Source: an uncultured Chlamydiae bacterium
Lineage (GTDB): Bacteria > Chlamydiota > Chlamydiia > Chlamydiales > SM23-39
Length of the DNA: 64,000 bases
Direction of reading: 5' to 3'
NCBI GenBank assembly: GCA_963730605.1
Contig: CAVSSM010000011.1
Location: forward strand, 32,001 to 96,000
Program-made: the position numbers and the translations under genes
Notes under the pieces: generated by a model
Told to the model about the DNA's origin: nothing
The model's database searches: none
The model's input: only the letters and a program-made list of their open reading frames with translations
In this document: positions 1-64,000 of the stretch, piece after piece
Position numbering within the stretch: position 1 is the first letter of the stretch
Layout of the letters: each line of letters opens with the position of its first letter

Positions 1-1266
1 GTAGCTGCGGTCTCGCGGTTTGAGATGCGGACCTCCGAGGGAGGGACGGGAACTCAAATCCAGAGCCAAGGAGGGGCAAATTCGGAGATCCTCCCTTGCG
101 CCCGAAATCGGGGGACTACTGTAGTGGTGCGAGATCTTTTCTTCAACGTGCCCGCCCGAAAAAAATTCTTAAAGTCGGCCTCTGCCAATACCGCTTCTTT
201 GACTCGCACCCTCGAGAGCATAGCTTTGGCCCATCCTAAAGTGTCATTTTCTCTAAAATCGGAGGGAAAAACGGCGCTAGAACTTCCTCAGGAAGAGAAA
301 AAGAACCGAATTATTAGGATTTTGGGCCCGATGCATTGCGAAGTCGACGCGCCTGGATCCTCTTGGGGAGTATGGGGGCTTTTAGCCTCTCCAGAGGAAG
401 CGAAGATCCATCGAAGAGGGCAATATCTTTACATCAATCATCGGCCGATATTCTCTCCTCTCATTTCCCGCGCGGTCAAGGCGGGTTACGGGACAAGGAT
501 CGCAGAAAACTCCTATCCTTCTTTTGTCTTATTTCTCGAAATCGCGCCGGGTCTTGTGGATGTCAATGTCCATCCGCAGAAAAAAGAGGTTCGCTTTGCC
601 GACGAGGGGAAAATCTTCCGGATGGTTGAGATGGCCGTATCGGCCGCATTTAAAAGTCCGGCTCCCGTTTTTTCCCGAACCCTCTCATTTCCTCAAGTGC
701 CCTTTTCTTTTTCTGACGACCTTGTCCCAGCGCCTTCCAGGCTCCCCATTCCCCTCTCTTTCGATTTTCCCTCTTCCGAGAGACCGCTTGCTATCGTTGA
801 AGGGTACTTCTTCCTCCAAGCAGAGGGACTACTTCTTGTCGACCTCCGTTTAGCTTACGCGAGGGTCCTCTATGAATCTCTTAAGGAAAAAAAGGGGACG
901 GCCCAAACGCTACTCTGGCCTCTCGAGGCAGAGATCGATGACATTGGGATCGTCGAAGAGCTGCAGGCCTTTGGGATCGAATGCAGGCTCATTGGGAAAA
1001 GCCGGCTCGCTGTCGACGCCCTGCCATCTCTTTTGGACCCGGAAGATTTTCCCGAGTTTTTGAATGCTTGGCGCGAAGGAAAAAAACTCGACGCCGCCGC
1101 GCTGCGCACTTCAAGGGCCAGCTGCAGAAAATTTAGCATAGAAACTGCCTTCATGCTCTGGCGGCAGCTTCTTCAATGCCCTGAGTCGGTGTACGACCTC
1201 GCCGGCCGGCGGATCTGGGATCGGGTGGACGCTTCGATGCTGAAAAAACTTTTGGAGCGTCCATGA
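1..1266 (+). CDS. mutL: DNA mismatch repair protein MutL (5' end outside window)
   Basis: GTTVVVRDLFFNVPARKKFLKS and VDVNVHPQKKEVRF motifs; frame open from base 1. Confidence 0.93.
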   Translation, partial: VAAVSRFEMRTSEGGTGTQIQSQGGANSEILPCARNRGTTVVVRDLFFNVPARKKFLKSASANTASLTRTLESIALAHPKVSFSLKSEGKTALELPQEEKKNRIIRILGPMHCEVDAPGSSWGVWGLLASPEEAKIHRRGQYLYINHRPIFSPLISRAVKAGYGTRIAENSYPSFVLFLEIAPGLVDVNVHPQKKEVRFADEGKIFRMVEMAVSAAFKSPAPVFSRTLSFPQVPFSFSDDLVPAPSRLPIPLSFDFPSSERPLAIVEGYFFLQAEGLLLVDLRLAYARVLYESLKEKKGTAQTLLWPLEAEIDDIGIVEELQAFGIECRLIGKSRLAVDALPSLLDPEDFPEFLNAWREGKKLDAAALRTSRASCRKFSIETAFMLWRQLLQCPESVYDLAGRRIWDRVDASMLKKLLERP

Positions 1267-2297
1267 CAAGGATCGAACGGGCGTGCACACTCCTAGATCA
1301 GTTGAAGTTGGAGGGGCTCCTCATCGAAAATCCGTCCGATGTCTTTTACCTGTCAGGACAGTGGTTCTCGTCAGCTCGGCTCCTCCTTAAACCAGAGAGC
1401 GCCTCGCTTCTTGTCGACGGCCGTTATTTCGGCCAGGCCAAGGGAAAGGCGCCCTGCGAGGTGATCTTAGCGGAAAAAGAGGCTCTTGTCCATGCAATGA
1501 AAGGGCTGAAAAAAGTTGGGTTCGACAGTTCTTTTGTCACGTTCGAAAAAGCCGGCCTCCTCCAAAGTTCAGCCCCTTCCAAAGAGTGGATTCCAGTCCC
1601 CAGGCCTTTGAAGGAGATGCGCGTTTGCAAAGACTCGGGAGAAATCGAGGCTCTCAAAGAGGCGGCGCGCGTGACGGCGGTTGGATACGCCGAAGTTTTG
1701 AAGAAATTGAGAGAAGGAGTCGAGGAGAGGGAGATCGCGATCGAGTTCGAGTGCCACTCTCGGAGGAAGGGAGCGGAAAAAATGTCCTTCATGCCGATCG
1801 TCGCTTTCGGGGAAAATAGCGCCTATCCCCACTATCGGGCAGGGGGCGCGCAGCTGAAAAAGAACCAGATCGCTTTGTTCGACTTCGGCGCCGTAGTCAA
1901 CAGTTACTCTGGCGACATGACGAGGTGTTTCTTTTTTGGGCAGCCTCAAGAGGAACTCGTCCGGTTTTACGGACTGGTCCGGCAAGCGGCAGCAATGGCC
2001 GCGGCGGCGATTCGGCCGGGTGCAAGGCTCGGGCGTCTCGACCAGATTGTACGGGACTTTTTTGCAAAAGAGGGGGTCCTGCCTCTCTATTCCCATAGCC
2101 TTGGCCATGGGGTTGGAATCGATGTGCATGAGTATCCGCTGCTCAAGGTAGATGGAGAGGACCGCGATTTAATTTTGCGGGCCGGAATGGTTTTTACGAT
2201 CGAGCCTGGGCTTTATCTTCCGGGCCTCGGCGGGGTCCGCTATGAAAATACCTATGTCGTCACGGAAAGCGGCTCGGAAAATCTATACATATGTTGA
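1263..2297 (+). CDS. pepP: Xaa-Pro aminopeptidase (M24 family)
   Basis: YSGDMTR, HSLGHGVGIDVHEYP and TIEPGLY...GGVRYEN motifs. Confidence 0.9.
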   Translation: MTRIERACTLLDQLKLEGLLIENPSDVFYLSGQWFSSARLLLKPESASLLVDGRYFGQAKGKAPCEVILAEKEALVHAMKGLKKVGFDSSFVTFEKAGLLQSSAPSKEWIPVPRPLKEMRVCKDSGEIEALKEAARVTAVGYAEVLKKLREGVEEREIAIEFECHSRRKGAEKMSFMPIVAFGENSAYPHYRAGGAQLKKNQIALFDFGAVVNSYSGDMTRCFFFGQPQEELVRFYGLVRQAAAMAAAAIRPGARLGRLDQIVRDFFAKEGVLPLYSHSLGHGVGIDVHEYPLLKVDGEDRDLILRAGMVFTIEPGLYLPGLGGVRYENTYVVTESGSENLYIC

Positions 2298-3730
2298 GAT
2301 TTAGGAAGAAGATGTTTTTTTGCGGAAGCGCGCTTCTTACCGCTTTCATCGCGCTGCTCTTTCTCTTCATCGACAGGTCTCTTGAGTTCTTGTGTAAAAC
2401 TGGCATGTCGGCCGATCAAGTTTGCTCGTTAAAGAGCCAGTTCAAAACGACAATTCTGTTTCTTGGAGCCGGATTTCTTTTTCTCTATAGCCTATCGACT
2501 TGGATTCTCTTCCACCGCCTGAGCCTTCCCTTAAGGAAAATCGCCGATCATATCCTTTCCTACACAGAAGATGGGTTGTTTCCTTCGATTGAAGTGGATG
2601 CGGGTCAAAAAGGGGAATTTGCCGAGATCGCCAGGGTATTGAATGCGATGATCGGCAAAATCAAAAAACAAATCAACAACCTTAGCTTAAGCCGCATGGA
2701 AACGATAGAGATCATCGAATCTCTCGCCGAAGGTGTCATAGCGGTAGATACAGAAGGAAAAACCACGTTTGCGAACGGATCTGCATGCAAGATTCTGGGA
2801 GCGGCCCCGGGGGCTCTATTAAACGGCCATTTGCACAAGGTTCACGCATTGCAAAAAGACTTAAAATTGAAGTGTCATGAAGCGATCCAGGATGTCCTGC
2901 AGACCACGGAATTTGTCCGGCGAACATGGACCGATGAGAAATGGGGCCGGGTCCATCTGGAACTGACTGCAACGCCACGCCCTGGGCATAGGGGTGCGAT
3001 CCTGGTTCTCCAAGACAAAAGTGCTGATTTCAAGATTTTGGAAATGGGTAAAGATTTTATTGCGAACGCCTCCCATGAGCTGAGGACTCCCATCACGATC
3101 CTTCGAGGGTTTGCCGAGACTTTGCAGGACCATCCGGAACTCCCTCCCCAGACGCTCAAGAGCATTGCCGGAAAGGTTGTCCGTACGTCACACCGATTGG
3201 AAAACCTTGTCAAAAGCCTGCTGACTCTAGCGGATATCGAAAATTATTCTCCGGATCAGATGCAAACAACCGATCTTGTCCAGATTGCAGAAAATTGCAA
3301 GCAATTAGCAACGGCCTCGCATCGCACATCTCACATCGCTTTTCAGAGCGATCTGGAGAGCGCGCCGATTTTCGGCGATCCGCACCTTTTGGATCTTGCC
3401 ATCATGAATTTGATCGAAAACGGCATCAAATATTCAAAGTCTCCTGCAGAGATCGCCCTTTCGATCCGCAAAAGAGAAAGAGAGGTCCAGCTCACTGTCC
3501 AGGACAAGGGTATCGGCATTCCAGATGCGGATCTGCCCCACATTTTCGATCGCTTTTACACCGTCGATAAAGCTCACTCCCGCAAATCGGGAGGGACAGG
3601 GCTTGGCCTCTCGATCGTCAAGACGATTGTCGAAAAACATAAAGGGACCGTGTCGGTCGCATCTCAACTAGGCGTGAGCAGCGCGTTCATGATTTCTTTC
3701 CCGTTAGCGGATCGAAACCACTTTTCTTAA
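2291..3730 (+). CDS. PhoR-like membrane sensor histidine kinase (2 TM, HAMP, PAS, HisKA, HATPase)
   Basis: DFIANASHELRTPIT H-box, NLIENGIKY N-box, DKGIGI and GGTGLGLSI boxes. Confidence 0.88.
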   Translation: MLRFRKKMFFCGSALLTAFIALLFLFIDRSLEFLCKTGMSADQVCSLKSQFKTTILFLGAGFLFLYSLSTWILFHRLSLPLRKIADHILSYTEDGLFPSIEVDAGQKGEFAEIARVLNAMIGKIKKQINNLSLSRMETIEIIESLAEGVIAVDTEGKTTFANGSACKILGAAPGALLNGHLHKVHALQKDLKLKCHEAIQDVLQTTEFVRRTWTDEKWGRVHLELTATPRPGHRGAILVLQDKSADFKILEMGKDFIANASHELRTPITILRGFAETLQDHPELPPQTLKSIAGKVVRTSHRLENLVKSLLTLADIENYSPDQMQTTDLVQIAENCKQLATASHRTSHIAFQSDLESAPIFGDPHLLDLAIMNLIENGIKYSKSPAEIALSIRKREREVQLTVQDKGIGIPDADLPHIFDRFYTVDKAHSRKSGGTGLGLSIVKTIVEKHKGTVSVASQLGVSSAFMISFPLADRNHFS

Positions 3731-4582
3731 ACAGGTCTTGCTGCCGGAGTCTTCTCCGATTAGAGTAGTCTCTTTGACTGCATCGTGGCTTTGAGCGATT
3801 TGAAAGAGATCGAAGATCTCGGGGCTCAAAAGGGGAGCGTGGACCTCCTGGCAGATCCGCTCGATGGTCTCTTTTGTCACCGGAGGAGCTTTCGGTGTGT
3901 GGATCGCCTCATAGAGTTTAGCCCCCCCTTTGTCCGTAAAAAAAACGGAGAGGAGATTGGGATGGGCGTGCCGAAGACATATTTTTGAAGCGGAAGACTC
4001 GATTTTAACGTAATCGAGAAGCGAGGGATAACCAACCCCTTTAAGAACATCGTTTTTTTTCGTTCCCTTCAACATTTTATAATAAATCATCTGAAAATGA
4101 GGGTCTTTGAAGGAAACTTTTTCGAGGCCCCCAAATTCTTGATGCGCGATTTGGAGGCGCACAACTTTCAGAAGGGCGTCGAGGAATTTGGTTTCGGCTT
4201 GGGCCCTTTCGAAGAGATCATGATAGAAAATGCGAAGAAGTTTGGAGGCGGCTTCATAAAGAGCTCGCTCTTCGAGCTCCTTCTCGATCAATGGAGTTAG
4301 GTCTAGCCTAGCGCAGAGAGGGTTGATTGGGGGTGGCGGCGGCAGCCGTTTATTTTGAGGCGCGCTCTCTTTGTCTCCTTTCCTCTTTTCTTCTGAACAA
4401 GATTGGGTTTTCAAAGAGGCGTAGAATTCGCTTGTCGTCTGGTCGAGGATTTCACGGCTTGCTGCGATGTGTCCAAGATAGCTCGATCTGAGGCGATGGG
4501 CGCTGACTTGTTTTTCTAGGATGAGGCTAGCGCCGAGGGAGAGGACGGCCAAGATGCAAAATACGAATCCGATGACGTTCAT
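3704..4582 (-). CDS. Hypothetical protein with N-terminal membrane anchor, probably type II secretion associated (GspK-like position)
   Basis: 292 aa ORF with N-terminal hydrophobic helix; overlaps the stop of the upstream pseudopilin-like gene. Confidence 0.55.
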   Translation of the reverse strand: MNVIGFVFCILAVLSLGASLILEKQVSAHRLRSSYLGHIAASREILDQTTSEFYASLKTQSCSEEKRKGDKESAPQNKRLPPPPPINPLCARLDLTPLIEKELEERALYEAASKLLRIFYHDLFERAQAETKFLDALLKVVRLQIAHQEFGGLEKVSFKDPHFQMIYYKMLKGTKKNDVLKGVGYPSLLDYVKIESSASKICLRHAHPNLLSVFFTDKGGAKLYEAIHTPKAPPVTKETIERICQEVHAPLLSPEIFDLFQIAQSHDAVKETTLIGEDSGSKTCLRKVVSIR

Positions 4583-5241
4583 CTGTAGCCCCTCTTAAAG
4601 TAGGTCACGAGCGGCTCCGGGCTGGAGAAAAAAAAGGCGTAGGAGAGGGGATTCCCATTTTGCTGGATTGTCAGGCGGACCATCGAGGGATTTTCTTTTC
4701 TATTTGAGGGCCAGAGGCTCTCCCAAGCAAATTCAGCGTTGACGGGCAGGTCGGGGGCTTTCTTACCGAGAAAGAGGAATTCAAAGGCATCGATGTCAGA
4801 AAGAAGGATCTCATTTCGCCAAGGGAGGCTGGTGCCGTTCTTTTTCTTAACAGGATGAGGCCAAATGGCTAAAGAGAGATTGCGATCAACATCTCGGTAC
4901 ACCCGCGCAATCACTTTGCCGCTGAAGGCAGGATCGGGATCGATCCCATTGTCGAAGATGGCAATCAGGCTCTCTTTCTCATCGCCGGGGAGCTTTTTTG
5001 TATAAAGGGAGGAATTTTCCGCGCTTAAGAAAAGATCTTGAAGCCGGGTTTGGAGTCGCTGCCTCTCCAGCAGCTCCTTTCTTGCACGATCGATTTTAGT
5101 TTCGAACTCTGCGCTCCTTGCGATCGATGTAAAGAGGAATGAGAGGAGGATCGACAGGAGGGAGAGGCTAATCAGGATCTCGAGCAAAAAGAGCGGTCGG
5201 TTTACGCCCGCTTTCTTTGGGAGAAATGGGCCAAAAAGCAA
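4579..5241 (-). CDS. Prepilin-like (GspJ-type) pseudopilin; start approximate
   Basis: NRPLFLLEILISLSLLSILL resembles a type IV prepilin N-terminus (basic leader, E+5, hydrophobic helix); further upstream the ORF overlaps the OPT gene. Confidence 0.6.
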   Translation of the reverse strand: MLFGPFLPKKAGVNRPLFLLEILISLSLLSILLSFLFTSIARSAEFETKIDRARKELLERQRLQTRLQDLFLSAENSSLYTKKLPGDEKESLIAIFDNGIDPDPAFSGKVIARVYRDVDRNLSLAIWPHPVKKKNGTSLPWRNEILLSDIDAFEFLFLGKKAPDLPVNAEFAWESLWPSNRKENPSMVRLTIQQNGNPLSYAFFFSSPEPLVTYFKRGYR

Positions 5242-7049
5242 GCGAGAAGAATGAAAGCTCCCAAGGTAAATAGGTTGGGCAGCTTGGCCGCTGCGGAGAG
5301 CGGGATGACTCCGGCCACGGTCATTAGGGCGATGAGTATGCCGACGCATGCGTCCCCTCCGACCAGGCCTGCTGCGAGAAGGATCCCTCTCTGTTCTGTG
5401 CTCTCATCGGCATTTTTGGAATTGACATAGGCTCTCGCTAGACCGCCAACTATTGTAGCGGTGCTTAAAGAAAGAGGCAAATAAATGCCTATGGCCACAG
5501 GGAGAATGGGAATCCGAACAATCGCCAACAAGACGCCGATCATGATCCCGATCCCGAAAAGAACATAGGGAAGGTCCCCGCTGATGACCCCTTTGGCGAT
5601 GAGGGCGAGCAGAGTGGCTTGGGGCGCTGGCATTTGGGGGGAGCCGATATGATACGCGGCGTTCAGGATGTAGACGACATATCCGAGGGAGAGGGCGGGG
5701 ATGAAGGCTCCCAGGATTTCGGCGATCTGCTGAGACCGGGGGGTAGCGCCCACGATGTAGCCGGTCTTTAAATCCTGCGAGGTCGTGGCGCCGATGCAGA
5801 CGGCGCAGCAGGCGACGCATCCCATGGTGATCGCGGCAATGAGATAGAGCCTTTCCGTCCACCCCAGAAGGACGAATGTGATGCAGGTAATCAGCAAGGT
5901 CACGATCACCATCCCTGACACGGGGTTCGACGATATTCCCACGAGGCCTGTGGTAACCGAAGTGACGGCTACAAAGCAAAAAGCAAGAATGACAAGGAGG
6001 ACGATCGTTAAGAAATTCATCGGAAGTCCTGGGAAAAGCCACAAGAGCAGGATGATCGCGATCGATCCTAAAATAAGCCATGCCATCGAAATATCGCGGT
6101 CTGTCCGCGAAAGGTGCGCTCTAGAGAAAAGAGCGCCGCTAAAAAGCTCTTTGAAGCTCGTGTGGATCGTTCTATGCAGAAGAGGAATGACTTTAAATAG
6201 GCTCATGAGACCGCCTACTGAGATCGCTCCGGCCCCGATGTAGCGGATGTAGGAGTTCCAGATTGCGTCGGAGGACATCTCTCCGATCGGACTCTCCGCG
6301 GGATAGATCGCGGCATTTCCCGTTCCGAAGACTTTGATAAGGGGGATGATGACCCACCAAGCGAGCAGCCCTCCAGAGAACATGAAGCTGGAAATTCTCG
6401 GGCCGATGATGTAGCCGACGCCGAGGAGCGCCGGGGTCGCATCAATGGTAAATTCAGCGTTTCTGAAAAATTTGGCGGTCCAGGTATAGGACTCGTTCCA
6501 GATGAAGAGGGCGTTCGAGCATACCTTGTAGACGGCGGAAACGAGGAAGGCCCAGGCAGCCAAAATCGCTCCCTGACCCTTTTCAGCCCCTGCCTTCAAG
6601 ATTTCAGCGCAGGCCGTCCCTTCGGGGTAGGGCAGTTTTTTATGCTCCTCGACGATCAAGTACCTCCTCATCGGGATCATGAACAAAATGCCTAAAATTC
6701 CCCCCAAGGAAGAGAGGAGGAAAATCCTTCCGATCGAGGGCGTATCTCCGAGGATGATGAGCGCGGGGATGGTGAAAACGATGCCTGCAGCCAATCCTTC
6801 TCCGACGGTCGCGATGGTTTGGACGATGTTATTCTCTAGTACGGTGGACCCTTTGAAGAAAAATTTCAGGATCGCCATCGAGAGGATGGCGGCGGGGATC
6901 GAAGCCGAGACTGTTTGGCCGATTTTCAAGGCGAGGTAGCCGTTTGCGATGGCGAAGAAGAACCCGAAGACAAGGCCTAAAATCGCGGCTCGAGGGGTAA
7001 ATTCGCGGATCTCTTTGTTTGCGGCGACATAGGGCTTGAAGTCGGACAT
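5202..7049 (-). CDS. OPT family oligopeptide transporter
   Basis: ENNIVQT, LPYPEGTACAE, QDLKTG and PAPQATL motifs; many TM helices. Confidence 0.92.
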   Translation of the reverse strand: MSDFKPYVAANKEIREFTPRAAILGLVFGFFFAIANGYLALKIGQTVSASIPAAILSMAILKFFFKGSTVLENNIVQTIATVGEGLAAGIVFTIPALIILGDTPSIGRIFLLSSLGGILGILFMIPMRRYLIVEEHKKLPYPEGTACAEILKAGAEKGQGAILAAWAFLVSAVYKVCSNALFIWNESYTWTAKFFRNAEFTIDATPALLGVGYIIGPRISSFMFSGGLLAWWVIIPLIKVFGTGNAAIYPAESPIGEMSSDAIWNSYIRYIGAGAISVGGLMSLFKVIPLLHRTIHTSFKELFSGALFSRAHLSRTDRDISMAWLILGSIAIILLLWLFPGLPMNFLTIVLLVILAFCFVAVTSVTTGLVGISSNPVSGMVIVTLLITCITFVLLGWTERLYLIAAITMGCVACCAVCIGATTSQDLKTGYIVGATPRSQQIAEILGAFIPALSLGYVVYILNAAYHIGSPQMPAPQATLLALIAKGVISGDLPYVLFGIGIMIGVLLAIVRIPILPVAIGIYLPLSLSTATIVGGLARAYVNSKNADESTEQRGILLAAGLVGGDACVGILIALMTVAGVIPLSAAAKLPNLFTLGAFILLACFLAHFSQRKRA

Positions 7050-7103
7050 ATAGATTCCCTATACCACAATCTTCCAATTAATCAAGGGATCAGTGAAAAT
7101 TCC

Positions 7104-7268
7104 TATATTGCGACCGCTCAAAAAGTGTGAAAAATGCCGAGGAAGCGGTGCAGATTTTTCATGTCTGGAACGAGGGGCGTGTTCATAGACACGGCCCGAA
7201 GTGAAGGCCAAAAATATGCTGCCAAGCTGACGCCGGCAGATTCACACTTTTTGGGTGGGAGCAGTATA
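7104..7268 (+). mobile_element. Palindromic MITE-like element, family A, copy 1 (165 bp)
   Basis: Imperfect TIR TATATTGCGACCGCTCAAAAAGTGTGAA...TTCACACTTTTTGGGTGGGAGCAGTATA; close inverted copy at 22199-22362. Confidence 0.85.
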
Positions 7269-7269
7269 C

Positions 7270-8040
7270 ATGCGCATCTGGGCGATCGCCGATCTACACT
7301 TGAGTTTTGGAGTCCCAAACAAGAACATGGACGTGTTCGGTCCTGGATGGGAGAACCATGCCGAGAAAATAAAGGCTCACTGGAGCGCGATGATCGGCCC
7401 GGAGGATCTCGTCTTGATCCCGGGAGATATTTCTTGGGCCATGCGGGTCGAAGAAGCGGCGGCCGATCTCGCTTGGATCCACGCGTTGCCGGGAACGAAG
7501 GTCATGATCAAGGGCAATCACGATTATTGGTGGGGCTCTTTGAAAAAAGTCTCAGAAATCCTCCCTCCTTCGATTCACCTGATTCAGAACAACGCTTTCC
7601 ATTGGCGCGGGGTAGCGATCGGCGGGGCCAGGCTTTGGGATACTCCCGAATACAGCTTTGCAAAATTTGTTGAATTTCGGGAAAACCCGCGGGAAAAGCC
7701 GGAAAAGCCTAGAGCTGCCCCAAACGCCGAAGCAGCCGTTCAGGAAGAACTTTCCCAAAAGATCTTCGATCGGGAATTACAGCGGCTGCAAGCGAGCCTC
7801 AAACAGTTGCAACCCGATGCGAAAATCCGGATCGCAATGACGCACTATCCTCCCATCGGCGCCGATCTATTGCCATCGCGCGCCGCCCAAATCCTCGAGC
7901 AAAACCAGATCCAAATCTGCGTCTTTGGCCACCTCCACAATATCAAACCCGACTGTTCCCTTTTCGGCGTTGCGAGAGGAGTTCGATATCTTTTGACCGC
8001 TTGCGATTACATCCGCCACCAGCCCATCGCAGTGTTGTGA
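7270..8040 (+). CDS. Calcineurin-like metallophosphoesterase
   Basis: DLH, GDISW, GNHD and GHLH motifs; ATG at 7270. Confidence 0.9.
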   Translation: MRIWAIADLHLSFGVPNKNMDVFGPGWENHAEKIKAHWSAMIGPEDLVLIPGDISWAMRVEEAAADLAWIHALPGTKVMIKGNHDYWWGSLKKVSEILPPSIHLIQNNAFHWRGVAIGGARLWDTPEYSFAKFVEFRENPREKPEKPRAAPNAEAAVQEELSQKIFDRELQRLQASLKQLQPDAKIRIAMTHYPPIGADLLPSRAAQILEQNQIQICVFGHLHNIKPDCSLFGVARGVRYLLTACDYIRHQPIAVL

Positions 8041-8498
8041 GAAAAAAAGAAAAGCGGCCCTTCATTTTATTGGAAATCCTCTTGGCCCTGACTCTGGTCA
8101 GCCTATGCGCCATTCCGCTCATCGTCAAGCCGATTGCAGCTTATCGTTTCGAGATGAAAGCGCTCGAAGAGGTGGAAGGAGAGAGGCTGGCCGATTGGAC
8201 TTTTTCAGAGATCAAAGAAGAGATGTTGCAACTCAAGATCCCGTGGGAAAAATTGCCTGCCCTGAGCGAGACGGCCGGCCCCTTTCCTTTAAATCCCGGA
8301 TCGATCCAAGTTCCCGGCAGACAGCCGAAAAAGATCAAACGCTCTTTCACTTTGTATTGCAAAGGGGAAAAAGAAGGGATGGCTGGGCAGACCTACAGGA
8401 TGCTCTATATCAAGATCGAATTCAACCCTGTCCTGTCGAAGAAAAAAAAGACCTACACCTATCGCCTGCCTGTTCAGAGGATTACGAGTCCTGCTTAA
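8037..8498 (+). CDS. Prepilin-like pseudopilin
   Basis: GTG start overlapping the upstream stop; KKEKRPFILLEILLALTLV prepilin-like N-terminus. Confidence 0.65.
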   Translation: MRKKEKRPFILLEILLALTLVSLCAIPLIVKPIAAYRFEMKALEEVEGERLADWTFSEIKEEMLQLKIPWEKLPALSETAGPFPLNPGSIQVPGRQPKKIKRSFTLYCKGEKEGMAGQTYRMLYIKIEFNPVLSKKKKTYTYRLPVQRITSPA

Positions 8499-8500
8499 AA

Positions 8501-10039
8501 TCAGAGTTCCATTAATCTCATGTATTCATTGAGTTCAATCATAAATGCATCTCGATCTACGTCTGGATTACGATCTAGGAATACACCCGCAGCTTGAATG
8601 AGTTGAGCGCGACCTGCACCCTTGTTTTCAACTATCAATCCGGCAACGAGCTCATTTGTTGTTTTTCTGACGCCATCCACATTTACACCTTTAAGGCGAC
8701 CTTGAAGCACAGCTACGATCTGGCGTTGCGTCTGTCCAGGAGGACAAACCCTGCGGCCATGTTCTATCGAGTCGCTCAAAGCCTTAATTATTCCAAAGCG
8801 GCAATTTTCTTGTTCTTTTTTCTCAGATTGCTCATTCGCAAAAATCCAGAGTCGAGCAATCAACTCTTCTCCGGAAATGCTAAGACGACCGTTATCGATA
8901 GTATAAATAGCATTATTGAGTAAAGGAGCCCAATCCTCGTTCTCGGGTGGGCCATGAAGGGCTTGCTGAGCTGTGTTTTTAATGGCTGAATCACCTGCAT
9001 AAGCGTTTAAATATTGTTTAAATTCTTCTACAGCTGCACTGATCCTCGTTGGGTTGAGCAGTCCCTGATGCTTTCTTAGTAATTCGATGGCTTCTCTTGT
9101 TTTTGCATCGCGGCTACCATGATGCACATCGATTGCATTGTGCCCTTGCGCTGCCAACTCGGCCATCCCAGCGCAAAAGGGTGGAATCGGTTGATTTAGT
9201 GGTGTTTCCAATATAACGAGCATTCGATGAAGGATAGCTTCATTTTCTAAACCGTTAGCAAGATCTTGAATCTGATGTAATACTCTTTGCATGCGACCTG
9301 CTCTTTCGTTCCCAGCATTTGCAACCGTACCAATTATTAAGCATATCTGTAGGCTATCCATTTGTGGATGAATAAGACGAGATACAAGGTTAATAACTTG
9401 TTCGCGTTCATTTGCAGGGATGCTTGCAACCGAACGAATTATAAAGGATATTCCGATGCCATGCATTTGTGGATGAATAAGACGAGATACAAGGTGAGTA
9501 ACTTGTTCACGTCCATTTACAGGGATGCTTGCGGCCTCTGTAAATATAGCTGATATACTCATGGAAAGCATGTGTGGACGAATAAGACGAGATACAAGGT
9601 GAGTAACTTGTTCACGTTCATTTGCAGGGATTCTTGCAATGTCGCTAATTATCTGGAGTATATTGGTGGTGTTACACATTTGTGGGTAACGAGATACAAG
9701 GCCAATAACTTGTCCACGTTCATTTACAGGAATTCTTGCAACGGTTTCAATGATTGCATTACGCGTCCGGTCATCCATGTCCGGAATCATAAGGCCGGAT
9801 GCTTGGGCAGCAATTTGCTCGCGATTATTTGAAACAATCCTACCGCTATTCAAATCTCTTTCTCCCGATGTGTTTCTGCTTGAGGCGATGGCCCACAAAC
9901 AACCGATCCCTCCGATAGCAGTAAGGGCCAGCCCAATCGCTTCCATTTGATAAGCGACCGCAAGACCTGCCCCTCCTACACACCCAGCCACAAATTTGCA
10001 ATATCCCATTGTATTCTGGATTCTTATCCCTATTGACAT
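8501..10039 (-). CDS. Repeat-containing effector-like protein, paralog 1 (about 5 x 35-aa repeats)
   Basis: Low-GC 512 aa ORF; N-terminal hydrophobic hairpin, IPANEREQV repeats, C-terminal domain shared with paralog 2. Confidence 0.8.
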   Translation of the reverse strand: MSIGIRIQNTMGYCKFVAGCVGGAGLAVAYQMEAIGLALTAIGGIGCLWAIASSRNTSGERDLNSGRIVSNNREQIAAQASGLMIPDMDDRTRNAIIETVARIPVNERGQVIGLVSRYPQMCNTTNILQIISDIARIPANEREQVTHLVSRLIRPHMLSMSISAIFTEAASIPVNGREQVTHLVSRLIHPQMHGIGISFIIRSVASIPANEREQVINLVSRLIHPQMDSLQICLIIGTVANAGNERAGRMQRVLHQIQDLANGLENEAILHRMLVILETPLNQPIPPFCAGMAELAAQGHNAIDVHHGSRDAKTREAIELLRKHQGLLNPTRISAAVEEFKQYLNAYAGDSAIKNTAQQALHGPPENEDWAPLLNNAIYTIDNGRLSISGEELIARLWIFANEQSEKKEQENCRFGIIKALSDSIEHGRRVCPPGQTQRQIVAVLQGRLKGVNVDGVRKTTNELVAGLIVENKGAGRAQLIQAAGVFLDRNPDVDRDAFMIELNEYMRLMEL

Positions 10040-10180
10040 AAATCCCTATATTATTTTAATGTTAATGTTATAATAATTATGCATGTTTAAAATTATTTTG
10101 TCAACAAATTAATTAATAAAGATAAATTTTTTTATAGACACTGGTTTCCTGATTAAGGAGATATAGAAAACTATAAACTA

Positions 10181-10250
10181 TACCCCAAAGATGCATCATC
10201 TTTGGGGTAGGGCGCCGTCGGATTCACACTTTTTGAGCGGGAGCGGTATA
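10181..10250. repeat. 13-bp perfect hairpin followed by the right end of a family A element
   Basis: TACCCCAAAGATG-CAT-CATCTTTGGGGTA, then GATTCACACTTTTTGAGCGGGAGCGGTATA. Confidence 0.75.
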
Positions 10251-10252
10251 AA

Positions 10253-10416
10253 CTCGACTTTGTACAATTTTGTGACAGCATCTTCGAGAGAATCGCTGGC
10301 CTTTTTTCCTTTTTTTGCTCATAAATAGTGCCTTCGGCTATGAATTTCGCAAAAAAAGAAAAAAATTGCAGAGCGCTTCCTCTGGATCTGCTCGCCAAAA
10401 ATTGTACAAAGTCGAG
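10253..10416. mobile_element. Palindromic MITE-like element, family B (164 bp)
   Basis: 19-bp perfect TIR CTCGACTTTGTACAATTTT / AAAATTGTACAAAGTCGAG. Confidence 0.82.
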
Positions 10417-10422
10417 ATAAAA

Positions 10423-12264
10423 TCAGAGTTCCATTAATCTCATGTATTCATTGAGTTCAATCATAAATGCATCTCGATCTACGTCTGGATTACGATCTAG
10501 GAATACACCCGCAGCTTGAATGAGTTGAGCGCGACCTGCACCCTTGTTTTCAACTATCAATCCGGCAACGAGCTCATTTGTTGTTTTTCTGACGCCATCC
10601 ACATTTACACCTTTAAGGCGACCTTGAAGCACAGCTACGACCTGGCGTTGCGTCTGTCCAGGAGGACAAACCCTGCGGCCATGTTCTATCGAGTCGCTCA
10701 AAGCCTTAATTATTCCAAAGCGGCAATTTTCTTGTTCTTTTTTCTCAGATTGCTCATTCGCAAAAATCCAGAGTCGAGCAATCAACTCTTCTCCGGAAAT
10801 GCTAAGACGACCGTTATCGATAGTATAAATAGCATTATTGAGTAAAGGAGCCCAATCCTCGTTCTCGGGTGGGCCATGAAGGGCTTGCTGAGCTGTGTTT
10901 TTAATGGCTGAATCACCTGCATAAGCGTTTAAATATTGTTTAAATTCTTCTACAGCTGCACTGATCCTCGTTGGGTTGAGCAGTCCCTGATGCTTTCTTA
11001 GTAATTCGATGGCTTCTCTTGTTTTTGCATCGCGGCTACCATGATGCACATCGATTGCATGCGCCAACTCGGCCATCCCAGCGCGAAAGGGTGGAATCGG
11101 TGGATTTAGTGGTGTTTCCAATATAACGAGCATTCGATAAAGGATAGCTTCATTTTCTAAACCGTTAGCAAGATCTTGAGGAATCTGATGTAATACTCTT
11201 TGCACGCGAGCTTCTCTTTCGTTCCCAGCACGCGCAACTCTCGCAATTATTCTGCTTCTGTCCAAGGCATCCGTTTCTTGATTAATAAGCCTAAATGCCA
11301 GAGTAATAGCTTGTTCACGTTCATTTACAGGGATGCTCGCAACTGATTCAATTATAGAGTATGTTGCGATGCTAGGCATTTGTGGATGAATAAGGGGAGA
11401 TACAAGATTAATAAATTGTACACGTTCATTTGCAGGGATTCTAGCAAAGGTGGCAATTGTAATGCCGAAATTCGCTCTGTCTTGAGTAAAAAGACGAGAT
11501 GCAAGGTTAATAAATTGTACACGTTCATTTGCAGGGATGCTTGCAACCGCTTTAATTATAAAGTACATTTCAATGCTAGGCATTTGTGGATGAATAAGAC
11601 GAGATGCAAAATCCATAACTTGTTCACGTTCATTTGCAGGGGTGCTTGCAACTATTTGAATGATGAATGGTGTGGATGGGTCGTCTATTCTAGTAATCTG
11701 CAATGCAAGATTCATAACTTGTTCATGTTCATTTGCAGGGGTCCTTGCAAGCGTTTGAATTATCAAGCGTCTCACGGTGATACTCGTTTCTGTATTAATA
11801 AGACGAAATGCAAGGTTCATAACTTGTTCGCGGTTATTTGCTGGGATGCTTGCAACTGTTTTAATTATATTATATCTATCGCTGCTAAAAAGCGTTCCTG
11901 CTGGAGGCAAAAAACTAAGTGCAAGGTCAATAACTTGCTTGCGATCATGCGCGGGGATTCTTGCAACGGTTTCAATGATTGCATTACGCATCGGGGCATC
12001 CATGTCTGGATGTATAAGACCAGATGCTTGGGCAGCAATTTGCTCGCGATTATTTGAAACAATCCTACCGTTATTCAAATCTCTTTCTCCCGATGTGTTT
12101 CTGCTTGAGGCGATGGCCCATAAACAACCGATCCCTCCGATAGCAGTAAGGGCCAGCCCAATCGCTCCCATTTGATAAGCGACCGCAAGACCTGCCCCTC
12201 CTACACACCCAGCCGCCAATTTGCAATATTCCATTGTATTCTGGATTCTTATCCCTATTGACAT
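10423..12264 (-). CDS. Repeat-containing effector-like protein, paralog 2 (about 8 x 35-aa repeats)
   Basis: 613 aa ORF with the same architecture as 8501-10039. Confidence 0.8.
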   Translation of the reverse strand: MSIGIRIQNTMEYCKLAAGCVGGAGLAVAYQMGAIGLALTAIGGIGCLWAIASSRNTSGERDLNNGRIVSNNREQIAAQASGLIHPDMDAPMRNAIIETVARIPAHDRKQVIDLALSFLPPAGTLFSSDRYNIIKTVASIPANNREQVMNLAFRLINTETSITVRRLIIQTLARTPANEHEQVMNLALQITRIDDPSTPFIIQIVASTPANEREQVMDFASRLIHPQMPSIEMYFIIKAVASIPANERVQFINLASRLFTQDRANFGITIATFARIPANERVQFINLVSPLIHPQMPSIATYSIIESVASIPVNEREQAITLAFRLINQETDALDRSRIIARVARAGNEREARVQRVLHQIPQDLANGLENEAILYRMLVILETPLNPPIPPFRAGMAELAHAIDVHHGSRDAKTREAIELLRKHQGLLNPTRISAAVEEFKQYLNAYAGDSAIKNTAQQALHGPPENEDWAPLLNNAIYTIDNGRLSISGEELIARLWIFANEQSEKKEQENCRFGIIKALSDSIEHGRRVCPPGQTQRQVVAVLQGRLKGVNVDGVRKTTNELVAGLIVENKGAGRAQLIQAAGVFLDRNPDVDRDAFMIELNEYMRLMEL

Positions 12265-12383
12265 AAATCCCTATATTAGTTTTTAATGTTATAATAATTA
12301 TGAATATTTCAAATTATTTTGTCAACAAATTTAATTAACAAAAACTAGTTTCTTTATAGACACTGGTTTCCCGATTAAGAAGA

Positions 12384-12570
12384 TAAGAGGGTGTCTACAA
12401 AGTGAGGGAACGCCCGAGTTTTTGGATTATTTTGGCCGCTTTTCGACTTCAAAGCTTGGGGGGGGGCCCATATACTGTTGTCGATATTGCCCCCCCCCCA
12501 AGTCTTGAATCGAAAATGGGCTCAAAAGAACCGAAAAATCGACAGAACCTCACATTGTAGACACCCTCTA
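12384..12570. mobile_element. Palindromic MITE-like element, family C
   Basis: TIR AGAGGGTGTCTACAA / TTGTAGACACCCTCT; internal poly-G/poly-C stem. Confidence 0.82.
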
Positions 12571-12573
12571 AGT

Positions 12574-12597
12574 TCGACTTTGTACAATTTTTGGCGA
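12574..12597. repeat. Isolated end of a family B element
   Basis: TCGACTTTGTACAATTTTTGGCGA is the exact reverse complement of 10392-10415. Confidence 0.8.
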
Positions 12598-12604
12598 ATA
12601 GTCT

Positions 12605-13894
12605 CTAAAGTTCGAAGTGGTCGGGGAGGCGGGTGCCGGCAGTGACGATGATGATCCCGTCTCGGATAAAGACCCCTTCGCCGCTGTCATACTGCTCTTT
12701 TTTTTCTTTGTTGATCAGCTGCACCCGATTGCCGATCCAGACGTGCTCGTCGATGATCGCTTTTTCAATGAGGCAGTTTTCCCCGATCGCAAAGTCTTTC
12801 GGAATCGGCTTCCCTTCAAGGCTCGGAGGCATGTAAAAGTGGTTTCCCATCATGACCGTATCGCGCATGATGGTCCCTTTTTTGATGTGGGACCTTAAGC
12901 CGATGATGCAATTTGTGATTTCTTTCGCTTCGATGACGCTCCCTTCGCAGATGATCGAATCTTTGATCACGGTCGATTTGATCTTCGGCCCGGGCAGAAA
13001 TGTCGGCCGCGTGTAGATGGGGCGCTTTTCATCATAGGTATCGAGTCCTTTTTCGGAGCGATTCAGGATGAGGTTCGCCTCATAATAGGATGCCACGGTC
13101 CCGATGTCTTCCCAATAACCATCAAAGACAAACGCCGCTGTTTTCCCTTTTTTGACCGCAGTGTCGATCAAGTGGTAGCCGAAATCGTGGCGCCCGTCTT
13201 GGCGCAAAAGCTCAGTCAGCGAGGCCCTTTTGAAAACGTAAATGCCCATTGACCCGAGATAGACAGGGGCATTCGCAGGTTCGAGCTCTCGTTCTTTGAA
13301 GAATGCATCCTTGAGGAGAAATTCTTCCAAAATAGCGACCTCTTTAGGTTTTTCGACAAACTCGGTGACTTTGCAATCAAGATCGATCTTGAGAAGCCCC
13401 ATCCGGCGAGCGTCTTTCTCGTGAACAGGGATGGCAGCGATGGTCAACTCGGCTTTTTTCTCGATTGCGAATGCGACCATGCTCTGAAAATCAATATTGT
13501 ACAATTGATCGCCGGACAAGATGAGGAAATAGTCGGCGCTCGATTTGAGGAGGGTCTGCAGGTTCTGCCGGACGGCATCGGCAGTCCCGGCGAAGAACAT
13601 TTTTTCTCCCTTTTCGTTTTCTTGAGGGGTTAAAACGTCGATCGACCCAGGGTTGAAAGCGTCGAAGCGGTAGGTTTGGTTGATGTGATGCTGCAGTTCC
13701 CCGGAAAGATACTGAGCGATCACGAAAATCTGGCGGAAATCGGAATTGATCGAGTTCGAGATGGGAATATCGATCAAGCGGTAGCGACCCCCATACGAAA
13801 CGGCCGGTTTCGAGTGGTGGATCGTCAGGGGATGAAGGCGCGTCCCTTGCCCTCCGGCAAGGATGATCGTTGCGACTTGGAATGACTTGGGCAT
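12605..13894 (-). CDS. glgC: Glucose-1-phosphate adenylyltransferase
   Basis: ILAGGQGTRLHPLT, KPAV, GTADAVRQN and YWEDIGT motifs. Confidence 0.95.
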   Translation of the reverse strand: MPKSFQVATIILAGGQGTRLHPLTIHHSKPAVSYGGRYRLIDIPISNSINSDFRQIFVIAQYLSGELQHHINQTYRFDAFNPGSIDVLTPQENEKGEKMFFAGTADAVRQNLQTLLKSSADYFLILSGDQLYNIDFQSMVAFAIEKKAELTIAAIPVHEKDARRMGLLKIDLDCKVTEFVEKPKEVAILEEFLLKDAFFKERELEPANAPVYLGSMGIYVFKRASLTELLRQDGRHDFGYHLIDTAVKKGKTAAFVFDGYWEDIGTVASYYEANLILNRSEKGLDTYDEKRPIYTRPTFLPGPKIKSTVIKDSIICEGSVIEAKEITNCIIGLRSHIKKGTIMRDTVMMGNHFYMPPSLEGKPIPKDFAIGENCLIEKAIIDEHVWIGNRVQLINKEKKEQYDSGEGVFIRDGIIIVTAGTRLPDHFEL

Positions 13895-13897
13895 CTA

Positions 13898-13926
13898 TTT
13901 CACACTTTTTGAGCGGTCGCAGTATA
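13898..13926. repeat. Isolated end of a family A element directly upstream of glgC
   Basis: 29-bp identity to 22334-22362 (TTTCACACTTTTTGAGCGGTCGCAGTATA). Confidence 0.85.
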
Positions 13927-13964
13927 ACCCGCACCATAGGGAGGGGGGGCTTTTTGATCAACCT

Positions 13965-14894
13965 TTATACCGAATCGATAGAAAGGCCGGGAGCGAAGAG
14001 GCTGGCGTTATAGGAAGAGCGGACAAAGGGGCCTGAGTACATGTGGGGGACGCCGAGAGATCTCCCATAGGCAGCGTACTTTTCGAACTCATCGGGAGTG
14101 ATGAAGGATTTGACTCTGAGTTTATTGCGGCTTGCCTGGAGATATTGGCCGATCGTGATGATATCGCAGCCGGCCCTCTGAAGATCTTGGATCGTCTTTT
14201 CGACCTCCTCTCTCTTTTCCCCAAGCCCGACCATGATCCCCGATTTCACGAAAACGGTTCGCCCTGAATTCTTTGCATGGCGAAGCACATCTAAGGTTCT
14301 ATCGTACTGAGCGATATGGCGCACGCGAGGAGAGAGGGAGCGGACGGTCTCGATATTGTGGTTGAAGATCTCCGGCTTTTCCGCAAGGACGAGATCGAGA
14401 GCTGGCAAATTTCCGGAAAAGTCGGAGGTCAAAAGTTCGATCGTCGTCTTCGGATTCCTATTCCGAACGGCGCTCATGATCTTGGCAATATGGGAGGCGC
14501 CGAAATCGGGGAGATCGTCGCGGGCGACCATCGTTATCACCGCGTGCTTGAGCCCCAGCTCTTTGACTGACTCAGCGATCCTCTCCGGTTCATCGGCCTC
14601 AGGCGCTTTTGGCTTTTTCGCAAAATCAATATCGCAAAAGCCGCAGTTGCGGGTGCATTCTTTGCCAAGGGCTAAGAAGGTCGCCGTCTTTTTCGTGAAA
14701 CATTCGAGGCGGTTCGGGCATTTCGCCTCTTCGCAGACCGTATTGAGCCGGTATTTTTCCAAAATCGCATTCGTTTGAAAGATCTCTCCCCCTCTTGGGA
14801 TCTTGCGATGCAACCACGAAGGGAAACGCCCCGTTATTTTCCCATCTAACTTTTCTTTTTCCGGGTTCTCTGGCAAAATATTCAGCTTGCTCAT
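13965..14894 (-). CDS. lipA: Lipoyl synthase
   Basis: CEEAKCPNRLEC, CTRNCGFC and RSSY motifs. Confidence 0.96.
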   Translation of the reverse strand: MSKLNILPENPEKEKLDGKITGRFPSWLHRKIPRGGEIFQTNAILEKYRLNTVCEEAKCPNRLECFTKKTATFLALGKECTRNCGFCDIDFAKKPKAPEADEPERIAESVKELGLKHAVITMVARDDLPDFGASHIAKIMSAVRNRNPKTTIELLTSDFSGNLPALDLVLAEKPEIFNHNIETVRSLSPRVRHIAQYDRTLDVLRHAKNSGRTVFVKSGIMVGLGEKREEVEKTIQDLQRAGCDIITIGQYLQASRNKLRVKSFITPDEFEKYAAYGRSLGVPHMYSGPFVRSSYNASLFAPGLSIDSV

Positions 14895-16291
14895 AACCTC
14901 TTTGGGGGGAAGTTGATCGGGCGGTCGGCTGCCAAGAGCGCGGCTTCGAGCCAGCTCTCTCCTAGGGTCGGGTGAGCATGGATCGTCCCAATCACCGACT
15001 CTACCGTCAGTTCATTTTGGATGGCAAGGGCCATTTCTGCAATCAGGTTCGACGCTTCGTGGCCGATGACGGTAGCGCCGAGGATTTGCCCTGTTTTTTT
15101 GTCCGAGACGATTTGAGAAAACCCTTCAGTCTCAAGCGCGGCTTGGGCCTTGCCGAGCGCCATGAACGGGAGCGTACCGGCGACGGCGTTATACCCTGCG
15201 CTTTGCGCTGCCTCCAAGGTCATGCCAACGGTGGCGATCTCAGGCGAGGTGAAGACGACGGCAGGCACTGCCTCGTAATGCATTTTCTCCTCTTGGCCGG
15301 CTGCGTTCGTTGCGGCGACGATCCCCTGATGGGAAGCGACGTGGGCGAGCATCCATTTTCCTACGCAATCGCCGATCGCATAGATCCCCTTTACCTCGGT
15401 CTCCATGCGGTCGTCTGTTTTGATTTGACCTTTTTCCGACAGCGACAAGCCGGCTTTCTCAAGACGAAGCCCGTCGGTATAGATTTTGCGTCCGACCGAA
15501 ACCAAACAAAGATCGGCGTCCAAGGTTTGCCCCCCATCGAGCGCGACGCGGGCCTGTTGCCTCGTGTTTTCTACTTTAAGCACCTTGACGCTCGTTTGGA
15601 TCTCGATCCCCCTGGCAGTAAAAGATTTTGTCATGAATTGGGAAATCTCCCGCCCTTGGGCCGTCAAAATCATTGGCAGCGCTTCTAAGATGGTCACTTT
15701 CGCCCCGAGTTCGGCAAAAAGCGTTGCGAACTCGCAGCCAATATATCCGCCGCCAATAATTGCGAGGCTTTTGGGCATTGCGGTGACTTCGAGCATCGAT
15801 GTCGAATCCAAAATCCGCTTATGGTCGCAAGGAAATGCCGGCACTTCGAGCGGCACGGAGCCTGTCGCGATGATGATCTGGTCCGCGGTAACGAAGACAT
15901 CGTCTTGACCGATCACTTTTAGCTCCCGGGGCGATTCGAATTGCGCATTTCCTCGCAAGACAGCGATCTTGTTCGATTTGAGCAGTCCTTCGAGGCCTCC
16001 CCTGAGTTTTGCGACGACTCCATCTTTGCGCGCCTTCATCTTCTCATAATGGAAGGAGATTGGGCCTGTAGAGATCCCGAACTGCTCCGCCCGTTTCACC
16101 TGATGGTAGACGGCCGCATTCGCAAGGAGCGCTTTACTGGGGATGCATCCCACGTTGAGGCACGAGCCTCCTAAGAGCCCCTTTTCGATCAAGGCGACCG
16201 ATTTGCCAAGTTGGGCCGCCCGAATGGCTGCCGTATATCCCCCTGGCCCCGAACCGATCACCGCGATGTTGAAATTTTTTTTCTCTGCCAT
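14891..16291 (-). CDS. lpdA: Dihydrolipoamide dehydrogenase
   Basis: GSGPGG, GGSCLNVGCIPSK and HAHPTLGE motifs. Confidence 0.96.
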   Translation of the reverse strand: MAEKKNFNIAVIGSGPGGYTAAIRAAQLGKSVALIEKGLLGGSCLNVGCIPSKALLANAAVYHQVKRAEQFGISTGPISFHYEKMKARKDGVVAKLRGGLEGLLKSNKIAVLRGNAQFESPRELKVIGQDDVFVTADQIIIATGSVPLEVPAFPCDHKRILDSTSMLEVTAMPKSLAIIGGGYIGCEFATLFAELGAKVTILEALPMILTAQGREISQFMTKSFTARGIEIQTSVKVLKVENTRQQARVALDGGQTLDADLCLVSVGRKIYTDGLRLEKAGLSLSEKGQIKTDDRMETEVKGIYAIGDCVGKWMLAHVASHQGIVAATNAAGQEEKMHYEAVPAVVFTSPEIATVGMTLEAAQSAGYNAVAGTLPFMALGKAQAALETEGFSQIVSDKKTGQILGATVIGHEASNLIAEMALAIQNELTVESVIGTIHAHPTLGESWLEAALLAADRPINFPPKRL

Positions 16292-16337
16292 GAAATCCTC
16301 TTTGGCACTATTTTAGCCTGGGGCGTAAATTCAGAAA

Positions 16338-16829
16338 ATGGCTAAGATAATTGGCATGGACGAAAGGGCGCGAAAGCTGAAAAAGCGGCAAAAACTCTGC
16401 CACAACTGTGAAGGGGAAATCGATCTCGATGTGATCGTGTGCCCCTTTTGCGCGGCCGATCTCAGGGAGGAAAAGCCGGAAGCAGGGCGCTACGGCAGCC
16501 ACGCTGTTCAGAAGCAAGTCCTAGAAGCGCAGACTTCCCAATCTCTCTACCCTCCCCCCTTTCCCATCAAACAACCAGAACCTGTCCCTGAAGCGCCTGC
16601 CCGCCATCTTCCAGAGGCGGCCGCTCTCGATGAAGAAACTCCTAATCTCTTTGGCCCCACGATTCTTTTCGCCCTCGGCGTCCATCTTGTCCTGGTTGGG
16701 ATTCTCATGCTCCTCTTTTCCCATAAGGGCGTCGTTGTCCTGAAATGGAACGCGAACTGGTGGTTTCTCTATTGCCTCGGGGGATCGCCTTTGCTTTATT
16801 ACGGATATCGGATGCTCTCTAAGCTCTAA
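16338..16829 (+). CDS. Hypothetical membrane protein with N-terminal zinc ribbon
   Basis: CHNC...CPFC plus two C-terminal TM helices; divergent from lpdA. Confidence 0.75.
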   Translation: MAKIIGMDERARKLKKRQKLCHNCEGEIDLDVIVCPFCAADLREEKPEAGRYGSHAVQKQVLEAQTSQSLYPPPFPIKQPEPVPEAPARHLPEAAALDEETPNLFGPTILFALGVHLVLVGILMLLFSHKGVVVLKWNANWWFLYCLGGSPLLYYGYRMLSKL

Positions 16830-16946
16830 CCTTGCCATATTCTCGGCCATATTCTCGATTTTTTCGGAGAATCGCCGCAGAAGAGAGCGCGACGTAAAAT
16901 AAACAGTAGTTTATCCTGTTTGAACGTTTTTAACAAGGAGAATTTT

Positions 16947-17180
16947 ATGGGTGTTCGTTTGAATGTAGCAGCAAACAATCCAGTGGTGCACGCGGGAGCA
17001 GGTGGTGGTCTTCGTGTCCTAGCCCCTGACGCTTTGCAACACTTGGCAAACTTGCCCAATTTGGTTGGGCTCAACCTGGGACAGGATCGGATCAACGCTG
17101 CCGGCTTGGCTGCTCTCGCCAACCTGCCTCTTCTCGTCAATCTGCAATTAGGGCCGCAGCCATATCAATATTTGCCATAG
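16947..17180 (+). CDS. 77-aa miniature leucine-rich-repeat protein
   Basis: AAGGAG RBS before ATG 16947; two LRR-like units (LANLPNLVGLNLG, LANLPLLVNLQLG). Confidence 0.6.
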   Translation: MGVRLNVAANNPVVHAGAGGGLRVLAPDALQHLANLPNLVGLNLGQDRINAAGLAALANLPLLVNLQLGPQPYQYLP

Positions 17181-17226
17181 CACTGAGCATCATTGCAAGT
17201 CATTGAGAAATTCGAGAATCGCATCC

Positions 17227-17250
17227 CCACTTGCCCTACTCGGCAAGTGG
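17227..17250. terminator. Hairpin between convergent genes
   Basis: CCACTTGCC-N6-GGCAAGTGG. Confidence 0.5.
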
Positions 17251-17266
17251 CGGCTTTACCCTGTTC

Positions 17267-18715
17267 TTACACAAGCGGACCTAGGAGAAAGAAAATCAAA
17301 TAGAGAAGGATCGTTGGACCCGCGGCCATGAGAAAGAGGCTCAAAAATTTGATCCCCCCTTCAAAATGACGCTGCAGGATCGTGTATCCGGCGGGATTCG
17401 GAGCATTGGCGATGACCGTCAGCCCGCCTCCGGCAATGACCCCTGTGAATACCGCGTATTTGTATGCGTCGCCCCAATTCGGCACGAGGGTCGAGAGATA
17501 GGAGATCGCGGTATTATCGTTGAACCCGGTTAAGAGGATCGCGACCCCCATCACCGAGAGGGGCTTTAGCCCATGAAGCAAGCTCACCACCCACCAGCCT
17601 TGCAAGCCGCTGTGAATGACAAGCCCTGCGAGGAAGAGGCCGACCAGCATCGGCTGCGCTAAGCGGATGGGGTATTGGTGGGCTCTTGTCGCTTGGTGGA
17701 AACCGATGAAAAAGAGAAAGCTCGCGATGAATATAGCCGTATAATGGGAAACGACGACGATCCAGGCGATGAAAAGGACGTGGACGAAGGTGATCCATTT
17801 CGGGATCGGGGTTTCCTTTTCTTTGAGGGGATCGAGAACGTGCGAAGCGGCAAGCCTCGTTTTTTTTTCATCGAGGATTTTAAATTCTTTTCGGAAGAAA
17901 AACCAATAGATCGTGTTCGAGAGGATGATGCCGAGCGCGGCCTTCCAGCCGAAAATGAGGAACATGTCGACCGTTGTCCAGTGCCAGCAGTGCGCCAGCA
18001 CTAACACGGCTGGAGAGGCGAAATCAGTGAGGATTCCTCCAACGGAGACATTGACGAAAAGGAGCGCGATCGTGGCGTAAGCGAGGCTTTTGCTCGGCTG
18101 GAACGAATAGAATTGACGGGTGAGAAGGAGCGCGCAAAGGGTCATCGCCCCGGCTTCGGTGATGAGAGACCCGAGCAGCGGGCCGATGGTCAGAAGTGTG
18201 AACCACCAGGCCGATAGGGATCCTCCGAGCCATTTGGCGCACCACTGGATCGTAGCTGACGCGATATGGATGATGGGTTTTGTCGCAGCGAGCGACAGGA
18301 TGACAGCGACAAAAAGCGCTTCGGTATAATCGCGGGTGTTGATGTATTCAAGGCCGATCCTCCATCCATAGGTAAAGATCATCCCTAAAAAAAGGGGGAT
18401 CGCCCAGAAAGCGAAGATCACCTCTACCTTCGAGAGAAAAAAGAGGAGGTGGACCGGAATGCTTCTTTCCCATCTTTTGCCGCGCCTTTTCGGCGCCTGA
18501 TGCGCCTCGACAGCCCGCGCCCAGCTATGGACCCGATTAGCTATTAGGGTATGGACGATTGCCAATGCAAATAAAAGAAGCGCAAAGAGATGGAAAGAAG
18601 TGAAATGGAGCGACTCGAGTTGAAGGAGGACCGGATGCTTGAGGCAATCGTACCTTTGCGGGTTTTTGACCAATTCGGCAAGGAGAGGGACCATACTTCC
18701 TAAGTACTCGATCAA
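17267..18715 (-). CDS. Putative Na+/H+ antiporter (DUF1504-like)
   Basis: Multi-TM protein with GSLITEAGAMT, DNTAISYL and GGGLTVIANAPNPAG motifs. Confidence 0.75.
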   Translation of the reverse strand: MIEYLGSMVPLLAELVKNPQRYDCLKHPVLLQLESLHFTSFHLFALLLFALAIVHTLIANRVHSWARAVEAHQAPKRRGKRWERSIPVHLLFFLSKVEVIFAFWAIPLFLGMIFTYGWRIGLEYINTRDYTEALFVAVILSLAATKPIIHIASATIQWCAKWLGGSLSAWWFTLLTIGPLLGSLITEAGAMTLCALLLTRQFYSFQPSKSLAYATIALLFVNVSVGGILTDFASPAVLVLAHCWHWTTVDMFLIFGWKAALGIILSNTIYWFFFRKEFKILDEKKTRLAASHVLDPLKEKETPIPKWITFVHVLFIAWIVVVSHYTAIFIASFLFFIGFHQATRAHQYPIRLAQPMLVGLFLAGLVIHSGLQGWWVVSLLHGLKPLSVMGVAILLTGFNDNTAISYLSTLVPNWGDAYKYAVFTGVIAGGGLTVIANAPNPAGYTILQRHFEGGIKFLSLFLMAAGPTILLYLIFFLLGPLV

Positions 18716-18752
18716 AACTTAAATTTCGAGACCAGAAGCGATTCCAAATTTT

Positions 18753-19247
18753 TTAATTTTTGTGGGAGATCTTGCCGCCGGTGACGGAGCCGCGGATTTT
18801 CGAGCCGGGGTAGAGGAGAACCTCGCCATTGCCCCCTTCGAAGACGACCGGTCCATCCACGATCGTCCCGCTTTTTAACTCAATGACTTGCTTGGCCCTG
18901 AATGCGGGGTCGCGCCGGACCGTGATTCCAGAAAGCTTGCATTTTGAAAAGAGGGCCTTTTGCCCCGTAAAGGTAATGGGCTGGCAAAACTCAGAGTCGG
19001 ACGCTTGCAGCGAACCGATCACGCCGACTGGAGCTTGAAGAGTGGAGCTGTTAAGTTGCACTACCCCTTCCGCTTCGATTTCGTGGAGATGGGCGGAATT
19101 GGCGATGAGGTTTCCCGTCACCTTCAAAAGCTTGGAGACGGTCGTCTTGCTGAATTTAACGGTGCCCAACACCTCGAGCGATTCGAGGGTTACCTCGCCA
19201 TAGGAATCCGAACCGATTTTGACGGGCGCCGCCGCCGTCAAAATCAT
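18753..19247 (-). CDS. Hypothetical protein, possibly beta-solenoid; may start slightly upstream
   Basis: 164 aa ORF rich in V/G beta-type patterns, downstream of secA. Confidence 0.55.
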   Translation of the reverse strand: MILTAAAPVKIGSDSYGEVTLESLEVLGTVKFSKTTVSKLLKVTGNLIANSAHLHEIEAEGVVQLNSSTLQAPVGVIGSLQASDSEFCQPITFTGQKALFSKCKLSGITVRRDPAFRAKQVIELKSGTIVDGPVVFEGGNGEVLLYPGSKIRGSVTGGKISHKN

Positions 19248-19330
19248 GGCAAAGAGGGCGGCAATTATTAACCGGAGGGGGAAACAGGTGGCAACAAATG
19301 GGTTAGCGAGGCAAAGAGAACTCGGGTTAA

Positions 19331-22199
19331 TTAATGCTGAATGAATTGTTTTTGCCGCTGTACTTTCGAGAGCGCCTCTTGCAATTTTTGCTGGTGGGAT
19401 TGAGGGACCATCTCGAAGCGGAAGATATCGCGGGCGATCCCCTCCCTCAAGCGGATCGAAAAAGCTTCGAAAAGAGCAAACGATTCGTGTTTGAATTCGA
19501 GAAGGGGGTCTTTTTGACCTACGGTGCGCATATGGACATCGGAGCGGAGATGGTCGATGTGGAGGAGATGCTCCTGCCAGAGTTGGTCGATTTTCCGCGC
19601 CATTAGGTTGCGGATCACCTCGCCCAGGACATTTTGCGCCTTTTCAGCATCGGGAATGTCGGGACGATAGTGCACCAGCAGCTCGCGCTGAAAAAGGAGC
19701 TTTTGGCGGAAGGCGGCGATAACTTTAGCGGCCGCCTTCTCATCCTGGTCGCAGTCGGCGGTTTCCAGGCTCACCGGAAAATGATTCATGAGGGCTGCAG
19801 TCAACTGCTCAGGGCTGCCCGTTTTTTCCTGCGGGTGTGATGCGGCCATGTGACTGACGACAGCTTGCAGGATGTCTTCGGCGATCTCGATCGGCTTTTC
19901 GGCAAAGAGGAGCTCGTTGCGGAAAGCGTAGACCTCTTTCCTCTGCTTATTCATCACATCGTCGTATTCAAGAGTATGCTTACGGATGGAATAGTTGCGT
20001 TGTTCGACCCGCTTTTGCGCCGTTTCGATCGACTTGTTAAGCACTTTCGCCGAGATCGGCTCTCCTTCCGGAGGGCGGAACCTTTGCAGCAGGGAGGTCA
20101 TCCGGGGGGAGGCGAAGAGGCGCATAAGGGGGTCTTCAAAAGAGACGTAGAATTTGGAGGAGCCGGGGTCGCCGAGACGCCCTCCCCGGCCGCGGAGCTG
20201 CCGGTCGATCCTGCGGGAGTGATGGCGGGTCGTGCCGATCACATGGAGGCCGCCGAGCTCGCGCACTCCCTCTTTCAGTTTGATGTCGGTTCCGCGGCCG
20301 GCCATATTGGTGGCGAGCGTGATCGCGCCCATCTTGCCCGCATCGGCGATGATTTCGGCCTCTTTTGCGTGGTTCTTTGCATTGAGGATCGTGTGCTCGA
20401 GTTTGTTCTGCTTGAGGATGCGAGAGAGCTTTTCCGATGTTTCCACCGATTCGGTGCCGATGAGGATGGGACGCCCCTTTTCGTGGATTTCCTTGATCTC
20501 CTTGAGGATCGCGTTATATTTTTCCCGCTCGGTCATATAGATCTCGTCATCTCTATCGATTCTCTGGCAGGAGCGGTAGGTAGGGATTTCGAGAACTTGG
20601 AGTTTGTAGATTTCTTTGAATTCATTCGCCTCGGTCATGGCCGTTCCGGTCATGCCCGAGAGCCTTTCGTACATGCGGAAGTAGTTTTGCAGCGTAATCG
20701 TGGCATAGGTTTGCGTTTCGCCCTGGATGGCGACGTCTTCTTTCGCTTCGATCGCTTGGTGAAGGCCATCGGAAAAGCGGCGTCCGGGCTGCGGGCCGCC
20801 CCGTGTTTTCGTCGATGATGACGATCTTGTGGTCCTGGACGATGTAATCGATGTCTTTTTCCATGAGGAGATGGGCGCGGAGCATCTGCCGTAAGTTGTG
20901 GGAGCGCTCTTTGCGCTTGGCGTCGTTTTCGCGTAAACCAATCTTGGCTGTCATTTTTTCTTGTTCATTCAACGAGCCGTTTTGATCGATGACGGCATAT
21001 TCGTGCCCGAGGTCAAGCATGGTGAAATCATCAGCTCCGGACCCGTTTTGGAATTCGCTCCATGCCTGGATCCCTTTGTCGGTCAGCTCATATTCGTTGT
21101 TTCTTTCATCGACGACCATATAGAGCTCAGCGAGAGCGGCGAATTTTTCCTCTTTATTCTGTTCGCCGAAGTAGTAGGTTTCCCAGTTGTCGATCTCTTG
21201 CGCGAAGATCGGGGTTTTCCTTGATCCGCTTCAGGATCTTGTTGCGCGGCGTTCCCTTGTTGACGAGCCACAATTTCCGGAAGGCTTCTTTTTTCTTCTC
21301 TTCGTCTTCTTTGCCAAGCTTCTGTGGCGCTTCCTGGTTTTCTTCGATGAGATGCAAGCGATTCGAGAATTTTGCGCGCTTCGGTCGCCAGCCGGTTGCA
21401 TGAGTCTCGCTGGATGCGGACGAGATGGGCCACGCCCTCTTTCAGTTCATCGTACATCTGGCGGCTTTCGGGGACGGGTCCTGAAATGATGAGCGGGGTG
21501 CGCGCTTCGTCGATCAGGATCGAATCGATCTCGTCGACCATCGCGAAATAATGCCCCTCGCTGCACTTGCTCGTTTCGATTCATCGACATCGAATTGTCG
21601 CGGAGGTAGTCGAACCCGAATTCGGAAGCAGTGCCGTACACGATGTCGCTTGCGTACGTTTCTTTGCGCCGGTGGAGAGGAACATCATTCGTCAAATAGG
21701 AAACGGTCATCCCGAGGCTCCGGAAGATCGAGCCGATCCATTCACAGTCGCGCTTGGCGAGATAGTCGTTGACGGTGACAAGGTGGACCGGCTTCCCGGT
21801 CAAGGCATGGAGATAGAGTGGCATCGAGGCGGTGAGGGTTTTTCCTTCGCCCGTCTGCATTTCAGCGATCGAGCCATAGAACATCGCGATCGCGCCCAGG
21901 ATCTGGACGTCGTAGGGAATCATGTCCCACTTTTGCTCATAGCCCGAGACGTGGACGTCAGTGCCGCAAAGGCGCCGGCAGACGTTCTTGACCGCACCGA
22001 ACGCCTCCGGGAGAAGCGATTCCAAAGGTTCCCCTTTCGCTAACCGCTCCTTGAATTCAACCGTCTTCGCTGCAATTTGGACATCGCTTAAGCTGCGGTA
22101 TTTTTCTTCCCAAGCGTTCACCTGAGGCACAAGGCGCCAATACCGGTTCAAAAAACGGGATTGGTGTGTTCCGAAGATTTTTTTTAAGAGACCAAACAT
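19331..22199 (-). CDS. secA: Preprotein translocase SecA, broken into 5 ORFs by frameshifts (probably assembly errors)
   Basis: [39 protein letters not shown] and [10 protein letters not shown] motifs lie in successive frames. Confidence 0.92.
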
Positions 22200-22362
22200 A
22201 TACTGCTCCCACCCAAAAAATGTGAATCTGCCGGCGTCAGCTTGGCAGCATATTTTTGGTCTTCACTTCGGGCCGTGTCTATCAACACGTCCCTCGTTCT
22301 AGACACAAAAATCTGCGCCGCTTCCTGGGCATTTTTCACACTTTTTGAGCGGTCGCAGTATA
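22199..22362 (-). mobile_element. Palindromic MITE-like element, family A, copy 2 (164 bp)
   Basis: Reverse-complement near-copy of 7104-7268; ends TATACTG...CAGTATA and abuts the secA ATG. Confidence 0.85.
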
Positions 22363-22538
22363 GCACCCTAACTTTGAATAAATTTTAGTTGGTGTCCCCA
22401 TTTCTCACAAGGATTACTTTCTCAATTTTATTAATCAAATTTTTGTTCCTGGTTAATTTGTATAATCTTGATTTTGATTTTAAAGCATATGTGAAAATGT
22501 GGGAATTCCATTGAAAAAATTCCTATTCGTACTTATGA

Positions 22539-22678
22539 GCTGCTTTGTTGCATAATTCTCTGCGGTGCAACATGCTTGCTGTAAATTATTTACCACAGAG
22601 ATCGACCATAGTTTCCTCTCCGTGGTAATATATTAATACGCAACCTCTTGGTGAAATGCAATTATGCAACAACGCCGC
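22539..22678. mobile_element. Palindromic element, family D
   Basis: 13-bp perfect IR TTGTTGCATAATT / AATTATGCAACAA (22545-22557, 22660-22672) plus an internal TTACCAC...GTGGTAA stem. Confidence 0.7.
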
Positions 22679-23816
22679 GTAAAATTGTATTTCCATAAAT
22701 CTCATCGTCACAATAAAATCTGCTCTCCCAATAACCAAGGAGGGTTTTATGGCACATCCAGTGGACCAAGTAGCAAACCGCGACCTAACTGTAAATGATA
22801 GAAAAATTGAGTCTAAGAACCTATCCTCCAATTCTTAATGATTCATTTATGGTCGATTTTGAGGCGATTTTTCGTCGTCGACCGCCCGAAGTAAATATCG
22901 GGACGGTGATCTTTACGAGGGCGGAGGCGCGAAAAGCGCCCAAAAGCGTGCCGTAAAGGGATCGTGAAGAATTGGAGGATAGGTTCAAAAACGATTCAAC
23001 TCTCTCGACTGACATAATCACGAATAATGGAGTCCAACAGGAAAATTGGGAGAAGGCTGCTAAGATTTCCAGGAAGAATGATGCTGAGATTTTGAGCTGC
23101 CGCCACAAAATGTATATTGAAAAACAGGCAAAAGACACGAATTAATGATCCTAAAGGATGCTCGAATCAAGACGAGTGCACCAAAATACAAGATCCAACG
23201 ACCTCCGTATCCCTTGCGGGGTGGGCACGCTTCGGATTCAATTGCAAGCGTCGAGCACCCGCAATGTTCGAGTTCAAAAGCCTCAAACAGCGTAGGGGGC
23301 CCCCGCCTAACCCGAGTACAACATTTGATGCGCTCGCCCTGCGGGGCACGGAAAGTCGCACATGGCGTAAAATTGTATTTCCATAAATCTCAGCGTCACA
23401 GTAAAATCTGCTCTTCTAATAACCAACGAAGGAGGGTTTTATGGCAGGTAGAGTGGATAATAACCGAGCAGCAAACCAGTACCTAGTAACTGATGATAGT
23501 GAAACTGTGTCTAAAAACGATTCAACTCTCTCGACTGACAACAGCATAGATGATGAAGTCCAAACGGATATTAACGCACTTATTAAAATAAGAGAGTAAG
23601 AGTGGAAGAGGTCTGCTGAGACTTTCAGGAAGAATGCTGCCGAGCTTTCGATCCGCGGCAATTATAGGGAACTGGCAAGAGAGACGCAAAACACGAGTTC
23701 ATGATCTTAAAGGTTGCTTGACTCAAGACGAGTGACCAAAATACAAGATCCAACGACCCCTGTATCCCTCCTGGGGGTGTGCCCGCTTCGGATTAATTGC
23801 AAGCGTCGAGCACCCT
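22678..23816 (+). repeat. Degenerate tandem duplication (units about 22678-23260 and 23366-23816), each with RBS, small interrupted ORF and a 105-bp palindromic element (family E)
   Basis: CGTAAAATTGTATTTCCATAAATCTCA, GGAGGGTTTTATGGCA, AAAAACGATTCAACTCTCTCGACTGACA and AATTGCAAGCGTCGAGCACCC each occur twice. Confidence 0.8.
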
Positions 23817-23839
23817 CATCACATGAACAATAAGACGAC

Positions 23840-24742
23840 ATGCAAATTGAATACGTCGATAGGAAGACCGGAAAAATCGAAAAAGAGAAGATCTATGGGA
23901 GGTGGGCTCTTTCCCTTTTATACGGCGAGTCGATAGGAGCCCGGATCTTTTCTTTCATTTTTCTTCCGCTTCTCGCTCGGGCACCCTGGATTTCGGCCCT
24001 TTACGGCTATCTGCAAAAACGGCCCTCCAGCGTAAGAAAGGTGGGGCCTTTTATCTCTGCCTTTAACGTCGATGCGTCAGAATTCGAGACGAGGGATTTC
24101 CACTCCTTCAATGATTTTTTCACCCGGAAATTAAAACCGGAAAAGCGGCCTATCGATCCAGATCCTAAGCGCGCAGTTGCCCCCGCAGACGGCCGCTATT
24201 TCGTCTTTCCTCATTTGAGTATTGCCCTTGGCTTTTATGTAAAAGGTCAAAAGTTCGATCTTGTCTCTTTTCTTCAAGATGCGGGTCTGGTAAAGACTTT
24301 TTCGGGCGGTTCGATGGCGATTGCCCGCCTATGCCCGACCGACTATCACCGTTTTCATTTCCCCGCCGCTGGAGTTCCGCGCGCATCCCGCCAGATCGAG
24401 GGGGCTCTTTTCTCGGTCAATCCAATCGCTTTGCGCAAACGATTGCCCATTCTCTGGGAGAACAAGCGGATGGTTACGGAGATCGAGACGGAAAAATTCA
24501 GCACTCTTCTTTTTGTCGAAGTGGGTGCGACCTGTGTGGGATCGATCCATCAGACTTACGTTGCCGGCCAAAGAGTGGAAAAAGGTGAAGAAAAGGGATT
24601 TTTTTCCTTTGGCGGCTCCTGCATCGTCCTTCTTTTTGAAAAAGGACGGATCAAGTTCGATCAGGATCTGGTAGAGTCAACAGAGAGAGGATTGGAGACG
24701 AAAGTGCTCTTTGGCAGCTCTCTTGGGACTCTTACTTCTTAG
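23840..24742 (+). CDS. psd: Phosphatidylserine decarboxylase proenzyme
   Basis: FNDFFTRKL, RLCPTDYHRFHFP and the FGGSC autocleavage motif. Confidence 0.93.
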   Translation: MQIEYVDRKTGKIEKEKIYGRWALSLLYGESIGARIFSFIFLPLLARAPWISALYGYLQKRPSSVRKVGPFISAFNVDASEFETRDFHSFNDFFTRKLKPEKRPIDPDPKRAVAPADGRYFVFPHLSIALGFYVKGQKFDLVSFLQDAGLVKTFSGGSMAIARLCPTDYHRFHFPAAGVPRASRQIEGALFSVNPIALRKRLPILWENKRMVTEIETEKFSTLLFVEVGATCVGSIHQTYVAGQRVEKGEEKGFFSFGGSCIVLLFEKGRIKFDQDLVESTERGLETKVLFGSSLGTLTS

Positions 24743-25601
24743 TCTCTTCTATGGTGAGGAATGTATGGCAGAACGGGAAGGCGGCAAAGCTGATCCAGCT
24801 TGAAATGATGAAGGATTGGACCGGAGACGGAAAGTTCCTTGTCAGGAAGTAGAGGAGGAAGACTATCAAAACTGTAAACCCAGCGCTTGAGATGCGCATC
24901 TTAAGACGGAGGCGCTTAGGTGGATTGAGCTGGAATAGGTGGGAGCCGTAAGCTCCGATGCAAAATCCTAGAAATGAGCCAATCAGGCGGTAGCCTTGAT
25001 GGCTCGGCACTACAAATGCATAGAGCAAACAGAGGAGAACGCTCAGGAGCACGCAGAAGCTGCCTTTTTGTTCTTTGCAGGATGTTTCGATGTGCTCGAT
25101 GGAGTAGATAAAGACAAAGAGGATGGCAAGACCTATGCAATACCCTCCCAAAACATCGGTTGGATAATGGACGCCCAAGTAAAGACGAGAAAATCCAATC
25201 AGAAGGGCGTAAGGAAGCGCGACAACCCAAGCCCAGGGGCTTTTCCAACCATAGACTAGGAGGCCTCCCAAAAGAGCCGCCGTTTGCGCTGCGCCACTTG
25301 GGAATCCTGGATTATGGAAGGGGAGCATGGCCAAATTAGGATTTGCAACGATCGGGCGGGGCGACTGAAAGAACTCTTTCAAATGGAAGTTGATCAGAGC
25401 CGATAGGATCAAAAGGAGGGCTACTCGGAGGCCCCAGCGAGGTGAAACGGCGATCCAAACGACCGGGATGACGATCATCAGAAAATAGACGGTGTCGAAA
25501 TAATTCAGGAAGAGAAAAATCGGATCCAGGAACTCGTTCCGCAGCGAGGCAATAACCTCAAGCCACTCAATTTGGGTGGTGAAGAATGGTATATCCATCA
25601 A
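24732..25601 (-). CDS. PAP2 family membrane phosphatase
   Basis: KxxFxxPRP, FPSG and SRLYLGVHYPTD motifs. Confidence 0.88.
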   Translation of the reverse strand: MMDIPFFTTQIEWLEVIASLRNEFLDPIFLFLNYFDTVYFLMIVIPVVWIAVSPRWGLRVALLLILSALINFHLKEFFQSPRPIVANPNLAMLPFHNPGFPSGAAQTAALLGGLLVYGWKSPWAWVVALPYALLIGFSRLYLGVHYPTDVLGGYCIGLAILFVFIYSIEHIETSCKEQKGSFCVLLSVLLCLLYAFVVPSHQGYRLIGSFLGFCIGAYGSHLFQLNPPKRLRLKMRISSAGFTVLIVFLLYFLTRNFPSPVQSFIISSWISFAAFPFCHTFLTIEETKK

Positions 25602-25626
25602 ATACGGTTATACACGAATCCGAAAT

Positions 25627-26253
25627 TTAGTGAAGCAGCGAGCAGATTGGGCATGCTTGTTTAACATGCCCGCGCGCAGGGCAAAATTTTCTAGCAAAAT
25701 AGATGATCTGCAAATGTACTTTAATCCACGAATCTTTCGGGAAAAGCCTTTTTAGGTCCTTTTCGACGGCGGCGGGTGTTTTGCCTCTGCTGAGCCCCCA
25801 GCGCCTTGCGCAGCGGAAAATGTGAGTATCGACGGGAAAAGCGGGGATTTGAAACGCTTGGGCGATCACGACCGATGCCGTCTTGCGCCCGACCCCAGGC
25901 AGGCTTAGGAGCGCATCGAAAGATCTTGGGACCTTGCCTCCGTGGCGATCCTGCAAATCTTGGGAGAGTTTCCAAATAGCGCGCGATTTCGTCGGCGCGA
26001 GGCCGCAGGGCCGGATGATTTCTTCGATCTTTTTGGGGGTCAGGCGGATCATCTTTTCCGGAGAGTCCGCCAGCTTGAAGAGTTTGGGCGTGATCTGGTT
26101 GACGCGCGCGTCGGTGCATTGGGCGGAAAGGAGGACGGCGATCAGGAGCGTATAGGGATCTTTTGCTTTCAGAGGAATCAACGGACGGGGAAAAAGATTG
26201 TCGAGAATATCCGCGATGTGTTTGACTTGTTCTCTCATCATTTGCCCAAACAA
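25627..26253 (-). CDS. nth: Endonuclease III
   Basis: LLSAQCTD, LPGVGRKTA HhH and VDTH motifs; C-terminal Cys residues. Confidence 0.92.
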   Translation of the reverse strand: MFGQMMREQVKHIADILDNLFPRPLIPLKAKDPYTLLIAVLLSAQCTDARVNQITPKLFKLADSPEKMIRLTPKKIEEIIRPCGLAPTKSRAIWKLSQDLQDRHGGKVPRSFDALLSLPGVGRKTASVVIAQAFQIPAFPVDTHIFRCARRWGLSRGKTPAAVEKDLKRLFPKDSWIKVHLQIIYFARKFCPARGHVKQACPICSLLH

Positions 26254-27602
26254 AATTTAGAGAAAATGGCCGATAATATGTCTTCTGTCACATCTCTGCC
26301 GAGGATGAGAGATAGTTCGTTCAAGCATGCGCGTAAATCGGACGCGGCAAATTCCGCTGACACTCCCTTTTTTAAACCGTCGATACAACTTTTAGTCGAG
26401 AGGATCGCATGAGAAAGAGCCTGGAAATGGCGATGCTGCGTGAGGATGACCTCTTCTTTTGAAGGGGGGCCGTTTTTCCAAATCAGTCTATAGATCGCTT
26501 CTTGCAGAATATCGAGTCCGATCTTCTCTTTTGCGGAAATGCCGATTTGCGAGATCGTAGGATCGAGATGGCCGATATCGATTTTATTCCAGACTACAAT
26601 TGTCTTTTCCGGCGGGGCGATTTGCATGAGATCTCGATCGCCTGGGCAAAGAGGCCGGCTCGCGTCGAGTAAAAGCAGGATCAAATCGGCCTCAACGCTT
26701 GCTTTTTGCGAGCGGCGGATCCCTTCCTTTTCGATCACTTCTTCAGTCTCCCGGATCCCCGCCGTATCGATCAGACGGAAATGGAGATCGCCGAGCCGTA
26801 AATCTTCTTGAAGCAAATCTCTTGTGGTTCCTGGAATTTCGGTCACGATCGCTCTTTCTTGCTTAAGAAGTGCGTTCATGAGCGATGATTTACCGACGTT
26901 TGGAGAGCCGAGAAGGCAAAGGGATAGCCCTTCATGGAGAGCCTTCCCGTCGTGAAAGGTCGCGGCAAGGCGCTCCATTTTCGCAGTCGTCCGCTCCAAA
27001 CTTCCGATGATTTCTTCCATCGAGGCGAACTCGAGCCCCTCTTCTGGGAAATCGACCCAGGCGTTTATGATTGCGGCAGTGTCGGTCAATTCGGCCTGGA
27101 ATTGGGAAACCGCCTTAGAGAGGGCCCCTTCGAGCTGACATCTGGCAGAGTCCAAAGCCTGGTGATTTTTAGCAGAGATGAGCTGCTGGACGGCTTCCGC
27201 CTGGGCCAAATCGATTTTCCCATTCAAAAACGCTCTGAGGGAATATTCTCCCGGCTGCGCGGGATGCGCTCCCGCCTCATAGAGCCGCTCTAAAATACGG
27301 CGGACGATCAAGCTTCCCCCATGGCACGAAATCTCGACCGTGTCTTCCCCGGTATAGGACTGTGGAGATTTCATGACTAAAAGGAGGACATCGTCGATCG
27401 GCGATCCATCTTGGCTTAAGATTTTTCCATAGTGGGCCGTATGGGTGGGAAAAGTAGACACGGGTCCAGTGAACACCGAGCCGGCGATCTCGAACGCCTT
27501 TGGCCCAGAGAGGCGGATGACCGCGATCGCCCCCTCGCCTGGCGCTGTGCAGGCGGCGGCGATCGTCTCATTTTTTTGCTTTGATCGATAGACAAAATGC
27601 AT
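26238..27602 (-). CDS. mnmE: tRNA modification GTPase MnmE
   Basis: SYTGEDTVEISCHG, GSPNVGKSS, DTAG, NKID and terminal FCLGK; probable start MHFV at 27602. Confidence 0.95.
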   Translation of the reverse strand: MHFVYRSKQKNETIAAACTAPGEGAIAVIRLSGPKAFEIAGSVFTGPVSTFPTHTAHYGKILSQDGSPIDDVLLLVMKSPQSYTGEDTVEISCHGGSLIVRRILERLYEAGAHPAQPGEYSLRAFLNGKIDLAQAEAVQQLISAKNHQALDSARCQLEGALSKAVSQFQAELTDTAAIINAWVDFPEEGLEFASMEEIIGSLERTTAKMERLAATFHDGKALHEGLSLCLLGSPNVGKSSLMNALLKQERAIVTEIPGTTRDLLQEDLRLGDLHFRLIDTAGIRETEEVIEKEGIRRSQKASVEADLILLLLDASRPLCPGDRDLMQIAPPEKTIVVWNKIDIGHLDPTISQIGISAKEKIGLDILQEAIYRLIWKNGPPSKEEVILTQHRHFQALSHAILSTKSCIDGLKKGVSAEFAASDLRACLNELSLILGRDVTEDILSAIFSKFCLGK

Positions 27603-27624
27603 GGCAAGCATCATATTAACAAAC

Positions 27625-28362
27625 ATGGAACTCGGACTTAAAGGAAAGAAAGCTCTTGTCGAAGGGGCCTCCTCAGGCCTCGGGTTTGCTGTGGCGCAAG
27701 CCCTCTCTGCTGAGGGGGTTCGGGTCGCCATTGCCTCCAGCAACCACGGCCGGATCCAAAAGGCTGGATCGGAGATCGGCGCCGCCGCCTGTTTTCAAGC
27801 GGACTTAGACGAGCCGGGAGCCGGGTCGGCCTTGGTAGAGAAGGCGGTCGCTGCCCTCGGTGGATTAGATATCCTCATTACAAATACAGGAGGTCCAAAA
27901 GCCGCCCCCTTTCTGGAGATCAGCTCAAAGGATTGGGAAGAGGGGTTCAGACGCCTCTACTTAAGCGCTGTCGAATCGATCCAGGCGGCCCTTCCCATCA
28001 TGAAGAAACAAAAATGGGGCCGGATCCTCCTTCTGACCTCATGCGCTGCTAAAGAGCCGATTCCCTCATTGACCGTTTCGAACGGCCTGAGATCCGGCCT
28101 TCTTGGGCTCATGAAATCGATCAGCAGCGAAGTGGCCTCCGAAGGAATCACAGTGAATTCGGTGTTGCCGGGTTTTGCCAAGACGGAGCGCCTTTCGCAC
28201 TTGAATCTGGATGAGGAGAAAATTCTTTCCCAGATTCCGGCCAAGCGGATCGGAGAGCCTGGGGAGGTCGCCGCCCTTTTCGTCTTTCTCGCCTCTGGAG
28301 CGGCGAGCTACATCACCGGCCAAGCGATCGCGTGCGACGGCGGGTATCTCAGATCATTTTAA
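27625..28362 (+). CDS. Short-chain dehydrogenase/reductase
   Basis: GASSGLG, NTGGP and YITGQ...DGG motifs; atypical SNxxR in place of YxxxK. Confidence 0.88.
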   Translation: MELGLKGKKALVEGASSGLGFAVAQALSAEGVRVAIASSNHGRIQKAGSEIGAAACFQADLDEPGAGSALVEKAVAALGGLDILITNTGGPKAAPFLEISSKDWEEGFRRLYLSAVESIQAALPIMKKQKWGRILLLTSCAAKEPIPSLTVSNGLRSGLLGLMKSISSEVASEGITVNSVLPGFAKTERLSHLNLDEEKILSQIPAKRIGEPGEVAALFVFLASGAASYITGQAIACDGGYLRSF

Positions 28363-28519
28363 ATACGAGTCTCGTCAAACAGACCGCTGCTAGAGCCGCC
28401 AAAATTCCCCTAAAGGATCCCTTTTTTCCCCAAAAGTCGATGCGACCTTACAACCAGTGGGTGACACCTTCTTTGCCAAGATTAGGGGTGCGAGCCCTGA
28501 TTCGGCATAAAGCGGCCGA

Positions 28520-28888
28520 TCCCTGGCAAAGCTCGGATTTAGCCTTTCGCACCGCTTCCGGCGCAGCCTCAGCAACATAGAAAGCGCTCTGATGATATTC
28601 GGTAAACTCATGGGATTTATAGGCGCCGAGATTGATAAAGTAGAGCTTCCTAGCAGAATTTACCTCGGTAGCATCTTTCACCAACTCGATTTCATAGCTA
28701 TCGACATTTTTCAAATGAAGATAGGAATCGATATGGAACCCTTTTAAATTCCCAAACTATTTCTTAGCAAGCAAGGGATAAGTCTCTTCTATACAAGGGC
28801 CAACGACGAACACGACATCGTGCAGCTCGATATTACACCGGTCCGCGCGTCCGCCGAGATAAACTGCGAATAGTTTTTGTTCCTGCAT
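28520..28888 (-). pseudogene. DUF1543-like protein with in-frame TAG and 3' truncation
   Basis: MQEQKLFAVYLGG...ELHDVVFVVG...KK*FG...HIDSY...KLYFINLGAY...EYH; the TAG at 28757-28759 lies where Trp would be expected. Confidence 0.65.
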
Positions 28889-29045
28889 AATTAGATCGCC
28901 TCCTCGATATGAGGGATGAGTTCTAAGAAGAGCTCATCGGGGTTCTTGTCCGGAGTTTGGCGAGAGAGGAAAAGAACTGATCAAAGAAAAATTTCTAATC
29001 ACTCGGCAACTCCAAGATTACCTTGCCGTTATGACCGACATGTTA

Positions 29046-29160
29046 TATACCGCGCCCGCTCATTTTGAGTGAATTTTGTTGAGCGCCTTTTGCGCCCCAG
29101 TGCTATTAGCTCGATCTTGCTAACATATTAAAGTTTGCGGCGATCTCCGCAACGATTCTT
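29046..29160. mobile_element. Left part of a family A-related element
   Basis: TATACCGCGCCCGCTCATTTTGAGTGAA resembles family A ends; exact 15-bp inverted partner at 32902-32916. Confidence 0.6.
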
Positions 29161-29257
29161 AGAGGAGGAAACTAGGGCAACCTAGTTTCCTTACTCAACT
29201 TTCGACTGGAGAAGTTTTTCGCCTTCCAATATGCTTTTTTTGAAGAAAAAGGATTAA

Positions 29258-31447
29258 ATGGTTAAAAATTATTCAAATAGAAAATTTGGCACTATTGAAG
29301 GGGTCGTCATACCAAACATTCTCCAAATGATTGGTGTCATATTATTTTTACGAGTTGGCCTCGTTTTAGGACACGTAGGCATTTTTCAAATGTCGATTAT
29401 CATCACTTTATCTGCCCTCTTGCTCCTGATTACCGGTCTTTCTTTAGCGGGAATTGTCTCAAATATGAAAATGAGCGGAGGCGGCGCGTATTATCTCATC
29501 TCCAGATCTTTAGGGATTGAATTCGGTGGGGCGATCGGTATCTTAAGCAGCCTTTCTCAGTTATGCTCCATTTCCCTTTGTGTGACAGGCTTTTCTCTTT
29601 CTGTGAATGAATTTTTCCCGAACACCTCTTTGCCCATTGTCAAAGCCCTGACGCTAACTACCCTATTTTTAATCTCTTATATATCAACAAACCTGGCAAT
29701 TAAAACCCAAATTTTCATTTTCATTACACTAGCGGCATCCATTGGTGCAGTTTTTTTTGGAAATGCAGATCAATTGGCTAACTTACAGCCAAATTCGATC
29801 GGGCCTACCCTGACATTTTGGGGCGCATTTGCGATGTTCTTTCCTGGAATGACAGGAATTGAAAGTGGGATGTCGATGTCTGGGGATTTACGCAACCCTT
29901 CTCGCTCTATCCCAATAGGAACGCTGTTATCCATCACTGTCGTCTACCTTGTCTATCTTGGGATCTCTTTTTTTCTATCATCCTTCGTTCCTCCTGAGCT
30001 ACTTAGATCCTATCCCTTCATTCTCTACTACACATCTAAAGCCGGATTCCTAATCATCATGGGGATCTGGGCTGCCACGATTTCGAGCGCTTTGGGTGTA
30101 GTTCTAGGAAGTCCTCGGGTCATACAAGCGGTCGCCAAAGATGGAATTTTACCCCGCTTCTTATCAAAAGGGCATGGAGAGACAAACCAGCCAAGAATCG
30201 CCACCATTACGGTCTATATCCTCGGGATGATTTTCACCTTAGGAACTGAAATTGACCAAATCATCCCCATGCTGACTATGTCGTGCCTGGTTTCTTATGG
30301 ACTCATCAATTTTATCGCCTGTTTTGAATCATTAATGAAAAATCCAAGCTGGCGTCCCTCAATTCAAGTTCATTGGCTTATTTCACTGATCGGCACGGCC
30401 GGGTGCTTGATCGCTATGTTTATGATTGCCCCTGGGGCTGCATTTATCGTGATTGCAGCCGTTACGGTTGTTTGCTCATGGACAGGCAAAAGACAAATTC
30501 AAGCAAATTGGGATGATTTGAAATACAGTATCCTCTCTTTCTTTGTTCATCAAGGGACCATTAAGTTAAGCAACGTAGAAGTGAGCGCAAAAAGCTGGAG
30601 ACCCCACATTCTTACTCTATTTGAAGAACCGAAAGTGGAAAAAAACCTCGCATATTTTACTCATGCCTTAAATCAAGGTAAAGGCTTTCTCACATTTAGC
30701 GCCCATGCGCCTCTCGGCCAAAAAATTAACGAGGTAAGAGACAATCTTAAGATCGATCTAAAGGGATTCAAAATCCCCTCTCATATCCATGTCAATGATG
30801 CTTCCCATCCTTCTCTCTCATTTGGACAAATCATCCGAAATTATGGGTTTGGATTATTAAAACCCAATACGATTGTGATGAGGCCTCCGATGAATTATAA
30901 AAAGCACTCCTTTGCCCAGCTTTTGTTAGACACCCATTCGCAACACAAAAATATCGTTATTCTCAAAGATGACTCAAATAAGGATTACTTATTTACCGAT
31001 CCAAGCCGAAAAAACAAACAAATTAATCTTTGGTGGCGAGGCAAGTATCCAGGTAATTTCGAGTTTTGCTTAGCCCTTGCTTATCTACTGCAACAAAGTA
31101 AACTTTGGCCTAACTCCAAAATTTGCATTAAGATGCTGGCTAAAGATGAAGCTCATCAAAATAAGCTTCATCAACAGTTTGATATGTACAGCTCTGAACT
31201 TCGGATTAAGAATTTAGAATTCTGCCCTATTCTCGATCCTAATGAAAACTTTTTTACGAACTTCGAAGCACATTCTCAAAATGCTGACCTGACTTTTTTG
31301 GGGCTTAAAAAACCGGAAGAAAATACGACGGCTGAAGAGTATGAAGAGTATTACCAAAACCTATCGCAAAACACCAAAGGGGTGAACAATATCGCTTTTG
31401 TTATTTGTGGTGAAAAATTCGAATTCCGCAACATTTTCAGAGACTAA
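29258..31447 (+). CDS. APC superfamily / SLC12-like cation-chloride cotransporter
   Basis: GVILFLR, GGAYYLISRSLG, FFPGMTGI...SGDLRNP and SWRP motifs with a cytosolic C-terminal domain; AT-rich. Confidence 0.88.
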   Translation: MVKNYSNRKFGTIEGVVIPNILQMIGVILFLRVGLVLGHVGIFQMSIIITLSALLLLITGLSLAGIVSNMKMSGGGAYYLISRSLGIEFGGAIGILSSLSQLCSISLCVTGFSLSVNEFFPNTSLPIVKALTLTTLFLISYISTNLAIKTQIFIFITLAASIGAVFFGNADQLANLQPNSIGPTLTFWGAFAMFFPGMTGIESGMSMSGDLRNPSRSIPIGTLLSITVVYLVYLGISFFLSSFVPPELLRSYPFILYYTSKAGFLIIMGIWAATISSALGVVLGSPRVIQAVAKDGILPRFLSKGHGETNQPRIATITVYILGMIFTLGTEIDQIIPMLTMSCLVSYGLINFIACFESLMKNPSWRPSIQVHWLISLIGTAGCLIAMFMIAPGAAFIVIAAVTVVCSWTGKRQIQANWDDLKYSILSFFVHQGTIKLSNVEVSAKSWRPHILTLFEEPKVEKNLAYFTHALNQGKGFLTFSAHAPLGQKINEVRDNLKIDLKGFKIPSHIHVNDASHPSLSFGQIIRNYGFGLLKPNTIVMRPPMNYKKHSFAQLLLDTHSQHKNIVILKDDSNKDYLFTDPSRKNKQINLWWRGKYPGNFEFCLALAYLLQQSKLWPNSKICIKMLAKDEAHQNKLHQQFDMYSSELRIKNLEFCPILDPNENFFTNFEAHSQNADLTFLGLKKPEENTTAEEYEEYYQNLSQNTKGVNNIAFVICGEKFEFRNIFRD

Positions 31448-31700
31448 TGAGCTATCCATTAATTCAACTAATAATCGTAATTTTATTTACAGCATCTTTG
31501 GTTTTTGTAAAAAAAACGATCACCCACTGCATCTAAACCAAAATGGGGGCAAGCCATAATATTTGGGGTAAAGCTTTTCTCCATTCTGTACGCAAGCCGT
31601 TCCACTTTTTCATCTGGCTTACCGTTTTAGTATTTGTCATTCGACTTCTCCAACAGATGTTTATCCAAGATGAAATAATAAAGGCCTTATCTTCCTCCTT
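31447..31700 (+). pseudogene. N-terminal fragment of a membrane protein (possibly MscS-like)
   Basis: ATG overlapping the permease stop; hydrophobic segments interrupted by a stop or frameshift. Confidence 0.35.
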
Positions 31701-31714
31701 TTATAGAGGCGGGG

Positions 31715-32557
31715 TGCTCCTCCTATCGCCCAGGAGCTGAAATTTATCTCCTCGACGACAAGTTCCAAATGGTGCCAAAAGGAGAGATCTTTATCTCTGC
31801 GATGGGCTCGCTTTAGGGTATTTGAACCAGCCCGATTTAACAAAAGAGAGATTTTTCTCCCTTCCTCTTCAAGGAAAATCAATCCGGATCTACAGAACCG
31901 GAGATTATGCGCGCCTCTTGCCAGAGGGAGAGCTTGAATATTTGGGACGAATTGATACCCAAGTCAAAATCCGGGGATTCCGGATTGAACTTGGCGAGGT
32001 CGAAGAGAGTCTGAAACAGTACGATTCAATCCATGAGGTTGCGGCTCTTATCAAAGAAAAGCAGTTATACCGAATAATCGCCTATTATACGGGAGATCGA
32101 GAAATTGAACCGGGGAAATTGAAAAGAGTTTCTCTCTCTTTGGTTCCCCTCTGCAGCTGTTCCTTCCCATTTTGTTTATCTGGAGAGGTTCTCGAGGACG
32201 CCAAATGGAAAAATAGACAGGTCTACTCTTCCCGCTCTATTCCCCCCTTCTTCTGCAGAGTCTGATCTTCCTCAAGGAGAGACGGAAACGTCGATCGCTC
32301 TCATTTGGAACAAGGTTCTAGAAAAGAATGTCGGAGTGAATAAAAATTTCTTCGAGGCAGGAGGCGATTCAATGAGTTTGGCCGCCTTACAAACGGCGTT
32401 GTCTCTCCAACTGCAAATCAATATTTCGATGATCGACCTATTGCAGTATCCCACGGTCCGAAGGTTTGCAGCGCATCTCGATGAACCAGAAAAAATGGCT
32501 TTGCCTCAGGACAAGAGAAAAACAGTTTCTCTATTTAGAGCAAGGTTCAAGAAATGA
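31715..32557 (+). pseudogene. NRPS remnant (C-terminal half of adenylation domain plus carrier domain)
   Basis: YRTGD, GRIDTQVKIRGFRIELGEVE and NFFEAGGDS motifs in shifted frames. Confidence 0.85.
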
Positions 32558-32562
32558 CCGAT

Positions 32563-32594
32563 CAAGCCTCTGCCTTTAGGTAGGGGTGGTTGAC
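32563..32594. mobile_element. Isolated IS200/IS605-family (IscB/TnpB-type) end hairpin
   Basis: Reverse strand reads GTCAACCACCCCTACCTAAAGGCAGAGGCTTG. Confidence 0.55.
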
Positions 32595-32729
32595 CTCCTT
32601 GAACTTTTAGATGGGAAGCCTCTCAAAGAAGAAGATCTATCAGACTCGAGGCTGATCAAGAGTTTCCATTTCGAAAATCTACCCCTTAATATCTCTTGAT
32701 CTGCAGAGCGCTAAATTGCTAACCCTCTC

Positions 32730-32902
32730 TAAGGGGCTGTTAAAGAATAAAGTAAACTGTTGTGCGGTTCTTAGAGTGGCCCAGATGTCTGCGGCAGCGA
32801 CAAGGTCAATGTTCGAGCAATATAACCGAGTCGCTGCCGTCTGACAGATGGGCCGCTATAATGGCCTGGAAATGGTTTAACTTATTTTTTAACAGCCCCT
32901 AA
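32730..32902. mobile_element. Palindromic MITE-like element, family F
   Basis: TIR AGGGGCTGTTAAA / TTTAACAGCCCCT; internal CGGCAGCGAC / GTCGCTGCCG stem. Confidence 0.82.
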
Positions 32903-32924
32903 GCGGGCGCGGTATAACTTTGGC

Positions 32925-34295
32925 TTAGTCGAGCCAGAAGTTGGTTTGGGCTTGGGCTTGGTTGAGGAACATCTCTTCCCCGTGGACGATGCGGCAGCCA
33001 AGGCGTTGGGCTTCTTTTAAGAAAGACGTTTCTTTCGGGGCAATGACAATATCCATCACTAGAGAAGTAGAGGGAATGTCGATGGGCATGGGATCGGGCG
33101 AGCAATTGATCAAGATGTCGGCATCCAGAGGGATATCTTCAAGGCCGCCGGAGGCCCCGCCGACTGCGGCGGCAAGTTCTTCCGCACGAGAGCGCGTCCG
33201 GTTCAAGATGAGGACGTGGGCCCCGCGCGCGGTTGCTTCGAAGGCGATGCCGCGAGCTGCGCCGCCGGCTCCGATCAGGACGACTTTCTTGCCTTTTACT
33301 TTTAGTTGTTTTTCGATCGCGTCGAGAGCGCCGGTGCCGTCGGTATTCGTCCCATAGATGCGCCCTCCTTTGAAAAGAAGCGTGTTCACCGCGAGAGTGG
33401 CGCGTGTTTTGGCGTCCATTTCATCGACGAAGGGGAGGATTTTTTCTTTGAGAGGGATCGTGACGCTCAGGCCCCGGATTCCTAGTTCCTTGGCATAGCG
33501 GATAAAGGTTTCCAGCTCTTCCGGGTTGACGATCATTTTAATGTAAACCGCATTTACATTGCGTTTCTGGAAGACGCCGTTATGGTAAATGTGCCCCGGG
33601 CTTTTGGCTACGGGATTCCCGATGAGGCCATAAATATCCGTGTGGGTATTCAGGGAGGGATAGCGGTAGATATCGACGAGGTCTTGGATAGAAATCTGCC
33701 CGGGGGCTGTAGGCTGATCGCCTTTGAGTACAGCATAGTCTAGAAGGTTGCCTGCGACTTTGCCGAGTACGCGGGCGAACTTTCCTTTTTCCCCCATGCA
33801 GATCGCGCTTGCCCCGGGGTGCTTTTTCGCGAAAAGGAGCATCCGGAGCGCGTCGTTTGCGGAAGTAGCCATGACGGCGATTTTGCAGGTAAAGGGGGAG
33901 TGCCGAGATAAGGTTGTATAGATCTCGTGGAGGTTTTCGGGCGTTTTTTCAAAATCGTGATGGGAGAGGACGAAACGGGTTTTGGGATGAGACTGTGTGG
34001 CTTTGAGCAGAAATGCGGGCCTCATATCTCCTTCGAGATCGAAAAAGGGGGGCGAGAAGGCAAGCAGCCGCTCGATGAGGCCTTCCCGCTCCTCTTCCGT
34101 CCCATGGAACTTCCCGCCCTGGGAGGGTTTACGCAAGGTGAGCATTACAGGAAGTGGGGAGGCGCTAAGAAACTTTTTAATCTCTTCCAGGTCGATCTTG
34201 GGGCAAAGATCCAGGCGTAGCTCAAGTCCCTCTACAGCAGGAGGCAGATCCTTGGGAATATCGGGATTAGAGAGGGATGTAAAAAGCATGGACAT
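32925..34295 (-). CDS. aroDE: Bifunctional type I dehydroquinate dehydratase / shikimate dehydrogenase
   Basis: ELRLD, SHHDF and TAPGQ (AroD); SVTIPLK, NTDG and GAGGAA (AroE). Confidence 0.9.
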   Translation of the reverse strand: MSMLFTSLSNPDIPKDLPPAVEGLELRLDLCPKIDLEEIKKFLSASPLPVMLTLRKPSQGGKFHGTEEEREGLIERLLAFSPPFFDLEGDMRPAFLLKATQSHPKTRFVLSHHDFEKTPENLHEIYTTLSRHSPFTCKIAVMATSANDALRMLLFAKKHPGASAICMGEKGKFARVLGKVAGNLLDYAVLKGDQPTAPGQISIQDLVDIYRYPSLNTHTDIYGLIGNPVAKSPGHIYHNGVFQKRNVNAVYIKMIVNPEELETFIRYAKELGIRGLSVTIPLKEKILPFVDEMDAKTRATLAVNTLLFKGGRIYGTNTDGTGALDAIEKQLKVKGKKVVLIGAGGAARGIAFEATARGAHVLILNRTRSRAEELAAAVGGASGGLEDIPLDADILINCSPDPMPIDIPSTSLVMDIVIAPKETSFLKEAQRLGCRIVHGEEMFLNQAQAQTNFWLD

Positions 34296-34318
34296 CGATC
34301 CTTCAAATGTGATACAAT
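34289..34318 (+). promoter_or_regulatory. Probable sigma66/sigma70-type promoter of the aromatic operon
   Basis: TGGACA-N18-TACAAT with extended TGn. Confidence 0.45.
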
Positions 34319-34328
34319 CTAGTTTATC

Positions 34329-34427
34329 ATGAGCAAGAACGCAAGGATCACATCCTCGACCAGATTAGTTTTGGGCACTCAGCTTGCTCCCGCTTATTCA
34401 TTCTATTTCTTCTATTTTGGCGCATAG
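34329..34427 (+). CDS. Phe/Tyr-rich leader peptide (probable attenuator uORF), 32 aa
   Basis: MSKNARITSSTRLVLGTQLAPAYSFYFFYFGA*; stop codon sits in the hairpin TTTGGCGC-ATA-GCGCCAAA, followed by a T-rich tract. Confidence 0.75.
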   Translation: MSKNARITSSTRLVLGTQLAPAYSFYFFYFGA

Positions 34428-34493
34428 CGCCAAATTCATTTGTTTTTTCTATCAGATTCTTAACCCAAAAAACAAACTAGAGGAAATAGTACT

Positions 34494-35498
34494 ATGCTTA
34501 TCAAAATTAAAAAATCAGCTCATGCTGACGATATCCAGATCATTCGCCAATTGTTGGACCGCCACAATTTAGGACATCGCGTCATTGGAGAGACACTCAT
34601 TGGAGTGGAGTCGAATCCATCCGAGGAAGTCACGCGCGAACTCAATACTCTGCGTGCTGTCGAAAACGCAACGCCGATCGCCTCGCCCTATAAATTGGCG
34701 AGCCTTGCGGCCCATCCGGAAAAAACAGTGATCCGCATCGGCGATGTCGAAATAGGCGGCAAGGCTGTCGTCTTGATGGCCGGGCCTTGCGCTATCGAAA
34801 GCCAGGAGCAGCTCGAAGCGGTGGCCGAAGGGTTGAAAGGAACCGGCGTTTCGGTCCTGCGCGCCTCCGCGTACAAACCGCGCACTTCTCCCTACAGTTT
34901 CCAAGGGATGGGTGAAGAGGGATTGAAGCTCCATGCAAAAGCAAAGTCCAAGCACGGCCTTCTCATCGAAACGGAAGTGATGGATATAAGAGACGTGGCT
35001 CTTGTGGCCTCCCACGTAGATATCATCCGGATCGGGGCGCGAAACATGCAGAATTTCGATCTTTTGAAAGCGGTCGGAAAATGTGGAAAGCCGGTCATTT
35101 TGAAGCGGGGCATGTCGGCCACGATCGAAGAGTGGCTCATGAGCGCCGAGTACATCATCGCCCACGGCAATCCCGATGTGATTTTGTGCGAGCGGGGCAT
35201 CCGGACCTTCGAGAACGCAACGCGAAGCACCTTGGATCTCAGCAGCATTCCGGTTTTGAAGAGCCTCACCCACTTGCCTGTGATCGTAGATCCGAGCCAC
35301 GCCGCAGGGCGCAAGGATTTGATCCCGGCGCTCTCTTGCGCGGCGATCGCCGCTGGGGCGGACGGGCTTCTCGTCGAGGTTCATGCGAATCCGAAAAAAG
35401 CCAAATGCGATGGAAAACAGGCCCTTTTACCGTATGAATGGGCCGAGCTAGTTGCGCAACTTAGAAAAGTCGCGATTGCAATGGGGAGGTCGATGTGA
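34494..35498 (+). CDS. aroF: DAHP synthase class I-beta
   Basis: AGPCAIES, KPRTSPYSFQG, IGARNMQNF and DPSH motifs. Confidence 0.93.
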   Translation: MLIKIKKSAHADDIQIIRQLLDRHNLGHRVIGETLIGVESNPSEEVTRELNTLRAVENATPIASPYKLASLAAHPEKTVIRIGDVEIGGKAVVLMAGPCAIESQEQLEAVAEGLKGTGVSVLRASAYKPRTSPYSFQGMGEEGLKLHAKAKSKHGLLIETEVMDIRDVALVASHVDIIRIGARNMQNFDLLKAVGKCGKPVILKRGMSATIEEWLMSAEYIIAHGNPDVILCERGIRTFENATRSTLDLSSIPVLKSLTHLPVIVDPSHAAGRKDLIPALSCAAIAAGADGLLVEVHANPKKAKCDGKQALLPYEWAELVAQLRKVAIAMGRSM

Positions 35499-35767
35499 AA
35501 CTCGACGATTTGAGAAAAGAGATCGATGCGCTCAACCGCGAGCTCGTAGAGCTGTTAGGGAAAAGGATCGAGGTGGCCCGCAAGGTTGTCAGGATCAAAA
35601 AGGAAGGGCAGCTTCCCATCTTGGATGTAGATCGGGAACAGGAGATTAAGGATGAGATGCGCCAGCTTGCAAGGGCAAGCCGGATCAGCGCATCTTTTAT
35701 CGAAGAGATTTTCGATTTGCTTCTCGAATACACCCGTCTTGAAATGGAAATGGAGGCGGCAAAATGA
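35495..35767 (+). CDS. Chorismate mutase (AroQ type)
   Basis: LDDLRKEIDALN...KR...K...DREQE pattern. Confidence 0.88.
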   Translation: MKLDDLRKEIDALNRELVELLGKRIEVARKVVRIKKEGQLPILDVDREQEIKDEMRQLARASRISASFIEEIFDLLLEYTRLEMEMEAAK

Positions 35768-37341
35768 TGAAGATCGGCATCATCGGATCGGGACTCATGG
35801 GAGGGTCTCTTCAAAAAGGGATCGCCAATGGAATCGCCAAGGGAATCGATGGGGTTTTGCTCGAGGGCGATTGGATCGAAAAGATCGAAGAGATCGACAT
35901 TTTGATTTTGGCTACTCCGATCACCGCCATTTTGGAAATCGCTGAAAAAATTGCAAAGCGGCGAGCTCGAAAAAAACTTCTTGTCCTCGATATCGGAAGC
36001 GTCAAGAAGAGGATTACGGAAACATTCGAAAAACTGACAGACGGCTTTGTTAAATTTCTTGGGAGCCATCCAATGGCAGGCACAGAAAAAAGCGGATACG
36101 AAAACAGCGACCCCAAGATTTTTCAGGGAGCCGTCTGGGTGATCACGCCTCATAACAAGAACACTGAAGGCTCAATGACAGTGGCCGAAGAGTTGATCCG
36201 CAGCCTTGGCGCAAAGCCGATGCGGATGGATGCGGCGGAGCACGACCGGCGGGCCGCGATCATCTCTCAACTCCCTTATCTCATTTCAAAGACGCTTTTC
36301 GATTTTGTCGATCCCGAAAGCCTTGCAATGGCGGGGCCGGGGTTCAAGTCAATGATTCGGCTCGCCGCCGATAATTTGGAAATGCGAAGAGAACTCGGCC
36401 GCTACAACCGAGAGAATATTGCACATTGCCTGAAACAGTATATTGACTCATTAACAAATTTGCTAGGATCTGAAATGCAGGAAGCGAAGCGAACGGAATG
36501 CGATCCTGCTTCAGGATCGCCAAAGAACTACAGTTTCCGGAGGAATCCTATGAAGAAAATCGCATATCAAGGGGTCCCAGGATCATATAGCCATATGACG
36601 GCGCTTCGCCTCTTTGGGACCGAGGCTGCTTTCTTGGGGCTTTCCCAATTTTCGGACGTGATCGAAGCCGTTGAAAAGGGATCTGCAGACGCCGCCCTTC
36701 TTGCCATCGAGAACACGCTCATCGGGCCGATCTATGAGGTGCTGGATTTAATTGGGGAAAGCACGTTGGAGATCAATGGGGAGACGCCGACGCGGATCGA
36801 ACATTGCCTTCTGACTCTTCCGGATGCGGAGATCGAAGAGATCCGAACCGTTTATTCTCATCCGAAGGCGTTGGGGCAATGCCTGAAGTTTTTCCGCAAA
36901 CACCCTAACCTCCTCCCTGAAGCCTATGTCGATACGGCAGCCGCTGCCGGCTTTGTCGCGAAAAAGAAAGATCCAAGTGCGGCCGCGATCGCAAGCAGGA
37001 TGGCGGGATCGATCCATGGGCTCAAAGTGTGCTTGGCGAACATCGAAGACAACCCCGAAAATTTCACCCGCTTTCTCTTGCTTTCGACAAAACCCTCAGA
37101 GGGTCCGAAATGCACGATCCGGATCACTTTGGAACATAAGCCCGGAAAGCTCGCGGAGATCCTTTCGGTCATTTCCAAGGAGGGGGTCAATGTCACCTCC
37201 ATCATCTCTCGCCCCCTCATCGGCCGTCCGTTCGAATACGCTTTTTACCTCGATCTCGAAACGCCGAGCGTGTCCCTCCTCGAAGAGATCAAGGGAAAAT
37301 CCAAAACCTTCCGGAACTTAGGCCGCTACGGTGCATTATGA
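35764..37341 (+). CDS. Prephenate dehydrogenase (TyrA) fused to prephenate dehydratase-ACT (PheA)
   Basis: GSGLMGGS, DIGSVK and HPMAG; then IAYQGVPGSYS, IENT, SHPKALGQC and NFTRF; internal ATG with GGAGG at 36550. Confidence 0.85.
   Translation: MMKIGIIGSGLMGGSLQKGIANGIAKGIDGVLLEGDWIEKIEEIDILILATPITAILEIAEKIAKRRARKKLLVLDIGSVKKRITETFEKLTDGFVKFLGSHPMAGTEKSGYENSDPKIFQGAVWVITPHNKNTEGSMTVAEELIRSLGAKPMRMDAAEHDRRAAIISQLPYLISKTLFDFVDPESLAMAGPGFKSMIRLAADNLEMRRELGRYNRENIAHCLKQYIDSLTNLLGSEMQEAKRTECDPASGSPKNYSFRRNPMKKIAYQGVPGSYSHMTALRLFGTEAAFLGLSQFSDVIEAVEKGSADAALLAIENTLIGPIYEVLDLIGESTLEINGETPTRIEHCLLTLPDAEIEEIRTVYSHPKALGQCLKFFRKHPNLLPEAYVDTAAAAGFVAKKKDPSAAAIASRMAGSIHGLKVCLANIEDNPENFTRFLLLSTKPSEGPKCTIRITLEHKPGKLAEILSVISKEGVNVTSIISRPLIGRPFEYAFYLDLETPSVSLLEEIKGKSKTFRNLGRYGAL
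36464..36550. mobile_element. 87-bp palindromic element forming the TyrA-PheA linker
   Basis: TAGGAT...ATCCTA ends; perfect internal hairpin GCGATCCTG-CTT-CAGGATCGC; GAAGCGAAGCGAA motif shared with 51084-51250. Confidence 0.65.
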
Positions 37342-38459
37342 GAACGTTCAATCCATCCGCGACAAACGCGGTCAACGCCGAGATGAACCGCTTGCGCAAA
37401 TCGGGGGTGCGTATCTACAATTTCGGGTCGGGCGATCCGGTCGTTCCGAACCATCCGGCTGTCTTGAAAGAGGTCGAAAAAGCGGTTAAGGAACAGATAA
37501 GCCCTTATGCTCCTGTCGGAGGCCTTCTCGAGCTCCGCGAGGCGGCGGCGGAATGGATGAATTGCCGTTACGGCAGCCATTTCGGGGTCGATCAGACGAT
37601 CGTTACCTGCGGAGGGAAATTCGCTCTCTTTGCCGCCCTCGAGGTACTCTTGAATCCGGGAGAAGAGGTTCTGTTCGCGGCGCCTTACTGGCCCTCCTAC
37701 CCTGACATCGTACGGCTTGCCGGAGGCATTCCAAAGCCGATCGTCCTCGACGAAAAAACAGATTGGAAAATCACTCCGGAGGATATAAAGCGTCATGCTG
37801 GAAAAAAAACAGCCGTGTTTCTTTTCAATAATGGATGCAATCCGACCGGCGCTCTCTATTCAAAAGAGGAGGTCGCCGCCCTTCTCAAAGCCGCTAATCA
37901 GGCGGGGCTTTATGTGGTCGCAGATGAGGTCTACAGCGAAATGGTTTACGATGGCGCGAAATATGTTTCATGCGCCGCCTTTGCCGAATATGGCTCTCGC
38001 ACCGTGATCATCGAAAGCTGTTCGAAGAATTTCGCGATGGCCGGATACAGAGTGGGTTTTGCGTTCGCAGGCCACGAGATCATTAAGAACATGATCGCCG
38101 TCCAAAGCCAGTCGACGACCGGAACTTCCCACATCAGCCAACGGGCGGCGCTCGCTGCTCTTCGCCACTCAAGAGAGGCCGCGGCGCTTGTGCAGGGTGC
38201 GATGGACCGGAGGCGGAAGCTCTTTTTCCGCACCTATAACGAGCTTTTCGGCACCTCGTATAAGCCCCCCGCATCCACCCTCTATTTCTTCGTGAAAATC
38301 AAGGGGACCTGCGAGGAGATTCTCAAAAGGGCCCATGTCGCCTTAGTGCCGGGCAGCGCGTTCGGGCTCGATGGCTATGCCCGCTTTGCCTTTTCGGAGA
38401 GCGAAGAGGATATCGTTCTTGGACTGAAAGCGTTTAAAGCTTTTGAAGAGCGAGCGTAA
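37338..38459 (+). CDS. Class I/II PLP aminotransferase (aspartate/aromatic)
   Basis: NPTG, DEVY and SCSKNFAMAGYRVG motifs. Confidence 0.9.
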   Translation: MRTFNPSATNAVNAEMNRLRKSGVRIYNFGSGDPVVPNHPAVLKEVEKAVKEQISPYAPVGGLLELREAAAEWMNCRYGSHFGVDQTIVTCGGKFALFAALEVLLNPGEEVLFAAPYWPSYPDIVRLAGGIPKPIVLDEKTDWKITPEDIKRHAGKKTAVFLFNNGCNPTGALYSKEEVAALLKAANQAGLYVVADEVYSEMVYDGAKYVSCAAFAEYGSRTVIIESCSKNFAMAGYRVGFAFAGHEIIKNMIAVQSQSTTGTSHISQRAALAALRHSREAAALVQGAMDRRRKLFFRTYNELFGTSYKPPASTLYFFVKIKGTCEEILKRAHVALVPGSAFGLDGYARFAFSESEEDIVLGLKAFKAFEERA

Positions 38460-39024
38460 TCAGCGGGCCTAAATCGATTTTGTCTTGTCTTTCTTGCAAA
38501 GTCGCATGGACCGCTTTTTGGGCATCCAGCGGATTGTAGCCGAGATTGAGGAGCGCGCTGACGGCATCAGAGGCCAAATCGCCGCCCTTGACCCCTAAAG
38601 AAATCGACGCATCTTTCCCTTTGCCTTTGATCTTGTCCCGCATTTCGATGACGAGCCGCTCCGCCGTTTTTTTCCCGATGCCCGGAATTTTGCTCAAGAT
38701 CCGGATGTCTGCGGCTGCGACGGCCCTCTGGAATGCCTCCAGTTCTATGTGACCGATGATCGCCGCGGCCGTTTTGGGGCCGATTCCCGATAGGCCGATG
38801 AGCGTCTCGAAGAGGTCGCGCTCTTCTTTGATGAGGAAAGCGTAGAGCGTATGGGCATCCTCGCGGACGACGTGAGAGAGGAAAAGATGGACGGCCGATT
38901 CTGGAGTGGGGAGTCGCATGTAGGTGCTAAGCGGGATGGCGAGGCGATACGATATTCCGGCCGCCTCGACAACCGCTTTCAGCGGCTCTTTTTCTAATAA
39001 AACGCCTCGGATCGCTTCGTACAT
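38434..39024 (-). CDS. ruvA: Holliday junction branch migration protein RuvA
   Basis: VREDA, GIGPKTA and PGIGKKTAER motifs. Confidence 0.95.
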   Translation of the reverse strand: MYEAIRGVLLEKEPLKAVVEAAGISYRLAIPLSTYMRLPTPESAVHLFLSHVVREDAHTLYAFLIKEERDLFETLIGLSGIGPKTAAAIIGHIELEAFQRAVAAADIRILSKIPGIGKKTAERLVIEMRDKIKGKGKDASISLGVKGGDLASDAVSALLNLGYNPLDAQKAVHATLQERQDKIDLGPLITLALQKL

Positions 39025-39027
39025 GAC

Positions 39028-39501
39028 TCATCCTTTACTTAAATAATTTCCGCAACAAATGGCGAGCGCTAGGGCATCGGCTGCGTCTTCTGGCTCGGGA
39101 GGAGCGGGAAGCCGGAGGAGGCTTTGGATCATCCGCTGCACCTGGAACTTGCTCGCCTGGCCTTTGCCTACGACGGCTAACTTCGCTTTTTTAGGAGCAT
39201 ACTCGTAAACGGGAATTTTTGCTCGCGCTCCGGCAAGAAGGACCATCCCTTTGGCCATGCCGAGCTTGATGGCGCTTCCCGCATTTTTCATAACAAATTG
39301 GGATTCGACGGCGATCGCCGTCGGTTTATGCTGCTCGATGAGGCTCTCGAGCGCATCGAAGAGGAGGCGGTAGCGCTCCTCAAGGCAAAGCTTCGGGGGA
39401 GGCCTAATGCAGCCGAAATCGATGGGCTCCATCGGGAGCCGGATGATCCCATATCCTGTGATTCTAGTTCCGGGATCGATGCCGAGGATGATGTGCTGCA
39501 T
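39028..39501 (-). CDS. ruvC: Crossover junction endonuclease RuvC
   Basis: ILGIDPG and DAADALALAIC motifs. Confidence 0.95.
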   Translation of the reverse strand: MQHIILGIDPGTRITGYGIIRLPMEPIDFGCIRPPPKLCLEERYRLLFDALESLIEQHKPTAIAVESQFVMKNAGSAIKLGMAKGMVLLAGARAKIPVYEYAPKKAKLAVVGKGQASKFQVQRMIQSLLRLPAPPEPEDAADALALAICCGNYLSKG

Positions 39502-39581
39502 ACTGCCAAAGGTAGAGGTCTTGCAGAAAATAATCAAGGTATAGACAGCTCCTCAACTCGTCCGCTATACTGGGCTCTCTT

Positions 39582-40604
39582 ATGCCCCAAGAGATGCAAA
39601 ATATCTTAGTTCGAATGCCCAACTGGATCGGGGATCTCGTCATGGGAACGCCGGTCTTGACCGACCTACGCGCCGCTTTCCCAAAAGCATCCATTACCGC
39701 CATGTGCAGGACGCCGATCTCTGAGCTTTTGGTGAAAGACGCTGCGATCGATGAGCTCTTTTGTTTCACTCCCCCGGCCAACAAATTCCTCCGCCGCGAA
39801 GAGCAGCGCAATATCATCGCGAAGATCCTAACGGGAAAATTCGATACGGCCATCCTGCTCACGAATTCGTTTTCCTCGGCCTGGTGGTGTTGGCAGGGAA
39901 AAGTAGCAAGGAGGATCGGCTATTCGGCCCATTTGCGGAGGATTTTTCTCACCGACCCCATCCGTTGGCCAAAACAAAAAATGCATCAGGTCGACCTCTA
40001 TAAAAGGCTCCTTGAGCCGCTTGGGATCCCTCGTTCCGACACTGCGCCGCGGCTCTATGTCACAAAAGAGGAAGTCGATGGATCCAAGCAGCTCCTTTTC
40101 CAAAGAGGTTACATGGCAGGAAAAAGGCTGATCGGGATCAACCCGGGCGCATCTTACGGCTCGGCCAAATGCTGGCCGCCTGAGAGGTTTCGCGCGCTCG
40201 CATTGGAGCTCTTAAAGGAAGGCTATGTCGTCTTTTTCGGCGACGCGTCGACATTTACGCTCGTACGCGAGATTTGCCAGAGGCTTCCCGAACAGACAAT
40301 CAACTTGGCCGGCATCACGTCGCTTCGAGAGCTCGCGTGCATCATCAAAGATTGCGATCTTCTCGTGACAAACGATAGCGGTCCGATGCATATCGCTGCG
40401 GCGTTCGATACTCCACTTATCGCCCTGTTCGGGTCAACGGATGAGGAAGCGACCGGCCCCTATGGGAAACCGGACGCCGTGATCAATAAGCATGCGGACT
40501 GCGCCCCTTGTTTCAAGCGGACCTGCCCGATCGATTTCCGCTGCATGAAGAAGATCACCGTGGAAGAGGTGGCTGAAAAAGCGCGGGAACTATTGCGTGT
40601 TTAG
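39582..40604 (+). CDS. waaF: GT9 glycosyltransferase, heptosyltransferase II-like
   Basis: PNWIGDLVM, NPGASYGSAKCWP and TNDSGPMHIAAA motifs. Confidence 0.85.
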   Translation: MPQEMQNILVRMPNWIGDLVMGTPVLTDLRAAFPKASITAMCRTPISELLVKDAAIDELFCFTPPANKFLRREEQRNIIAKILTGKFDTAILLTNSFSSAWWCWQGKVARRIGYSAHLRRIFLTDPIRWPKQKMHQVDLYKRLLEPLGIPRSDTAPRLYVTKEEVDGSKQLLFQRGYMAGKRLIGINPGASYGSAKCWPPERFRALALELLKEGYVVFFGDASTFTLVREICQRLPEQTINLAGITSLRELACIIKDCDLLVTNDSGPMHIAAAFDTPLIALFGSTDEEATGPYGKPDAVINKHADCAPCFKRTCPIDFRCMKKITVEEVAEKARELLRV

Positions 40605-41543
40605 GACGCTTACCCGCCGCATTTTTCCCAACCCTCTTGATTGGATGCTCAAGAGAGCGGCGAAAAAAAAGAGCAAAAGTTTCCTTCTTGGGTGGAACCG
40701 GGGCCTTGGCGATATAGCCCTCGGCTTATACGCGATTGTCCATCGGATCCGCGAACGAATCCCCAATGCGGAAATCACTTTCTTGACTCGAGAGAATTTG
40801 CTAGACGGTTTCACGATGCTAGGGGATGTCCGCATCTTAGCGGCTCCTGACTGGAAGCGAGGCAAAGTGCAATCGATTCGAGAGACGCTCAAGAAGATGG
40901 GCATCGACCCGAAGAGTTTCGATCTGATCATAGAGTGGCCAAGCCCCACCGATTGGGTCGCATGGCAAGAGGGAACCTCATCCCGAAACTGAAATGGGAC
41001 CCCCTCCATGACGATCTTTGGAAATCGTTCGATTTGCCAGACAGCTATACGTATATCTGCGTTCAGCCTGTCACCGAAACCAACTACGGCCTTTGGCGCA
41101 ATTGGCCGCTTGCAAGGTGGCAGGATCTCTTCGAGCGGCTCGAGAAGATAGGAAGCGTCAAGGTGCTCCTTTTCGGATTCGGCGCGGGTCCAGACTTTCC
41201 TTATAAGAATGTGATCGATCTGAGAGGAAAGACAACTCTTTTTCAACTCCTCTCGATTGTTAAAAACCGATGCAAAGCTGCGATCCTGCCCGATTCAGGG
41301 ATTCTCTCGATGATCTACTATCTCGATGCTCCCTTTCCCATCCAAATCGTCTCCCTTTGGGCCGATCCCAATCACGGCATCTTGAAGCAGGGCGTCCCGT
41401 CTCCCAACAGAAAGCTGCAGCATTTCCCCCTGATCGGGGGAGAACCGGGATCTCTTATCCCTATCCGCAAAAAAAGTGCTCGACTGCATTTTTCCGGCAA
41501 GGCCCCTTCAAACATGTCCAAATGCCGAGAGGTTTACTCTTAA
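40597..41543 (+). CDS. Second GT9-like glycosyltransferase, frameshifted near 40970
   Basis: RGLGDI in the first frame; RNWP, DLRGKTTL and DSG in the second. Confidence 0.65.
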
Positions 41544-42380
41544 ACCGATCCAAAAAGTCGGAATCATTCTTCTCGCAGGCGGACAAGGGAGCCGTCTTAG
41601 GCTGACAGGACCTAAGGGGGCGTTTCAAATCCACAACAAAAGTTTATTCCAATGGTCTCTTGAGAAAGTGCCGGCTCATATTCCCGTGGCGCTCATGACC
41701 TCGCCTTTAAACCACGACGAGACGGTCGGTTTGTTTGAAAAGCATAAGTCCTTTGGCCGCGAGGTTTACTTTTTTGAGCAGGAAATGCTTCCTATGCTCG
41801 ATGCAAAGAAGAAGATCTTAAAAATTTTGGCCCCGAGCGGCAATGGAAGCGTTTTCAAATCGTTTGCCGAATCGGGAACCTTAGCCCTCTTTGAAGAGCG
41901 TGAAATCGATCTTGTCTCGATCATCCCTATAGAAAATCTCTTAGCCGATCCGGCCGATCCCGCTTTTCTATCTTACATGAGGGAAAAAGATGCCGATGCC
42001 GGAATCAAGTGCGTCGAGAGAAAGGCTGGCGATGCCATGGGCGCCGTTGTAGAGAGGGAAGGGCGTCTTGAAATTGTCGAATATACCGAGGCCGATCCGT
42101 CTTTACACTACCCATATTCCTACACCGGGATGATGGCGATGAAACTGACGTTCATGAAGCGGATGGCAAAAGTCGATCTTCCCCTCCATTGGGTTTGGAA
42201 GAGGGCAGGCGATCGATTTGGGTGGAAGGAGAGCGCTTCATCTTCGATGCGCTTCCCTTAGCCGATCAGGCTGTATCGCTCTCTTACCCCCGAGCGCACA
42301 TCTATGCGCCCCTGAAGAGCGAGGAAAACCTAGAAGAGATTCTGAAGGTGATGAGTACGAGCCTATTTTCAAGAACTTAA
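41476..42380 (+). CDS. UDP-N-acetylglucosamine pyrophosphorylase (eukaryote-type UAP/UGP family), frameshifted near 42228
   Basis: LAGGQGSRL, PSGNG, IVEY, then ERFIFD...APLK in a shifted frame; adjacent to gpsA. Confidence 0.8.
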
Positions 42381-42445
42381 TATAATCTTTATAAAATATT
42401 TTCATTCATTGCAAGAGCCGAACCACGATTCATTGGAAGGAGGTC

Positions 42446-43465
42446 ATGGAAAAACAGGAGAAATGGTATCATACTCTCATGCAAAAAAAGATTGGATATT
42501 TAGGAGCGGGAACGTGGGGATTTGCTCTTTCGGCCTTGCTCGGCATGAAAGGTCATGAGGTAACGGTGTGGACGCGGGATGCGGCATTGGCCGCCAAGCT
42601 GCAAAGGACCCGCGCTCATCCCAAGCTTGCCGGAGTTCTTGCGCCCGAGACGGTTCGCTTTACGAGCCAGATCCAGGAGGCGCTTTTAGGCGCCGAGGTC
42701 CTGGTCGAGAGCGTCACTTGCTCGGGGATCCGCCCGGTGTTCGAGCGGCTGCCGAAGATCAAGGTTCCCGTCATCCTGACCTCGAAAGGGATCGAGCAAG
42801 GCTCAGGATTGCTTCTTCCGGAAGTCGCATCGCAATTCGTCCCGAAGGCGCTCATCGGGATCCTGAGCGGGCCGAGCCTCGCCGACGAGGTCGTCCAGAA
42901 CCTCCCCACTTCGGTCGTTTGCTCCGCTTACGATCCGGCTGTCATGAAACTCATCCATGAACTCTTCATCACTCCGACGTTCCGAATCTATCCGAACGAA
43001 GATATCGATGGGGTCGCCTTCGGGGGCGCAATGAAAAATATCATCGCGATCGCTTGCGGTATTTCCGATGGGTTGGGCGGCAAAGATAACGCAAAAGCGG
43101 CTCTTATGACTCGCGGCCTCCACGAAATGCGCAAGTTAGGCGTCGCTAAAAATTGCCTCCCGGAAACGCTGAACGGCCTCTCTGGCCTGGGAGATCTTTC
43201 TGCCACTTGCATGTCAGTGAGCAGCCGCAACTATCGATTCGGCCGATTTGTAGGGGAAGGCTTTTCTCCTGAAGGGGCAAGACAAAAGATCGGTATGGCT
43301 GTCGAAGGGATCTATACGTGCGTCGCCGCCCGCGAATTGGGAGCAAAACATCAGATTTCGATTCCGATCACGGAAGCGACTTATGCGATCATCTACGAGG
43401 GGCTCGACCCTCGCGAAGCCGTCCGAGCGCTCCTCCAGCGCGCCATCAAAGAAGAGCATCTCTAG
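42446..43465 (+). CDS. gpsA: NAD(P)H-dependent glycerol-3-phosphate dehydrogenase
   Basis: GAGTWG, SKGIE, LSGPS, KNIIAIACG and SRN motifs. Confidence 0.95.
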   Translation: MEKQEKWYHTLMQKKIGYLGAGTWGFALSALLGMKGHEVTVWTRDAALAAKLQRTRAHPKLAGVLAPETVRFTSQIQEALLGAEVLVESVTCSGIRPVFERLPKIKVPVILTSKGIEQGSGLLLPEVASQFVPKALIGILSGPSLADEVVQNLPTSVVCSAYDPAVMKLIHELFITPTFRIYPNEDIDGVAFGGAMKNIIAIACGISDGLGGKDNAKAALMTRGLHEMRKLGVAKNCLPETLNGLSGLGDLSATCMSVSSRNYRFGRFVGEGFSPEGARQKIGMAVEGIYTCVAARELGAKHQISIPITEATYAIIYEGLDPREAVRALLQRAIKEEHL

Positions 43466-43512
43466 CACTCTAATTTCTTGCGCAATCGGCGGCGTTCTCT
43501 TATACAGTGAAT

Positions 43513-45027
43513 ATGTCTAAGAAAGAAAAAAGCCAGATTGAGCCGCCATCCGCTCTGCCGCCCTATTTCGGCGTAAAAGTCGTCTCTGCCGCCGAGATGG
43601 CCCGCGTTGAAAAACTGGCCGTTCAGGCTGGCTGCCAAGAAGAAAAATTCATCGAAGAGGCGGGAGGCAAGGTAGCAGCTGCCGCCATTCGACTCATCCT
43701 GCAAAATCAGCTTCCGAAAAACGTCTCTCTTCTGATTGGCAAAGGCAATAAGGGAGCTGACGCGTACGCCGCGGGATTGGCCCTTTTGGAAGAGGGGTTC
43801 CGGGTGACAGCGTATCCCTGCTTTCCTCCAGAGTCGTGCAGCGAATGGAACCGGAAAATGAATGACAGGTTCGCGAAAAAAAGAGGGCAAACGGTCCGGT
43901 TTTATGACGGAGAGGAGATGAAGCCAAGAGAGGGCTTGATCATCGATGGATTATTGGGAACGGGGTTCAAAGGCAATGCTGTTGGAAAAATAGAGACGGC
44001 GATTTTGCTTGCAAACGGCTCTAAGGGACCGATCCTTGCCATCGACTTGCCTTCAGGGCTAGATGGGACTACGGGGGAAGCAAGAGGCGCATGCATCGAA
44101 GCTACCCAAACGGTGACACTCGGAATGGCGAAAAGCGGCCTTTTTTTCAGGGACGGTTGGAATCATGCGGGCCGCATCGAAGTCGAAGATTTTGGATTGC
44201 CAAAGCAATTTGCTGCCTTATGTCAGGAAATCGCTTATTTACCCGATCCTGCCTTCTTGCCTCTGCCCAAAATCATCCGCAATAGACACAAATACCAAGC
44301 GGGGTACGTGGTCGGATATGCTGGATCGGAGACGATGCGGGGCGCTCCGAAGATGGCGGGGCTGGCAGCGCTTCGGGCTGGAGCCGGCATCGTCCGTCTT
44401 TTTTCTAAGGGGAATATCGGAGAGGCGCCGATGGAGCTCATTTGCCGCAAATGGAATGAAAAGGAATGGCGCCAAGAGCTCAAACGGGCGAGCAGCGTAT
44501 TCGTAGGCCCTGGAATTGGCGTTAGCTCGATGCGATGGATGAAAGACATTTCCCTTCCTGCCGTCTTTGACGCGGATGCCCTGCAGAAAGGGGTGAAGTT
44601 CTCAAAAAATGCCGTGCTAACCCCCCATCGGGGAGAAATGCTTCGCCTTCTAGGGTTGAAAAGCGCTCCGCAAGAGGAAGATTTCCTTTGCCGATGCCAA
44701 AAGTTTGCAAATGGTCAAGATACGACCCTCGTATTGAAGGGGGCTCCGACAATTCTTTTTGGCGAGAAGCTGCCGCCGCTCATCATCTCTAGAGGAGATC
44801 CGGGCATGGCGACCGCAGGGGCAGGCGATGTGTTGACGGGCATACTTGCCGGAATCTTAGCCCAAAAGATGGACTCTTATGATGCGGCGGCAGTCGGTAC
44901 TTATTTACACGCCGTTGCGGGAGAAATAGCGGCGCGGGAAAAAACTTCCTATGGGCTCATCGCAAGAGACCTGATCGAGTATCTGCCAAAAGCTTTTCAA
45001 CAGCTTATGGGCGCGGTATACTTTTGA
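43513..45027 (+). CDS. nnr: Bifunctional NAD(P)H-hydrate epimerase/dehydratase
   Basis: GKGNKGAD, DGLLGTG, DLPSG, TPHRGE and TAGAGDVL motifs. Confidence 0.9.
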   Translation: MSKKEKSQIEPPSALPPYFGVKVVSAAEMARVEKLAVQAGCQEEKFIEEAGGKVAAAAIRLILQNQLPKNVSLLIGKGNKGADAYAAGLALLEEGFRVTAYPCFPPESCSEWNRKMNDRFAKKRGQTVRFYDGEEMKPREGLIIDGLLGTGFKGNAVGKIETAILLANGSKGPILAIDLPSGLDGTTGEARGACIEATQTVTLGMAKSGLFFRDGWNHAGRIEVEDFGLPKQFAALCQEIAYLPDPAFLPLPKIIRNRHKYQAGYVVGYAGSETMRGAPKMAGLAALRAGAGIVRLFSKGNIGEAPMELICRKWNEKEWRQELKRASSVFVGPGIGVSSMRWMKDISLPAVFDADALQKGVKFSKNAVLTPHRGEMLRLLGLKSAPQEEDFLCRCQKFANGQDTTLVLKGAPTILFGEKLPPLIISRGDPGMATAGAGDVLTGILAGILAQKMDSYDAAAVGTYLHAVAGEIAAREKTSYGLIARDLIEYLPKAFQQLMGAVYF

Positions 45028-45962
45028 TACCACTCGATGAATCGGGGAATTCCAAGTTCCAGCGGGACGGCGGGGCGGAAATTTAAAAGAGCCGCACTTT
45101 TCTCTATGTCTGCGCAGGTCTCCTCTATTTCACCCGGCTGCATGGGCAGCATTTCTTTGATCGCCTTTTTCTTAAGATGCGTTTCGATGAGGCTGATCAG
45201 ATCCAAAAGTTCGACTGGGCGGTTATTTCCTAAGTTGAAAATCTCGCATTTCGCTCCCAAATCGATCGCCGCCGTGGTCCCTCGCACAATATCGTCGATA
45301 TAAGTGAAATCGCGGCGCATCCGCCCAGCATTGAACACTTGGATCGGCTGTCCGTTCGCGATATGCTGGGTAAAGCGGTAATAGGCCATATCGGGCCTGC
45401 CCCAAGGGCCGTAGACTGTGAAATAGCGAAGCCCTGTAACCGGCAGGCCATAAAGATGATGGTAGGCGTGGGCCATGGCTTCGTTGGCTTTTTTCGTCGC
45501 GCCATAGAGGTTCGCGGGCTGGTCGGTTTTGTCGTCCACGGAAAACGGGTTTTTTTTGTTGAGTCCGTATACGGATGAGGAAGAGGCGTAGATAAGCTTG
45601 ATTGTAGGAAATCGGCGGCAAGCCTCGAGAACAGAGACGAAACCGTGCAAATTCGAAGCGACATAATCGTCAGGTTCGGAGAGGGAATGGCGGATGCCGG
45701 CCTGCGCAGCCAGATGAACCACATGGGTGATTCCGTGGCGCAAGAGCGCAAGCTGAAGCAAGTCTCGATCTCGAATATCCGCATGGAGTATCTCGATTTC
45801 TTCGGCTTGTAACTGGATCTCCCGGTCGCGCTTGAGCTGGAAATCATAATAAGAGTTGAAATTATCAAGGCCGATGACGAAATCGCCCCGCGCCTTGAGA
45901 TGGAGGGCGAGATGGTAGCCGATAAATCCGGCGGCGCCGGTGATTAGAATTCGTTTTCCCAT
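44997..45962 (-). CDS. UDP-glucuronate 4-epimerase-like protein
   Basis: GAAGFIG, HLAAQAG, YGATKKANE and YGPWGRPDMA motifs. Confidence 0.88.
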   Translation of the reverse strand: MGKRILITGAAGFIGYHLALHLKARGDFVIGLDNFNSYYDFQLKRDREIQLQAEEIEILHADIRDRDLLQLALLRHGITHVVHLAAQAGIRHSLSEPDDYVASNLHGFVSVLEACRRFPTIKLIYASSSSVYGLNKKNPFSVDDKTDQPANLYGATKKANEAMAHAYHHLYGLPVTGLRYFTVYGPWGRPDMAYYRFTQHIANGQPIQVFNAGRMRRDFTYIDDIVRGTTAAIDLGAKCEIFNLGNNRPVELLDLISLIETHLKKKAIKEMLPMQPGEIEETCADIEKSAALLNFRPAVPLELGIPRFIEWYQKYTAPISC

Positions 45963-46024
45963 AAAAAAATTTGTGATGTATGATACCTTACGTCCTATCT
46001 TAAACCTTCGTTTCGTTAATTTGT

Positions 46025-47059
46025 ATGAGATTTTTCCCTCTCGCCTTTTTGCTCGTCGCGGGCTGCAGCAGTCCCTACATGGGAAAGGATCTGTTTGGAG
46101 CGGATGAATTCGTTCTCGACTCTTACAAGATCCGCGAGGGAAAATTTTCCATTTTAGAAATGGAAGGGAAAGAACCGGGGGAGCTCGATGATTCGATGCT
46201 CAACGAATACCAGGACAAAATTCATGAAGACGATGTCCTGCAGGTGGCGGTTTATAACCCGAAGCGGAAAGATGTGGCAGACGCGGTGGAATATATCGGC
46301 AGCCGGATCGGATATCGGGTCGTCAACGGTGAAATTTCCCTGCCCGACCTGCCGCCTGTAACTGTCGCGGAACTGACTCTCGACCAGGCGAAGGAAAAGA
46401 TCCAAGTGCTCTACCATGAACATATCCGCGATACGGAGGTCTTCGTCACCTATAAAGACAGGATCGCAAGAAAAGTGGAACTGGCAGGCCTTGTTTCGCT
46501 TCCCAGCGTTCCTGTCGACGGGAAAATCCGGCTGTTCGATGTACTTTCCAAAGCTCGGATCCCTACCGAGGCGAACCTCTTCAAAAGCTACATCATCCGG
46601 GACGGCTCTTTTCTTCCCGTCGATATGAACAAGCTCATGAAAGAAGGGGACATGTCACAAAACATCGTCGTGCGAGGAGGGGATAAAATCTACATTGCCG
46701 AGCCGTCCGCGGCGACCTTGATGGTCATGGGAGAAGTGGGAAGAGAGCGGGTCGTCAATCTCCCATCCGGTTTTATGCCGCTCCGGCAGGCCTTGGCCGA
46801 ATCGGGCGGGATCCCTTACACGGGGGATAAGTCCTATATCCAGGTGATCCGCGGCAATATCGCCAAACCGAAAATCTATACGTTGAGCTGGGAGCATGTT
46901 ATTCATCTGCCGAATGACAGCCTTCTCCTGATGCCGGGCGATATCGTCTATGTCGCCGCGAAGCCGATCACTGAATGGAACCGGTTCATTTCGCAGCTTC
47001 TGCCCATCTTTGGAGGATTCGATGTGATCAGCAAACAAATGCAATTGTTCGTGCCATGA
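46025..47059 (+). CDS. wza: Wza-like polysaccharide export lipoprotein
   Basis: LVAGC lipobox; GEISLP...LTL export motif; PGDIVYV...WNRFISQLLP C-terminus. Confidence 0.82.
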   Translation: MRFFPLAFLLVAGCSSPYMGKDLFGADEFVLDSYKIREGKFSILEMEGKEPGELDDSMLNEYQDKIHEDDVLQVAVYNPKRKDVADAVEYIGSRIGYRVVNGEISLPDLPPVTVAELTLDQAKEKIQVLYHEHIRDTEVFVTYKDRIARKVELAGLVSLPSVPVDGKIRLFDVLSKARIPTEANLFKSYIIRDGSFLPVDMNKLMKEGDMSQNIVVRGGDKIYIAEPSAATLMVMGEVGRERVVNLPSGFMPLRQALAESGGIPYTGDKSYIQVIRGNIAKPKIYTLSWEHVIHLPNDSLLLMPGDIVYVAAKPITEWNRFISQLLPIFGGFDVISKQMQLFVP

Positions 47060-50000
47060 AGCATCAGAAAAGGCCGCTTCACGATCCCGATGAGAGGGTA
47101 TTCACCCTATTTGATGTAAAACGGCTTTACTTGAGCCAAAAGAAGAAAATTCTCAGAGCTTCTTTTTGGGGAGCTCTTCTTGCGTTCAGTTTCATTTTGA
47201 TCAGGTCTGTTCCAAAATATCAAGTTTCTGCGACTTTTAAAGAGGCTCCCAAATCCATCGAGGGGACAGGAGGCCTGGAAAAGCTTCTTCTCTCAAATGG
47301 AAGCGCAAGCTCTCAAGAGTCTCAAACAGCCACTTTGATCCAGTCCAATCAAGTCTTAAAACCTCTGGTCGTCCGGATGGGCACCCAAGCTACGGTGCGC
47401 AAAGCGGGCCTTTTGTCTCGGGTCTATAAGAGGATCAGGGACAATATCCTTTCCGAGAGAGGGCTTAGCTTAAGCGATGTCGATGATTTCGCCTTCCAGA
47501 ACGTTGTTTACGATGGGGAGAAAACACTAACATATAGCCTCAGGTTTGAAGATTCTGAACATTTTTCTATTGGGTCTGGAAAAAAAACAATTGCTTCGGG
47601 ATCGCTCGGCTCTTGCGTACGTTTGCCTGAGGCAGAGCTAACGATTGTCAAAGTTCCAAAAGGGCTTAAGGTCGGGACTCATTACTCCCTTTCTATTCAA
47701 CCTTGGGTTTCTGCAGTGAATGCGATCCGTTCCAATTTTCGGATAAAGTGCCTCAAACAGCAAAAATCGATTCATGAACTCAAGTTTTTCCATAGGGACC
47801 GATATTTTGGGACGGAGCTTTTGAATGCGTTGACGGAAGAATATCGGAGATATTTAAAGCGGGACCATGATCAGGTTGTCCACGAGCAGCTCAGTTATTT
47901 GCAGCAGAAACAAGAAGAAATATGTGCCAACATGTCCTCGGTTTTCGACGAGTATACAGAATATTTGCAAACCAATCTCAGCCGATCGGGACAATTGGGC
48001 TTAACACAAGAGATCGGAGGAATCACTAAGGAATGCAATGTGCTTGCTAATAAAATCTCTTCGATCGACTTGGAGCTGGATCGGTTAGTTCGAATGGAAG
48101 TGGATCAAAAAGCATTTGTTCCAATGGATGATACTCCTTTTTCACGCTCTCTCAAAGATACCTTGAGCGCAATATCGGAGTTGAAACAGCAGCGCGATTT
48201 AATCGAGTTGTCATTGCCATCTCAAAGCCGCGCTCTTAATGAGCTGCAGTATGAAAACAAAAAAGGGGAATTGAAAGAGGTTCGAGACCAGCTTTGCGCG
48301 ATGCAGCATCTTCTCGATGGAATTGAAAAGCATACGCCGCTTTCTCAGGACGCGTTATTCGATGCGGGAGAATATCTCGGAGCTTGGGCTGGCCGTTTAG
48401 CTGATTCCCAAGAGGAAGACAGAAAAGGGCTGGCTGAGTATCTCGAAAACGCCGTCCGGCTTCTTTCTATGCAAGAAAAAATGGTTCAGGAACAAATCCA
48501 TTATGCCCACGACACTCCAGCCGCGTTCAAAGGCATCGATTTAACGACGGCCCGGGCTCTTTTCCTAGAATACTACAAAAAGCTCGATCAAATCGCAGAA
48601 GGGGTAAGCCATTTTTCTCGCTTAGCGGATGAAATTGAGAGAGGCGATTTCGAGATCAGTTCTTTAAGCGCCGTGCTCTTGGATCCCCTAAGCCAGCGTC
48701 TGATTCAACAAGCAAGCGAGATTGCCCTCAAATTGAAGGATGAAAAACATCATAGCGAAAAAGAAGGAAGCCGGTGGGCAGAGGAGTTGTCGCTGCAAAA
48801 AAAAATCCTCAAAGAACATCTGGATCAACTTTTTAAACTCGAACAAGTGAAATCCGATCTAGTCCAAAATAGGATCGATGCTTTGCAGGCAATCAGATTC
48901 GGCTCCATTTCGGGGCAAATTTCCGTTTTGCAAGAGAGACTGGCCGATTCCGTCAAAGAGCGGAAGACCGCGCTTTTGAAGGAGAAAACAATCCTGGAAG
49001 AAAAAGTGAGGCAAATTCTAAATGGCCTCACCGATATTCCCGAAAGGTGGCGAAGGGAGAAATGGCTGAACTTAAAGAGCCAGATGGGGATCAAAATGGT
49101 CCAAGGGTTGACCGAACTTGTCGAATCAAAGACAATTAGCTCTCATCTCCACCATGTCGAATCAAAACCTCTCGATATTGCGACCCTTCCTACCACTCCC
49201 TGTTCCCCAGGGCTTTTGGTCAAAGCCTTCCTGGGTGCCATGCTGGCCGGATTCTTTGTGTTCTCCCGCGCCTTTCTCGGGGCGGTTTTGAAGGGATTCC
49301 CCTCAACGAAAGAAAAACTTTGTGCGATGGGATACCCTGTTCTCGGCGAGATCTCAACGGTTTGCGATGGTCCCGGGACAGAGCCTCGCGGGGCGGATCT
49401 GGAAGCCCTTCGGCAAATATTTCTTTTCCTCGACAAAGAGCCCATACCGGGAGTGATTGAAAAAACGGGAATTGGCTCCTCAGATTTTTCAGCTGGAGCG
49501 AGGGACATGGCCAAAGGCAAGGCTGCGGAAACACGAGAAGGTCCAGTGGACCTTCGCAGTGCGGAGCAGATGAGCACAGCGAATTGCCTCGGAAGCGAAG
49601 ATGAAAAATCTGAGTCAAAGCCGACGCCGCACCAAAACCGATTTTTCAATCGCGAGCGGTATAAAGTGAAAGTTGTTGGCCTTATCGAAGGCAAAGGCCC
49701 CGATTATTCTTTTGCGCTGGCAGAGCATTTTTCCCGCATGTCCTTGCGCCCACTGGTCATCCGATGCGATTTCAACATGAAGTTCAACCGGGAAGACCTG
49801 CCGGGGGTCTTGCAGGTTTGGAAAGAGGAGATCTCCAGCCCACCTCTCAAGAGGAGGCAGGGCTACGATCTTCTCACGTCCGGCGGATTCACCCCTTACG
49901 GGGCGGAAGTCATCCGGTCGCTTGCATTTCAAAACTCACTTGATAAGTTTAAAAAAGAGTATGACTTTGTCTTGATGGTCTTTCGCTCGCCGCTGAACCT

Positions 50001-50148
50001 CGCGGACAGCTTGGCGCCTCTTTCCCTTTGCGACTATGCGATCGTCACCGTCTCTGGAGAGCCAACGGAGCAGTTGACACCGTTTATCGATTGGGCTTAC
50101 CATGGAGACATGTGCCGTTTAGCCATTCTCACAGCGAGCTCTCCATGA
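47056..50148 (+). CDS. Wzc/GumC-like polysaccharide co-polymerase with degenerate kinase domain and a 73-aa insert
   Basis: Two TM helices flanking a long coiled-coil region; follows wza with ATGA overlap. Confidence 0.75.
49444..49662. mobile_element. 219-bp palindromic element inserted in frame in the Wzc-like gene
   Basis: 25-bp TIR with 20 matches; internal blocks shared with family A. Confidence 0.82.
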
Positions 50149-51104
50149 CAGGCAAGCGCAAAAAAATTCTTGTAGCAGGAGGAGCAGGATTCCTAGGCTC
50201 TCATCTCTCTCTGAGGCTTTTGAAAGAAGGCAACGAGGTTCTATGTGTCGATAATTTCTACACAGGCAGCCGCGATAATTTGCTCTCTTTAATGGAACAT
50301 CCTCGTTTCGAAGTGATGCGCCACGACATCTGTTTCCCTCTACATGTGGAGGTGGACGAGATCTATAACTTTGCCTGCCCGGCATCCCCTTTCCACTACC
50401 AGCGCGATCCCATCCAGACGGCGAAGACCAGCTTTCTCGGAGCTCTTCACCTCCTCGGATTGGCCAAGCGCCTCAAAATCAAAATCTTTCAAGCCTCGAC
50501 GAGCGAAGTCTACGGCGATCCCCATATCCATCCGCAAACCGAAGAGTATTGGGGCCACGTCAATCCGATCGGCATCCGATCTTGCTATGATGAAGGAAAG
50601 CGGTGCGCTGAAACTCTCTTCTTCGATTATTACCGAGTCCATGGCCTTCGCATTAAAGTCGCACGCATCTTCAACACGTTCGGCCCAAGGATGCATCCGA
50701 ACGATGGCCGAGTTGTCTCCAATTTTATTGTCCAAGCCCTTCGCAATGATCCTATTACCGTATACGGAGAAGGCAAGCAAACCCGATCTTTCTGCTATGT
50801 GGACGATCTGATCGATGCAGTGATTCGGATCATGGATACGCCAGATAGCATCACAGGGCCCTTCAACATTGGGAATCCGACCGAGATGCCAGTCATCGAC
50901 CTTGCGCGGCAAGTTCTGGCCTTAACCGGCTCTTCTTCCAAGATCGAGTTTGTCCCTTTGCCCTCTGACGACCCGAAACAAAGGCGGCCTGACATTCGGT
51001 ATGTAAAGGAAGTTTTAGGATGGGAGCCGAAGGTTCCTTTGCAAGAGGGTCTCAAGGCGACCATCGATCATTTCAGGAGCGTTATTAACCCGCTAGGCAA
51101 ATAA
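50145..51104 (+). CDS. uxs: UDP-glucuronate decarboxylase (UDP-xylose synthase)
   Basis: [22 protein letters not shown] and CYDEGKR motifs. Confidence 0.93.
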
Positions 51105-51250
51105 GAGAAAACAAAGGGCACTAGCGAAGCGCACGAGGTCCCCCCGACGCATCGTCGGGAGGGGTGTGAAAGCCAGATCGAAGCGAAGCGAATCGGCCCG
51201 AAGGGAGCCGCAGCAAGCCCTTTGTCTCTTATTTGAAATAGCGGGTTAAT
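51084..51250. mobile_element. Palindromic element, family H, overlapping the uxs stop and the DMT start
   Basis: TIR ATTAACCCGCTA..CAAATAAGAGA..ACAAAGGGC / GCCCTTTGTCTCTTATTTG..TAGCGGGTTAAT. Confidence 0.82.
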
Positions 51251-52166
51251 GTTGGCTCATCTCGGGAAGCAAGCGTCCTTTTATAGGGGGATCGGTTTCA
51301 TGGCCTTGTCGGCGACAGGCATGTCGCTGGTCGGCCTGTTCGGCAAATTCGGCATCCAAGATTTGACTCTTTCTGCCCTCATGTTTTGGCGTTTTGTCGC
51401 CACGTCAACGCTTTTCTTCTTATCGCTTTTGGCCCTTGGGCGTCTGAAAGGCTTTTTCGAGTTTCATCATCTTAAACTTCAAATGCTTCGAGCATTTTTT
51501 GTCCTACTGGCCCAATATTGTTTTTTCTATTATCTACTCCATAACAGCTTATTGAATGCCGCAGCGCTTCTCAATACCGGCCCCGTTTTCATCTCCATCA
51601 TCGAAGGGGGCATTTTACGCAAAAAAGTAGGGGTCTCGAGTTGGATCGGAGCTTTAGTCTCTTTTGCAGGCGCCCTTATGATCCTGCAACCCGATGCGGG
51701 GATTTTTTCTACCTTAAGCCTCATCGGCCTTCTTTCAGGCATGAGCCAAGGGGCCTCCCAAGTAGTATTCGGTTTCCAGACCAAAGGGGAGGAGAAGCTC
51801 CATATCACCCTCCTGCATCTTTTTTTCCTTTGTACCCTCTTAAGCCTTGTCCCTTTTCTTTTGTTTCATACGGAGATGCAGTCCAGCAAGAGCTTTAGTT
51901 CCTGGGATTTAGGCGTGATCTTAGCGTTGGGAGCCGCGTCCATCCTTAGCCAAGCCTTTAGAGCGCAGGCCTACGCACACGGAACCCCATCTAGGTTATC
52001 GCCCTTTCTTTACCTCGCAGTCCTGCTTGCCGGAGTCTATGATTGGGCCATTTTCGGCAAAGCGCCGAACCTTCTCGCGAGCCTTGGAGCCGCGCTCATC
52101 ATTATCGGCGGCCTTTTGAAAATCTATCTGCGCAAAATAATCCTCGAGAAAAAAACTTTCTTCTAG
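51249..52166 (+). CDS. DMT/EamA family transporter
   Basis: About 10 TM helices in two EamA-like repeats. Confidence 0.82.
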   Translation: MLAHLGKQASFYRGIGFMALSATGMSLVGLFGKFGIQDLTLSALMFWRFVATSTLFFLSLLALGRLKGFFEFHHLKLQMLRAFFVLLAQYCFFYYLLHNSLLNAAALLNTGPVFISIIEGGILRKKVGVSSWIGALVSFAGALMILQPDAGIFSTLSLIGLLSGMSQGASQVVFGFQTKGEEKLHITLLHLFFLCTLLSLVPFLLFHTEMQSSKSFSSWDLGVILALGAASILSQAFRAQAYAHGTPSRLSPFLYLAVLLAGVYDWAIFGKAPNLLASLGAALIIIGGLLKIYLRKIILEKKTFF

Positions 52167-52360
52167 GACGTCCCTAGACATATAGAAAGACTAGAGACGG
52201 TCGGGTTGCTTCGCGGACTTTCCCCAAACGAGACGTATCGATTACAAATTGTGTATCCAGGCTTGATTTTGCTCACGCTGCTGAATCTTTTACATTCCCT
52301 TTATGGGTTCCGCGGGGTAAAGTGGCCGGTGTTTTTGGCGTTTTCCGGATCGGCGATCAT

Positions 52361-55300
52361 CTATAGGGCTTTAGAATTTTCATGTTTCTTTTTGATCTCG
52401 CGCCATTTGCTCACCATCTGCGTTGCCATGGGCGCGGCCTCTTTCCCGGCGTCGCCAAACCTTAGGAAGACCGCGACGGTAAGCTCTGGATGGTCGTAGC
52501 GCGTTTTTGTGGGATAATCGGGTGAAAAGGAAATGGCCCCGAACCAAATGTATTTCATCATTTGGGCAGCGCTTCCTGGATTGACATGCGCTCGGTAGAG
52601 AATTTCTGCCGTGCTGGTCTTGCCGATCACCTGATGCTGCAGGGCTGTGTAAGCGGCTTGAAGCTCCCGGTTGAGGCGAAGAGACCGGATGATGGCCGAC
52701 CTTGCGCTCCCTTTCTGGCCCCACATGGTCCGGTCCATCCCCTCGTAAAGTTGCGCTTCGACATCGGCTGGCATGGGAATTTCCCTCCGCACAACGGTCT
52801 CGGGGATGCCGATTTCATGAACCGGCGCTTTGGCTTGGACCCCGGTAAATAAAGAAAATGGAATCCCCAGCGCCTGCAGCTCGTGGCTGGCAAAGCCATC
52901 CCTAGCTTCGAAGACCGAGAGCATTTCCCTGTCGGGCGCAAGGCCGGAGAGCATCTTCGTAATTTTCGGTTTGACCAATTTGCCTCCATTGGCAAGCGCG
53001 CCCAGCATAACGGCTGTCTGTAGCGGGGTGCAAAGAAGAGTATGCTGGCCGAACGCGAACGAATAGAGGCTGGTCCGGTTCGTCCTCAAATCCTTAGGCA
53101 GTAGGCCTGACCTTTCTCCCGGCAGGTCCACCCCGCTTTTTTCTCCATACCCAAGCCTAGCTGCAGTTACTTTCAGATCGTCCGGATCGGACAAGAAATC
53201 CCCGGCCAAAATGGAAAAGTAGGGATTGCTCGTTTGTTCCAGAGCTCCGGTGATGTCGATTTTCCCGATATGCGGATTGCTGCTTCGCGGCAGTCGGCCT
53301 CCTTTGTACATGCGGGGATAAGGCGCTCCATTCAATCCGTAGGCGACCGCTTTGGGGTTGCGGCCTGCCTCATCCACGATGACAGGAGAATGGCCTTGCA
53401 TCAACCCTTCGTAAGCGGTGACGAGCTTGAAAAGGGAGCCTTGCGGCACATCCGATTGGAAAGCAAAAGAACGGAGATATCCGAATCCTCCTTGAGGGTA
53501 AAAAGACGCCGCGAGACTTTTCTCATCGAGAAGCTTCCGGTATTTGCCCAAGAGGGGGCGGTCGAGCTCTCTAAAGGAGCGGAAGGTGCGCAAGAATTCT
53601 AATGCGAGATCAGTTGGAAGCGCCTTTACAGCGGGGAGCAGTTTCGGGTCGGTGAGCCGCTCTTGAAGGATCGAGAGCCTGTTCGATCTCCAATGCTCGG
53701 CGAAAAGCTCCTGCTCTTTTTGATCCAAGTAATCAAGATAGGGACGGGCATAGGTTTTCTTTTCTTTTTCTATTCTCCTTTTCTCGGCAAGGAACTCTTT
53801 TTGGTTCGATTCCCGCCACAACCTGAACTCAGATTGGCGAAAGTGGCCAGCCGCCTCTTCCTTCACTTGGGTTTCCATTTTAATAAACGCTTGGCAAAGC
53901 TCTTGGTACTCGCTCAGCTTCATTGACCCGATCTTTGCGATCAAGTCATCGCTAAAACGGGTGCTGTCGAGAAGGGTACGGCAAAGGTCGATGGCAAATA
54001 ATTTATCCGCATTGGATGGGATGGAACTTAAGAGCCCATCGAGGCGGCGCGCCGCTTTTAGGGCAAGGTCGCCCTGGTTTTTTTGAGGGAGGCTCGAAAA
54101 AAGATCTTCCATGACCTCCATAGGATCGCTTTGCCCCGAGAAATATCTGACCGTTTCGAAATCTTCCTGGACCTGGATCGCGAGGCTCACGTTGTCACAT
54201 TTTTGAAAAAAAGCCCTGAGCGCACCATCTTTCGGCAAGATCAAATCGAGATAGAGATCCCATGACAAGATCGTTTCGTCTTCGATGAACCGGCGTCCCC
54301 CGAATCGCTCCTTGACGAGCGTCGCTCTGCCGTCCCAGATGGCTCCGATATACCGTTCATTTTCAAGCCATCGAGAGACTTTCTGGTTCGAATGCTTGAT
54401 AAAATCATTCGGATCGAAACGGGGAAAGCTCGCCAAGGCCAACACTTCTCCGCTATTCGGGTCGAGGGCTACGAGCGCGCCTCCTTTGATCCATGGCTGT
54501 TTGAGGGCTTTTCGCTTCTTGTCGGTCGGATCCATCCCAAGGCTCCTTCCTTCCTGTTCCTTTTCGCTCACGGCTAAAAGCTCTTCGGCAAATTGCTGCA
54601 GCTCCGCAGAGATCGACAGGACTACTTGCTGGCCAGGGACCGGCGCCGCGCCTCCTGGCAATTCACGGACAAAACGGCCTTTCTGGTCGACCTCAAAAGT
54701 TTTTTTACCAAAGAAGCCCCTCAGCTGCTCTTCATATTGCGCTTCGATCCCGCTTTTTCCGACGGAGTCATTGAGGGTATAGGCCTTCTCTTTCAACTCT
54801 TTGAGCCTCGCGCAGGCGGACTCGAAGGAGTTGTAGCCGTGCGGGAGGGCGCTTGCCAGACCCTGTTCATACGAAAGGACCGCTTCCTGCAGGATCGACA
54901 ATTCTTCAACGATTGCCCCATATTTTTTTTGGCTGATCGCCCCCATGGTCCCTAGGATATGGGAAGCCGTTTTTTGAAGCGGATAAAACCTCTCCGCAGC
55001 CGTTTCGGCATGGATCCCCGGCCAATCTTTTTCAAGGCCTTTGAGCCGGTAGTGCTCCTCTTCAGAGAGCCTCGATTTGATGAGATACGGAGCGTGAGGA
55101 AAGAGGGACGCTTTCGAGTGGATGAGGTCTTCAACCCTCTCGGAGGATAGATTGAGAGTCGTTCCAAGCAGCTTGGATACAGCACGGATATACTCTTTTC
55201 TGGGGTAGACCCGAATCCGGCTGCCCCCCTCCTCTTGCCAACGGGAGAGGGGGATTTGGGCGATCTGCCCGTAGTAGACGACCGCATTGTAGCAAATCCT

Positions 55301-55498
55301 GTTCAAAGCGAGGGGGATCCCGAACCGATCGCAGATCGTCCCCCGGTCAGCCCTCTCTATAACGGTTCGCGACTGGGGCTTTTGCGCCTCGATGAGCTTG
55401 GCTTCCCTCTGGACAACCCCCAGATGGAGCGCGCGCAGGCAGATCGCGAGGCATGCGGCGCAGATGACGGCTAGGATTCGGTTAATCTTGTCGGGCAT
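52361..55498 (-). CDS. Chlamydial large class B penicillin-binding protein (PBP2)
   Basis: RGTICDRFG, SLFK, TSN and KTS motifs; probable start MPDK at 55498. Confidence 0.9.
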   Translation of the reverse strand: MPDKINRILAVICAACLAICLRALHLGVVQREAKLIEAQKPQSRTVIERADRGTICDRFGIPLALNRICYNAVVYYGQIAQIPLSRWQEEGGSRIRVYPRKEYIRAVSKLLGTTLNLSSERVEDLIHSKASLFPHAPYLIKSRLSEEEHYRLKGLEKDWPGIHAETAAERFYPLQKTASHILGTMGAISQKKYGAIVEELSILQEAVLSYEQGLASALPHGYNSFESACARLKELKEKAYTLNDSVGKSGIEAQYEEQLRGFFGKKTFEVDQKGRFVRELPGGAAPVPGQQVVLSISAELQQFAEELLAVSEKEQEGRSLGMDPTDKKRKALKQPWIKGGALVALDPNSGEVLALASFPRFDPNDFIKHSNQKVSRWLENERYIGAIWDGRATLVKERFGGRRFIEDETILSWDLYLDLILPKDGALRAFFQKCDNVSLAIQVQEDFETVRYFSGQSDPMEVMEDLFSSLPQKNQGDLALKAARRLDGLLSSIPSNADKLFAIDLCRTLLDSTRFSDDLIAKIGSMKLSEYQELCQAFIKMETQVKEEAAGHFRQSEFRLWRESNQKEFLAEKRRIEKEKKTYARPYLDYLDQKEQELFAEHWRSNRLSILQERLTDPKLLPAVKALPTDLALEFLRTFRSFRELDRPLLGKYRKLLDEKSLAASFYPQGGFGYLRSFAFQSDVPQGSLFKLVTAYEGLMQGHSPVIVDEAGRNPKAVAYGLNGAPYPRMYKGGRLPRSSNPHIGKIDITGALEQTSNPYFSILAGDFLSDPDDLKVTAARLGYGEKSGVDLPGERSGLLPKDLRTNRTSLYSFAFGQHTLLCTPLQTAVMLGALANGGKLVKPKITKMLSGLAPDREMLSVFEARDGFASHELQALGIPFSLFTGVQAKAPVHEIGIPETVVRREIPMPADVEAQLYEGMDRTMWGQKGSARSAIIRSLRLNRELQAAYTALQHQVIGKTSTAEILYRAHVNPGSAAQMMKYIWFGAISFSPDYPTKTRYDHPELTVAVFLRFGDAGKEAAPMATQMVSKWREIKKKHENSKAL

Positions 55499-55633
55499 AG
55501 AAAAACAAGTATATAAAATTATCACTTCACGCCCAAGAAGGACTTTTGAATGAGTCTTTGAACGAGTCTTGCAGGTTTCCCTTGGAAAAAAATAGAATTT
55601 TGAGGTAAAACTACTATTTTCGTTTTTGCCGAT

Positions 55634-55704
55634 GCGCCTGTAGTTCAATGGTAGAACAGTAGCCTTCCAAGCTACGAGTGTCAGTTCGATTCTGTCCAGG
55701 CGCT
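55634..55704 (+). tRNA. tRNA-Gly (TCC)
   Basis: Cloverleaf with GCGCCTG/CAGGCGC acceptor stem and anticodon loop CTTCCAA. Confidence 0.93.
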
Positions 55705-55743
55705 TTGATAAAACGGCTAACATTATTTTTTTGAGAGGAAAAA

Positions 55744-56541
55744 TTGGCTACCGCACAACAAAATACAGGAGTGACGATCAAGGAGTTGCTCGAATCCGGC
55801 GCTCATTTCGGGCACCAGACCCATCGTTGGAATCCGAAGATGAAGCGTTTCATTTTCGAAGAGCGGAATGGGATTTACATCATTGATCTTGCAAAAACCC
55901 TTCAGCAGATCCGCGCGGCGGCGCAAGTCGTGCGCGAAATGGTCGCCAAAAGGAAGCCCATCCTCTTCGTCGGAACGAAAAAGCAAGCGAAAGTGGTCGT
56001 TAAAGAAAGCGCCGAAGAGTGCGGCGAATTTTACATATGCGAACGGTGGCTCGGAGGGACTCTCACCAACCTTCAGACGATTCGGAAGTCGGTTAAAACG
56101 CTTGAACGGATCGAGAAAAGGATCGCATCGGGCGGCGAAGGGCTGACCAAAAAAGAAATATCCGTATTGAGCAAAGAACGGGTGAAGCTTGACCGGAACC
56201 TCTCGGGAATCCGTTCCATGCGCAAGCAGCCGGGGCTCCTCATTGTCGTCGATCCAAGCAAGGAGCATATCGCGGTCGCTGAGGCGAACACGCTGGGTAT
56301 TCCGGTGATGGCGCTCGTCGACACGAACTGCGATCCGGATCCCATCGAATACGTGATCGCATGCAATGACGATGCCCTGAAGAGCATCAAAGTGATTCTC
56401 ATCGCGCTGACGCAGGCGGTGATTGATCAGAAAAATGAAATGAATGTTTCTGTTGCGAAGGGCGATAGCACGATCCCGCCATCTGAAGATGAGGAAGAGG
56501 AAGAAGAGGTAGGGGAAGAGGAGGAGTCTGACAAGCCATGA
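55744..56541 (+). CDS. rpsB: 30S ribosomal protein S2
   Basis: GAHFGHQ...WNPKM, RWLGGTLTN and VDTNCDP motifs. Confidence 0.97.
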   Translation: MATAQQNTGVTIKELLESGAHFGHQTHRWNPKMKRFIFEERNGIYIIDLAKTLQQIRAAAQVVREMVAKRKPILFVGTKKQAKVVVKESAEECGEFYICERWLGGTLTNLQTIRKSVKTLERIEKRIASGGEGLTKKEISVLSKERVKLDRNLSGIRSMRKQPGLLIVVDPSKEHIAVAEANTLGIPVMALVDTNCDPDPIEYVIACNDDALKSIKVILIALTQAVIDQKNEMNVSVAKGDSTIPPSEDEEEEEEVGEEEESDKP

Positions 56542-57389
56542 TGAAAGAAATCACTCCGGATATGATCAAAGAACTTCGCGAGAGGACTGGCGTCGGCATG
56601 GGCAAATGCAAAGAGGCTCTTGTCCTATCGGAAGGCGATATGGAAAAAGCGATCGACCATCTCCGTAAAGCGGGCATGGCCGCCGGCGTCAAGAAAGAGG
56701 GGCGAGAGACGAAAGAAGGTCTGATTTTGACCGGTGAAGACAAACACAGTTTAGTTCTTGCCGAAGCGAATGCGGAGACCGATTTCGTCGCTCAGAACGA
56801 TCGCTTCAAGCATTTTCTCCACGATGTCGTCAAACAAGCTTTGGAAGCGAAGCCGAAATCGCTGGAGGATCTGATCCGGCAGCCCTACTATAAGGACCGC
56901 TCTATCACGATCGATCAATACCGGAACTTGATCATCCAGGCCCTCGGCGAGAACATTCAGCTTCGCCGAGTCGAAGTGATCCATAGGCATCCCAATAGCT
57001 CTTACGGCATCTATTCTCACATGGGCGGTAAGCTAGTCGTAGTCGTAGAAATAGAAGGCGCGGCGGATCAGGAAGGGATTGCGAAAGAAATCGCGATGCA
57101 TGTCGCAGCCGAGAACCCCGATTTTCTCAAGCCTGAAGAAATTCCCGCCCACGTCCTTGCAAGGGAGGAGGAGATTGCCCGCGCGTCGGTCCAAGGCAAG
57201 CCTGCGAATATTGTCGACAAGATCGTGGCCGGGAAGATCAAGGCTTTTACCGATCAGGCCTGTCTGATTCATCAGAAATATGTGAAAGACAATTCTGTAA
57301 CGGTGCAGCAGTTTCTAGAACTTTGCGCAAAGAAGATCGGCAAGCCTCTATCGATCCGATGTTTTTGGCGCTGGAAAGTCGGTCAGTGA
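56538..57389 (+). CDS. tsf: Elongation factor Ts
   Basis: LRERTGVGM..CK and ETDFVA motifs. Confidence 0.97.
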   Translation: MMKEITPDMIKELRERTGVGMGKCKEALVLSEGDMEKAIDHLRKAGMAAGVKKEGRETKEGLILTGEDKHSLVLAEANAETDFVAQNDRFKHFLHDVVKQALEAKPKSLEDLIRQPYYKDRSITIDQYRNLIIQALGENIQLRRVEVIHRHPNSSYGIYSHMGGKLVVVVEIEGAADQEGIAKEIAMHVAAENPDFLKPEEIPAHVLAREEEIARASVQGKPANIVDKIVAGKIKAFTDQACLIHQKYVKDNSVTVQQFLELCAKKIGKPLSIRCFWRWKVGQ

Positions 57390-57419
57390 AGAACGTCGCC
57401 TATACTTTCGAAGTGGATT

Positions 57420-58127
57420 GTGTATAAGAGAATTTTGCTCAAACTTTCGGGCGAAGCTCTTATGGGCGAGCATAAATTCGGCGTCGATCCCGTCGCCTGC
57501 GAAAAAATCGCTGCCCAAGTCAAAGAACTTTGCGTCCTCGGCGTCCAAGTCGGTGTTGTCATCGGCGGGGGGAATATTTTTCGCGGGGCCGAGGCTGTAA
57601 AGTCTGGGATGGGACGGACGCCTGCGGACCACATCGGGATGCTTGCGACTTTGATCAACGGCATCGCCCTTCAGCAATCGTTTGAGAAGGTTCATTGCGA
57701 AAGCCGCATCATGAGCGCCATTGCCTGTGATGTGATGGCCGAATCGTACTCGTGGAAAGACGCCCTCAAATACCTTGACAAGGGGATTGTTTTGATTTTT
57801 GTCGGCGGCACTGGCAACCCCTATTTTACCACCGATTCTGCCGCAGCGCTCCGAGCTCTTGAGATCAATGCCCAGATCCTTTTGAAGGCGACAAAAGTCG
57901 ATGGGATTTACGACAAAGATCCCCATAAATATCCGGATGCAGTAAAATTCAAGCGGGTCAGTTATTCCGAAGTATTGGCAAACCAGCTTCAGGTTATGGA
58001 TCCTACGGCGATCGCCCTTTGCCGAGAAAACCGGACTCCGATCCGTGTTTTCAATGTCTTTGGCCCACATGCTTTGAAGAGGGCTGTTTGCGATGAAGGG
58101 GTAGGAACTCTTGTGGAGGGAGGATGA
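57420..58127 (+). CDS. pyrH: UMP kinase
   Basis: LLKLSGEAL, GGGNIFRG and GNPYFTTD motifs. Confidence 0.97.
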   Translation: MYKRILLKLSGEALMGEHKFGVDPVACEKIAAQVKELCVLGVQVGVVIGGGNIFRGAEAVKSGMGRTPADHIGMLATLINGIALQQSFEKVHCESRIMSAIACDVMAESYSWKDALKYLDKGIVLIFVGGTGNPYFTTDSAAALRALEINAQILLKATKVDGIYDKDPHKYPDAVKFKRVSYSEVLANQLQVMDPTAIALCRENRTPIRVFNVFGPHALKRAVCDEGVGTLVEGG

Positions 58128-58678
58128 GCAGCGTAGAGAATCAAGTCAAAGCGGCTATGCAGGCAGCGCTTGAACATTTAAAAGCAGAACTGAAAACGTT
58201 GCGCACCGGCCGTGCCAATGCGGCGATGCTCGACCGGGTCCAAGTGGAAGTATACGGCTCCCACGTGCCGATCAAATCTCTTGGCAGCATCACCGTGCCG
58301 GAGGCCAGGCAAATCGTCGTGACCCCCTTCGATCCGAGCAACATCAATGCGATTGCCAAGGCGGTCGAAGCCGCCAACCTGGGCGTTCACCCCATAGCCG
58401 ATGGGCGGGTGGTTCGCATTCCGATTCCTCCGCCTGATGAAAATCTCCGAAAGCAAATTGCGAAGCAGTGCCGCGAATTTGGGGAGAAGTCGAAGGTCGC
58501 GATGAGGGAGGTGCGCCGCAAATTCAACGAGCTTGTGCGCAAGCAAAAGGCCGATGGCGCGATCCCTGAAGACCAGATGAAGAAGTACGAGAAGCATATC
58601 CAAGAGCAGACCGATAAGTACTGCAGGGACATCGACGCTGCCTGCGCCGAGAAAGAAAAGGAAATCATGACAATCTAG
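58124..58678 (+). CDS. frr: Ribosome recycling factor
   Basis: LRTGRAN, VEVYG and KEKEIM motifs. Confidence 0.96.
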   Translation: MSSVENQVKAAMQAALEHLKAELKTLRTGRANAAMLDRVQVEVYGSHVPIKSLGSITVPEARQIVVTPFDPSNINAIAKAVEAANLGVHPIADGRVVRIPIPPPDENLRKQIAKQCREFGEKSKVAMREVRRKFNELVRKQKADGAIPEDQMKKYEKHIQEQTDKYCRDIDAACAEKEKEIMTI

Positions 58679-58752
58679 TATCCCGGCTTCGCAGTAGGTT
58701 CTTGTACAAAATGAGAGAGATAGGCTAAAATAGGTCACGTTTTTCGCTGTCT

Positions 58753-58827
58753 GGCCCCGTCGTCTAGCCCGGTCTAGGACACCGGATTTTCATTCCGATA
58801 ACACGGGTTCGAATCCCGTCGGGGTCA
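58753..58827 (+). tRNA. tRNA-Glu (TTC)
   Basis: Cloverleaf with anticodon loop TTTTCAT and GGTTCGAATCC T-arm. Confidence 0.92.
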
Positions 58828-58831
58828 TTTC

Positions 58832-58903
58832 GAGACTTTAGCTCAGTGGTAGAGCATCTCACTTTTAATGAGAGGGTCGATGGTTCGAATCCATCAAGTC
58901 TCA
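58832..58903 (+). tRNA. tRNA-Lys (TTT)
   Basis: Cloverleaf with GAGACTT/AAGTCTC acceptor stem and anticodon loop CTTTTAA. Confidence 0.95.
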
Positions 58904-59063
58904 TCTTCCTATCCAGGTCAACATCAGCAGCTTATGTAAGTTTTGTCGAAGCCCATCTAGGGCCGAAGGCTAGAAAAAATGGCTGCCGGTGCAATGGCGG
59001 TGCAGCGAGAAAAAGTTTTGACGTTGCCGCGTTCCAATCGCAATCAATATAAAGGTTGGAAAT

Positions 59064-59344
59064 ATGGCATCGATCTATAAACGAAAAAACGACGACGGTA
59101 CCACTGCTTGGCGCGCTGTCTCCCCATCAAAGGGCACCCTTCCGTCTGTAAAAGCTTTGAGCGCAAAGAAGAGGCATTAGACTGGGCCCAAGAGACCGAA
59201 CGGTCCATCAAACGCGGCCAGTTCAATTTCGAGGCCGCTAAACGGCAGCATACCTATTCGGACCTGATCGAACGTCTCCACGCAGATCGGGCGCTCGAAC
59301 ATCAGCGCTCCTTCAAAAACGTCCGGTCGCAGTTCGATTATTAG
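59064..59344 (+). pseudogene. N-terminal remnant of a tyrosine integrase
   Basis: MASIYKRKNDDGTTAWRAV / IKGHPSVCKSFERKEEALDWA arm-binding-like segment just after tRNA-Lys; frameshifted, no catalytic domain. Confidence 0.65.
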
Positions 59345-59492
59345 ATTTACGCATGGGTTAGGGAAAGGGATCAAGGCCCGTATCAAATCTCTGGGATGCA
59401 GCTGGAACCAACTGCATCACGGATGGCTTTGTCCTCTCGCTAAACAGGAAGAAGTCCAAAAAATATTTCAATCGGCGGGACTCCAACCCGAG

Positions 59493-61223
59493 ATGCAGGC
59501 TTTGTCTCTACCGAAGAGGATGATTGCAGCAGACCCGAGGATTGCAGGCCGTCAATCCAGGCTCGAAATCCTGGAAGAGCAGATCTACAAAGAAGATGAG
59601 CAGCTGCTTAAAGATGTATATCGATACGATACTTCCCTCAGGCCGGAAGATTTCGCCCAGCCTCCATGCGAAGAGGGAAAAAGTCGGGAGAGAATCCGAA
59701 GCGAAAGGGATTTTCACGGCCAGTGGATTGGATTGCAAAAAGCGAGAGAAGCTGCCGAACAAGCGCGAAGCGAACTCTCGCATTTAAACACAGACCAGGG
59801 CGAAAAGATATTCGATTCCGATGCGCCTCTTTTGATCGCCGATGCCTTGATCAAAGATCAGTTTCTATGGGAAGAAAAACACAGGACCCTCCATTACTGC
59901 TCGGATTTATTTTGGCGATGGGACGGGGTGAGATATGTCGAATTGAGCGAAGGCGGAATGCGACAGAGAATTTACGGTTTTTTAAGGGATGCCAAAGACA
60001 TAAGCGGTGGAAATTTGGAAAATTTCAATCCCACCAAATTTAAAGTGGACCAGATCGTCGATGCTCTTCGCGCGGTCTGCCATCACGACCACCATCCGTC
60101 CAGCGGAGAGATTTGGCTGGATGATCGTGAAGGTCCCGATCCTCAATATCTCATCTCATTCCGCAACGGCCTGCTCAACGTGAAGGATTGGCTCGAAAAT
60201 CCCCACGTCTCTCTCATGCCGCATACGCCGTTATTGATGAACGTAAACTCCCTGACATTCGATTACGACCCCAGAGCCGCGGAGCCGCAAGAGTGGCTGC
60301 GATTTCTGGAATCAATCTGGCCTGGAGATCCGGAAAGCCAAGGAACCCTTCAAGAATGGACGGGTTATTTTCTCATACACGATACTCGCCTCCATAAAAT
60401 TCTTCTCATCATAGGACCGCCAAGAAGCGGAAAAGGAACCATCGGACGCTGCCTGATGGAACTGCTGGGCTCCTTCAATGTGATCGGACCTACGCTTTCC
60501 AGTCTTGCCGGAGATTTTGGCCTTCAGCCTTTCTTGAATAAAATGCTCGCTCTGATCTCAGACGCCCGTTTGAGCAGCAGAGGAAACAATAGCGTGATCA
60601 TCGAAAGGCTTCTCAGCATCAGCGGCGAAGATCCTCTGACCATCAATCGCAAATTCCTTCCGCCTCTGACGGTTCAGCTGCCTACCCGGATCATGATGAT
60701 GAGCAACGAAATCCCGGATATGCGGGACGCAAGCGGAGCCCTCGCGAAACGATATAGAGTATTGACGCTGACGAAAAGCTGGCTCGGCAAAGAAGATACA
60801 GCCCTTCTTGGCCGGCTCCGCGCAGAGCTGCCAGGCATTTTACTATGGGCCCTGCAAGGACTCGCCCGATTGCAGGCAAGGGGGAAATTCATCCAGCCCG
60901 CATCATCCGCCCAAACCATCGAAGAACTCGAAGCCATGACCAGCCCGATCAAGGCTTTCATTGCCGAAAGATGCGAATTCAAACCGCAGGCGATGGTTTC
61001 CGTGGCTGCTCTATTCGCAACTTGGCAGTCTTGGTGCGAGGTCACAGGTTATCCTCATGCCGGGAATGTGCAATCTTTTGGCAAAAACCTTCGAGCGGCC
61101 TTTCCTGAAATCGAGACGACCAGGCCGCAGGAAGATCAAACCAGGGAGAGGTGTTACAAGGGCATCAGTCTTGGCGCCACCCCTAATCCGTCCACGGACG
61201 TCCGCGGACCAAGATGGGAATGA
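59493..61223 (+). CDS. P4/D5-family primase-helicase C-terminal part (D5_N plus SF3 helicase)
   Basis: ISFRNGLL, Walker A GPPRSGKGT, MMSNE and ILLWALQG motifs. Confidence 0.88.
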   Translation: MQALSLPKRMIAADPRIAGRQSRLEILEEQIYKEDEQLLKDVYRYDTSLRPEDFAQPPCEEGKSRERIRSERDFHGQWIGLQKAREAAEQARSELSHLNTDQGEKIFDSDAPLLIADALIKDQFLWEEKHRTLHYCSDLFWRWDGVRYVELSEGGMRQRIYGFLRDAKDISGGNLENFNPTKFKVDQIVDALRAVCHHDHHPSSGEIWLDDREGPDPQYLISFRNGLLNVKDWLENPHVSLMPHTPLLMNVNSLTFDYDPRAAEPQEWLRFLESIWPGDPESQGTLQEWTGYFLIHDTRLHKILLIIGPPRSGKGTIGRCLMELLGSFNVIGPTLSSLAGDFGLQPFLNKMLALISDARLSSRGNNSVIIERLLSISGEDPLTINRKFLPPLTVQLPTRIMMMSNEIPDMRDASGALAKRYRVLTLTKSWLGKEDTALLGRLRAELPGILLWALQGLARLQARGKFIQPASSAQTIEELEAMTSPIKAFIAERCEFKPQAMVSVAALFATWQSWCEVTGYPHAGNVQSFGKNLRAAFPEIETTRPQEDQTRERCYKGISLGATPNPSTDVRGPRWE

Positions 61224-61337
61224 CCCCATGGAAAATGAAGAGATAGCCGTGCAGCATGGCTTAGCTTCCTGATTATTAATTTCTTGAGACAAAAATTTTG
61301 CTTTCCTGTAATCTATATGTTACAATTGAGGTAGAGA

Positions 61338-61673
61338 ATGGAATATACCCTGAAGGTCTATGAGACTCCTAATGGAGCGCAGCCGCTGATGGACTGGCTC
61401 CGTGAACTGAGAGACCAAAAAGCGCGCACAGCCATTCGGATGCGATTAGACCGCATGCAGCTCGGAAACTTTGGACATTGCGAACCGGTCGGCGAAGGGG
61501 TGAGCGAGATGAAAGTAGACCTGGGGCCGGGATATAGGGTGTATTTTGGAATGATCGGACGCACCATTGTTCTTCTCCTGTGCGGAGGAGACAAGAAAAG
61601 CCAAGATAAAGATATCCGGCGCGCGCTGGACTTTTTTAGAGATCATAAGCAGCGGGAGAAGGCAGATGGTTAA
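61338..61673 (+). CDS. RelE/HigB-type addiction module toxin
   Basis: RLDRMQLGNFG...GVSEMKVDLGPGYRVYF...LLCGGDKKSQDKDI. Confidence 0.9.
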   Translation: MEYTLKVYETPNGAQPLMDWLRELRDQKARTAIRMRLDRMQLGNFGHCEPVGEGVSEMKVDLGPGYRVYFGMIGRTIVLLLCGGDKKSQDKDIRRALDFFRDHKQREKADG

Positions 61674-61967
61674 ATACAGAGACTACAAAGAAGAGCTGAT
61701 CGATGATCTGAAAGATCACGATGAAGCGGTTGCTTATCTTAATGCTGCATGGGAAGAGAGCTTAAAAGGGGATGAAGAATCTCAACAGCTCTTTCTTCTT
61801 GCGCTTCGCAACGTTGCTGAGGCCCAGGGAGGGCTGGGAAACTCGCCCGAAGGGTGCGTATTCGGAGGGAACAACTGTATCGTATCCTTTCGCGAAGAGG
61901 CAACCCAGGTCTGAGGATTGTCAGATCTCTGCTCATTGCCCTGGGCTTTAATCTAAAATTCGTCTAG
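61666..61967 (+). CDS. HTH addiction module antitoxin, 1-nt frameshift in an A-run near 61840
   Basis: AVAYLNAA...ALRNVAEAQGG, then LARRVRIRREQLYRILSRRGNP in a shifted frame. Confidence 0.82.
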
Positions 61968-62228
61968 CAATTTGCTTGCTCGCCTAGTGGCCGCTTCTGG
62001 AAGAGCATCTTACCGGTTATTTATGATCAAGATCTTGTTCTTAGGCGTCCGTTCAAATTTAAAAGTCTGATTTTCAGTCCATTCGATTTGTGACTGAATT
62101 GTGACTGCTGACTTCCCTTCGCTTGAATTCTATCTGTTGGTTTGTGTTGGATTTTATAAATTAACTTAAAATTATTTTAATGTGTTATTAATTGAAATTA
62201 TCCTGAAAATTTATGTGATCGAATAAAC

Positions 62229-62714
62229 ATGTCAGCGCCAAAAGGCCACAAACTATACAACGGATACGAAAAAGGCGGCGACCTCGGCGGCCGGCCCGAA
62301 AAGTATACTCAAGAGAAAATCGAGCAGGAAGCCGGTGCCTTTCTCGAATGGATGGCTCGTCCCGACAGCATCTGGTACAAAGATTTTGCGCTCGAAAGAG
62401 GCTATTCCGCCGAATATCTCTCCATCTGGGCCAAATCGAACAAAAGGTTTTCTCAAGTTTATGAGAGAGCCAAGGAATGGCAGCAATCCAAGCTCGTCAA
62501 GGGCGGTCTTCTCAATCAATTCAATGCGGGATTCACGAAATTCGTGATGTCCAACACGTGCGGTTGGACTGACAGGCAGCAAATCTCCGGGGACGCCGCT
62601 AATCCCCTTTCCCTTCTATTGCAAAAAGTAGACGGCGGCACGAAGGATCTCGTCGATGGCCATAAGGATGAGAAGCTTTGTCTTGGGTCGAAAAGCCTTC
62701 CGAACCTCTGCTAA
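62229..62714 (+). CDS. Phage terminase small subunit-like protein; C-terminus runs into the adjacent pseudogene
   Basis: APKG...GRPEKYT N-terminus and KFVMSN..GWTDRQ motif resembling small terminase subunits. Confidence 0.6.
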   Translation: MSAPKGHKLYNGYEKGGDLGGRPEKYTQEKIEQEAGAFLEWMARPDSIWYKDFALERGYSAEYLSIWAKSNKRFSQVYERAKEWQQSKLVKGGLLNQFNAGFTKFVMSNTCGWTDRQQISGDAANPLSLLLQKVDGGTKDLVDGHKDEKLCLGSKSLPNLC

Positions 62715-63120
62715 ATCGAGTTTCCATTGATGCGGGTCTTTCAGTTGAATCTTAGTGACTTCCGCTCCAAATGCATTCGGTAAAGAGGCTAGCGATTGAT
62801 AGCATGGATCAATCACAATGACATGATCACCCGGCTCAATCACAACTCTCATCGTACAGTAAATCCCTTCCTTTGCCCCAGCAAAGGTCAGAACTCAGAG
62901 AAGAGTACAACCGTACCACCTCTTGGCGAAGCAGCGGGTGTCCTGGCGATTCGGTGTAACCCAAAGCAAGAGATCGCCAAAGTTTTTTAGAATCTGGATC
63001 AGCCAAGGCAAGGAGCTCCTCGAGAGTCCAAGTTTCAGCATCTGAACAACAAAGTAGGTATGGAGCTGTAAATTCATATTTCTTCCAGAATTCTTCCAAT
63101 TTGAAGGGAGGGATATTCAT
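62660..63120 (-). pseudogene. Truncated, frameshifted class I/II PLP aminotransferase
   Basis: PPFKLEEF...LGYTESPGHPLLR and PGDHVIVIDPCYQSL...RPKTKL; C-terminal half missing. Confidence 0.8.
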
Positions 63121-63719
63121 GATTTTTCCTTGAGGTAGTTATATACAGTAGCTCGAGAGATTTGTAGAACATCTGCAACATATGTGGCTGCATTCTTTGT
63201 CTCAAAGGCTCCTTGTTTCCAAAGCGCAAGGATTAGTTTTCGCTTTTCGGCTCGATCAAGAGATCTTAGACACAGCCCCTGCTCTTTGAGGGTGTTCGAT
63301 ACATATACATTAATTTGCTCTCTCCAGTCATTTTTGAATAAGAAATCGGGCTTCTCTACTTTAGATTCGATGAGATCGAGAATGAAGTGGAGCATGTGCT
63401 CCCACTTAGAAATGTCAAGATTGATGCACATTAGGCCGATCGGATGCCCAGCTCGACTTCTCAATACGACGGAAACCGATTTCATCCTCGTCCCATCCCA
63501 GTTGACCTTGAAATAGGGGGGAAAGACATTTTGAGTGACCGAGAGTTTTTCCATTTCATCGAGCAGCGACTCGTCTCCAATTTTTCGTTTCGATAGATTG
63601 TTGAAAACGGCCGCAACGCACTTTGTTTTAAAATCGTGAATGACCACCTCTATGTGCGGAGAAAGAAGAAGACTGATTGCTTCAGCTATGGGTTTGTACT
63701 GGTCAAGCTCATGGGACAT
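63117..63719 (-). CDS. YheO-like PAS plus HTH transcriptional regulator
   Basis: EVVIHD, MKSVS, MCINLD, GAF and ISRATVYNYL motifs. Confidence 0.88.
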   Translation of the reverse strand: MSHELDQYKPIAEAISLLLSPHIEVVIHDFKTKCVAAVFNNLSKRKIGDESLLDEMEKLSVTQNVFPPYFKVNWDGTRMKSVSVVLRSRAGHPIGLMCINLDISKWEHMLHFILDLIESKVEKPDFLFKNDWREQINVYVSNTLKEQGLCLRSLDRAEKRKLILALWKQGAFETKNAATYVADVLQISRATVYNYLKEKS

Positions 63720-64000
63720 ACATGCTCTTTTTATAGACAATATAGTCCATTTAAGACTTTCTTGTCTAATAAATAAATGGCAAACAAAAGATTTGTCAAA
63801 AACTGCAGTCCGTAACACGCAAGTGTAAAAATTTAATTTTCTTTGTAAATTATTATATTGTTAATATGTTTTATTTAATTTTGATTGAAATCATAAATGA
63901 GATAAAATACTTCCGTTAGATGGTTGGTATGTATGGTTTTTGTAAAAGCTCAAGTGGGGCCTCCGAATTGCGGGGAGCCTGACGATATGTTTACCGTTCA

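Follow-up and report, generated by a model that had tools for sequence, protein, structure and literature searches.

The window analysed here, a stretch of 64,000 nt, belongs to a 2.2-Mb intracellular genome (G000; 83% complete) and carries, in and beside genes such as glgC, secA, aroDE, tyrA and pheA, the short elements listed in Table 1. The chlamydial host proposed from the letters alone agrees with the named EF-Ts homologues (82-87% identity, mostly labelled Chlamydiota/Chlamydiales) and with the presence of DUF1494. Chlamydiae are generally regarded as poor in small mobile repeats. A genome-wide MITE census of G000 yielded 211 full-length copies and 345 loci, corresponding to 2.5% of the genome. 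The assembly retains indel errors (three extra single bases interrupt the only secA), so that individual frame calls may be wrong.

Table 1. Mini-elements and related features in the window (G numbers denote the genomes compared; G003 is a congener)
Feature	Position	Strand	Remarks
Family A MITE, 161 bp, TA duplication	7106..7266		Directly upstream of metallophosphoesterase ATG; 6 full copies, TA 6/6; site empty in G003
Internally deleted A-type TA element	10181..10248		Hairpin B (10183-10207) plus A-type right end
Family C MITE, 164-165 bp, 5-bp duplication	10253..10416		25 full copies, exact in 18; stop codon 6 bp away
Family D whole-length foldback MITE, TNA duplication	12387..12568		27 full copies, duplication exact in 24
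Isolated family C end	12574..12597		Between D element and glgC stop codon
Isolated A-type right end	13898..13924		Directly upstream of glgC start; ~30 bp absent from G008, G011
Short N-type element	19260..19335		At secA stop codon; interior multi-copy; G001 differs here
Family A MITE	22201..22360		At secA start codon
Single-copy relic with inverted ends	22541..22676		Ends resemble IS5-family element at C1:72834-73959 (IS5 transposase)
Family F MITE, 170 bp, 2-bp duplication	22817..22986		14 copies at 99% identity; duplication exact 14/14
Palindromic 3' tail, tandemly duplicated unit, copy 1	23156..23263		Two copies in whole genome
Palindromic 3' tail, tandemly duplicated unit, copy 2	23711..23818		Matches only the 23156 copy
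Left 105 bp of family I TA MITE	29048..29152	+	Family I: 24 full copies, TA exact in 21
Family K MITE, 167 bp, TAA/TTA duplication	32733..32899		Inside TAA of I-type right end; 6 copies, exact in 5
Remnant right end, family I	32897..32914	+	Close to aroDE stop codon
Family L start-codon insert, no terminal inverted repeat	36471..36555	+	At tyrA/pheA junction; empty in G003
Family M TA MITE, 217 bp + 2 bp	49445..49661		In frame within Wzc-like ORF (1057 aa, 46975-50148)
N-type MITE, 165 bp	51085..51249		Overlaps epimerase stop, abuts next start codon; empty in G003

The sequence-only reading had listed 17 elements or ends, with coordinates that proved right to within a few bases. When the window was compared with the whole genome using BLAST, 14 of the 17 sites were multi-copy (7104, 10181, 10211, 10253, 12384, 12574, 13898, 22199, 29046, 32730, 32902, 36464, 49444 and 51084), which disposes of the possibility that the elements are single-copy genome-wide. 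The three other sites were rejected as multi-copy mobile elements: the one at 22539 has one copy in the genome and weak matches in G366 and G050, and those at 23156 and 23711 match only each other, as the 3' ends of a tandem duplication. The sites at 10181 and 10211, counted as two, are parts of one internally deleted element, whose hairpin B is also a module within longer A-type elements. Side-by-side stacking was borne out at 10253, where the family C duplication and the end of the element at 10181 share bases, and at 32733. Overlooked features are the elements at 19260-19335 and 22817-22986, the stretch 52157-52377, which is missing from G003, and, near 23325 and at 28415 respectively, an ISAs1-type end and a half hairpin.

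Members of families A, C, D, F, I, K, M and N have terminal inverted repeats, are shorter than 500 bp and contain no transposase; terminal inverted repeats had been ascribed to most elements, and the insert at 36464 is without any. Ends at TA, likewise ascribed to most, apply to families A, I and M, whereas C duplicates 5 bp, D TNA, K TAA/TTA and F any 2 bp. Inspection of filled sites for target duplications gave exact, family-specific duplications (counts in Table 1), to which family S adds exact 5-bp duplications at 22 of 23 copies. The TA families have interior modules in common (the interior of the N-type MITE at 51085 is shared with M-type elements), and the same interior was found under different transposase-type ends. 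Eleven of the 13 families with unrelated interiors are 160-176 bp long, which is a post hoc observation.

Intact multi-copy IS630, IS1634, IS5, ISAs1 and IS3 elements are present in the genome, together with an IS982 element whose ends are those of family S. Matching ends were found for four families, the others being M, D and F. The IS630 element (14 near-identical intact copies) matches the ends of family M at 21 of 24 positions, which makes IS630, already suggested for the TA families, a likely mover of them. The partner of family D is a 905-bp IS5 element with similar ends and a TAA duplication, located in genome G065 rather than in G000, and the partners of family F are IS5 elements with similar ends and an AT duplication. 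The likeness of family C to the resident IS1634 is loose (13/24), and no IS with matching ends was located for A, I, N and K. Together, duplication types and matching elements point to an involvement of IS630, two IS5 groups, IS982 and probably IS1634. A scan of 185,579 genomes found D ends in 41 loci of other genomes, of which 20 are labelled chlamydial and none Rickettsia. Plasmid and phage collections yielded no match to the elements.

Recent movement was assessed against the congener G003 (89% identity, 1.30 Mb compared), which gave 87 clean gaps specific to G000 and 43 specific to G003; 80 of the G000 insertions were inspected individually. For several elements, the orthologous sites in the congener are empty, as expected of mobile elements and not of features kept at orthologous sites. 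The TA occupied at 22201..22360 holds a different (M-type) TA element in two G003 contigs, and a related strain carries one more TA element, at 39535. The polarity of gain and loss is mostly derived from one congener, so that some gaps may be losses in G003; outgroups back a gain only at 49445 (via G001), at 13898 (via G008/G011) and in NAD kinase (via PDB homologues). As judged from these comparisons, the element population appears to be genome-wide and recently active, with young insertions that are polymorphic between close relatives.

Regarding position, 22 of 27 non-genic empty sites lie no more than 15 nt from a called start or stop, compared with 32% of non-genic TA positions (p ~1.5e-7, based on crude ORF calls), in agreement with the earlier remark that the elements touch start and stop codons. 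Specific targeting of operon junctions was rejected (12/31 vs 28%, p = 0.13 per junction; strong only against a TA-weighted null). The enrichment beside starts and stops, the strong hairpins (inner fold z = -2 to -7.7) and the terminator-like score of the B hairpin at 10181 on the minus strand would suit repeats that serve the host as regulatory structures (terminators, RNase III sites or small RNAs) and are retained for that function. Such an explanation is extremely unlikely, however, and as an origin it is refuted: the orthologous sites are not conserved in the congener, the target duplications are exact, Rfam at gathering thresholds returned three tRNAs and nothing else, and the counts between 7000 and 14000 did not exceed those of shuffles for terminator-like (11 vs 7.9 +/- 2.9) or promoter-like signals (12 vs 10.8 +/- 2.9). 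Secondary effects on adjacent genes are possible. A miRNA-type hairpin match inside the 12387 element was sub-threshold and was taken as chance.

Regarding the arms of family D, RNAalifold recovered just the terminal 22 pairs, and arm co-evolution was seen as an own-arm identity of 0.78 vs 0.60 across elements (23 distinct elements). Across the elements, arm mismatches show no overall bias of G-T over A-C, and selection on RNA-strand structure was therefore rejected. The IHF consensus was absent from 16 representatives. Of 13 families, only C, D, F and S showed phasing at 10.5 bp (p 0.007-0.057 vs a palindromic null), as did four of eight D interior clusters (p < 0.05); with phasing confined to 4/13 families, intrinsic curvature was rejected as a general rule and is a lead only.

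Within genes, 38 candidate sites were compared with the congener; at 19 of them, in 18 genes, G000 carries extra sequence in frame, the genes including MurG, NAD kinase, UppP, YbeY, E1 dehydrogenase, sulfatase, secretin and inositol monophosphatase. The MITE at 49445 adds a net 73 aa to the Wzc-like ORF and is absent from the G003 and G001 orthologues. The NAD kinase insert substitutes a 7-residue stretch between two matched blocks of PDB 2an1, and other inserts fall within Pfam domains. By these comparisons, some elements appear to have entered housekeeping genes recently with the reading frame unbroken. The suggestion that the elements remodel genes holds at the sequence level for such insertions into conserved genes, whereas some other insertions merely break ORFs. 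For annotation, this would mean that inserts of 8-88 aa in MurG, NAD kinase, UppP and YbeY of chlamydial MAGs are repeat-derived. Twelve of 59 full copies of the families in which length plus duplication is divisible by 3 sit in long ORFs, as against none of the 98 full copies of the abundant frame-incompatible families C, S, F, K, I and N. Because the MITEs deep in ORFs stem from frame-compatible families, the distribution points to a selection filter on MITE insertion into ORFs.

A single dedicated RPE-like TA/IS630 system, adapted to enter coding frames and to reshape proteins in the interest of the host, would accommodate the 18 genes with in-frame additions, the M and B units that vary by steps of 36, 39, 45 and 51 bp in ORFs, and the interior modules common to the TA families. 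It is nevertheless very improbable in view of the four types of duplication, of the involvement of at least four IS families, of the most abundant families being frame-incompatible and missing from ORFs, and of the insertions that break ORFs; the inserted peptides are also unrelated and read in different frames, and the arm mismatches lack an overall G-T over A-C bias.

Hairpin B (10183) measures 25 bp and has 159 copies in the genome. It is a module in several MITEs and also occurs alone, without duplication and in frame, in MurG, NAD kinase and other genes; of 36 standalone loci, 26 are in ORFs of 200 aa or more. A metagenome contig carries an independent B, in frame within a polA-like ORF. 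The junctions of standalone copies are without duplications and often without TA. The RPE-like character of the system, as proposed from sequence alone, was upheld in so far as conserved genes received in-frame insertions; its most RPE-like part lacks an inverted-repeat shell and a duplication, and it is B that appears to be the truly RPE-like part of the repertoire. RAYT/Y1 was rejected as the mover of B (seven incomplete genomes of the genus gave 6 Y1 hits, none of them near B), an Rpn-type nuclease (PF04754) occurs in 0/7 of these genomes, and no mover gene for B or L was found.

It is conceivable, although we consider it unlikely, that standalone copies are footprints, left where a TA MITE inserted and was mostly deleted so that in-frame remnants survive, B itself being immobile. 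The proximity of 95 of the 159 copies to a MITE terminus, the few flanking bases that several standalone copies share with the MITE module, the small deletions of host sequence seen at junctions and the element at 10181-10248, which is such a deletion product, all argue for footprints. Against them stand several orthologous empty sites with neither TA nor end remnant, the occurrence of B within unrelated hairpin repeats of G000, within another composite repeat in G006 and within a MITE with other ends on metagenome contigs, and a variant with T-run and C-run flanks that recurs in genes and was not seen as a MITE module.

Every copy of family L is located at an ATGAA/GTGAA-type start or an equivalent position and is without a terminal inverted repeat. 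Four loci are present in G000, four in the part of G003 covered and one on a contig from run X6, whereas none of the other 299 genomes of the order that were scored contains L. Within the element lies a short ORF that ends in a stop overlapping the regenerated start; tandem arrays occur, and 81-bp units yield an N-terminal extension. At tyrA/pheA, the congener is without L and the tyrA stop overlaps the pheA start; run X6 has the L element plus 7 nt preserving the stop; in the window, the L copy and the loss of 7 nt leave tyrA and pheA as one 525-aa ORF (35764-37341), a fusion matched letter for letter in run X1. A start-codon insert with a further 7-nt loss thus gave rise to a gene fusion.

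The mini-elements fall into three classes, namely MITEs, the 25-bp hairpin B and the MIRU-like start-codon insert (family L), and are not a single TA/IS630 system. With good confidence, we regard the window as a sample of non-autonomous DNA parasites, comprising MITEs and, by other routes, B and L. The MITEs would depend for their movement on DDE transposases supplied in trans by resident IS families, with IS630 acting on the TA elements, IS5 groups on those with TNA and 2-bp duplications, and IS982 and probably IS1634 on the 5-bp elements. Insertion would occur at short targets, and selection would retain mainly the copies that spare gene function. Gene junctions, where a stop or start may be restored through the duplication, would be tolerated; within genes, copies would be kept if element and duplication together add a multiple of three nucleotides and leave a frame open. 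Inside MITEs, B may come and go and build up tandem copies; it would also enter genes alone without duplication, most likely via recombination or template switching at short homologies. L (77-81 bp) would land on start codons, bringing its own ribosome-binding site and start.

More tentatively, and with somewhat less than even confidence, these parts may form a modular economy in which foldback interiors of ~165 bp and cassettes like B pass between end pairs that different transposase families serve. The interior would outlive the loss of its helper by taking on new ends, and the whole-length palindrome would allow one arm to receive a copy of a new end gained by the other, while B would enter genes alone without a transposase-type duplication; the length of 160-176 bp and the phased A-tracts of the most successful families might reflect a DNA-bending limit on joining the ends. 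If true, this would explain where the interiors of type II MITEs come from and would offer a living model for the entry of RPE-type peptides into proteins.

The accessible text of PMC10969869, PMC2229807 and PMC3184786 describes bacterial MITEs (Correia/NEMIS, ERIC, RUP, YPAL, Nezha, Chunjie, QMITE1/2) as mostly intergenic, with some joined in frame to ORFs, and Correia elements as having a short, frame-open form in genes and a long, closed form between genes (PMC2229807). The chlamydial MITEs resemble those described there in their size below 500 bp, terminal inverted repeats, target duplications, lack of a transposase, stable hairpins and IS-shared ends; they differ in that many families and several IS groups meet in one 2.2-Mb intracellular genome and in that interiors recur under different ends. 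The string 'chlamyd' is absent from the main texts of PMC10969869, PMC3184786 and bioRxiv 10.1101/2024.01.18.576219, and no account of MITEs or RPE-like repeats in Chlamydiota turned up in literature searches (main texts, with few subscription journals). IS expansion in an environmental chlamydia, Rhabdochlamydia oedothoracis, is reported with autonomous IS and pseudogenes (PMC9723776, in whose main text 'MITE' and 'palindrom' are absent).

Compared with REP/REPIN/BIME repeats as outlined in the accessible text of PMC3733652, B, whose 25 bp fall within the 20-40 bp of such palindromes, is likewise a high-copy hairpin found as singles, dimers and tandem arrays, both intergenic and intragenic. 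Unlike GTAG/CGTC REPs, it is without the terminal tag in the usual place (by inspection) and without a B-flanked Y1/RAYT gene among the Y1 hits of the seven incomplete genomes, and it doubles as a module of MITE interiors. Family L resembles MIRU, as far as the accessible text of PMC12548453 goes, in its location at start codons, its short ORF with a stop overlapping the regenerated start and its tandem arrays; it differs in being chlamydial and lineage-restricted and in that the window copy fuses two genes, and the likeness is one of organisation, not of sequence homology.

RPEs are palindromic repeats in frame within unrelated housekeeping ORFs of Rickettsia (accessible text of PMC10969869, PMC3733652, PMC1166351 and PMC2229807); 85 of 728 are within ORFs in R. 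felis (PMC1166351), and their target duplication is given as unknown in PMC2229807. The chlamydial repertoire, likened to them by description and not by sequence homology, shares the intracellular host, in-frame palindromes in housekeeping ORFs, and long (~150 bp or more) and REP-sized forms, and differs from what these sources describe in that its long forms have evident target duplications and candidate transposases. To our knowledge, the route by which RPE-type elements move and the reason why they enter genes are still open in the field. Because the chlamydial insertions appear young and polymorphic and occur beside intact candidate transposases, the RPE question may here be divided into testable parts: frame-filtered DDE elements, a hairpin cassette that enters without duplication, and an insert at start codons.

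The palindromic repeats of the uncultured Chlamydiae genome GCA_963730605.1 (G000) are real, recently mobile elements of known kinds in a phylum new to them. A library of 28 representatives searched against this genome (12 contigs, 2.22 Mb, 83% complete) recovered 211 full-length copies and 345 loci, corresponding to 2.5% of the genome. They comprise MITEs (class 1; families A, C, D, F, I, K, M, N and S), a short hairpin (class 2; family B) and a start-codon insert (class 3; family L). Regarding the 17 sites listed in the sequence-only reading, 14 were multi-copy by self-BLAST, whereas 22539 was single-copy and 23156 and 23711 matched each other only. Rfam at gathering thresholds returned three tRNAs and nothing else. 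The window (C11:32001-96000 of G000) carries ordinary housekeeping genes and a DUF1494 gene; no transposase was found among the 48 ORFs scanned in it. Named EF-Ts homologues were mostly labelled Chlamydiota, Chlamydiia or Chlamydiales, with a few labelled Verrucomicrobia. The assembly contains residual indel errors, the split secA being an example.

Positions of elements and neighbouring features (window coordinates, unless a contig of G000 is named; G003 is a congener)
Position	Strand	Feature	Observation
7106; 49445; 51085		Insertion sites	Empty in G003
8501-12264	-	Tandem paralogous ORF pair, 512 and 613 aa	Internal 105/204-bp repeats; identical 3' ends; strong sigma-70-like promoters; no Pfam match
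10183-10207		Hairpin B, window copy	
19331-22199	-	Sole secA of the assembly, as three ORFs	Three single-base extras relative to G003; split probably an assembly error
22201		secA start	Same TA occupied in G003, by a different TA element
22536-23831		1.3-kb block missing in G003	Two diverged tandem units, each with ribosome-binding motif, short ORF region and palindromic tail; F element within first unit; ISAs1-type end near 23325
28362-32925		Region with an HD-domain-like gene in its place in G003	Half B hairpin at 28415; one segment 99% identical to C1:606385-607227; permease; NRPS-like fragments (91% identity to comparison genome G001); flanked by left part and right end of a family I element
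36471		Family L insertion	Empty in G003
39535		TA element in related strain of run X6	None in G000
52157-52377		221 bp missing in G003	40-55 bp part recurs at 9 other genome places
58753-61223		Two tRNA genes, then repeated 257-bp segment and D5-like primase/helicase ORF	Could be an integrated element
C1:576777 (L218)		Lone 122-aa DUF4096 ORF (IS5 N-terminal-like)	No inverted ends; many of the family's genomes have similar matches; perhaps a domesticated gene for DNA binding
C4:66421-67439		tuf-nusG region	B hairpins on both sides of an apparent tRNA gene; also B between nusG and rplK
C10:52539-83769 (end); C11:1-15733 (start)		Very large coding regions	Internally repetitive

Class 1 elements are MITEs on those criteria that can be examined here. 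Most ends had been read as TA-type, which holds for families A (TA duplication exact in 6/6), I (21/24), M and N but not for C and S with 5 bp (exact in 18/25 and 22/23), D and K with 3 bp (TNA, 24/27; TAA/TTA, 5/6) or F, which duplicates any 2 bp (14/14). Filled and empty sites could be compared, as had been proposed, in the 1.30 of about 1.7 Mb fetched from G003 (89% identity to G000): clean gaps numbered 87 G000-only and 43 G003-only, and 80 insertions in G000 were inspected, their polarity depending mostly on this one congener. Ends of family D were found at 41 loci in other genomes (20 chlamydial-labelled, including Waddliaceae and Rhabdochlamydiaceae, 17 unlabelled, three Verrucomicrobia and one Chitinophagia), 30 of them with an exact 3-bp duplication. 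D interiors diverge until unrelated, whereas the arms within one element are alike (0.78 vs 0.60 across elements), a pattern suggestive of correction between arms or of selection for foldback.

Intact multi-copy elements in G000 are IS630, IS1634, ISAs1, IS5, IS3, ISAzo13 and a group II intron. Transposases with matching terminal inverted repeats were found for M, S, D and F. Family M ends agree at 21/24 positions with an IS630 present in 14 near-identical copies (two further IS630 types are frameshifted); an IS982 in G000 carries S-family ends and has an F element inserted in it; F-like ends together with an AT duplication are seen on IS5 elements of G000 and two comparison genomes (G063, G070), and D-like ends with a TAA duplication on a 905-bp IS5 of another (G065). 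The match of family C ends to IS1634 is loose, and no IS with ends matching A, I, N or K was found. By what is established for IS elements in general, these transposases would act in trans on the MITEs.

TA families with different ends have interiors of 130-250 bp in common, and M modules were also found in N-type and other shells. Over 117 bp, the D interior is 90% identical to that of a family of two copies whose ends are F-type and whose duplication is 2 bp; one of these copies has a middle nearly identical to D. One interior turning up under different ends may represent end capture. Of 13 families whose interiors show no detectable similarity, eleven are 160-176 bp long (p about 1e-5 relative to a uniform 100-200 bp distribution, a post hoc comparison). 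A-tract phasing of 10.5 bp was present in four of the 13 (C, D, F and S, all abundant and young; p 0.007-0.057) and absent in the remaining ones; bending may limit element length.

In-frame additions relative to G003 occur at 19 of 38 candidate coding sites, in 18 genes; the remaining 19 are either found in G003 too, N-terminal with an ambiguous call, or uncovered. Among the genes with additions are MurG (+17 aa), NAD kinase (+26 aa), UppP (+79 aa), YbeY, an E1 dehydrogenase (+54 aa), a sulfatase and a secretin (+88 aa each), an inositol monophosphatase (+44 aa), MurC-Ddl (+8 aa, added to a shared unit) and the Wzc-like ORF of the window (+73 aa). By crude ORF calls, 12/59 full copies of families whose length plus duplication is divisible by three lie in long ORFs, as against 0/98 for C, S, F, K, I and N, which are frame-incompatible. 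ORFs span six copies belonging to further incompatible families, in each case no more than 11 codons from a start that may be miscalled. ORF-breaking insertions also occur. The observation that elements touch starts and stops was borne out, 22 of 27 non-genic insertions lying within 15 nt of a gene edge (vs 32% of non-genic TA), six of these at 4-nt stop/start overlaps; the excess at tight operon junctions was not significant when counted per junction. The pattern as a whole agrees better with random insertion and subsequent purifying selection than with a mechanism adapted to coding sequence.

Hairpin B (25 bp) occurs in 159 copies, 95 near MITE termini and 64 standalone at 36 loci. The latter may be products of the hairpin's own movement or footprints. 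Their junctions show no duplication, often lack TA, and have small in-frame deletions or microhomologies; 26 of the 36 loci lie within ORFs of at least 200 aa (two of the 26 being one duplicated stretch and two being arrays forming much of their ORF), often as tandem units of 36, 39 or 51 bp. G000, G003 and G006 have many copies of B, G001 has one, and none was found in G002, G004 or G005; among 300 further genomes of the order it turned up once. At 25 metagenome loci, 22 of them strongly similar to G000 proteins, the hairpin lies in a variety of interiors, inside a MITE whose ends differ, and in frame within a polA-like ORF. Neither RAYT nor Rpn tracks the hairpin. Own movement of B is judged somewhat more likely than not, and a footprint less likely. 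At four loci of G006 (L277, L286, L289 and L292), B lies inside a different composite repeat of short tandem motifs.

Family L is a unit of 77-81 bp without terminal inverted repeat, found in arrays of up to four. Each of the four loci in G000, and of the four in the fetched part of G003, coincides with a start codon or the corresponding position. Units terminate in a Shine-Dalgarno-like motif and a regenerated start-like sequence, and those of 77 and 80 bp create a short ORF with a stop codon that overlaps this new start. At tyrA-pheA, the tyrA stop overlaps the pheA start in G003, and the L element in run X6 has 7 more bases and keeps the stop; a contig of run X1, which may be the source sample, equals G000 exactly across the site. 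The empty site and the stop-keeping form indicate that the 525-aa TyrA-PheA ORF of G000 arose by insertion and 7-nt loss; an internal start may still yield PheA alone.

In the incomplete body of literature searched, no description of such elements from Chlamydiota was found; PMC3733652 mentions GTAG repeats for the PVC superphylum generally. The proposal of a system like the Rickettsia palindromic elements (RPEs) holds in part: classes 1 and 2 resemble these in their way of working, and class 3 works like MIRU, which has the same design according to PMC12548453. Short RPEs have their nearest functional counterpart in B, and the RAYT/tag test separates it from classical REPs. The features that vary from the known kinds are interior sharing and the duplication-free hairpin.

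Follow-up and report, generated by a model that had tools for sequence, protein, structure and literature searches.

A conserved Phe/Tyr-codon leader ORF heading an aromatic amino acid operon in Chlamydiota is a predicted ribosome-mediated attenuator

The aromatic operon and its leader ORF

The aroF gene of an uncultured Chlamydiae bacterium (GenBank assembly GCA_963730605.1) was found near the centre of the window, which is the whole 64,000-nucleotide stretch of DNA that was analysed (contig CAVSSM010000011.1; positions 32,001 to 96,000 of the forward strand), and the features of the locus are listed in Table 1. The genome was also found to carry Hc1, three strong matches to ATP/ADP translocases and one weak Chlam_OMP match, and these marker genes (Hc1, the translocases and the weak Chlam_OMP) support an assignment to Chlamydiota; uncontrolled searches with PF03504, PF04518 and PF05302 gave no match.

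The order aroF, chorismate mutase, tyrA, pheA and aminotransferase given in a preliminary description of this DNA was retained, except that tyrA and pheA form a single 525-aa frame in the window because a repeat element of ~77 bp is inserted at their junction. This repeat was also found elsewhere in the genome. An RBS-like GGAGG of its own is retained before pheA, and tyrA and pheA are separate genes in a close relative (L097). An assembly frameshift was considered as the cause of the fusion and was ruled out in favour of the repeat insertion. The aroDE fusion is divergent, begins at 34295 and lies outside the control of the leader.

Table 1. Coordinates of the features at the aroF locus in the window
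Feature	Position	Strand	Comment
Divergent aroDE fusion (dehydroquinase-shikimate dehydrogenase)	32925..34295	-	TIGR00507 above cut-off; PRK09310 the best match, below cut-off
Sigma-70-type promoter, TGGACA-18-TACAAT with TG extension	34289..34318	+	Overlaps the start of divergent aroDE
Leader ORF	34329..34427	+	32 codons, encodes MSKNARITSSTRLVLGTQLAPAYSFYFFYFGA; no SD, near-leaderless here
5' YASAY copy (CACAT)	34349..34353	+	20 nt after the leader start codon
Phe/Tyr regulatory codons (YSFYFFYF)	34395..34418	+	4 Phe and 3 Tyr in 8 codons
Predicted anti-Shine-Dalgarno arm CTATTTCTTCTA, inside the Phe/Tyr codons	34403..34414	+	Pairs over 12 bp with 34478-34489 in the MFE structure
GGCGC/GCGCC hairpin with the stop codon across the loop, 8 bp	34416..34434	+	Not a terminator; followed by TTCATTTGTTTTTTC
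G-poor, C/U/A-rich spacer (rut-like)	34435..34477	+	Contains the 3' YASAY copy (CTATCAGAT, CAGAT 34453-34457)
aroF ribosome-binding region TAGAGGAAATAG (SD GAGGA)	34478..34489	+	Predicted partner of the Phe/Tyr codons
aroF, DAHP synthase I-beta	34494..35498	+	First regulated gene; NF006421 and TIGR01361 above cut-off
Chorismate mutase	35495..35767	+	TIGR01803 and others, below cut-offs
tyrA (prephenate dehydrogenase) and pheA (prephenate dehydratase), in-frame join	35764..37341	+	~77-bp repeat at the junction
PLP-dependent aminotransferase	37338..38459	+	Last gene of the operon

The leader ORF extends from an ATG at 34329 to a TAG at 34425-34427, and its product ends in YSFYFFYFGA. The extent of this ORF, its eight-codon run of Phe and Tyr codons, the 8-bp hairpin that contains its stop codon and the sequence following that hairpin had all been reported in the preliminary description and were confirmed against the sequence, as was a TGnTACAAT -10 box whose end lies 10 nt upstream of the ATG. 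A survey of 11,618 intergenic small-ORF starts in the genome gave 18 distinct ORFs with at least six Phe or Tyr codons per ten and only two with seven, one of the two being the leader ORF in the window, and the density of Phe and Tyr codons in this ORF is above chance. The fold of the leader was more stable than all of 200 shuffled sequences (z -3.55).

Conservation of the leader in Chlamydiota

The sample searched for aroF comprised 61 relatives, 103 genomes of the family and 400 genomes of the phylum. An aroF of the clade found in the window (E <= 1e-98) was present in 46 genomes, in one of which the gene ends at the edge of a contig, and upstream DNA was available for the remaining 45. A Phe/Tyr-rich ORF ending at a GGCGC hairpin heads 39 of these 45 orthologous operons, which span five families (f1, f7, f10, f31 and f33). 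The leader in L075 is degenerate and that in L077 is cut at its start; L077 was therefore excluded from the counts made on 38 leaders. Two further rows (G414 and G108) were excluded as the contig ends before the leader, L078 was left out of alignment A2, and G131 has no score. The homologues comprise 27-43 codons and differ by in-frame indels, each includes 5-10 Phe or Tyr codons, and both Phe and Tyr are encoded in all 38 complete leaders, with Trp as well in five. The mixed Phe/Tyr leader peptide postulated for a chlamydial lineage, for which conservation before aroF in other Chlamydiota had been proposed as a check, is thus widely conserved.

In two genomes (L087 and L088), an ilvE-like gene stands between the leader and aroF, and the leader thus tracks the head of the operon. 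Six of the 45 orthologues have no leader. In one of these (G350), aroF is internal to an operon whose head was not read, and no match to prephenate dehydratase (PDT) was found in any of the genomes, 82-96% complete, that carry the other five. PDT matches were obtained in 30 of 34 leader-bearing genomes sampled and, over the whole set, in 52 of 400.

A search for the leader pattern in 401 genomes gave matches in 35, and 14 of the new loci were read. The leader was found before CM-pheA in L208, before two eroded operons (L190 and L193) and before an uncharacterised 387-aa gene in L179, and a Phe-only leader (FMFFFF) was found before a Trp/Tyr-family permease in L203; the other loci among the 14 were chance matches. 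An RNA model of the leader, applied to the best 60 candidates per genome, matched at least one copy in the genome under study and at least 10 of 80 genomes. No such leader was found before the three TyrP-like genes of this genome, before its trpR-led operon, or before trp-linked aroF paralogues, which are internal genes.

Promoter equivalents were located upstream of all 38 complete leaders, with scores of 9-13 out of 13. The start codon follows the -10 box by 6-10 nt in 11 of the 38 and by 22-58 nt in the remainder, and the suggestion that the ORF may be nearly leaderless fits the window but not most of its relatives. In 29 of 38 leaders, the first ATG or GTG after the best promoter is an open start in the Phe/Tyr frame; the two other frames provide an open start in four and two of 38. 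In the last seven codons, T occupies codon position 1 in 238 of 266 cases, and A was found in 101 cases at position 2 versus three at position 3. This pattern indicates that the start, frame and codon run of the ORF are conserved under selection, and the ORF is very probably translated and used as a sensor of Phe and/or Tyr. A search for RNA data on related loci gave none for L087 and, in four runs, 151-nt pieces of the coding part with none on the leader, which speaks neither for nor against expression. As a short ORF that heads an operon and contains a run of codons for the end products of that operon, it is predicted to be part of a ribosome-mediated amino acid attenuator.

The hairpin is conserved as well, with 89% of the cells in its alignment columns paired and no compensatory change, so that covariation speaks neither for nor against it. 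In L064, L075, L077 and L078, it is kept in another reading frame, which argues for a constraint at the nucleotide level. The 8 nt that follow the hairpin include 1-5 T and are C-rich in several leaders. When one shared scan was applied, no intrinsic terminator was identified in any of the 38 leaders, whereas 11 of 18 non-chlamydial Phe/Tyr leaders before aroF (drawn from 78 non-chlamydial loci) were found to have one; the GGCGC core pattern is absent from these 18. Comparison with Rfam gave nothing near the gathering score in the window and only unrelated T-boxes at 16 related loci, and there was no match to the T-box family (RF00230) upstream of the operon.

Predicted switch at the aroF ribosome-binding site and alternative outputs

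The helix predicted between the Phe/Tyr codons and the aroF ribosome-binding region has a calculated energy of -12.6 kcal/mol. The alternative pairings near this site that had been named earlier do exist but are weak in comparison, at -5.5 and -5.6 kcal/mol (as clipped), and the pairing found to be conserved is that of the Phe/Tyr codons with the ribosome-binding site rather than the switch that had been put forward. The leaders were divided into 22 short and 16 long examples (the latter with >115 nt from the GGC to the start codon), the cut being chosen after the data had been seen. In the short leaders, the window around the ribosome-binding site pairs best with the Phe/Tyr segment (mean -13.9), and less well with the 27 nt upstream (-7.1) or with the spacer (-6.1). 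The helix was better than shuffles of the leader's own ribosome-binding window (<=0.05) in 17 of the 22 short leaders, and in only one of the 16 long leaders. Its sequence differs from leader to leader: the helix extends to 20 bp in L052, and in L072 an AAC codon pairs with GTT.

For the 39 leaders, the mean energy of the duplex with the leader's own partner was -11.0, compared with -8.7 in within-family permutations, none of 20,000 of which was as low. However, this figure overstates the independence of the leaders as kin are not independent, and a swap test on 11 tree-independent pairs of short leaders gave a clearly negative value in five, a value of approximately zero in five (mostly near-identical sisters) and a positive value in one. 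Only 16 of 1,411 start windows in the genome under study pair equally well with the Phe/Tyr run of the window. The Phe-only leader in L203 has no helix (-4.2). Folding thus predicts that the codons themselves act as the anti-SD sequence in the window and in 17 of 22 short leaders, but not in 15 of 16 long leaders, and as the helix is mostly absent from the latter, this pairing is not the mechanism of the whole family.

The effect of a ribosome on the run was also modelled. In the short leaders, the predicted cost of opening the ribosome-binding site falls from 11.5 to 5.9 kcal/mol when a ribosome masks the Phe/Tyr codons, but only to 11.2 kcal/mol with a ribosome at codon 7, and the drop is at least 3 kcal/mol in 19 of 22. 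In the long leaders, a ribosome on the run lowers the predicted cost only from 6.5 to 5.4 kcal/mol, and three of 16 show the switch. In the window, the predicted cost of opening the SD falls from 13.0 to about 4-8 kcal/mol. However, a ribosome at the stop codon would also mask the arm in the window (predicted 3.8 kcal/mol), and discrimination must therefore come from dwell time. In four short leaders with the stop codon 18-21 or 24 nt further on (L031, L032, L033 and L058), the helix is predicted to re-form with a ribosome at the stop codon, at 11.8-13.7 kcal/mol. A fallback helix with the spacer keeps the SD of the window just about 0.2-0.35 unpaired in most of the stalled states that were folded, and the predicted switch need not be all-or-none.

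These predictions favour a translational attenuator that depends on ribosome dwell, in which the Phe/Tyr codons pair with the aroF ribosome-binding site, and we consider this the probable mechanism in the window. With no ribosome on the run, the 12-bp helix would close the aroF SD. A shortage of charged tRNA-Phe or tRNA-Tyr would make ribosomes wait on the Phe/Tyr run and cover the anti-SD arm, allowing initiation at aroF, with the coupled genes following. When both charged tRNAs are plentiful, the ribosome would finish and leave, the helix would re-form and aroF would not be translated; loading of Rho on the naked C-rich, G-poor RNA would then be likely to end transcription of the remaining genes, giving polarity.

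The same Phe/Tyr sensor could instead have Rho-dependent termination as its primary output, with a stalled ribosome hiding a rut site formed by the U/C-rich run and the spacer, the hairpin and YASAY copies marking points of pausing or loading, and the anti-SD helix being a secondary addition of short leaders. The 45 nt after the hairpin contain on average 11.9 C and 2.8 G, with C at least three times G in 32 of 38 leaders, whereas the regions after stop codons in this genome average 10.6 C and 10.4 G, a background that includes coding DNA; only 0.2% of post-stop regions in the genome have <=2 G and >=8 C. A 3' YASAY copy at GGC+31..36 was also found in 32 of 38 leaders, and a 5' copy at +19..+24 from the start of the ORF in 24 of 38, compared with a background of 2.8% of 1,411 genes of the genome with YASAY near the start. 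The YASAY copies fall in several reading frames and are candidates for a polymerase pause, an RNase E-type site (consensus RN|WUU) or a protein-binding site.

The tract after the hairpin looks like a Rho loading site, and both it and the 3' YASAY copy are retained in leaders of either length class. As the long leaders mostly have no helix yet retain both, Rho-dependent termination is the main rival explanation, and in the long leaders it is the more plausible primary output. The absence of intrinsic terminators and the presence of rho in the genome, in two pieces, are consistent with it, and a similar idea was proposed for actinobacterial cys leaders in the available text of PMC1262725. However, the partner-specific helices of the 17 short leaders would be left unexplained, much of the C-rich tract would lie 3' of the footprint of a stalled ribosome (on an inferred footprint of ~13 nt), and AT-rich intergenic DNA is G-poor in any case. 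For the window, Rho-dependent termination as the primary output is a possibility that we consider rather unlikely.

A joint reading, offered tentatively, is that the Phe/Tyr codons, stop-codon hairpin, C-rich tract and YASAY copies, the latter lying ~20 nt downstream of the start codon and of the hairpin, make up a module of Chlamydiota's own for ribosome sensing that needs no terminator. Its core would gate Rho via polymerase pausing or an RNA-binding factor, and short leaders would repeatedly have wired their codons to the ribosome-binding site as a second, translational lock. Such a module would control the synthesis of Phe and Tyr and, in its Phe-only form, an aromatic amino acid permease, and could constitute an aromatic 'ribulon' through which the amino acid supply of the host is sensed by intracellular bacteria.

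It is improbable that the ORF is incidental and that the pyrimidine run is simply an anti-SD arm that spells Phe and Tyr only as a result of the U-rich nature of anti-SD sequences and is opened when an RNA-binding protein or small RNA recognises the two YASAY sites. U/C-rich anti-SD arms do encode Phe, Ser, Leu and Tyr in any frame, YASAY is conserved at the nucleotide level in different frames, and many leaders have no SD before the ORF. However, the start codon, frame and codon-position pattern are conserved, and the amino acids encoded by the run are those that the operon produces. Moreover, the run persists in the long leaders that have no helix, where Phe and Tyr occupy on average 6.3 of the last ten codons (6.8 in short leaders).

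A classical attenuator of the pheL type, with the GGCGC hairpin and a U-rich tail, or a hairpin further downstream, as intrinsic terminator, had been suggested by the preliminary description and was not borne out. Though the segment 34416-34434 was scored as terminator-like by a sequence scan and terminators are frequent in the Phe/Tyr leaders before aroF in Bacillota and others, none of the 38 chlamydial leaders passed the identical test, few T residues follow the hairpin, and no conserved antiterminator was found in the folds, making this mechanism highly improbable. Equally hard to credit is arrest of the nascent peptide as in TnaC, with the C-terminal F-Y-F-G-A-stop acting in the exit tunnel as the sensor of a free aromatic metabolite: the leaders most often end in FYFG[AV]-stop, but the stop codon is 18-24 nt further on in 10 of 38 leaders, GGCGC is read in another frame as W-R in three of those 10 and in L077, the N-terminal part is not conserved, and arrest by the free product would turn a biosynthetic operon the wrong way under the helix model; as frames and stops shift among leaders, the case for a conserved arrest peptide is weakened.

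Comparison with known systems

The pheL/pheA attenuator of Escherichia coli combines a short Phe-rich leader peptide with terminator and antiterminator hairpins. The chlamydial leader resembles it in having a short Phe-codon-rich leader peptide before genes for Phe biosynthesis, but differs in that such hairpins are absent, and it matches no Rfam leader family. In Corynebacterium glutamicum, a leader termed aroR was reportedly described before aroF by Neshat and colleagues in 2014. According to the available text of two sources, aroR includes Phe and Tyr codons (only F-Y-F) and acts on transcription through ribosome stalling (PMC11802643, PMC4046766), responding to Phe, whereas the supply of Tyr had no effect on transcription despite the Tyr codon (PMC11802643). 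As described there, aroR shares with the chlamydial leader its use of Phe and Tyr codons and its position immediately upstream of a DAHP synthase operon, while the chlamydial leader has 5-10 such codons, a predicted helix between codons and ribosome-binding site, and no intrinsic terminator. That the Tyr codon of aroR conferred no sensing of Tyr in the text available (PMC11802643) argues against the dwell-dependent attenuator being a dual sensor.

A further upstream ORF with Phe codons before aroF, uORFC-13-1 of Acholeplasma, is followed by an intrinsic terminator in the available account (PMC8632094), which distinguishes it from the terminator-free chlamydial leaders. In the LEU element before actinobacterial leuA, as far as the available text describes it, the base stem arises from pairing between a run of Leu codons and the first SD of the operon, and a pseudoknot is present as well (PMC1262725). 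The chlamydial leader is predicted to share this pairing of regulatory codons with the first SD, but Leu codons and the pseudoknot are features of LEU, and the chlamydial leader uses Phe and Tyr codons.

For chlamydiae, the available portions of the literature name Simkania negevensis as a cultured chlamydia with the complete aromatic pathway (PMC3937554), and describe predicted trpL genes (PMC3937554) and amino acid sensing for Trp, through TrpR and the Trp-dependent YtgR (PMC7755916, PMC3937554), and the available part of PMC4833913 contained nothing relevant to a Phe/Tyr leader. The full-text literature searched yielded no account of a Phe/Tyr leader from Chlamydiota, though the tables of PMC8632094 (in which Chlamydiae are included), genome-wide attenuator predictions and subscription journals could list one. 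The leader is therefore real, conserved and apparently unpublished for Chlamydiota, and is built from known principles of ribosome-mediated attenuation. As that principle is already known, the surprise is limited, and the YASAY/Rho core would matter more if it proved to be a module in its own right, with translation as a second output. If the proposed mechanism is correct, a shortage of Phe or Tyr would be likely to activate the operon by a route that dispenses with the customary transcription terminator, and environmental chlamydiae would tune the synthesis of both amino acids to tRNA charging inside their hosts. Short and long leaders may form a natural pair in which one sensor is wired to either translation or Rho, and the YASAY motif may offer a way to approach factors for pausing or RNA binding in Chlamydiota.

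The best mechanistic match to the leader in the window appears to be Ms5788A of Mycobacterium smegmatis, a leaderless polycysteine sORF whose Cys codons, in the available text, form a duplex with the following SD, control being exerted at initiation, as seen with reporters (10.1101/834739). On that description, the two have in common a short, (near-)leaderless ORF with regulatory codons at its 3' end, which pair (by prediction in the chlamydial case) with the SD that follows; the stop codon comes right after the run, and a spacer of 60-100 nt without a terminator follows, with downstream polarity that is predicted in the chlamydial case. Ms5788A differs as described in that it concerns Cys, belongs to Actinomycetota and was tested with reporters, whereas the chlamydial leader concerns two amino acids in another phylum and is predicted from sequence; the conserved stop-codon hairpin, C-rich tract and YASAY motifs are features of the chlamydial leader. 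If the dwell-dependent attenuator is correct, the design in which the codons are the anti-SD would reach beyond Actinomycetota into another phylum and would serve two amino acids.

Leader variants and the genes behind them

The Phe/Tyr (F/Y) leader was found intact at four loci (L190, L193, L091 and L092), with either an eroded operon or a split aroF downstream. At a further eight loci (L035, L036, L037, L072, L074, L007, L034 and L076), the aroF orthologue is ~270 aa long and has no N-terminal regulatory domain; the leader was kept in five of these and absent in three. Variant leaders ending in Y-Y-F-W-R were found at two loci of family f33 (L077 and L078), and in these, additional GGCG/CGCC segments may allow long helices to fold as alternatives.

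Two further leaders precede genes other than aroF (see table). The pheA gene was not found in the genome carrying the Phe-only version (G027; 84% complete). The protein encoded behind the other leader had no Pfam match, and its genome (G340) included no match to prephenate dehydratase, the pheA product. In the genome that holds the window (G000), a second aroF is located in a trp operon, and no leader peptide was seen upstream of that operon.

Features noted in the window, its genome and other loci
Feature	Location	Description
~77-bp repeat	window 36466-36555	internal palindrome; joins tyrA and pheA in frame
Phe-only leader, MSKSILMPLLKRFMFFFFGAPAPAIFLFY	L203:619-720 (G027:C64)	upstream of Trp/Tyr-family permease
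Full F/Y leader	L179:1440-1600 (G340, family f43)	upstream of gene for 387-aa protein
Second aroF	G000:C2:209484-216600	last gene of trpR-led trp operon
rho	G000:C9:176720-177890	two overlapping pieces
secA-like gene	window 19331-22199	several pieces
D5/DUF5906 primase-like gene, small ORF pair, GP3 DNA-packaging gene	window 59493-62714
Two paralogous ORFs in tandem, of 512 aa and 613 aa	window 8501-12264	N-termini near-identical

The junction repeat and other genes of the window's genome

Further copies of the tyrA-pheA junction repeat, 82-87% identical, were found in the same genome at C2:172497 and C2:374416, and C1:87137-87449 consists of four tandem units. It is possible that this repeat is a small mobile element that brings an RBS-like end.

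The breaks in rho and in the secA-like gene, which we presume to be such from its motifs, are probably assembly indels. The region with the primase-like and GP3 genes, where we take the small ORF pair to be RelE/HigB-like, is likely to be a prophage remnant. Neither tandem ORF had a Pfam match.

F/Y-rich leaders before aroF outside Chlamydiota

At L098, on a contig titled Woesearchaeota, MTSLAKTNKFWSFKLDSFAYFFYYFG was found about 200 nt upstream of aroF; its pairing with the RBS is weak, and a scan of the upstream region found no terminator.

Leader ORFs rich in F/Y(/W) also precede aroF in Clostridia, Megasphaera, Oscillibacter, Erysipelotrichia and Acholeplasmataceae (14 loci: L107, L124, L126, L134, L152, L155, L156, L162, L165, L171, L173, L175, L137 and L142). 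An Rfam scan of eight of these loci returned no leader match. Many of the 14 have intrinsic terminators and share the motif FWG.YFSAGYF.

Follow-up and report, generated by a model that had tools for sequence, protein, structure and literature searches.

The origin of a gene fusion, and of the linker within it, is usually inferred long after the traces of the event have vanished. The tyrA/pheA locus of the uncultured chlamydial genome G000 raises the question of how two neighbouring genes came to be read as one. We analysed this locus within a window of 64,000 nucleotides (the whole stretch of DNA studied here, to which all positions below refer unless a contig is named), in which the operon order is aroF-aroQ-tyrA-pheA-aminotransferase.

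TyrA and PheA share a single reading frame

The operon begins with an aroF-type DAHP synthase gene (34494..35498, + strand), followed by the chorismate mutase gene aroQ (35495..35767, +), which overlaps its neighbours by 4 nt on each side; both were assigned by profile matches. Downstream of these lie one open frame of 525 codons (35764-37341, +) and a class I/II aminotransferase gene (37338..38459, +; ORF and profile match) that overlaps pheA by 4 nt. An earlier reading made from the letters alone (hereafter the sequence-only reading) had described the tyrA and pheA frames as continuous and the other operon junctions as 4-bp overlaps, and both descriptions hold, with 4 nt shared at 35495, 35764 and 37338.

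ORF and profile searches gave the 525-aa product the order TyrA-linker-PheA-ACT, with matches to PDH_N, PDH_C and PDT and a sub-threshold match to ACT. Dehydrogenase and dehydratase domains, each with its conserved motifs, thus share the single frame. The tyrA part (prephenate dehydrogenase domains; 35764..36474, +) comprises residues 1-237 and ends in LLGSE, as delimited by profiles, relatives and alignment to solved structures. The pheA part (prephenate dehydratase plus ACT, 263 aa) occupies 36550..37341 (+) according to profile and solved-structure alignment. Both domains align over their full length to solved enzymes. Gene order varies across the family and differs from that of the window in most family genomes with this PheA; pheA stands ahead of tyrA in three genomes and is followed directly by the aminotransferase gene in four (loci L002, L003, L123, L124 and L127-L129).

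The junction is empty in relatives

This PheA is present in 11 of 103 family genomes, and the fused frame was found in G000, the genome of the window, only. The other ten have open frames of 104-327 aa, none of which is fused. In G003, from the same genus, the gene order is the same and PheA is 92% identical, and the two genes are unfused: tyrA ends LLGSEI*, its stop overlapping the pheA ATG. Two metagenome loci are also empty at tyrA/pheA, L035 with a 4-nt overlap and L036 with a short gap. The ancestor-type junctions are therefore empty and unfused, and the ATGA overlap that the sequence-only reading expected in sister genomes is kept in G003 and L035.

Measured against G003, whose junction is empty, the net insertion amounts to 73 nt (36476..36548, +). 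The sequence-only reading had instead proposed an 85-nt, TA-bounded insert within an 87-bp segment running from TAGGAT to ATCCTA. Positions 36464-36550 do span 87 nt with these ends, but the ends are not the boundaries of the insert. TAGGAT lies at the tyrA 3' end (36464..36469, +) and is found at the same place in all three empty junctions (G003, L035 and L036), so it is native and not an arm of the insert; judged by duplex energy, it probably served pheA ancestrally as a weak ribosome-binding site. Deleting 36466-36550, as had been suggested, does leave a TGA that overlaps the pheA ATG, but this TGA (36551-36553) ends the mini-frame of the repeat itself, and the real tyrA stop, as seen in G003, is four codons beyond the one then proposed. 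Neither a TA target nor terminal inverted repeats were found at the junction.

Two rival readings of the locus were considered. If a TA-targeted MITE with terminal inverted repeats had fused the genes in one step, the complementarity of TAGGAT and ATCCTA, their pairing in the RNA fold and the neat overlap left by the 85-nt deletion would be accounted for. However, such a 6-bp complement occurs in 5.4% of 20,000 random 20-mers from the window, and the presence of TAGGAT in every empty junction and in no other copy of the repeat, together with the net length of 73 nt, makes this origin extremely improbable. An error of sequencing or assembly at the left junction could also have produced the fused frame, in which case the cell would make separate TyrA and PheA with a repeat between their genes; we regard this as very unlikely. 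The assembly does contain frameshifted genes, as well as contig ends of foreign composition, among them the initial 16 kb of the contig that holds the window. Indels elsewhere in the assembly had been pointed out before, and split frames such as 40597-41543 bear this out. An independently assembled public contig (X1, record 3; depth 3.8), on the other hand, covers 36121-36588 with 0 differences and 0 gaps, reaching 38 letters past the pheA ATG, and protein record P0124, from a 10.6-kb contig, is the identical 525-aa protein; X1 and P0124 may both derive from the same source material as the window. Runs X2-X4 do not reach the junction, and no RNA run was among those listed as containing the stretch. 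Moreover, both the 7-nt loss and the 2-base change described below would need to be errors, and the window, which begins at C11:32001, lies outside the foreign-looking ends and has a host-like composition. The fused form has been seen in this lineage only (P0001 and P0124).

Apart from the locus itself, overlapping split frames at 40597-41543 and 31822-32557 of the window look like frameshifted genes or assembly indels. In G000, foreign 4-mer composition was seen at contig ends (C2:1-31400, C10 from ~56 kb and C11:1-16000), and at the C2 end a truncated IS110 gene adjoins a host-like gene. It is possible that these ends are chimeric joins or contamination.

The inserted DNA belongs to a repeat family

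At tyrA/pheA the repeat unit is 80 bp long (36470..36549, +; copy alignment), with a left direct repeat collapsed to CTGAA and the pheA ATGAA as its right repeat. Across copies, the unit, counted from one ATGAA to the next, measures 60-81 bp. G000 holds seven copies at four sites, and further copies occur in the family genomes G003, G072 and G001. A search for more copies of the 87-mer, proposed in the sequence-only reading, thus recovered the repeat but not the TAGGAT arm, which is absent from the other copies. A model search of 151 genomes of the order, six of them from the family, detected the repeat in G000 only, the other 150 being without it. A pattern scan of the genome collection gave seven stretches in two genomes, which by contig and position are the G003 and G072 sites. 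None of the 80 metagenome loci retained out of 236 contained the repeat, two repeat patterns gave 0 matches in viral contigs, and the linker peptide matched only within the window's own cluster, among proteins of 288-919 aa. Two Rfam matches (E 0.5-0.8) were far under the gathering scores and were put down to chance, as were repeat candidates in G024 (E 0.01), G050 (E 0.004) and G072 C10 and a 21-nt match on G000 C7.

Filled and empty sites are paired reciprocally between genomes, with a single ATGAA wherever the site is empty. For instance, two repeat sites of G003 are empty in G000, and the pepA/RluA-family junction of G000 (C1:87145-87449) carries four identical 77-bp units, while the junctions of all five relatives retrieved are empty. 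Tandem number differs as well between G000 and G003 (1 vs 2, 1 vs at least 3 and 4 vs 0).

At 10 of the 11 distinct sites, two of which are known as 3' halves only, the right-hand repeat lies on a start codon, and every copy points the same way as its gene. The remaining site, in G001, is an ATGAA within the last codons of a gene and not a start codon. According to a rough gene caller, which predicts 1928 genes and 76% coding sequence and hence over-counts intergenic sites, start codons make up ~12% of the tolerated ATGAA sites. Finding 10 of 11 on starts then has a P of ~6e-9 at the 12% share and of 7e-4 at a share of 40%, related sites not being independent. Since one site is off a start codon, the pattern may owe something, or even everything, to biased retention instead of true targeting of start codons. 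In its strong form, the repeat would have no preference for start codons and enter any ATGAA, the copies on start codons being the survivors. This would fit the G001 copy and the distribution of ATGAA sites, which lie mainly within genes (4575 of 6678). Intergenic non-start ATGAA, however, outnumber those on starts (1709 vs 250 by the same rough caller), yet none of the 11 sites is there, and every copy is co-oriented with its gene, so that we consider this form rather unlikely. It alters the targeting step alone and not the fusion.

Two further copies are of interest in themselves. At G072:C11 (L020), only the 3' end of the repeat is present, after a different hairpin that also begins behind ATGAA; this partial copy possibly represents a sister family. 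G000:C2:374415-374495 (L016:1500-1580) is a second coding case, with a unit of 75 bp (81 in G003, L012). Here ATA stands in place of the former start codon of the downstream gene, and the ATG of the repeat overlaps the upstream stop and would begin the predicted protein ahead of a hydrophobic leader. In G002, G005 and G006 this site has no repeat, and the two genes overlap by 4 nt.

We also looked at established element classes and at candidate mobilising enzymes. TA-targeting MITEs of the ERIC, RUP or Correia type do not fit, as the left arm is native and missing from the other copies and the flanks are ATGAA repeats instead of a TA duplication. Nor does REP/BIME: the aligned units have no GTAG or CGTC tag, the copy number is seven and not high, and the Y1 transposase matches in G000, G003, G002 and G001 (genomes 62-96% complete) are without the repeat in the fetched loci. 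No mobilising enzyme was found among the Y1, IS110 and GIY-YIG matches, none of which carries the repeat. The Y1 match in G000 belongs to a decayed IS605-type element whose ends are unrelated to the repeat, the IS110 match, which is truncated, comes from a contig end that looks foreign, and the frames with GIY-YIG matches are long, about as large as UvrC. The decayed IS605-type element (G000:C2:395500-396900, L122) consists of a tnpA remnant and a frameshifted tnpB, and the remnant shares its frame with the next gene downstream, which we take to be phosphoheptose-isomerase-like.

Mini-frame, hairpins and ribosome-binding motif

Units of 77 or 80 bp typically hold a mini-frame that opens at the left ATG and closes with a TGA sharing bases with the right ATG. 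Among 12 copies, the mini-frame is open to the stop at the right-hand repeat in five, including the tyrA/pheA copy, runs in frame into the gene in three, stops early in three and is shifted in one. At tyrA/pheA it spans 27 codons (36470..36553, +; copy comparison), its start degraded to CTG and its TGA overlapping the pheA ATG.

The perfect 9-bp hairpin and the GGAGG at the right end, both pointed out in the sequence-only reading, are present. The hairpin (36500..36520) has a stem that is constant among copies and a variable loop; its z score is -2.49, and 3 of 200 shuffles fold equally well. A second hairpin of 4 bp with a 3-nt loop (36535..36545), likewise defined by folding and copy alignment, overlaps the ribosome-binding-site-like motif. 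Both stems are invariant among 11 aligned copies, with no compensatory change, and so lend no support to an RNA over a DNA structure. A DNA hairpin with a GNA loop could conceivably play a role in mobility, which we mention as a lead only.

The GGAGG motif (36539..36543, +) stands 6 nt upstream of the pheA ATG at 36550. Its pairing with the 16S tail was calculated at -9.5 kcal/mol, compared to -4.0 kcal/mol in the two empty junctions tested, and in naked RNA it is predicted to be partly paired (unpaired probability 0.11-0.19 at 36539-36541). From these predictions, GGAGG possibly retains an internal pheA start that would yield free PheA.

A proposed route to the fusion

We propose that the repeat inserted at the stop/start overlap of tyrA and pheA, and that two later small changes removed both stops, so that the predicted product is a TyrA-PheA protein whose flexible linker has 25 residues, possibly accompanied by free PheA. 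This is probably what happened. The sequence-only reading is thereby upheld in that an insertion at the overlap of two coupled genes preceded the joining of their frames, but the 80-bp unit was insufficient by itself and two further changes were involved.

The filled and empty pairs at other sites suggest that the repeat enters at ATGAA and duplicates it. After insertion, its mini-frame would couple the upstream stop to the downstream start. An 80-bp unit between overlapping genes puts these genes out of frame, so they stay separate and coupled via the mini-frame. A manual comparison with either of the empty junctions, extended by the 5-nt duplication, shows the left junction to be without 7 nt that hold the tyrA stop; slippage between two short TGAAA repeats would be the simplest cause of this loss. 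With the 7 nt missing, tyrA is placed in the third frame of the repeat, which is the pheA frame. Codon 3 of this frame is TGA in 10 of 12 copies and GAA here (36481..36483, +; copy comparison). The change from TGA to GAA, permitting read-through, and the 7-nt loss would both be needed for fusion and could have come in either order, while GGAGG would preserve the internal start of pheA. Most likely the fusion is recent and tolerated.

At G001:C9 (L141), two decayed copies lie in the last codons of a gene, which now ends at the internal TGA of the repeat. The left junction is collapsed likewise, onto an upstream TGAAA. This shows a parallel, half-way state at another gene. In addition, protein P0123, whose PheA is 94% identical to that of G000, starts with the repeat peptide in frame, a Cys replacing the stop; the PheA tree leaves its placement unresolved.

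The predicted protein

The repeat-derived linker (36475..36549, +; 25 codons, residues 238-262) appears as a low-confidence coil in the structure model. The model, built from a seven-row alignment, has a mean pLDDT of 75.8 and a pTM of 0.51, with both domains folded and residues 233-261 at pLDDT <50. As a low score is to be expected where a stretch has no relatives, this result is no more than compatible with a flexible linker. Compared with G003, dN/dS was 0.26 for tyrA (232 codons), 0.16 for pheA (117) and 0.54 for aroQ (89), values that mostly reflect the time before the fusion. The ACT region of PheA reads ISRP vs ESRP in solved relatives, and TyrA reads SQLP vs SHFP in a solved relative and has a shortened N-terminal domain and C-terminal helix. 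Because these features of both proteins also occur in the unfused relatives, they predate the fusion; they may alter feedback.

The fusion might have been selected, in that read-through of the repeat stop arose twice here and that tethered prephenate-consuming enzymes, with free PheA beside them, tune the Tyr/Phe split. Of 12 copies, 10 retain the internal TGA, which was lost at this site in G000 (Glu) and in P0123 (Cys), two outcomes that require different base changes. Direct TyrA-PheA fusions also recur in unrelated lineages (6 of 11 proteins scanned), which indicates a workable architecture, and the TyrA of this clade stops at position 84 of the 102 of the PDH_C model, so that the repeat adds a spacer of a length similar to that of other fusions. 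However, P0123 is annotated as a protein of its own with 288 aa, in line with an unfused state, and another copy, G000 C2b, has lost the stop too. Selection seems quite improbable to us, and a tolerated fusion remains the reading that we prefer.

Discussion

Mycobacterial interspersed repetitive units (MIRU) are 40-100 bp long, insert at start codons and carry a frame coupled to the target gene at -4 spacing (PMC12548453, PMC3184786). As far as the sections of these papers on MIRU describe them, the repeat studied here resembles them in several respects. Its units of 60-81 bp fall within the same size range, and it has filled and empty orthologous sites and an internal inverted repeat. Filled sites have a short direct repeat that is single when the site is empty, here ATGAA, with the left copy collapsed at tyrA/pheA. 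Insertion is at the start codon at 10 of 11 sites, and a predicted mini-frame would be coupled downstream at -4 spacing in 5 of 12 copies, the one at tyrA/pheA included. By the same descriptions, MIRU differ in having a tetranucleotide repeat instead of the 5-nt ATGAA, and in their mycobacterial host and 40-50 copies, compared to seven copies in what is likely an environmental chlamydia. Coupling is described there as preserved, whereas here the flanking genes were joined.

The tandem copy number of MIRU-VNTR loci is variable, as is that of the repeat in G000 and G003. Regarding the host, G000 gave a chlamydial Hc1 match (E 2e-15; the control also matched in 1 of 14 genomes), and a Chlam_OMP6 search gave no match, its control being silent too. 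We file the repeat as MIRU-like by design, an analogy that would rest on description rather than on sequence homology.

Other small repeats share single traits with it, so far as the reports describe them. Rickettsia palindromic elements and other MITEs are small palindromic repeats whose open frame can become part of a conserved protein (PMC2229807, PMC3184786, PMC3733652). The open frame of a palindromic repeat enters a protein in both cases, but the elements described there are inserted into a single gene or at its end, most of them with TA ends and terminal inverted repeats; here neither feature is seen, and two separate enzyme genes are linked. Neisseria REP2 and the Borrelia IR are also located directly upstream of genes and carry a ribosome-binding site, an ATG and two stem loops, while the account of them in PMC3184786 describes neither an ATGAA duplication nor a coupling mini-frame.

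The architecture of the fusion has precedents as well. In Archaeoglobus fulgidus, TyrA, AroQ, PheA and ACT are on one chain, according to the part of the report that concerns this protein (PMC1173090). Direct TyrA-PheA fusions with no chorismate mutase match were seen in 6 of 11 proteins picked from the best 150 matches (P0125, P0127, P0131, P0133, P0144 and P0188). They have dehydrogenase and dehydratase on one chain in the same order as the fusion described here, but with 27-34% identity, unrelated linkers and no sign of a common origin. In contrast to these, the unfused state and the source of the linker are visible at tyrA/pheA of G000. In the literature searched (mostly open-access, main texts), we found no described case in which such a repeat had joined the bacterial enzyme genes on either side of it. 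The design of the element and the architecture of the fusion are each known; the traceable route between them is new.

It is tempting to see repeats at start codons as a ready route from coupling to fusion. They would supply a linker in the downstream frame and a new ribosome-binding site, and two small slips would then give a fusion together with the free enzyme. The stop would have been lost twice at tyrA/pheA because the fusion was favoured, and the repeat at a second site would form the N-terminus of an exported protein. Taken as a whole, we consider this extension unlikely.

With the empty junction, the donor repeat family, the half-way state in G001 and the stop-free P0123 all in view, one can retrace the path that leads from coupled genes to a two-enzyme chain. 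With this repeat, the MIRU design is also seen beyond the mycobacteria. Judged from the sequence, the locus is likely a recent natural case, in one lineage, of mobile DNA building a two-enzyme fusion at the level of the predicted protein. This suggests that MIRU-type loci elsewhere might hold similar joins.

Follow-up and report, generated by a model that had tools for sequence, protein, structure and literature searches.

Rickettsia palindromic elements (RPEs) are dispersed palindromes found within Rickettsia genes (Ogata et al. 2000, 2002; Abergel et al. 2006, as cited in excerpts of PMC2229807 and PMC10969869). As described in those excerpts, the RPE is a hairpin repeat of 105-146 nt that lies both between genes and in frame in unrelated housekeeping genes, where it encodes a conserved, tolerated-looking peptide. 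The repeat family described here has these traits in common with RPEs, but belongs to a chlamydial genome, in another phylum, is 219-315 nt long and includes optional internal hairpin modules. Its empty sites reveal duplication of a TA target, whereas target duplication by RPEs is listed as '?' in the excerpted PMC2229807. Unlike the RPE case, the chlamydial genome also holds an intact candidate transposase. The insert falls outside RPE-1 to RPE-10 by host and by length, and is set apart by these rather than by sequence comparison.

RUP of Streptococcus pneumoniae and IS630-Spn1 (Oggioni and Claverys 1999, as presented in excerpts of PMC2229807) likewise combine a TA target, IS630-like ends and a proposed mobilisation in trans. 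However, RUP is intergenic, with each of its six frames closed by stops, whereas in the chlamydial family one frame is open and about half of the copies lie in genes. In the same excerpts, ERIC and the 107-bp Correia/NEMIS elements likewise have TA termini, target duplication, a long stem-loop, reading frames fused to host frames and length variants with optional segments, though they are shorter and mostly intergenic, and the likeness drawn here is one of description. According to the excerpted text of this 2007 review (PMC2229807), mobilisation of bacterial MITEs by a transposase was then without experimental support. No published report of in-frame palindromes in Chlamydiae was found in literature searches covering mainly open-access main texts; the excerpted text of PMC13229535 includes nothing on in-frame palindromes, and 'Chlamyd' is absent from the searched text of the reviews PMC10969869 and PMC3184786.

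The 219-nt insertion in a Wzc-like gene

The window, i.e. the whole 64,000-nt stretch of DNA analysed, belongs to genome G000 of an organism identified as chlamydial by the names of homologs and by a Chlam_OMP gene. The features of the locus are as follows.

46025..47059, + strand: Wza-type polysaccharide export lipoprotein gene, upstream
46975..50148, + strand: host ORF of 1057 codons, Wzc-like polysaccharide co-polymerase with a degenerate kinase domain
49443..49444, + strand: left target dinucleotide, CA instead of the expected TA
49444..49662, + strand: insertion, net 219 nt (73 codons), made up of a 217-nt MITE core and one duplicated TA
49444..49468, + strand: left terminal inverted repeat, 16/21 identical to the left end of the resident IS630 (17/21 in a 315-nt copy)
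49521..49586, + strand: internal hairpin module of 66 nt, approximate limits, also in other repeats of the genome
49638..49662, - strand: right terminal inverted repeat, 19/21 identical to the IS630 left end (20/21 in a 315-nt copy)
49662..49663, + strand: right target dinucleotide TA
49690..49710, + strand: degenerate P-loop without GK[ST], reading GKGPDYS; its alignment to the Walker A of Wzc includes a 5-residue gap
50145..51104, + strand: NAD-dependent epimerase/dehydratase gene, downstream

The original prediction, made from the sequence alone, was of a 219-nt palindromic insertion running from codon ATA (49444) to codon TAT (49662), and these limits proved exact and in frame in the ORF at 46975-50148. 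The 20/25 complementarity claimed for the terminal arms was found, and the peptide IPGVIEKTG...NRFFNRERY agrees both in sequence and in its hydrophilic character. Folding of the insert gives a single extended hairpin (-85.4 kcal/mol, z -5.21), with none of 200 shuffles equally stable.

The host protein was called Wzc-like from a profile match to 3la6 (E 8e-13), a fold match to 9i2q (E 3e-11) and the Wza gene upstream; the window copy gave no Pfam match. The database form P0001 measures 1030 aa, so translation probably begins at the ATG located 27 codons downstream of the ORF start. In profile, fold and Wza neighbour, the protein matches the Wzc/BY-kinase co-polymerases (PDB 3la6, 7nhr, 9i2q), but unlike Wzc it has no GK[ST] at Walker A and few C-terminal tyrosines. 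None of the 51 rows of the protein alignment (A2) has GK[ST] at the Walker A position, the three regex matches to this pattern all lying before the first strand and outside the P-loop, and the last 25 residues include at most two tyrosines in 51/51 rows. The host shows neither of the hallmarks of an active BY-kinase, namely a Walker A GK[ST] and a C-terminal tyrosine cluster, and is probably, as judged from its sequence, a pseudokinase with or without the insert. Both the Walker A lysine and the tyrosine tail are absent from the whole chlamydial Wzc-like family, whose members have ~950 aa. The family is likely a kinase-dead co-polymerase. The placement of the insert 'just before the Walker A position' therefore needs qualification: it does adjoin the strand that leads there, but the motif itself is degenerate and its lysine is missing in all 51 rows.

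The host gene was present in 25 of the 31 genomes in a search of relatives. Among 19 non-self loci fetched, 17 cover the insertion site (L012 and L015 stop short of it), and all 17 lack the segment. Of the 37 proteins returned by a protein database search, one is that of the window, 35 are homologs, and the last is unrelated and was matched by way of the insert. The other 50 rows of A2, which comprise 15 genome loci and 35 database proteins that are kin and perhaps in part the same organism twice, all lack the insert, with at most five stray residues per row inside its 73 columns; the single 73-aa gap that had been expected on alignment to orthologs is thus seen. The joined form, in which FLDKEP runs directly into the 12 residues after the insert, can be read in P0002, an insert-free protein 96% identical to the window protein across the first 516 aligned residues. 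In L003 (genome G001), the Wzc-like ORF continues without a stop into the downstream epimerase/dehydratase frame, which may be a fusion or an assembly error.

Both junctions are crossed by contigs assembled from the X2 run, the left one over 49303-49541 and the right one over 49512-49734; the right junction is also crossed, over 49573-49785, by an X4 contig, which comes from another study. None of these contigs spans the entire insert. Given the junctions bridged in X2 and X4, the insertion is not an assembly artefact of one genome. The 219-nt insertion in the Wzc-like gene is real and recent. X2 contigs 10 and 12 (49303-49734) mismatch the window only inside the insert, at 49507, 49509, 49576 and 49585, and two of these four are family-majority bases; an allele, gene conversion, or repeat copies mixed during assembly may account for them.

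The MITE family and its in-frame copies

The genome includes 13 full copies of the element, ranging from 112 to 316 nt, and four partial copies, at unrelated sites. Nine other long copies have 4-12 differences from the window copy across 213-219 positions. In its long form the element spans 315 nt (105 codons); a shorter one, of 264 nt, is without a 51-nt hairpin, and the window copy is additionally without a 45-nt hairpin, its 219-nt length being unique among the copies. Two shorter forms, of 203 and 161 nt, differ by 42 nt, share an A run one base shorter and are missing the 66-nt module at 49521..49586. Each of the four module differences (42, 45, 51 and 66 nt) is a multiple of three, which by simple arithmetic, chosen post hoc, would occur about once in 81 cases if they were independent and random. 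The family is short, lacks a transposase, is bounded by terminal inverted repeats, is dispersed, has empty sites in relatives and forms a stable stem-loop, as is the case for MITEs.

The insert had been thought to be a relative of an intergenic repeat, family A, that became coding sequence. The shared blocks are real but partial (34/45 and 28/38 identities), and as only these two are shared, at about 75%, family A is a cousin and not the source. The claim that a mobile repeat has become coding sequence stands for the reading frame, but not for a family A relative turned coding: judged by its sequence, the insert is an internally shortened, near-identical copy from its own 315-nt TA-targeting MITE family. 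Matches to parts of the element occur in 43 of the 103 genomes that represent the taxonomic family, and a complete 315-nt copy was found, besides G000, only in G003. The single Rfam match is a chance one outside the insert (E 0.26).

Host genes carry six of the 13 full copies in frame, between two codons and always in the same strand and phase. The hosts are the Wzc-like protein, RecD2 helicase, a sulfatase, a secretin, a TLC-family transporter, in which the insert follows codon 3, and a SAM methyltransferase, in which it is near the start. DnaX and an unnamed ORF each hold a partial copy in frame. The insert is absent from the orthologs of RecD2 (4/4), sulfatase (3/3), secretin (3/3, one loosely aligned) and TLC (5/5), while the comparison is less clean for the methyltransferase (2 rows) and for DnaX, where the linker is variable; G003 gave no matches for RecD2 or the methyltransferase. 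Related peptides do thus occur in several other host proteins, as anticipated, and the proposed analogy with RPEs, as a mode of action, is borne out by in-frame copies in several unrelated genes, in one frame, that are absent from orthologs. By this analogy, the chlamydial insert appears to work like Rickettsia palindromic elements.

Frame +0 is the sole open frame in three in-gene or intact 315-nt copies and in both in-gene 264-nt copies, whereas the window copy is also open in one frame of the opposite strand. The common phase of the in-gene copies is attributed to survivorship of one open frame. In 1000 shuffles of the 315-nt majority sequence, 45% had some open frame and 8.6% had frame +0 open, so an open frame alone is unremarkable. 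The excess of lengths divisible by three in a wider census (66 of 118 elements) was dropped as evidence because 27 copies of 162 nt swell the figure, and in family 1 none of 12 copies with a length divisible by three has an open frame. That the element itself was selected to live inside genes, as a coding-compatible transposon lineage with frame-keeping modules, an in-gene share close to that expected of harmless same-sense insertions at codon boundaries, and a live IS630 still moving copies, is an idea we hold only tentatively; if it were true, the modules would keep lengthening peptides already within proteins.

Movement, tolerance and alternative explanations

The MITE ends read TATACC...GGTATA. 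Empty sites with one TA were found for the secretin and TLC genes in G003 and for RecD2 in G002, and two G003 copies occupy sites that are empty, with one TA each, in G000. TA duplication is clean at five site pairs and holds for the family. The G003 empty sites in the Wzc and sulfatase genes are not TA (the Wzc site reads CCT then GAA), and several G003/G000 pairs are too diverged to read. At both the Wzc and sulfatase sites there is a CA/TA asymmetry; the first base of the left CA in the Wzc-like gene falls at the silent third position of a Pro codon, where G003 has T.

The genome also carries 14 copies of a 1121-nt element that are at least 99.7% identical, with a DNA identity of at least 99.9%, and TA-flanked wherever a flank is present, 14/14 with an intact 347-aa ORF. 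The encoded transposase matches Pfam DDE_3 (E 3e-34) and HTH_33, an architecture that we take to be of the IS630 type. An initial reading of these long copies as 393-nt elements was rejected. The left end of the IS630 is identical to the MITE right end at 20/21 bases and to the MITE left end at 17/21 (315-nt copy), and its right end matches the MITE ends at 13-14/21; the MITE ends thus resemble those of a resident IS630, as in RUP. A tblastn search with its transposase identified this IS630 as the only full-length relative in the genome. It occurs in 25 of the 103 genomes, often as short pieces, and was found in none of the five other genus genomes, including G003 with its 315-nt copy, these assemblies being fragmented and 62-96% complete. 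The MITE copies differ by 2-5% and the IS630 copies are near-identical; going by this divergence, the MITE copies are the older, and their burst may have preceded the arrival of this IS630. The resident IS630 transposase is the likely mobiliser in trans.

In the predicted structure, the kinase-like domain has a mean pLDDT of 83 (191 of 285 residues at 90 or above), and the insert, with a pLDDT of 44-58 and no secondary structure, lies between helix 35-48 and strand 127-132; its low pLDDT is partly due to the absence of aligned rows there. The surface loop that had been expected is matched by this model of the Wzc-like domain, which puts the insert in a disordered loop compatible with the host fold. 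A single-sequence prediction (mean pLDDT 37) was set aside. Relative to the family majority, the six in-gene copies have 9 silent and 33 replacement changes (pN/pS 1.12, from small counts), six other copies give a pN/pS of 0.84 (copy C10 excluded as too short), and the window copy has 3 replacement and 0 silent changes. Selection on the inserted peptide was rejected on these ratios, small as the counts are. Given the disordered loop in the model and no detectable selection, the peptide is regarded as a tolerated, neutral passenger. A crude count gave 23,437 in-gene TA sites with T at codon position 3 and 19,614 TA sites outside called genes; with the first count halved for orientation, an in-gene share of ~37% is expected if all such insertions are harmless, and 6/13 was observed. 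As the gene calls (at least 120 codons) are rough, it is concluded only that in-frame copies are not visibly purged.

The most probable explanation, in which we have good confidence, is that an IS630-ended MITE moved in trans into a codon-straddling TA, most likely by means of the resident IS630, and that the gene survives with a neutral peptide. The transposase of the 1121-nt IS630 would act on the non-autonomous MITE, and the TA target would straddle a codon boundary, with T at codon position 3 and A at position 1. Element and duplicated TA would together make a multiple of three with a stop-free sense frame, and because of this length, the absence of a stop and the T at position 3, no host codon would be lost or changed. 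The 73 extra residues, presumably translated, would form a disordered loop connecting the helix to the first strand of the kinase-like domain; the gene would survive with its function retained. Because one genome contains both a protein-coding palindrome of recent date and an intact IS630 in many copies whose ends match, RPE-type movement is open to a direct assay, and it is this pairing, together with the frame-keeping modular build, that goes beyond routine. The occurrence of the same peptide, 73-105 residues long, in a co-polymerase, a helicase, a secretin and a transporter also amounts to a natural insertion-tolerance map, and such inserts disturb the annotation and phylogenies of environmental chlamydiae.

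The same element and frame could have been delivered by another TA-targeting enzyme, either a lost or unassembled IS630 relative or a tolerant blunt T^A inserter, and a genome that is 83% complete and holds at least eight TA-bounded families with different arms leaves room for one. The outer T is kept in 30/37 MITE ends as compared with 27/27 IS630 ends, while the inner bases are kept in 37/37 MITE ends, and this laxity and the CA/TA asymmetry at the Wzc and sulfatase sites both point the same way. Yet the resident IS630 end matches at 20/21, both in-gene T-to-C changes fall at silent third positions, and canonical sites look identical under TA duplication and blunt T^A insertion, so a different enzyme is considered improbable. 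A repeat collapsed into the gene during assembly is largely refuted and hardly credible: the genome is metagenome-derived and no single contig crosses the whole insert, but X2 contigs bridge both junctions and an X4 contig the right one, the 219-nt form is unique among the copies, and frame and codon boundary are preserved.

The insert might instead have inactivated or impaired the Wzc-like protein, leaving an early pseudogene in a weakly selected genome. The very recent date of the insertion and the wealth of mobile elements in the genome would suit such an outcome, and in-frame copies that are not under-represented are compatible with weak purifying selection too. On the other hand, the 1057-codon frame and the operon neighbours are intact, and the 160 codons downstream of the insert differ from G003 by 23 silent and 15 replacement codons, though most of this divergence predates the insertion. 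Related inserts in DnaX, RecD2, the secretin and dehydrogenase E1, and one sister-family insert shared with G003, also speak against loss of function, which we regard as unlikely. Domestication of the peptide or RNA hairpin, such that it regulates the Wzc-like protein or the operon mRNA, is very unlikely. The hairpin is strong in mRNA, the insert adjoins the nucleotide-site strand, and RNA effects of NEMIS and ERIC on mRNA stability are reported in the excerpted PMC2229807, but the peptide is without detectable selection, the window copy has only replacement changes from the majority, a 96%-identical homolog lacks the insert and no Rfam match carries weight.

Sister families and other repeats

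In the wider census of the genome, 118 elements were TA-bounded and 15 of these lay inside long frames, at thresholds that miss the secretin copy and the partial copies. Sister families insert in another phase. Orthologs were compared for five of their hosts, which left out L097, L098, L099, L101, L105 and the ORF at C1 448387-449778. Lineage-specific inserts were found in dehydrogenase E1 (absent in 4/4), a Mur-ligase-domain protein (3/3) and an unnamed protein (3/3). An insert in an E2 linker was also counted as lineage-specific, being absent in G003, with the linker variable in the other three. The insert in L100 (G000 C1:495567-495800) is shared with G003 (L118), and the G000 copy has 24 additional codons, supplied by the hairpin module that is also present in the Wzc insert. 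In a G003 paralog (L120), another element-like peptide occupies this region. In L103 (G000 C2:111385-111546), a 54-codon element lies seven residues before the GDG motif of dehydrogenase E1, a motif presumed to bind thiamine diphosphate. A related element is also in frame in a 685-aa ORF of another genus (L134, G108), between a glycosyltransferase-like part and a second domain, both labelled by eye, and possibly bridges two genes.

Two copies outside genes, at G000 C3:29821-30084 and C7:4637-4952, abut the very end of long frames, which suggests insertion into the TA of stop codons. At one TA site with flanks 95-98% identical, family A is present in G000 (C11:54199-54362, window 22199-22362) and a different 261-nt family in G003 (L045), reflecting either independent insertions or replacement of one element by another. 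Elsewhere in the window, positions 8496-12354 hold two related blocks with tandem units of 105 and 204 nt and a 300-nt exact repeat.
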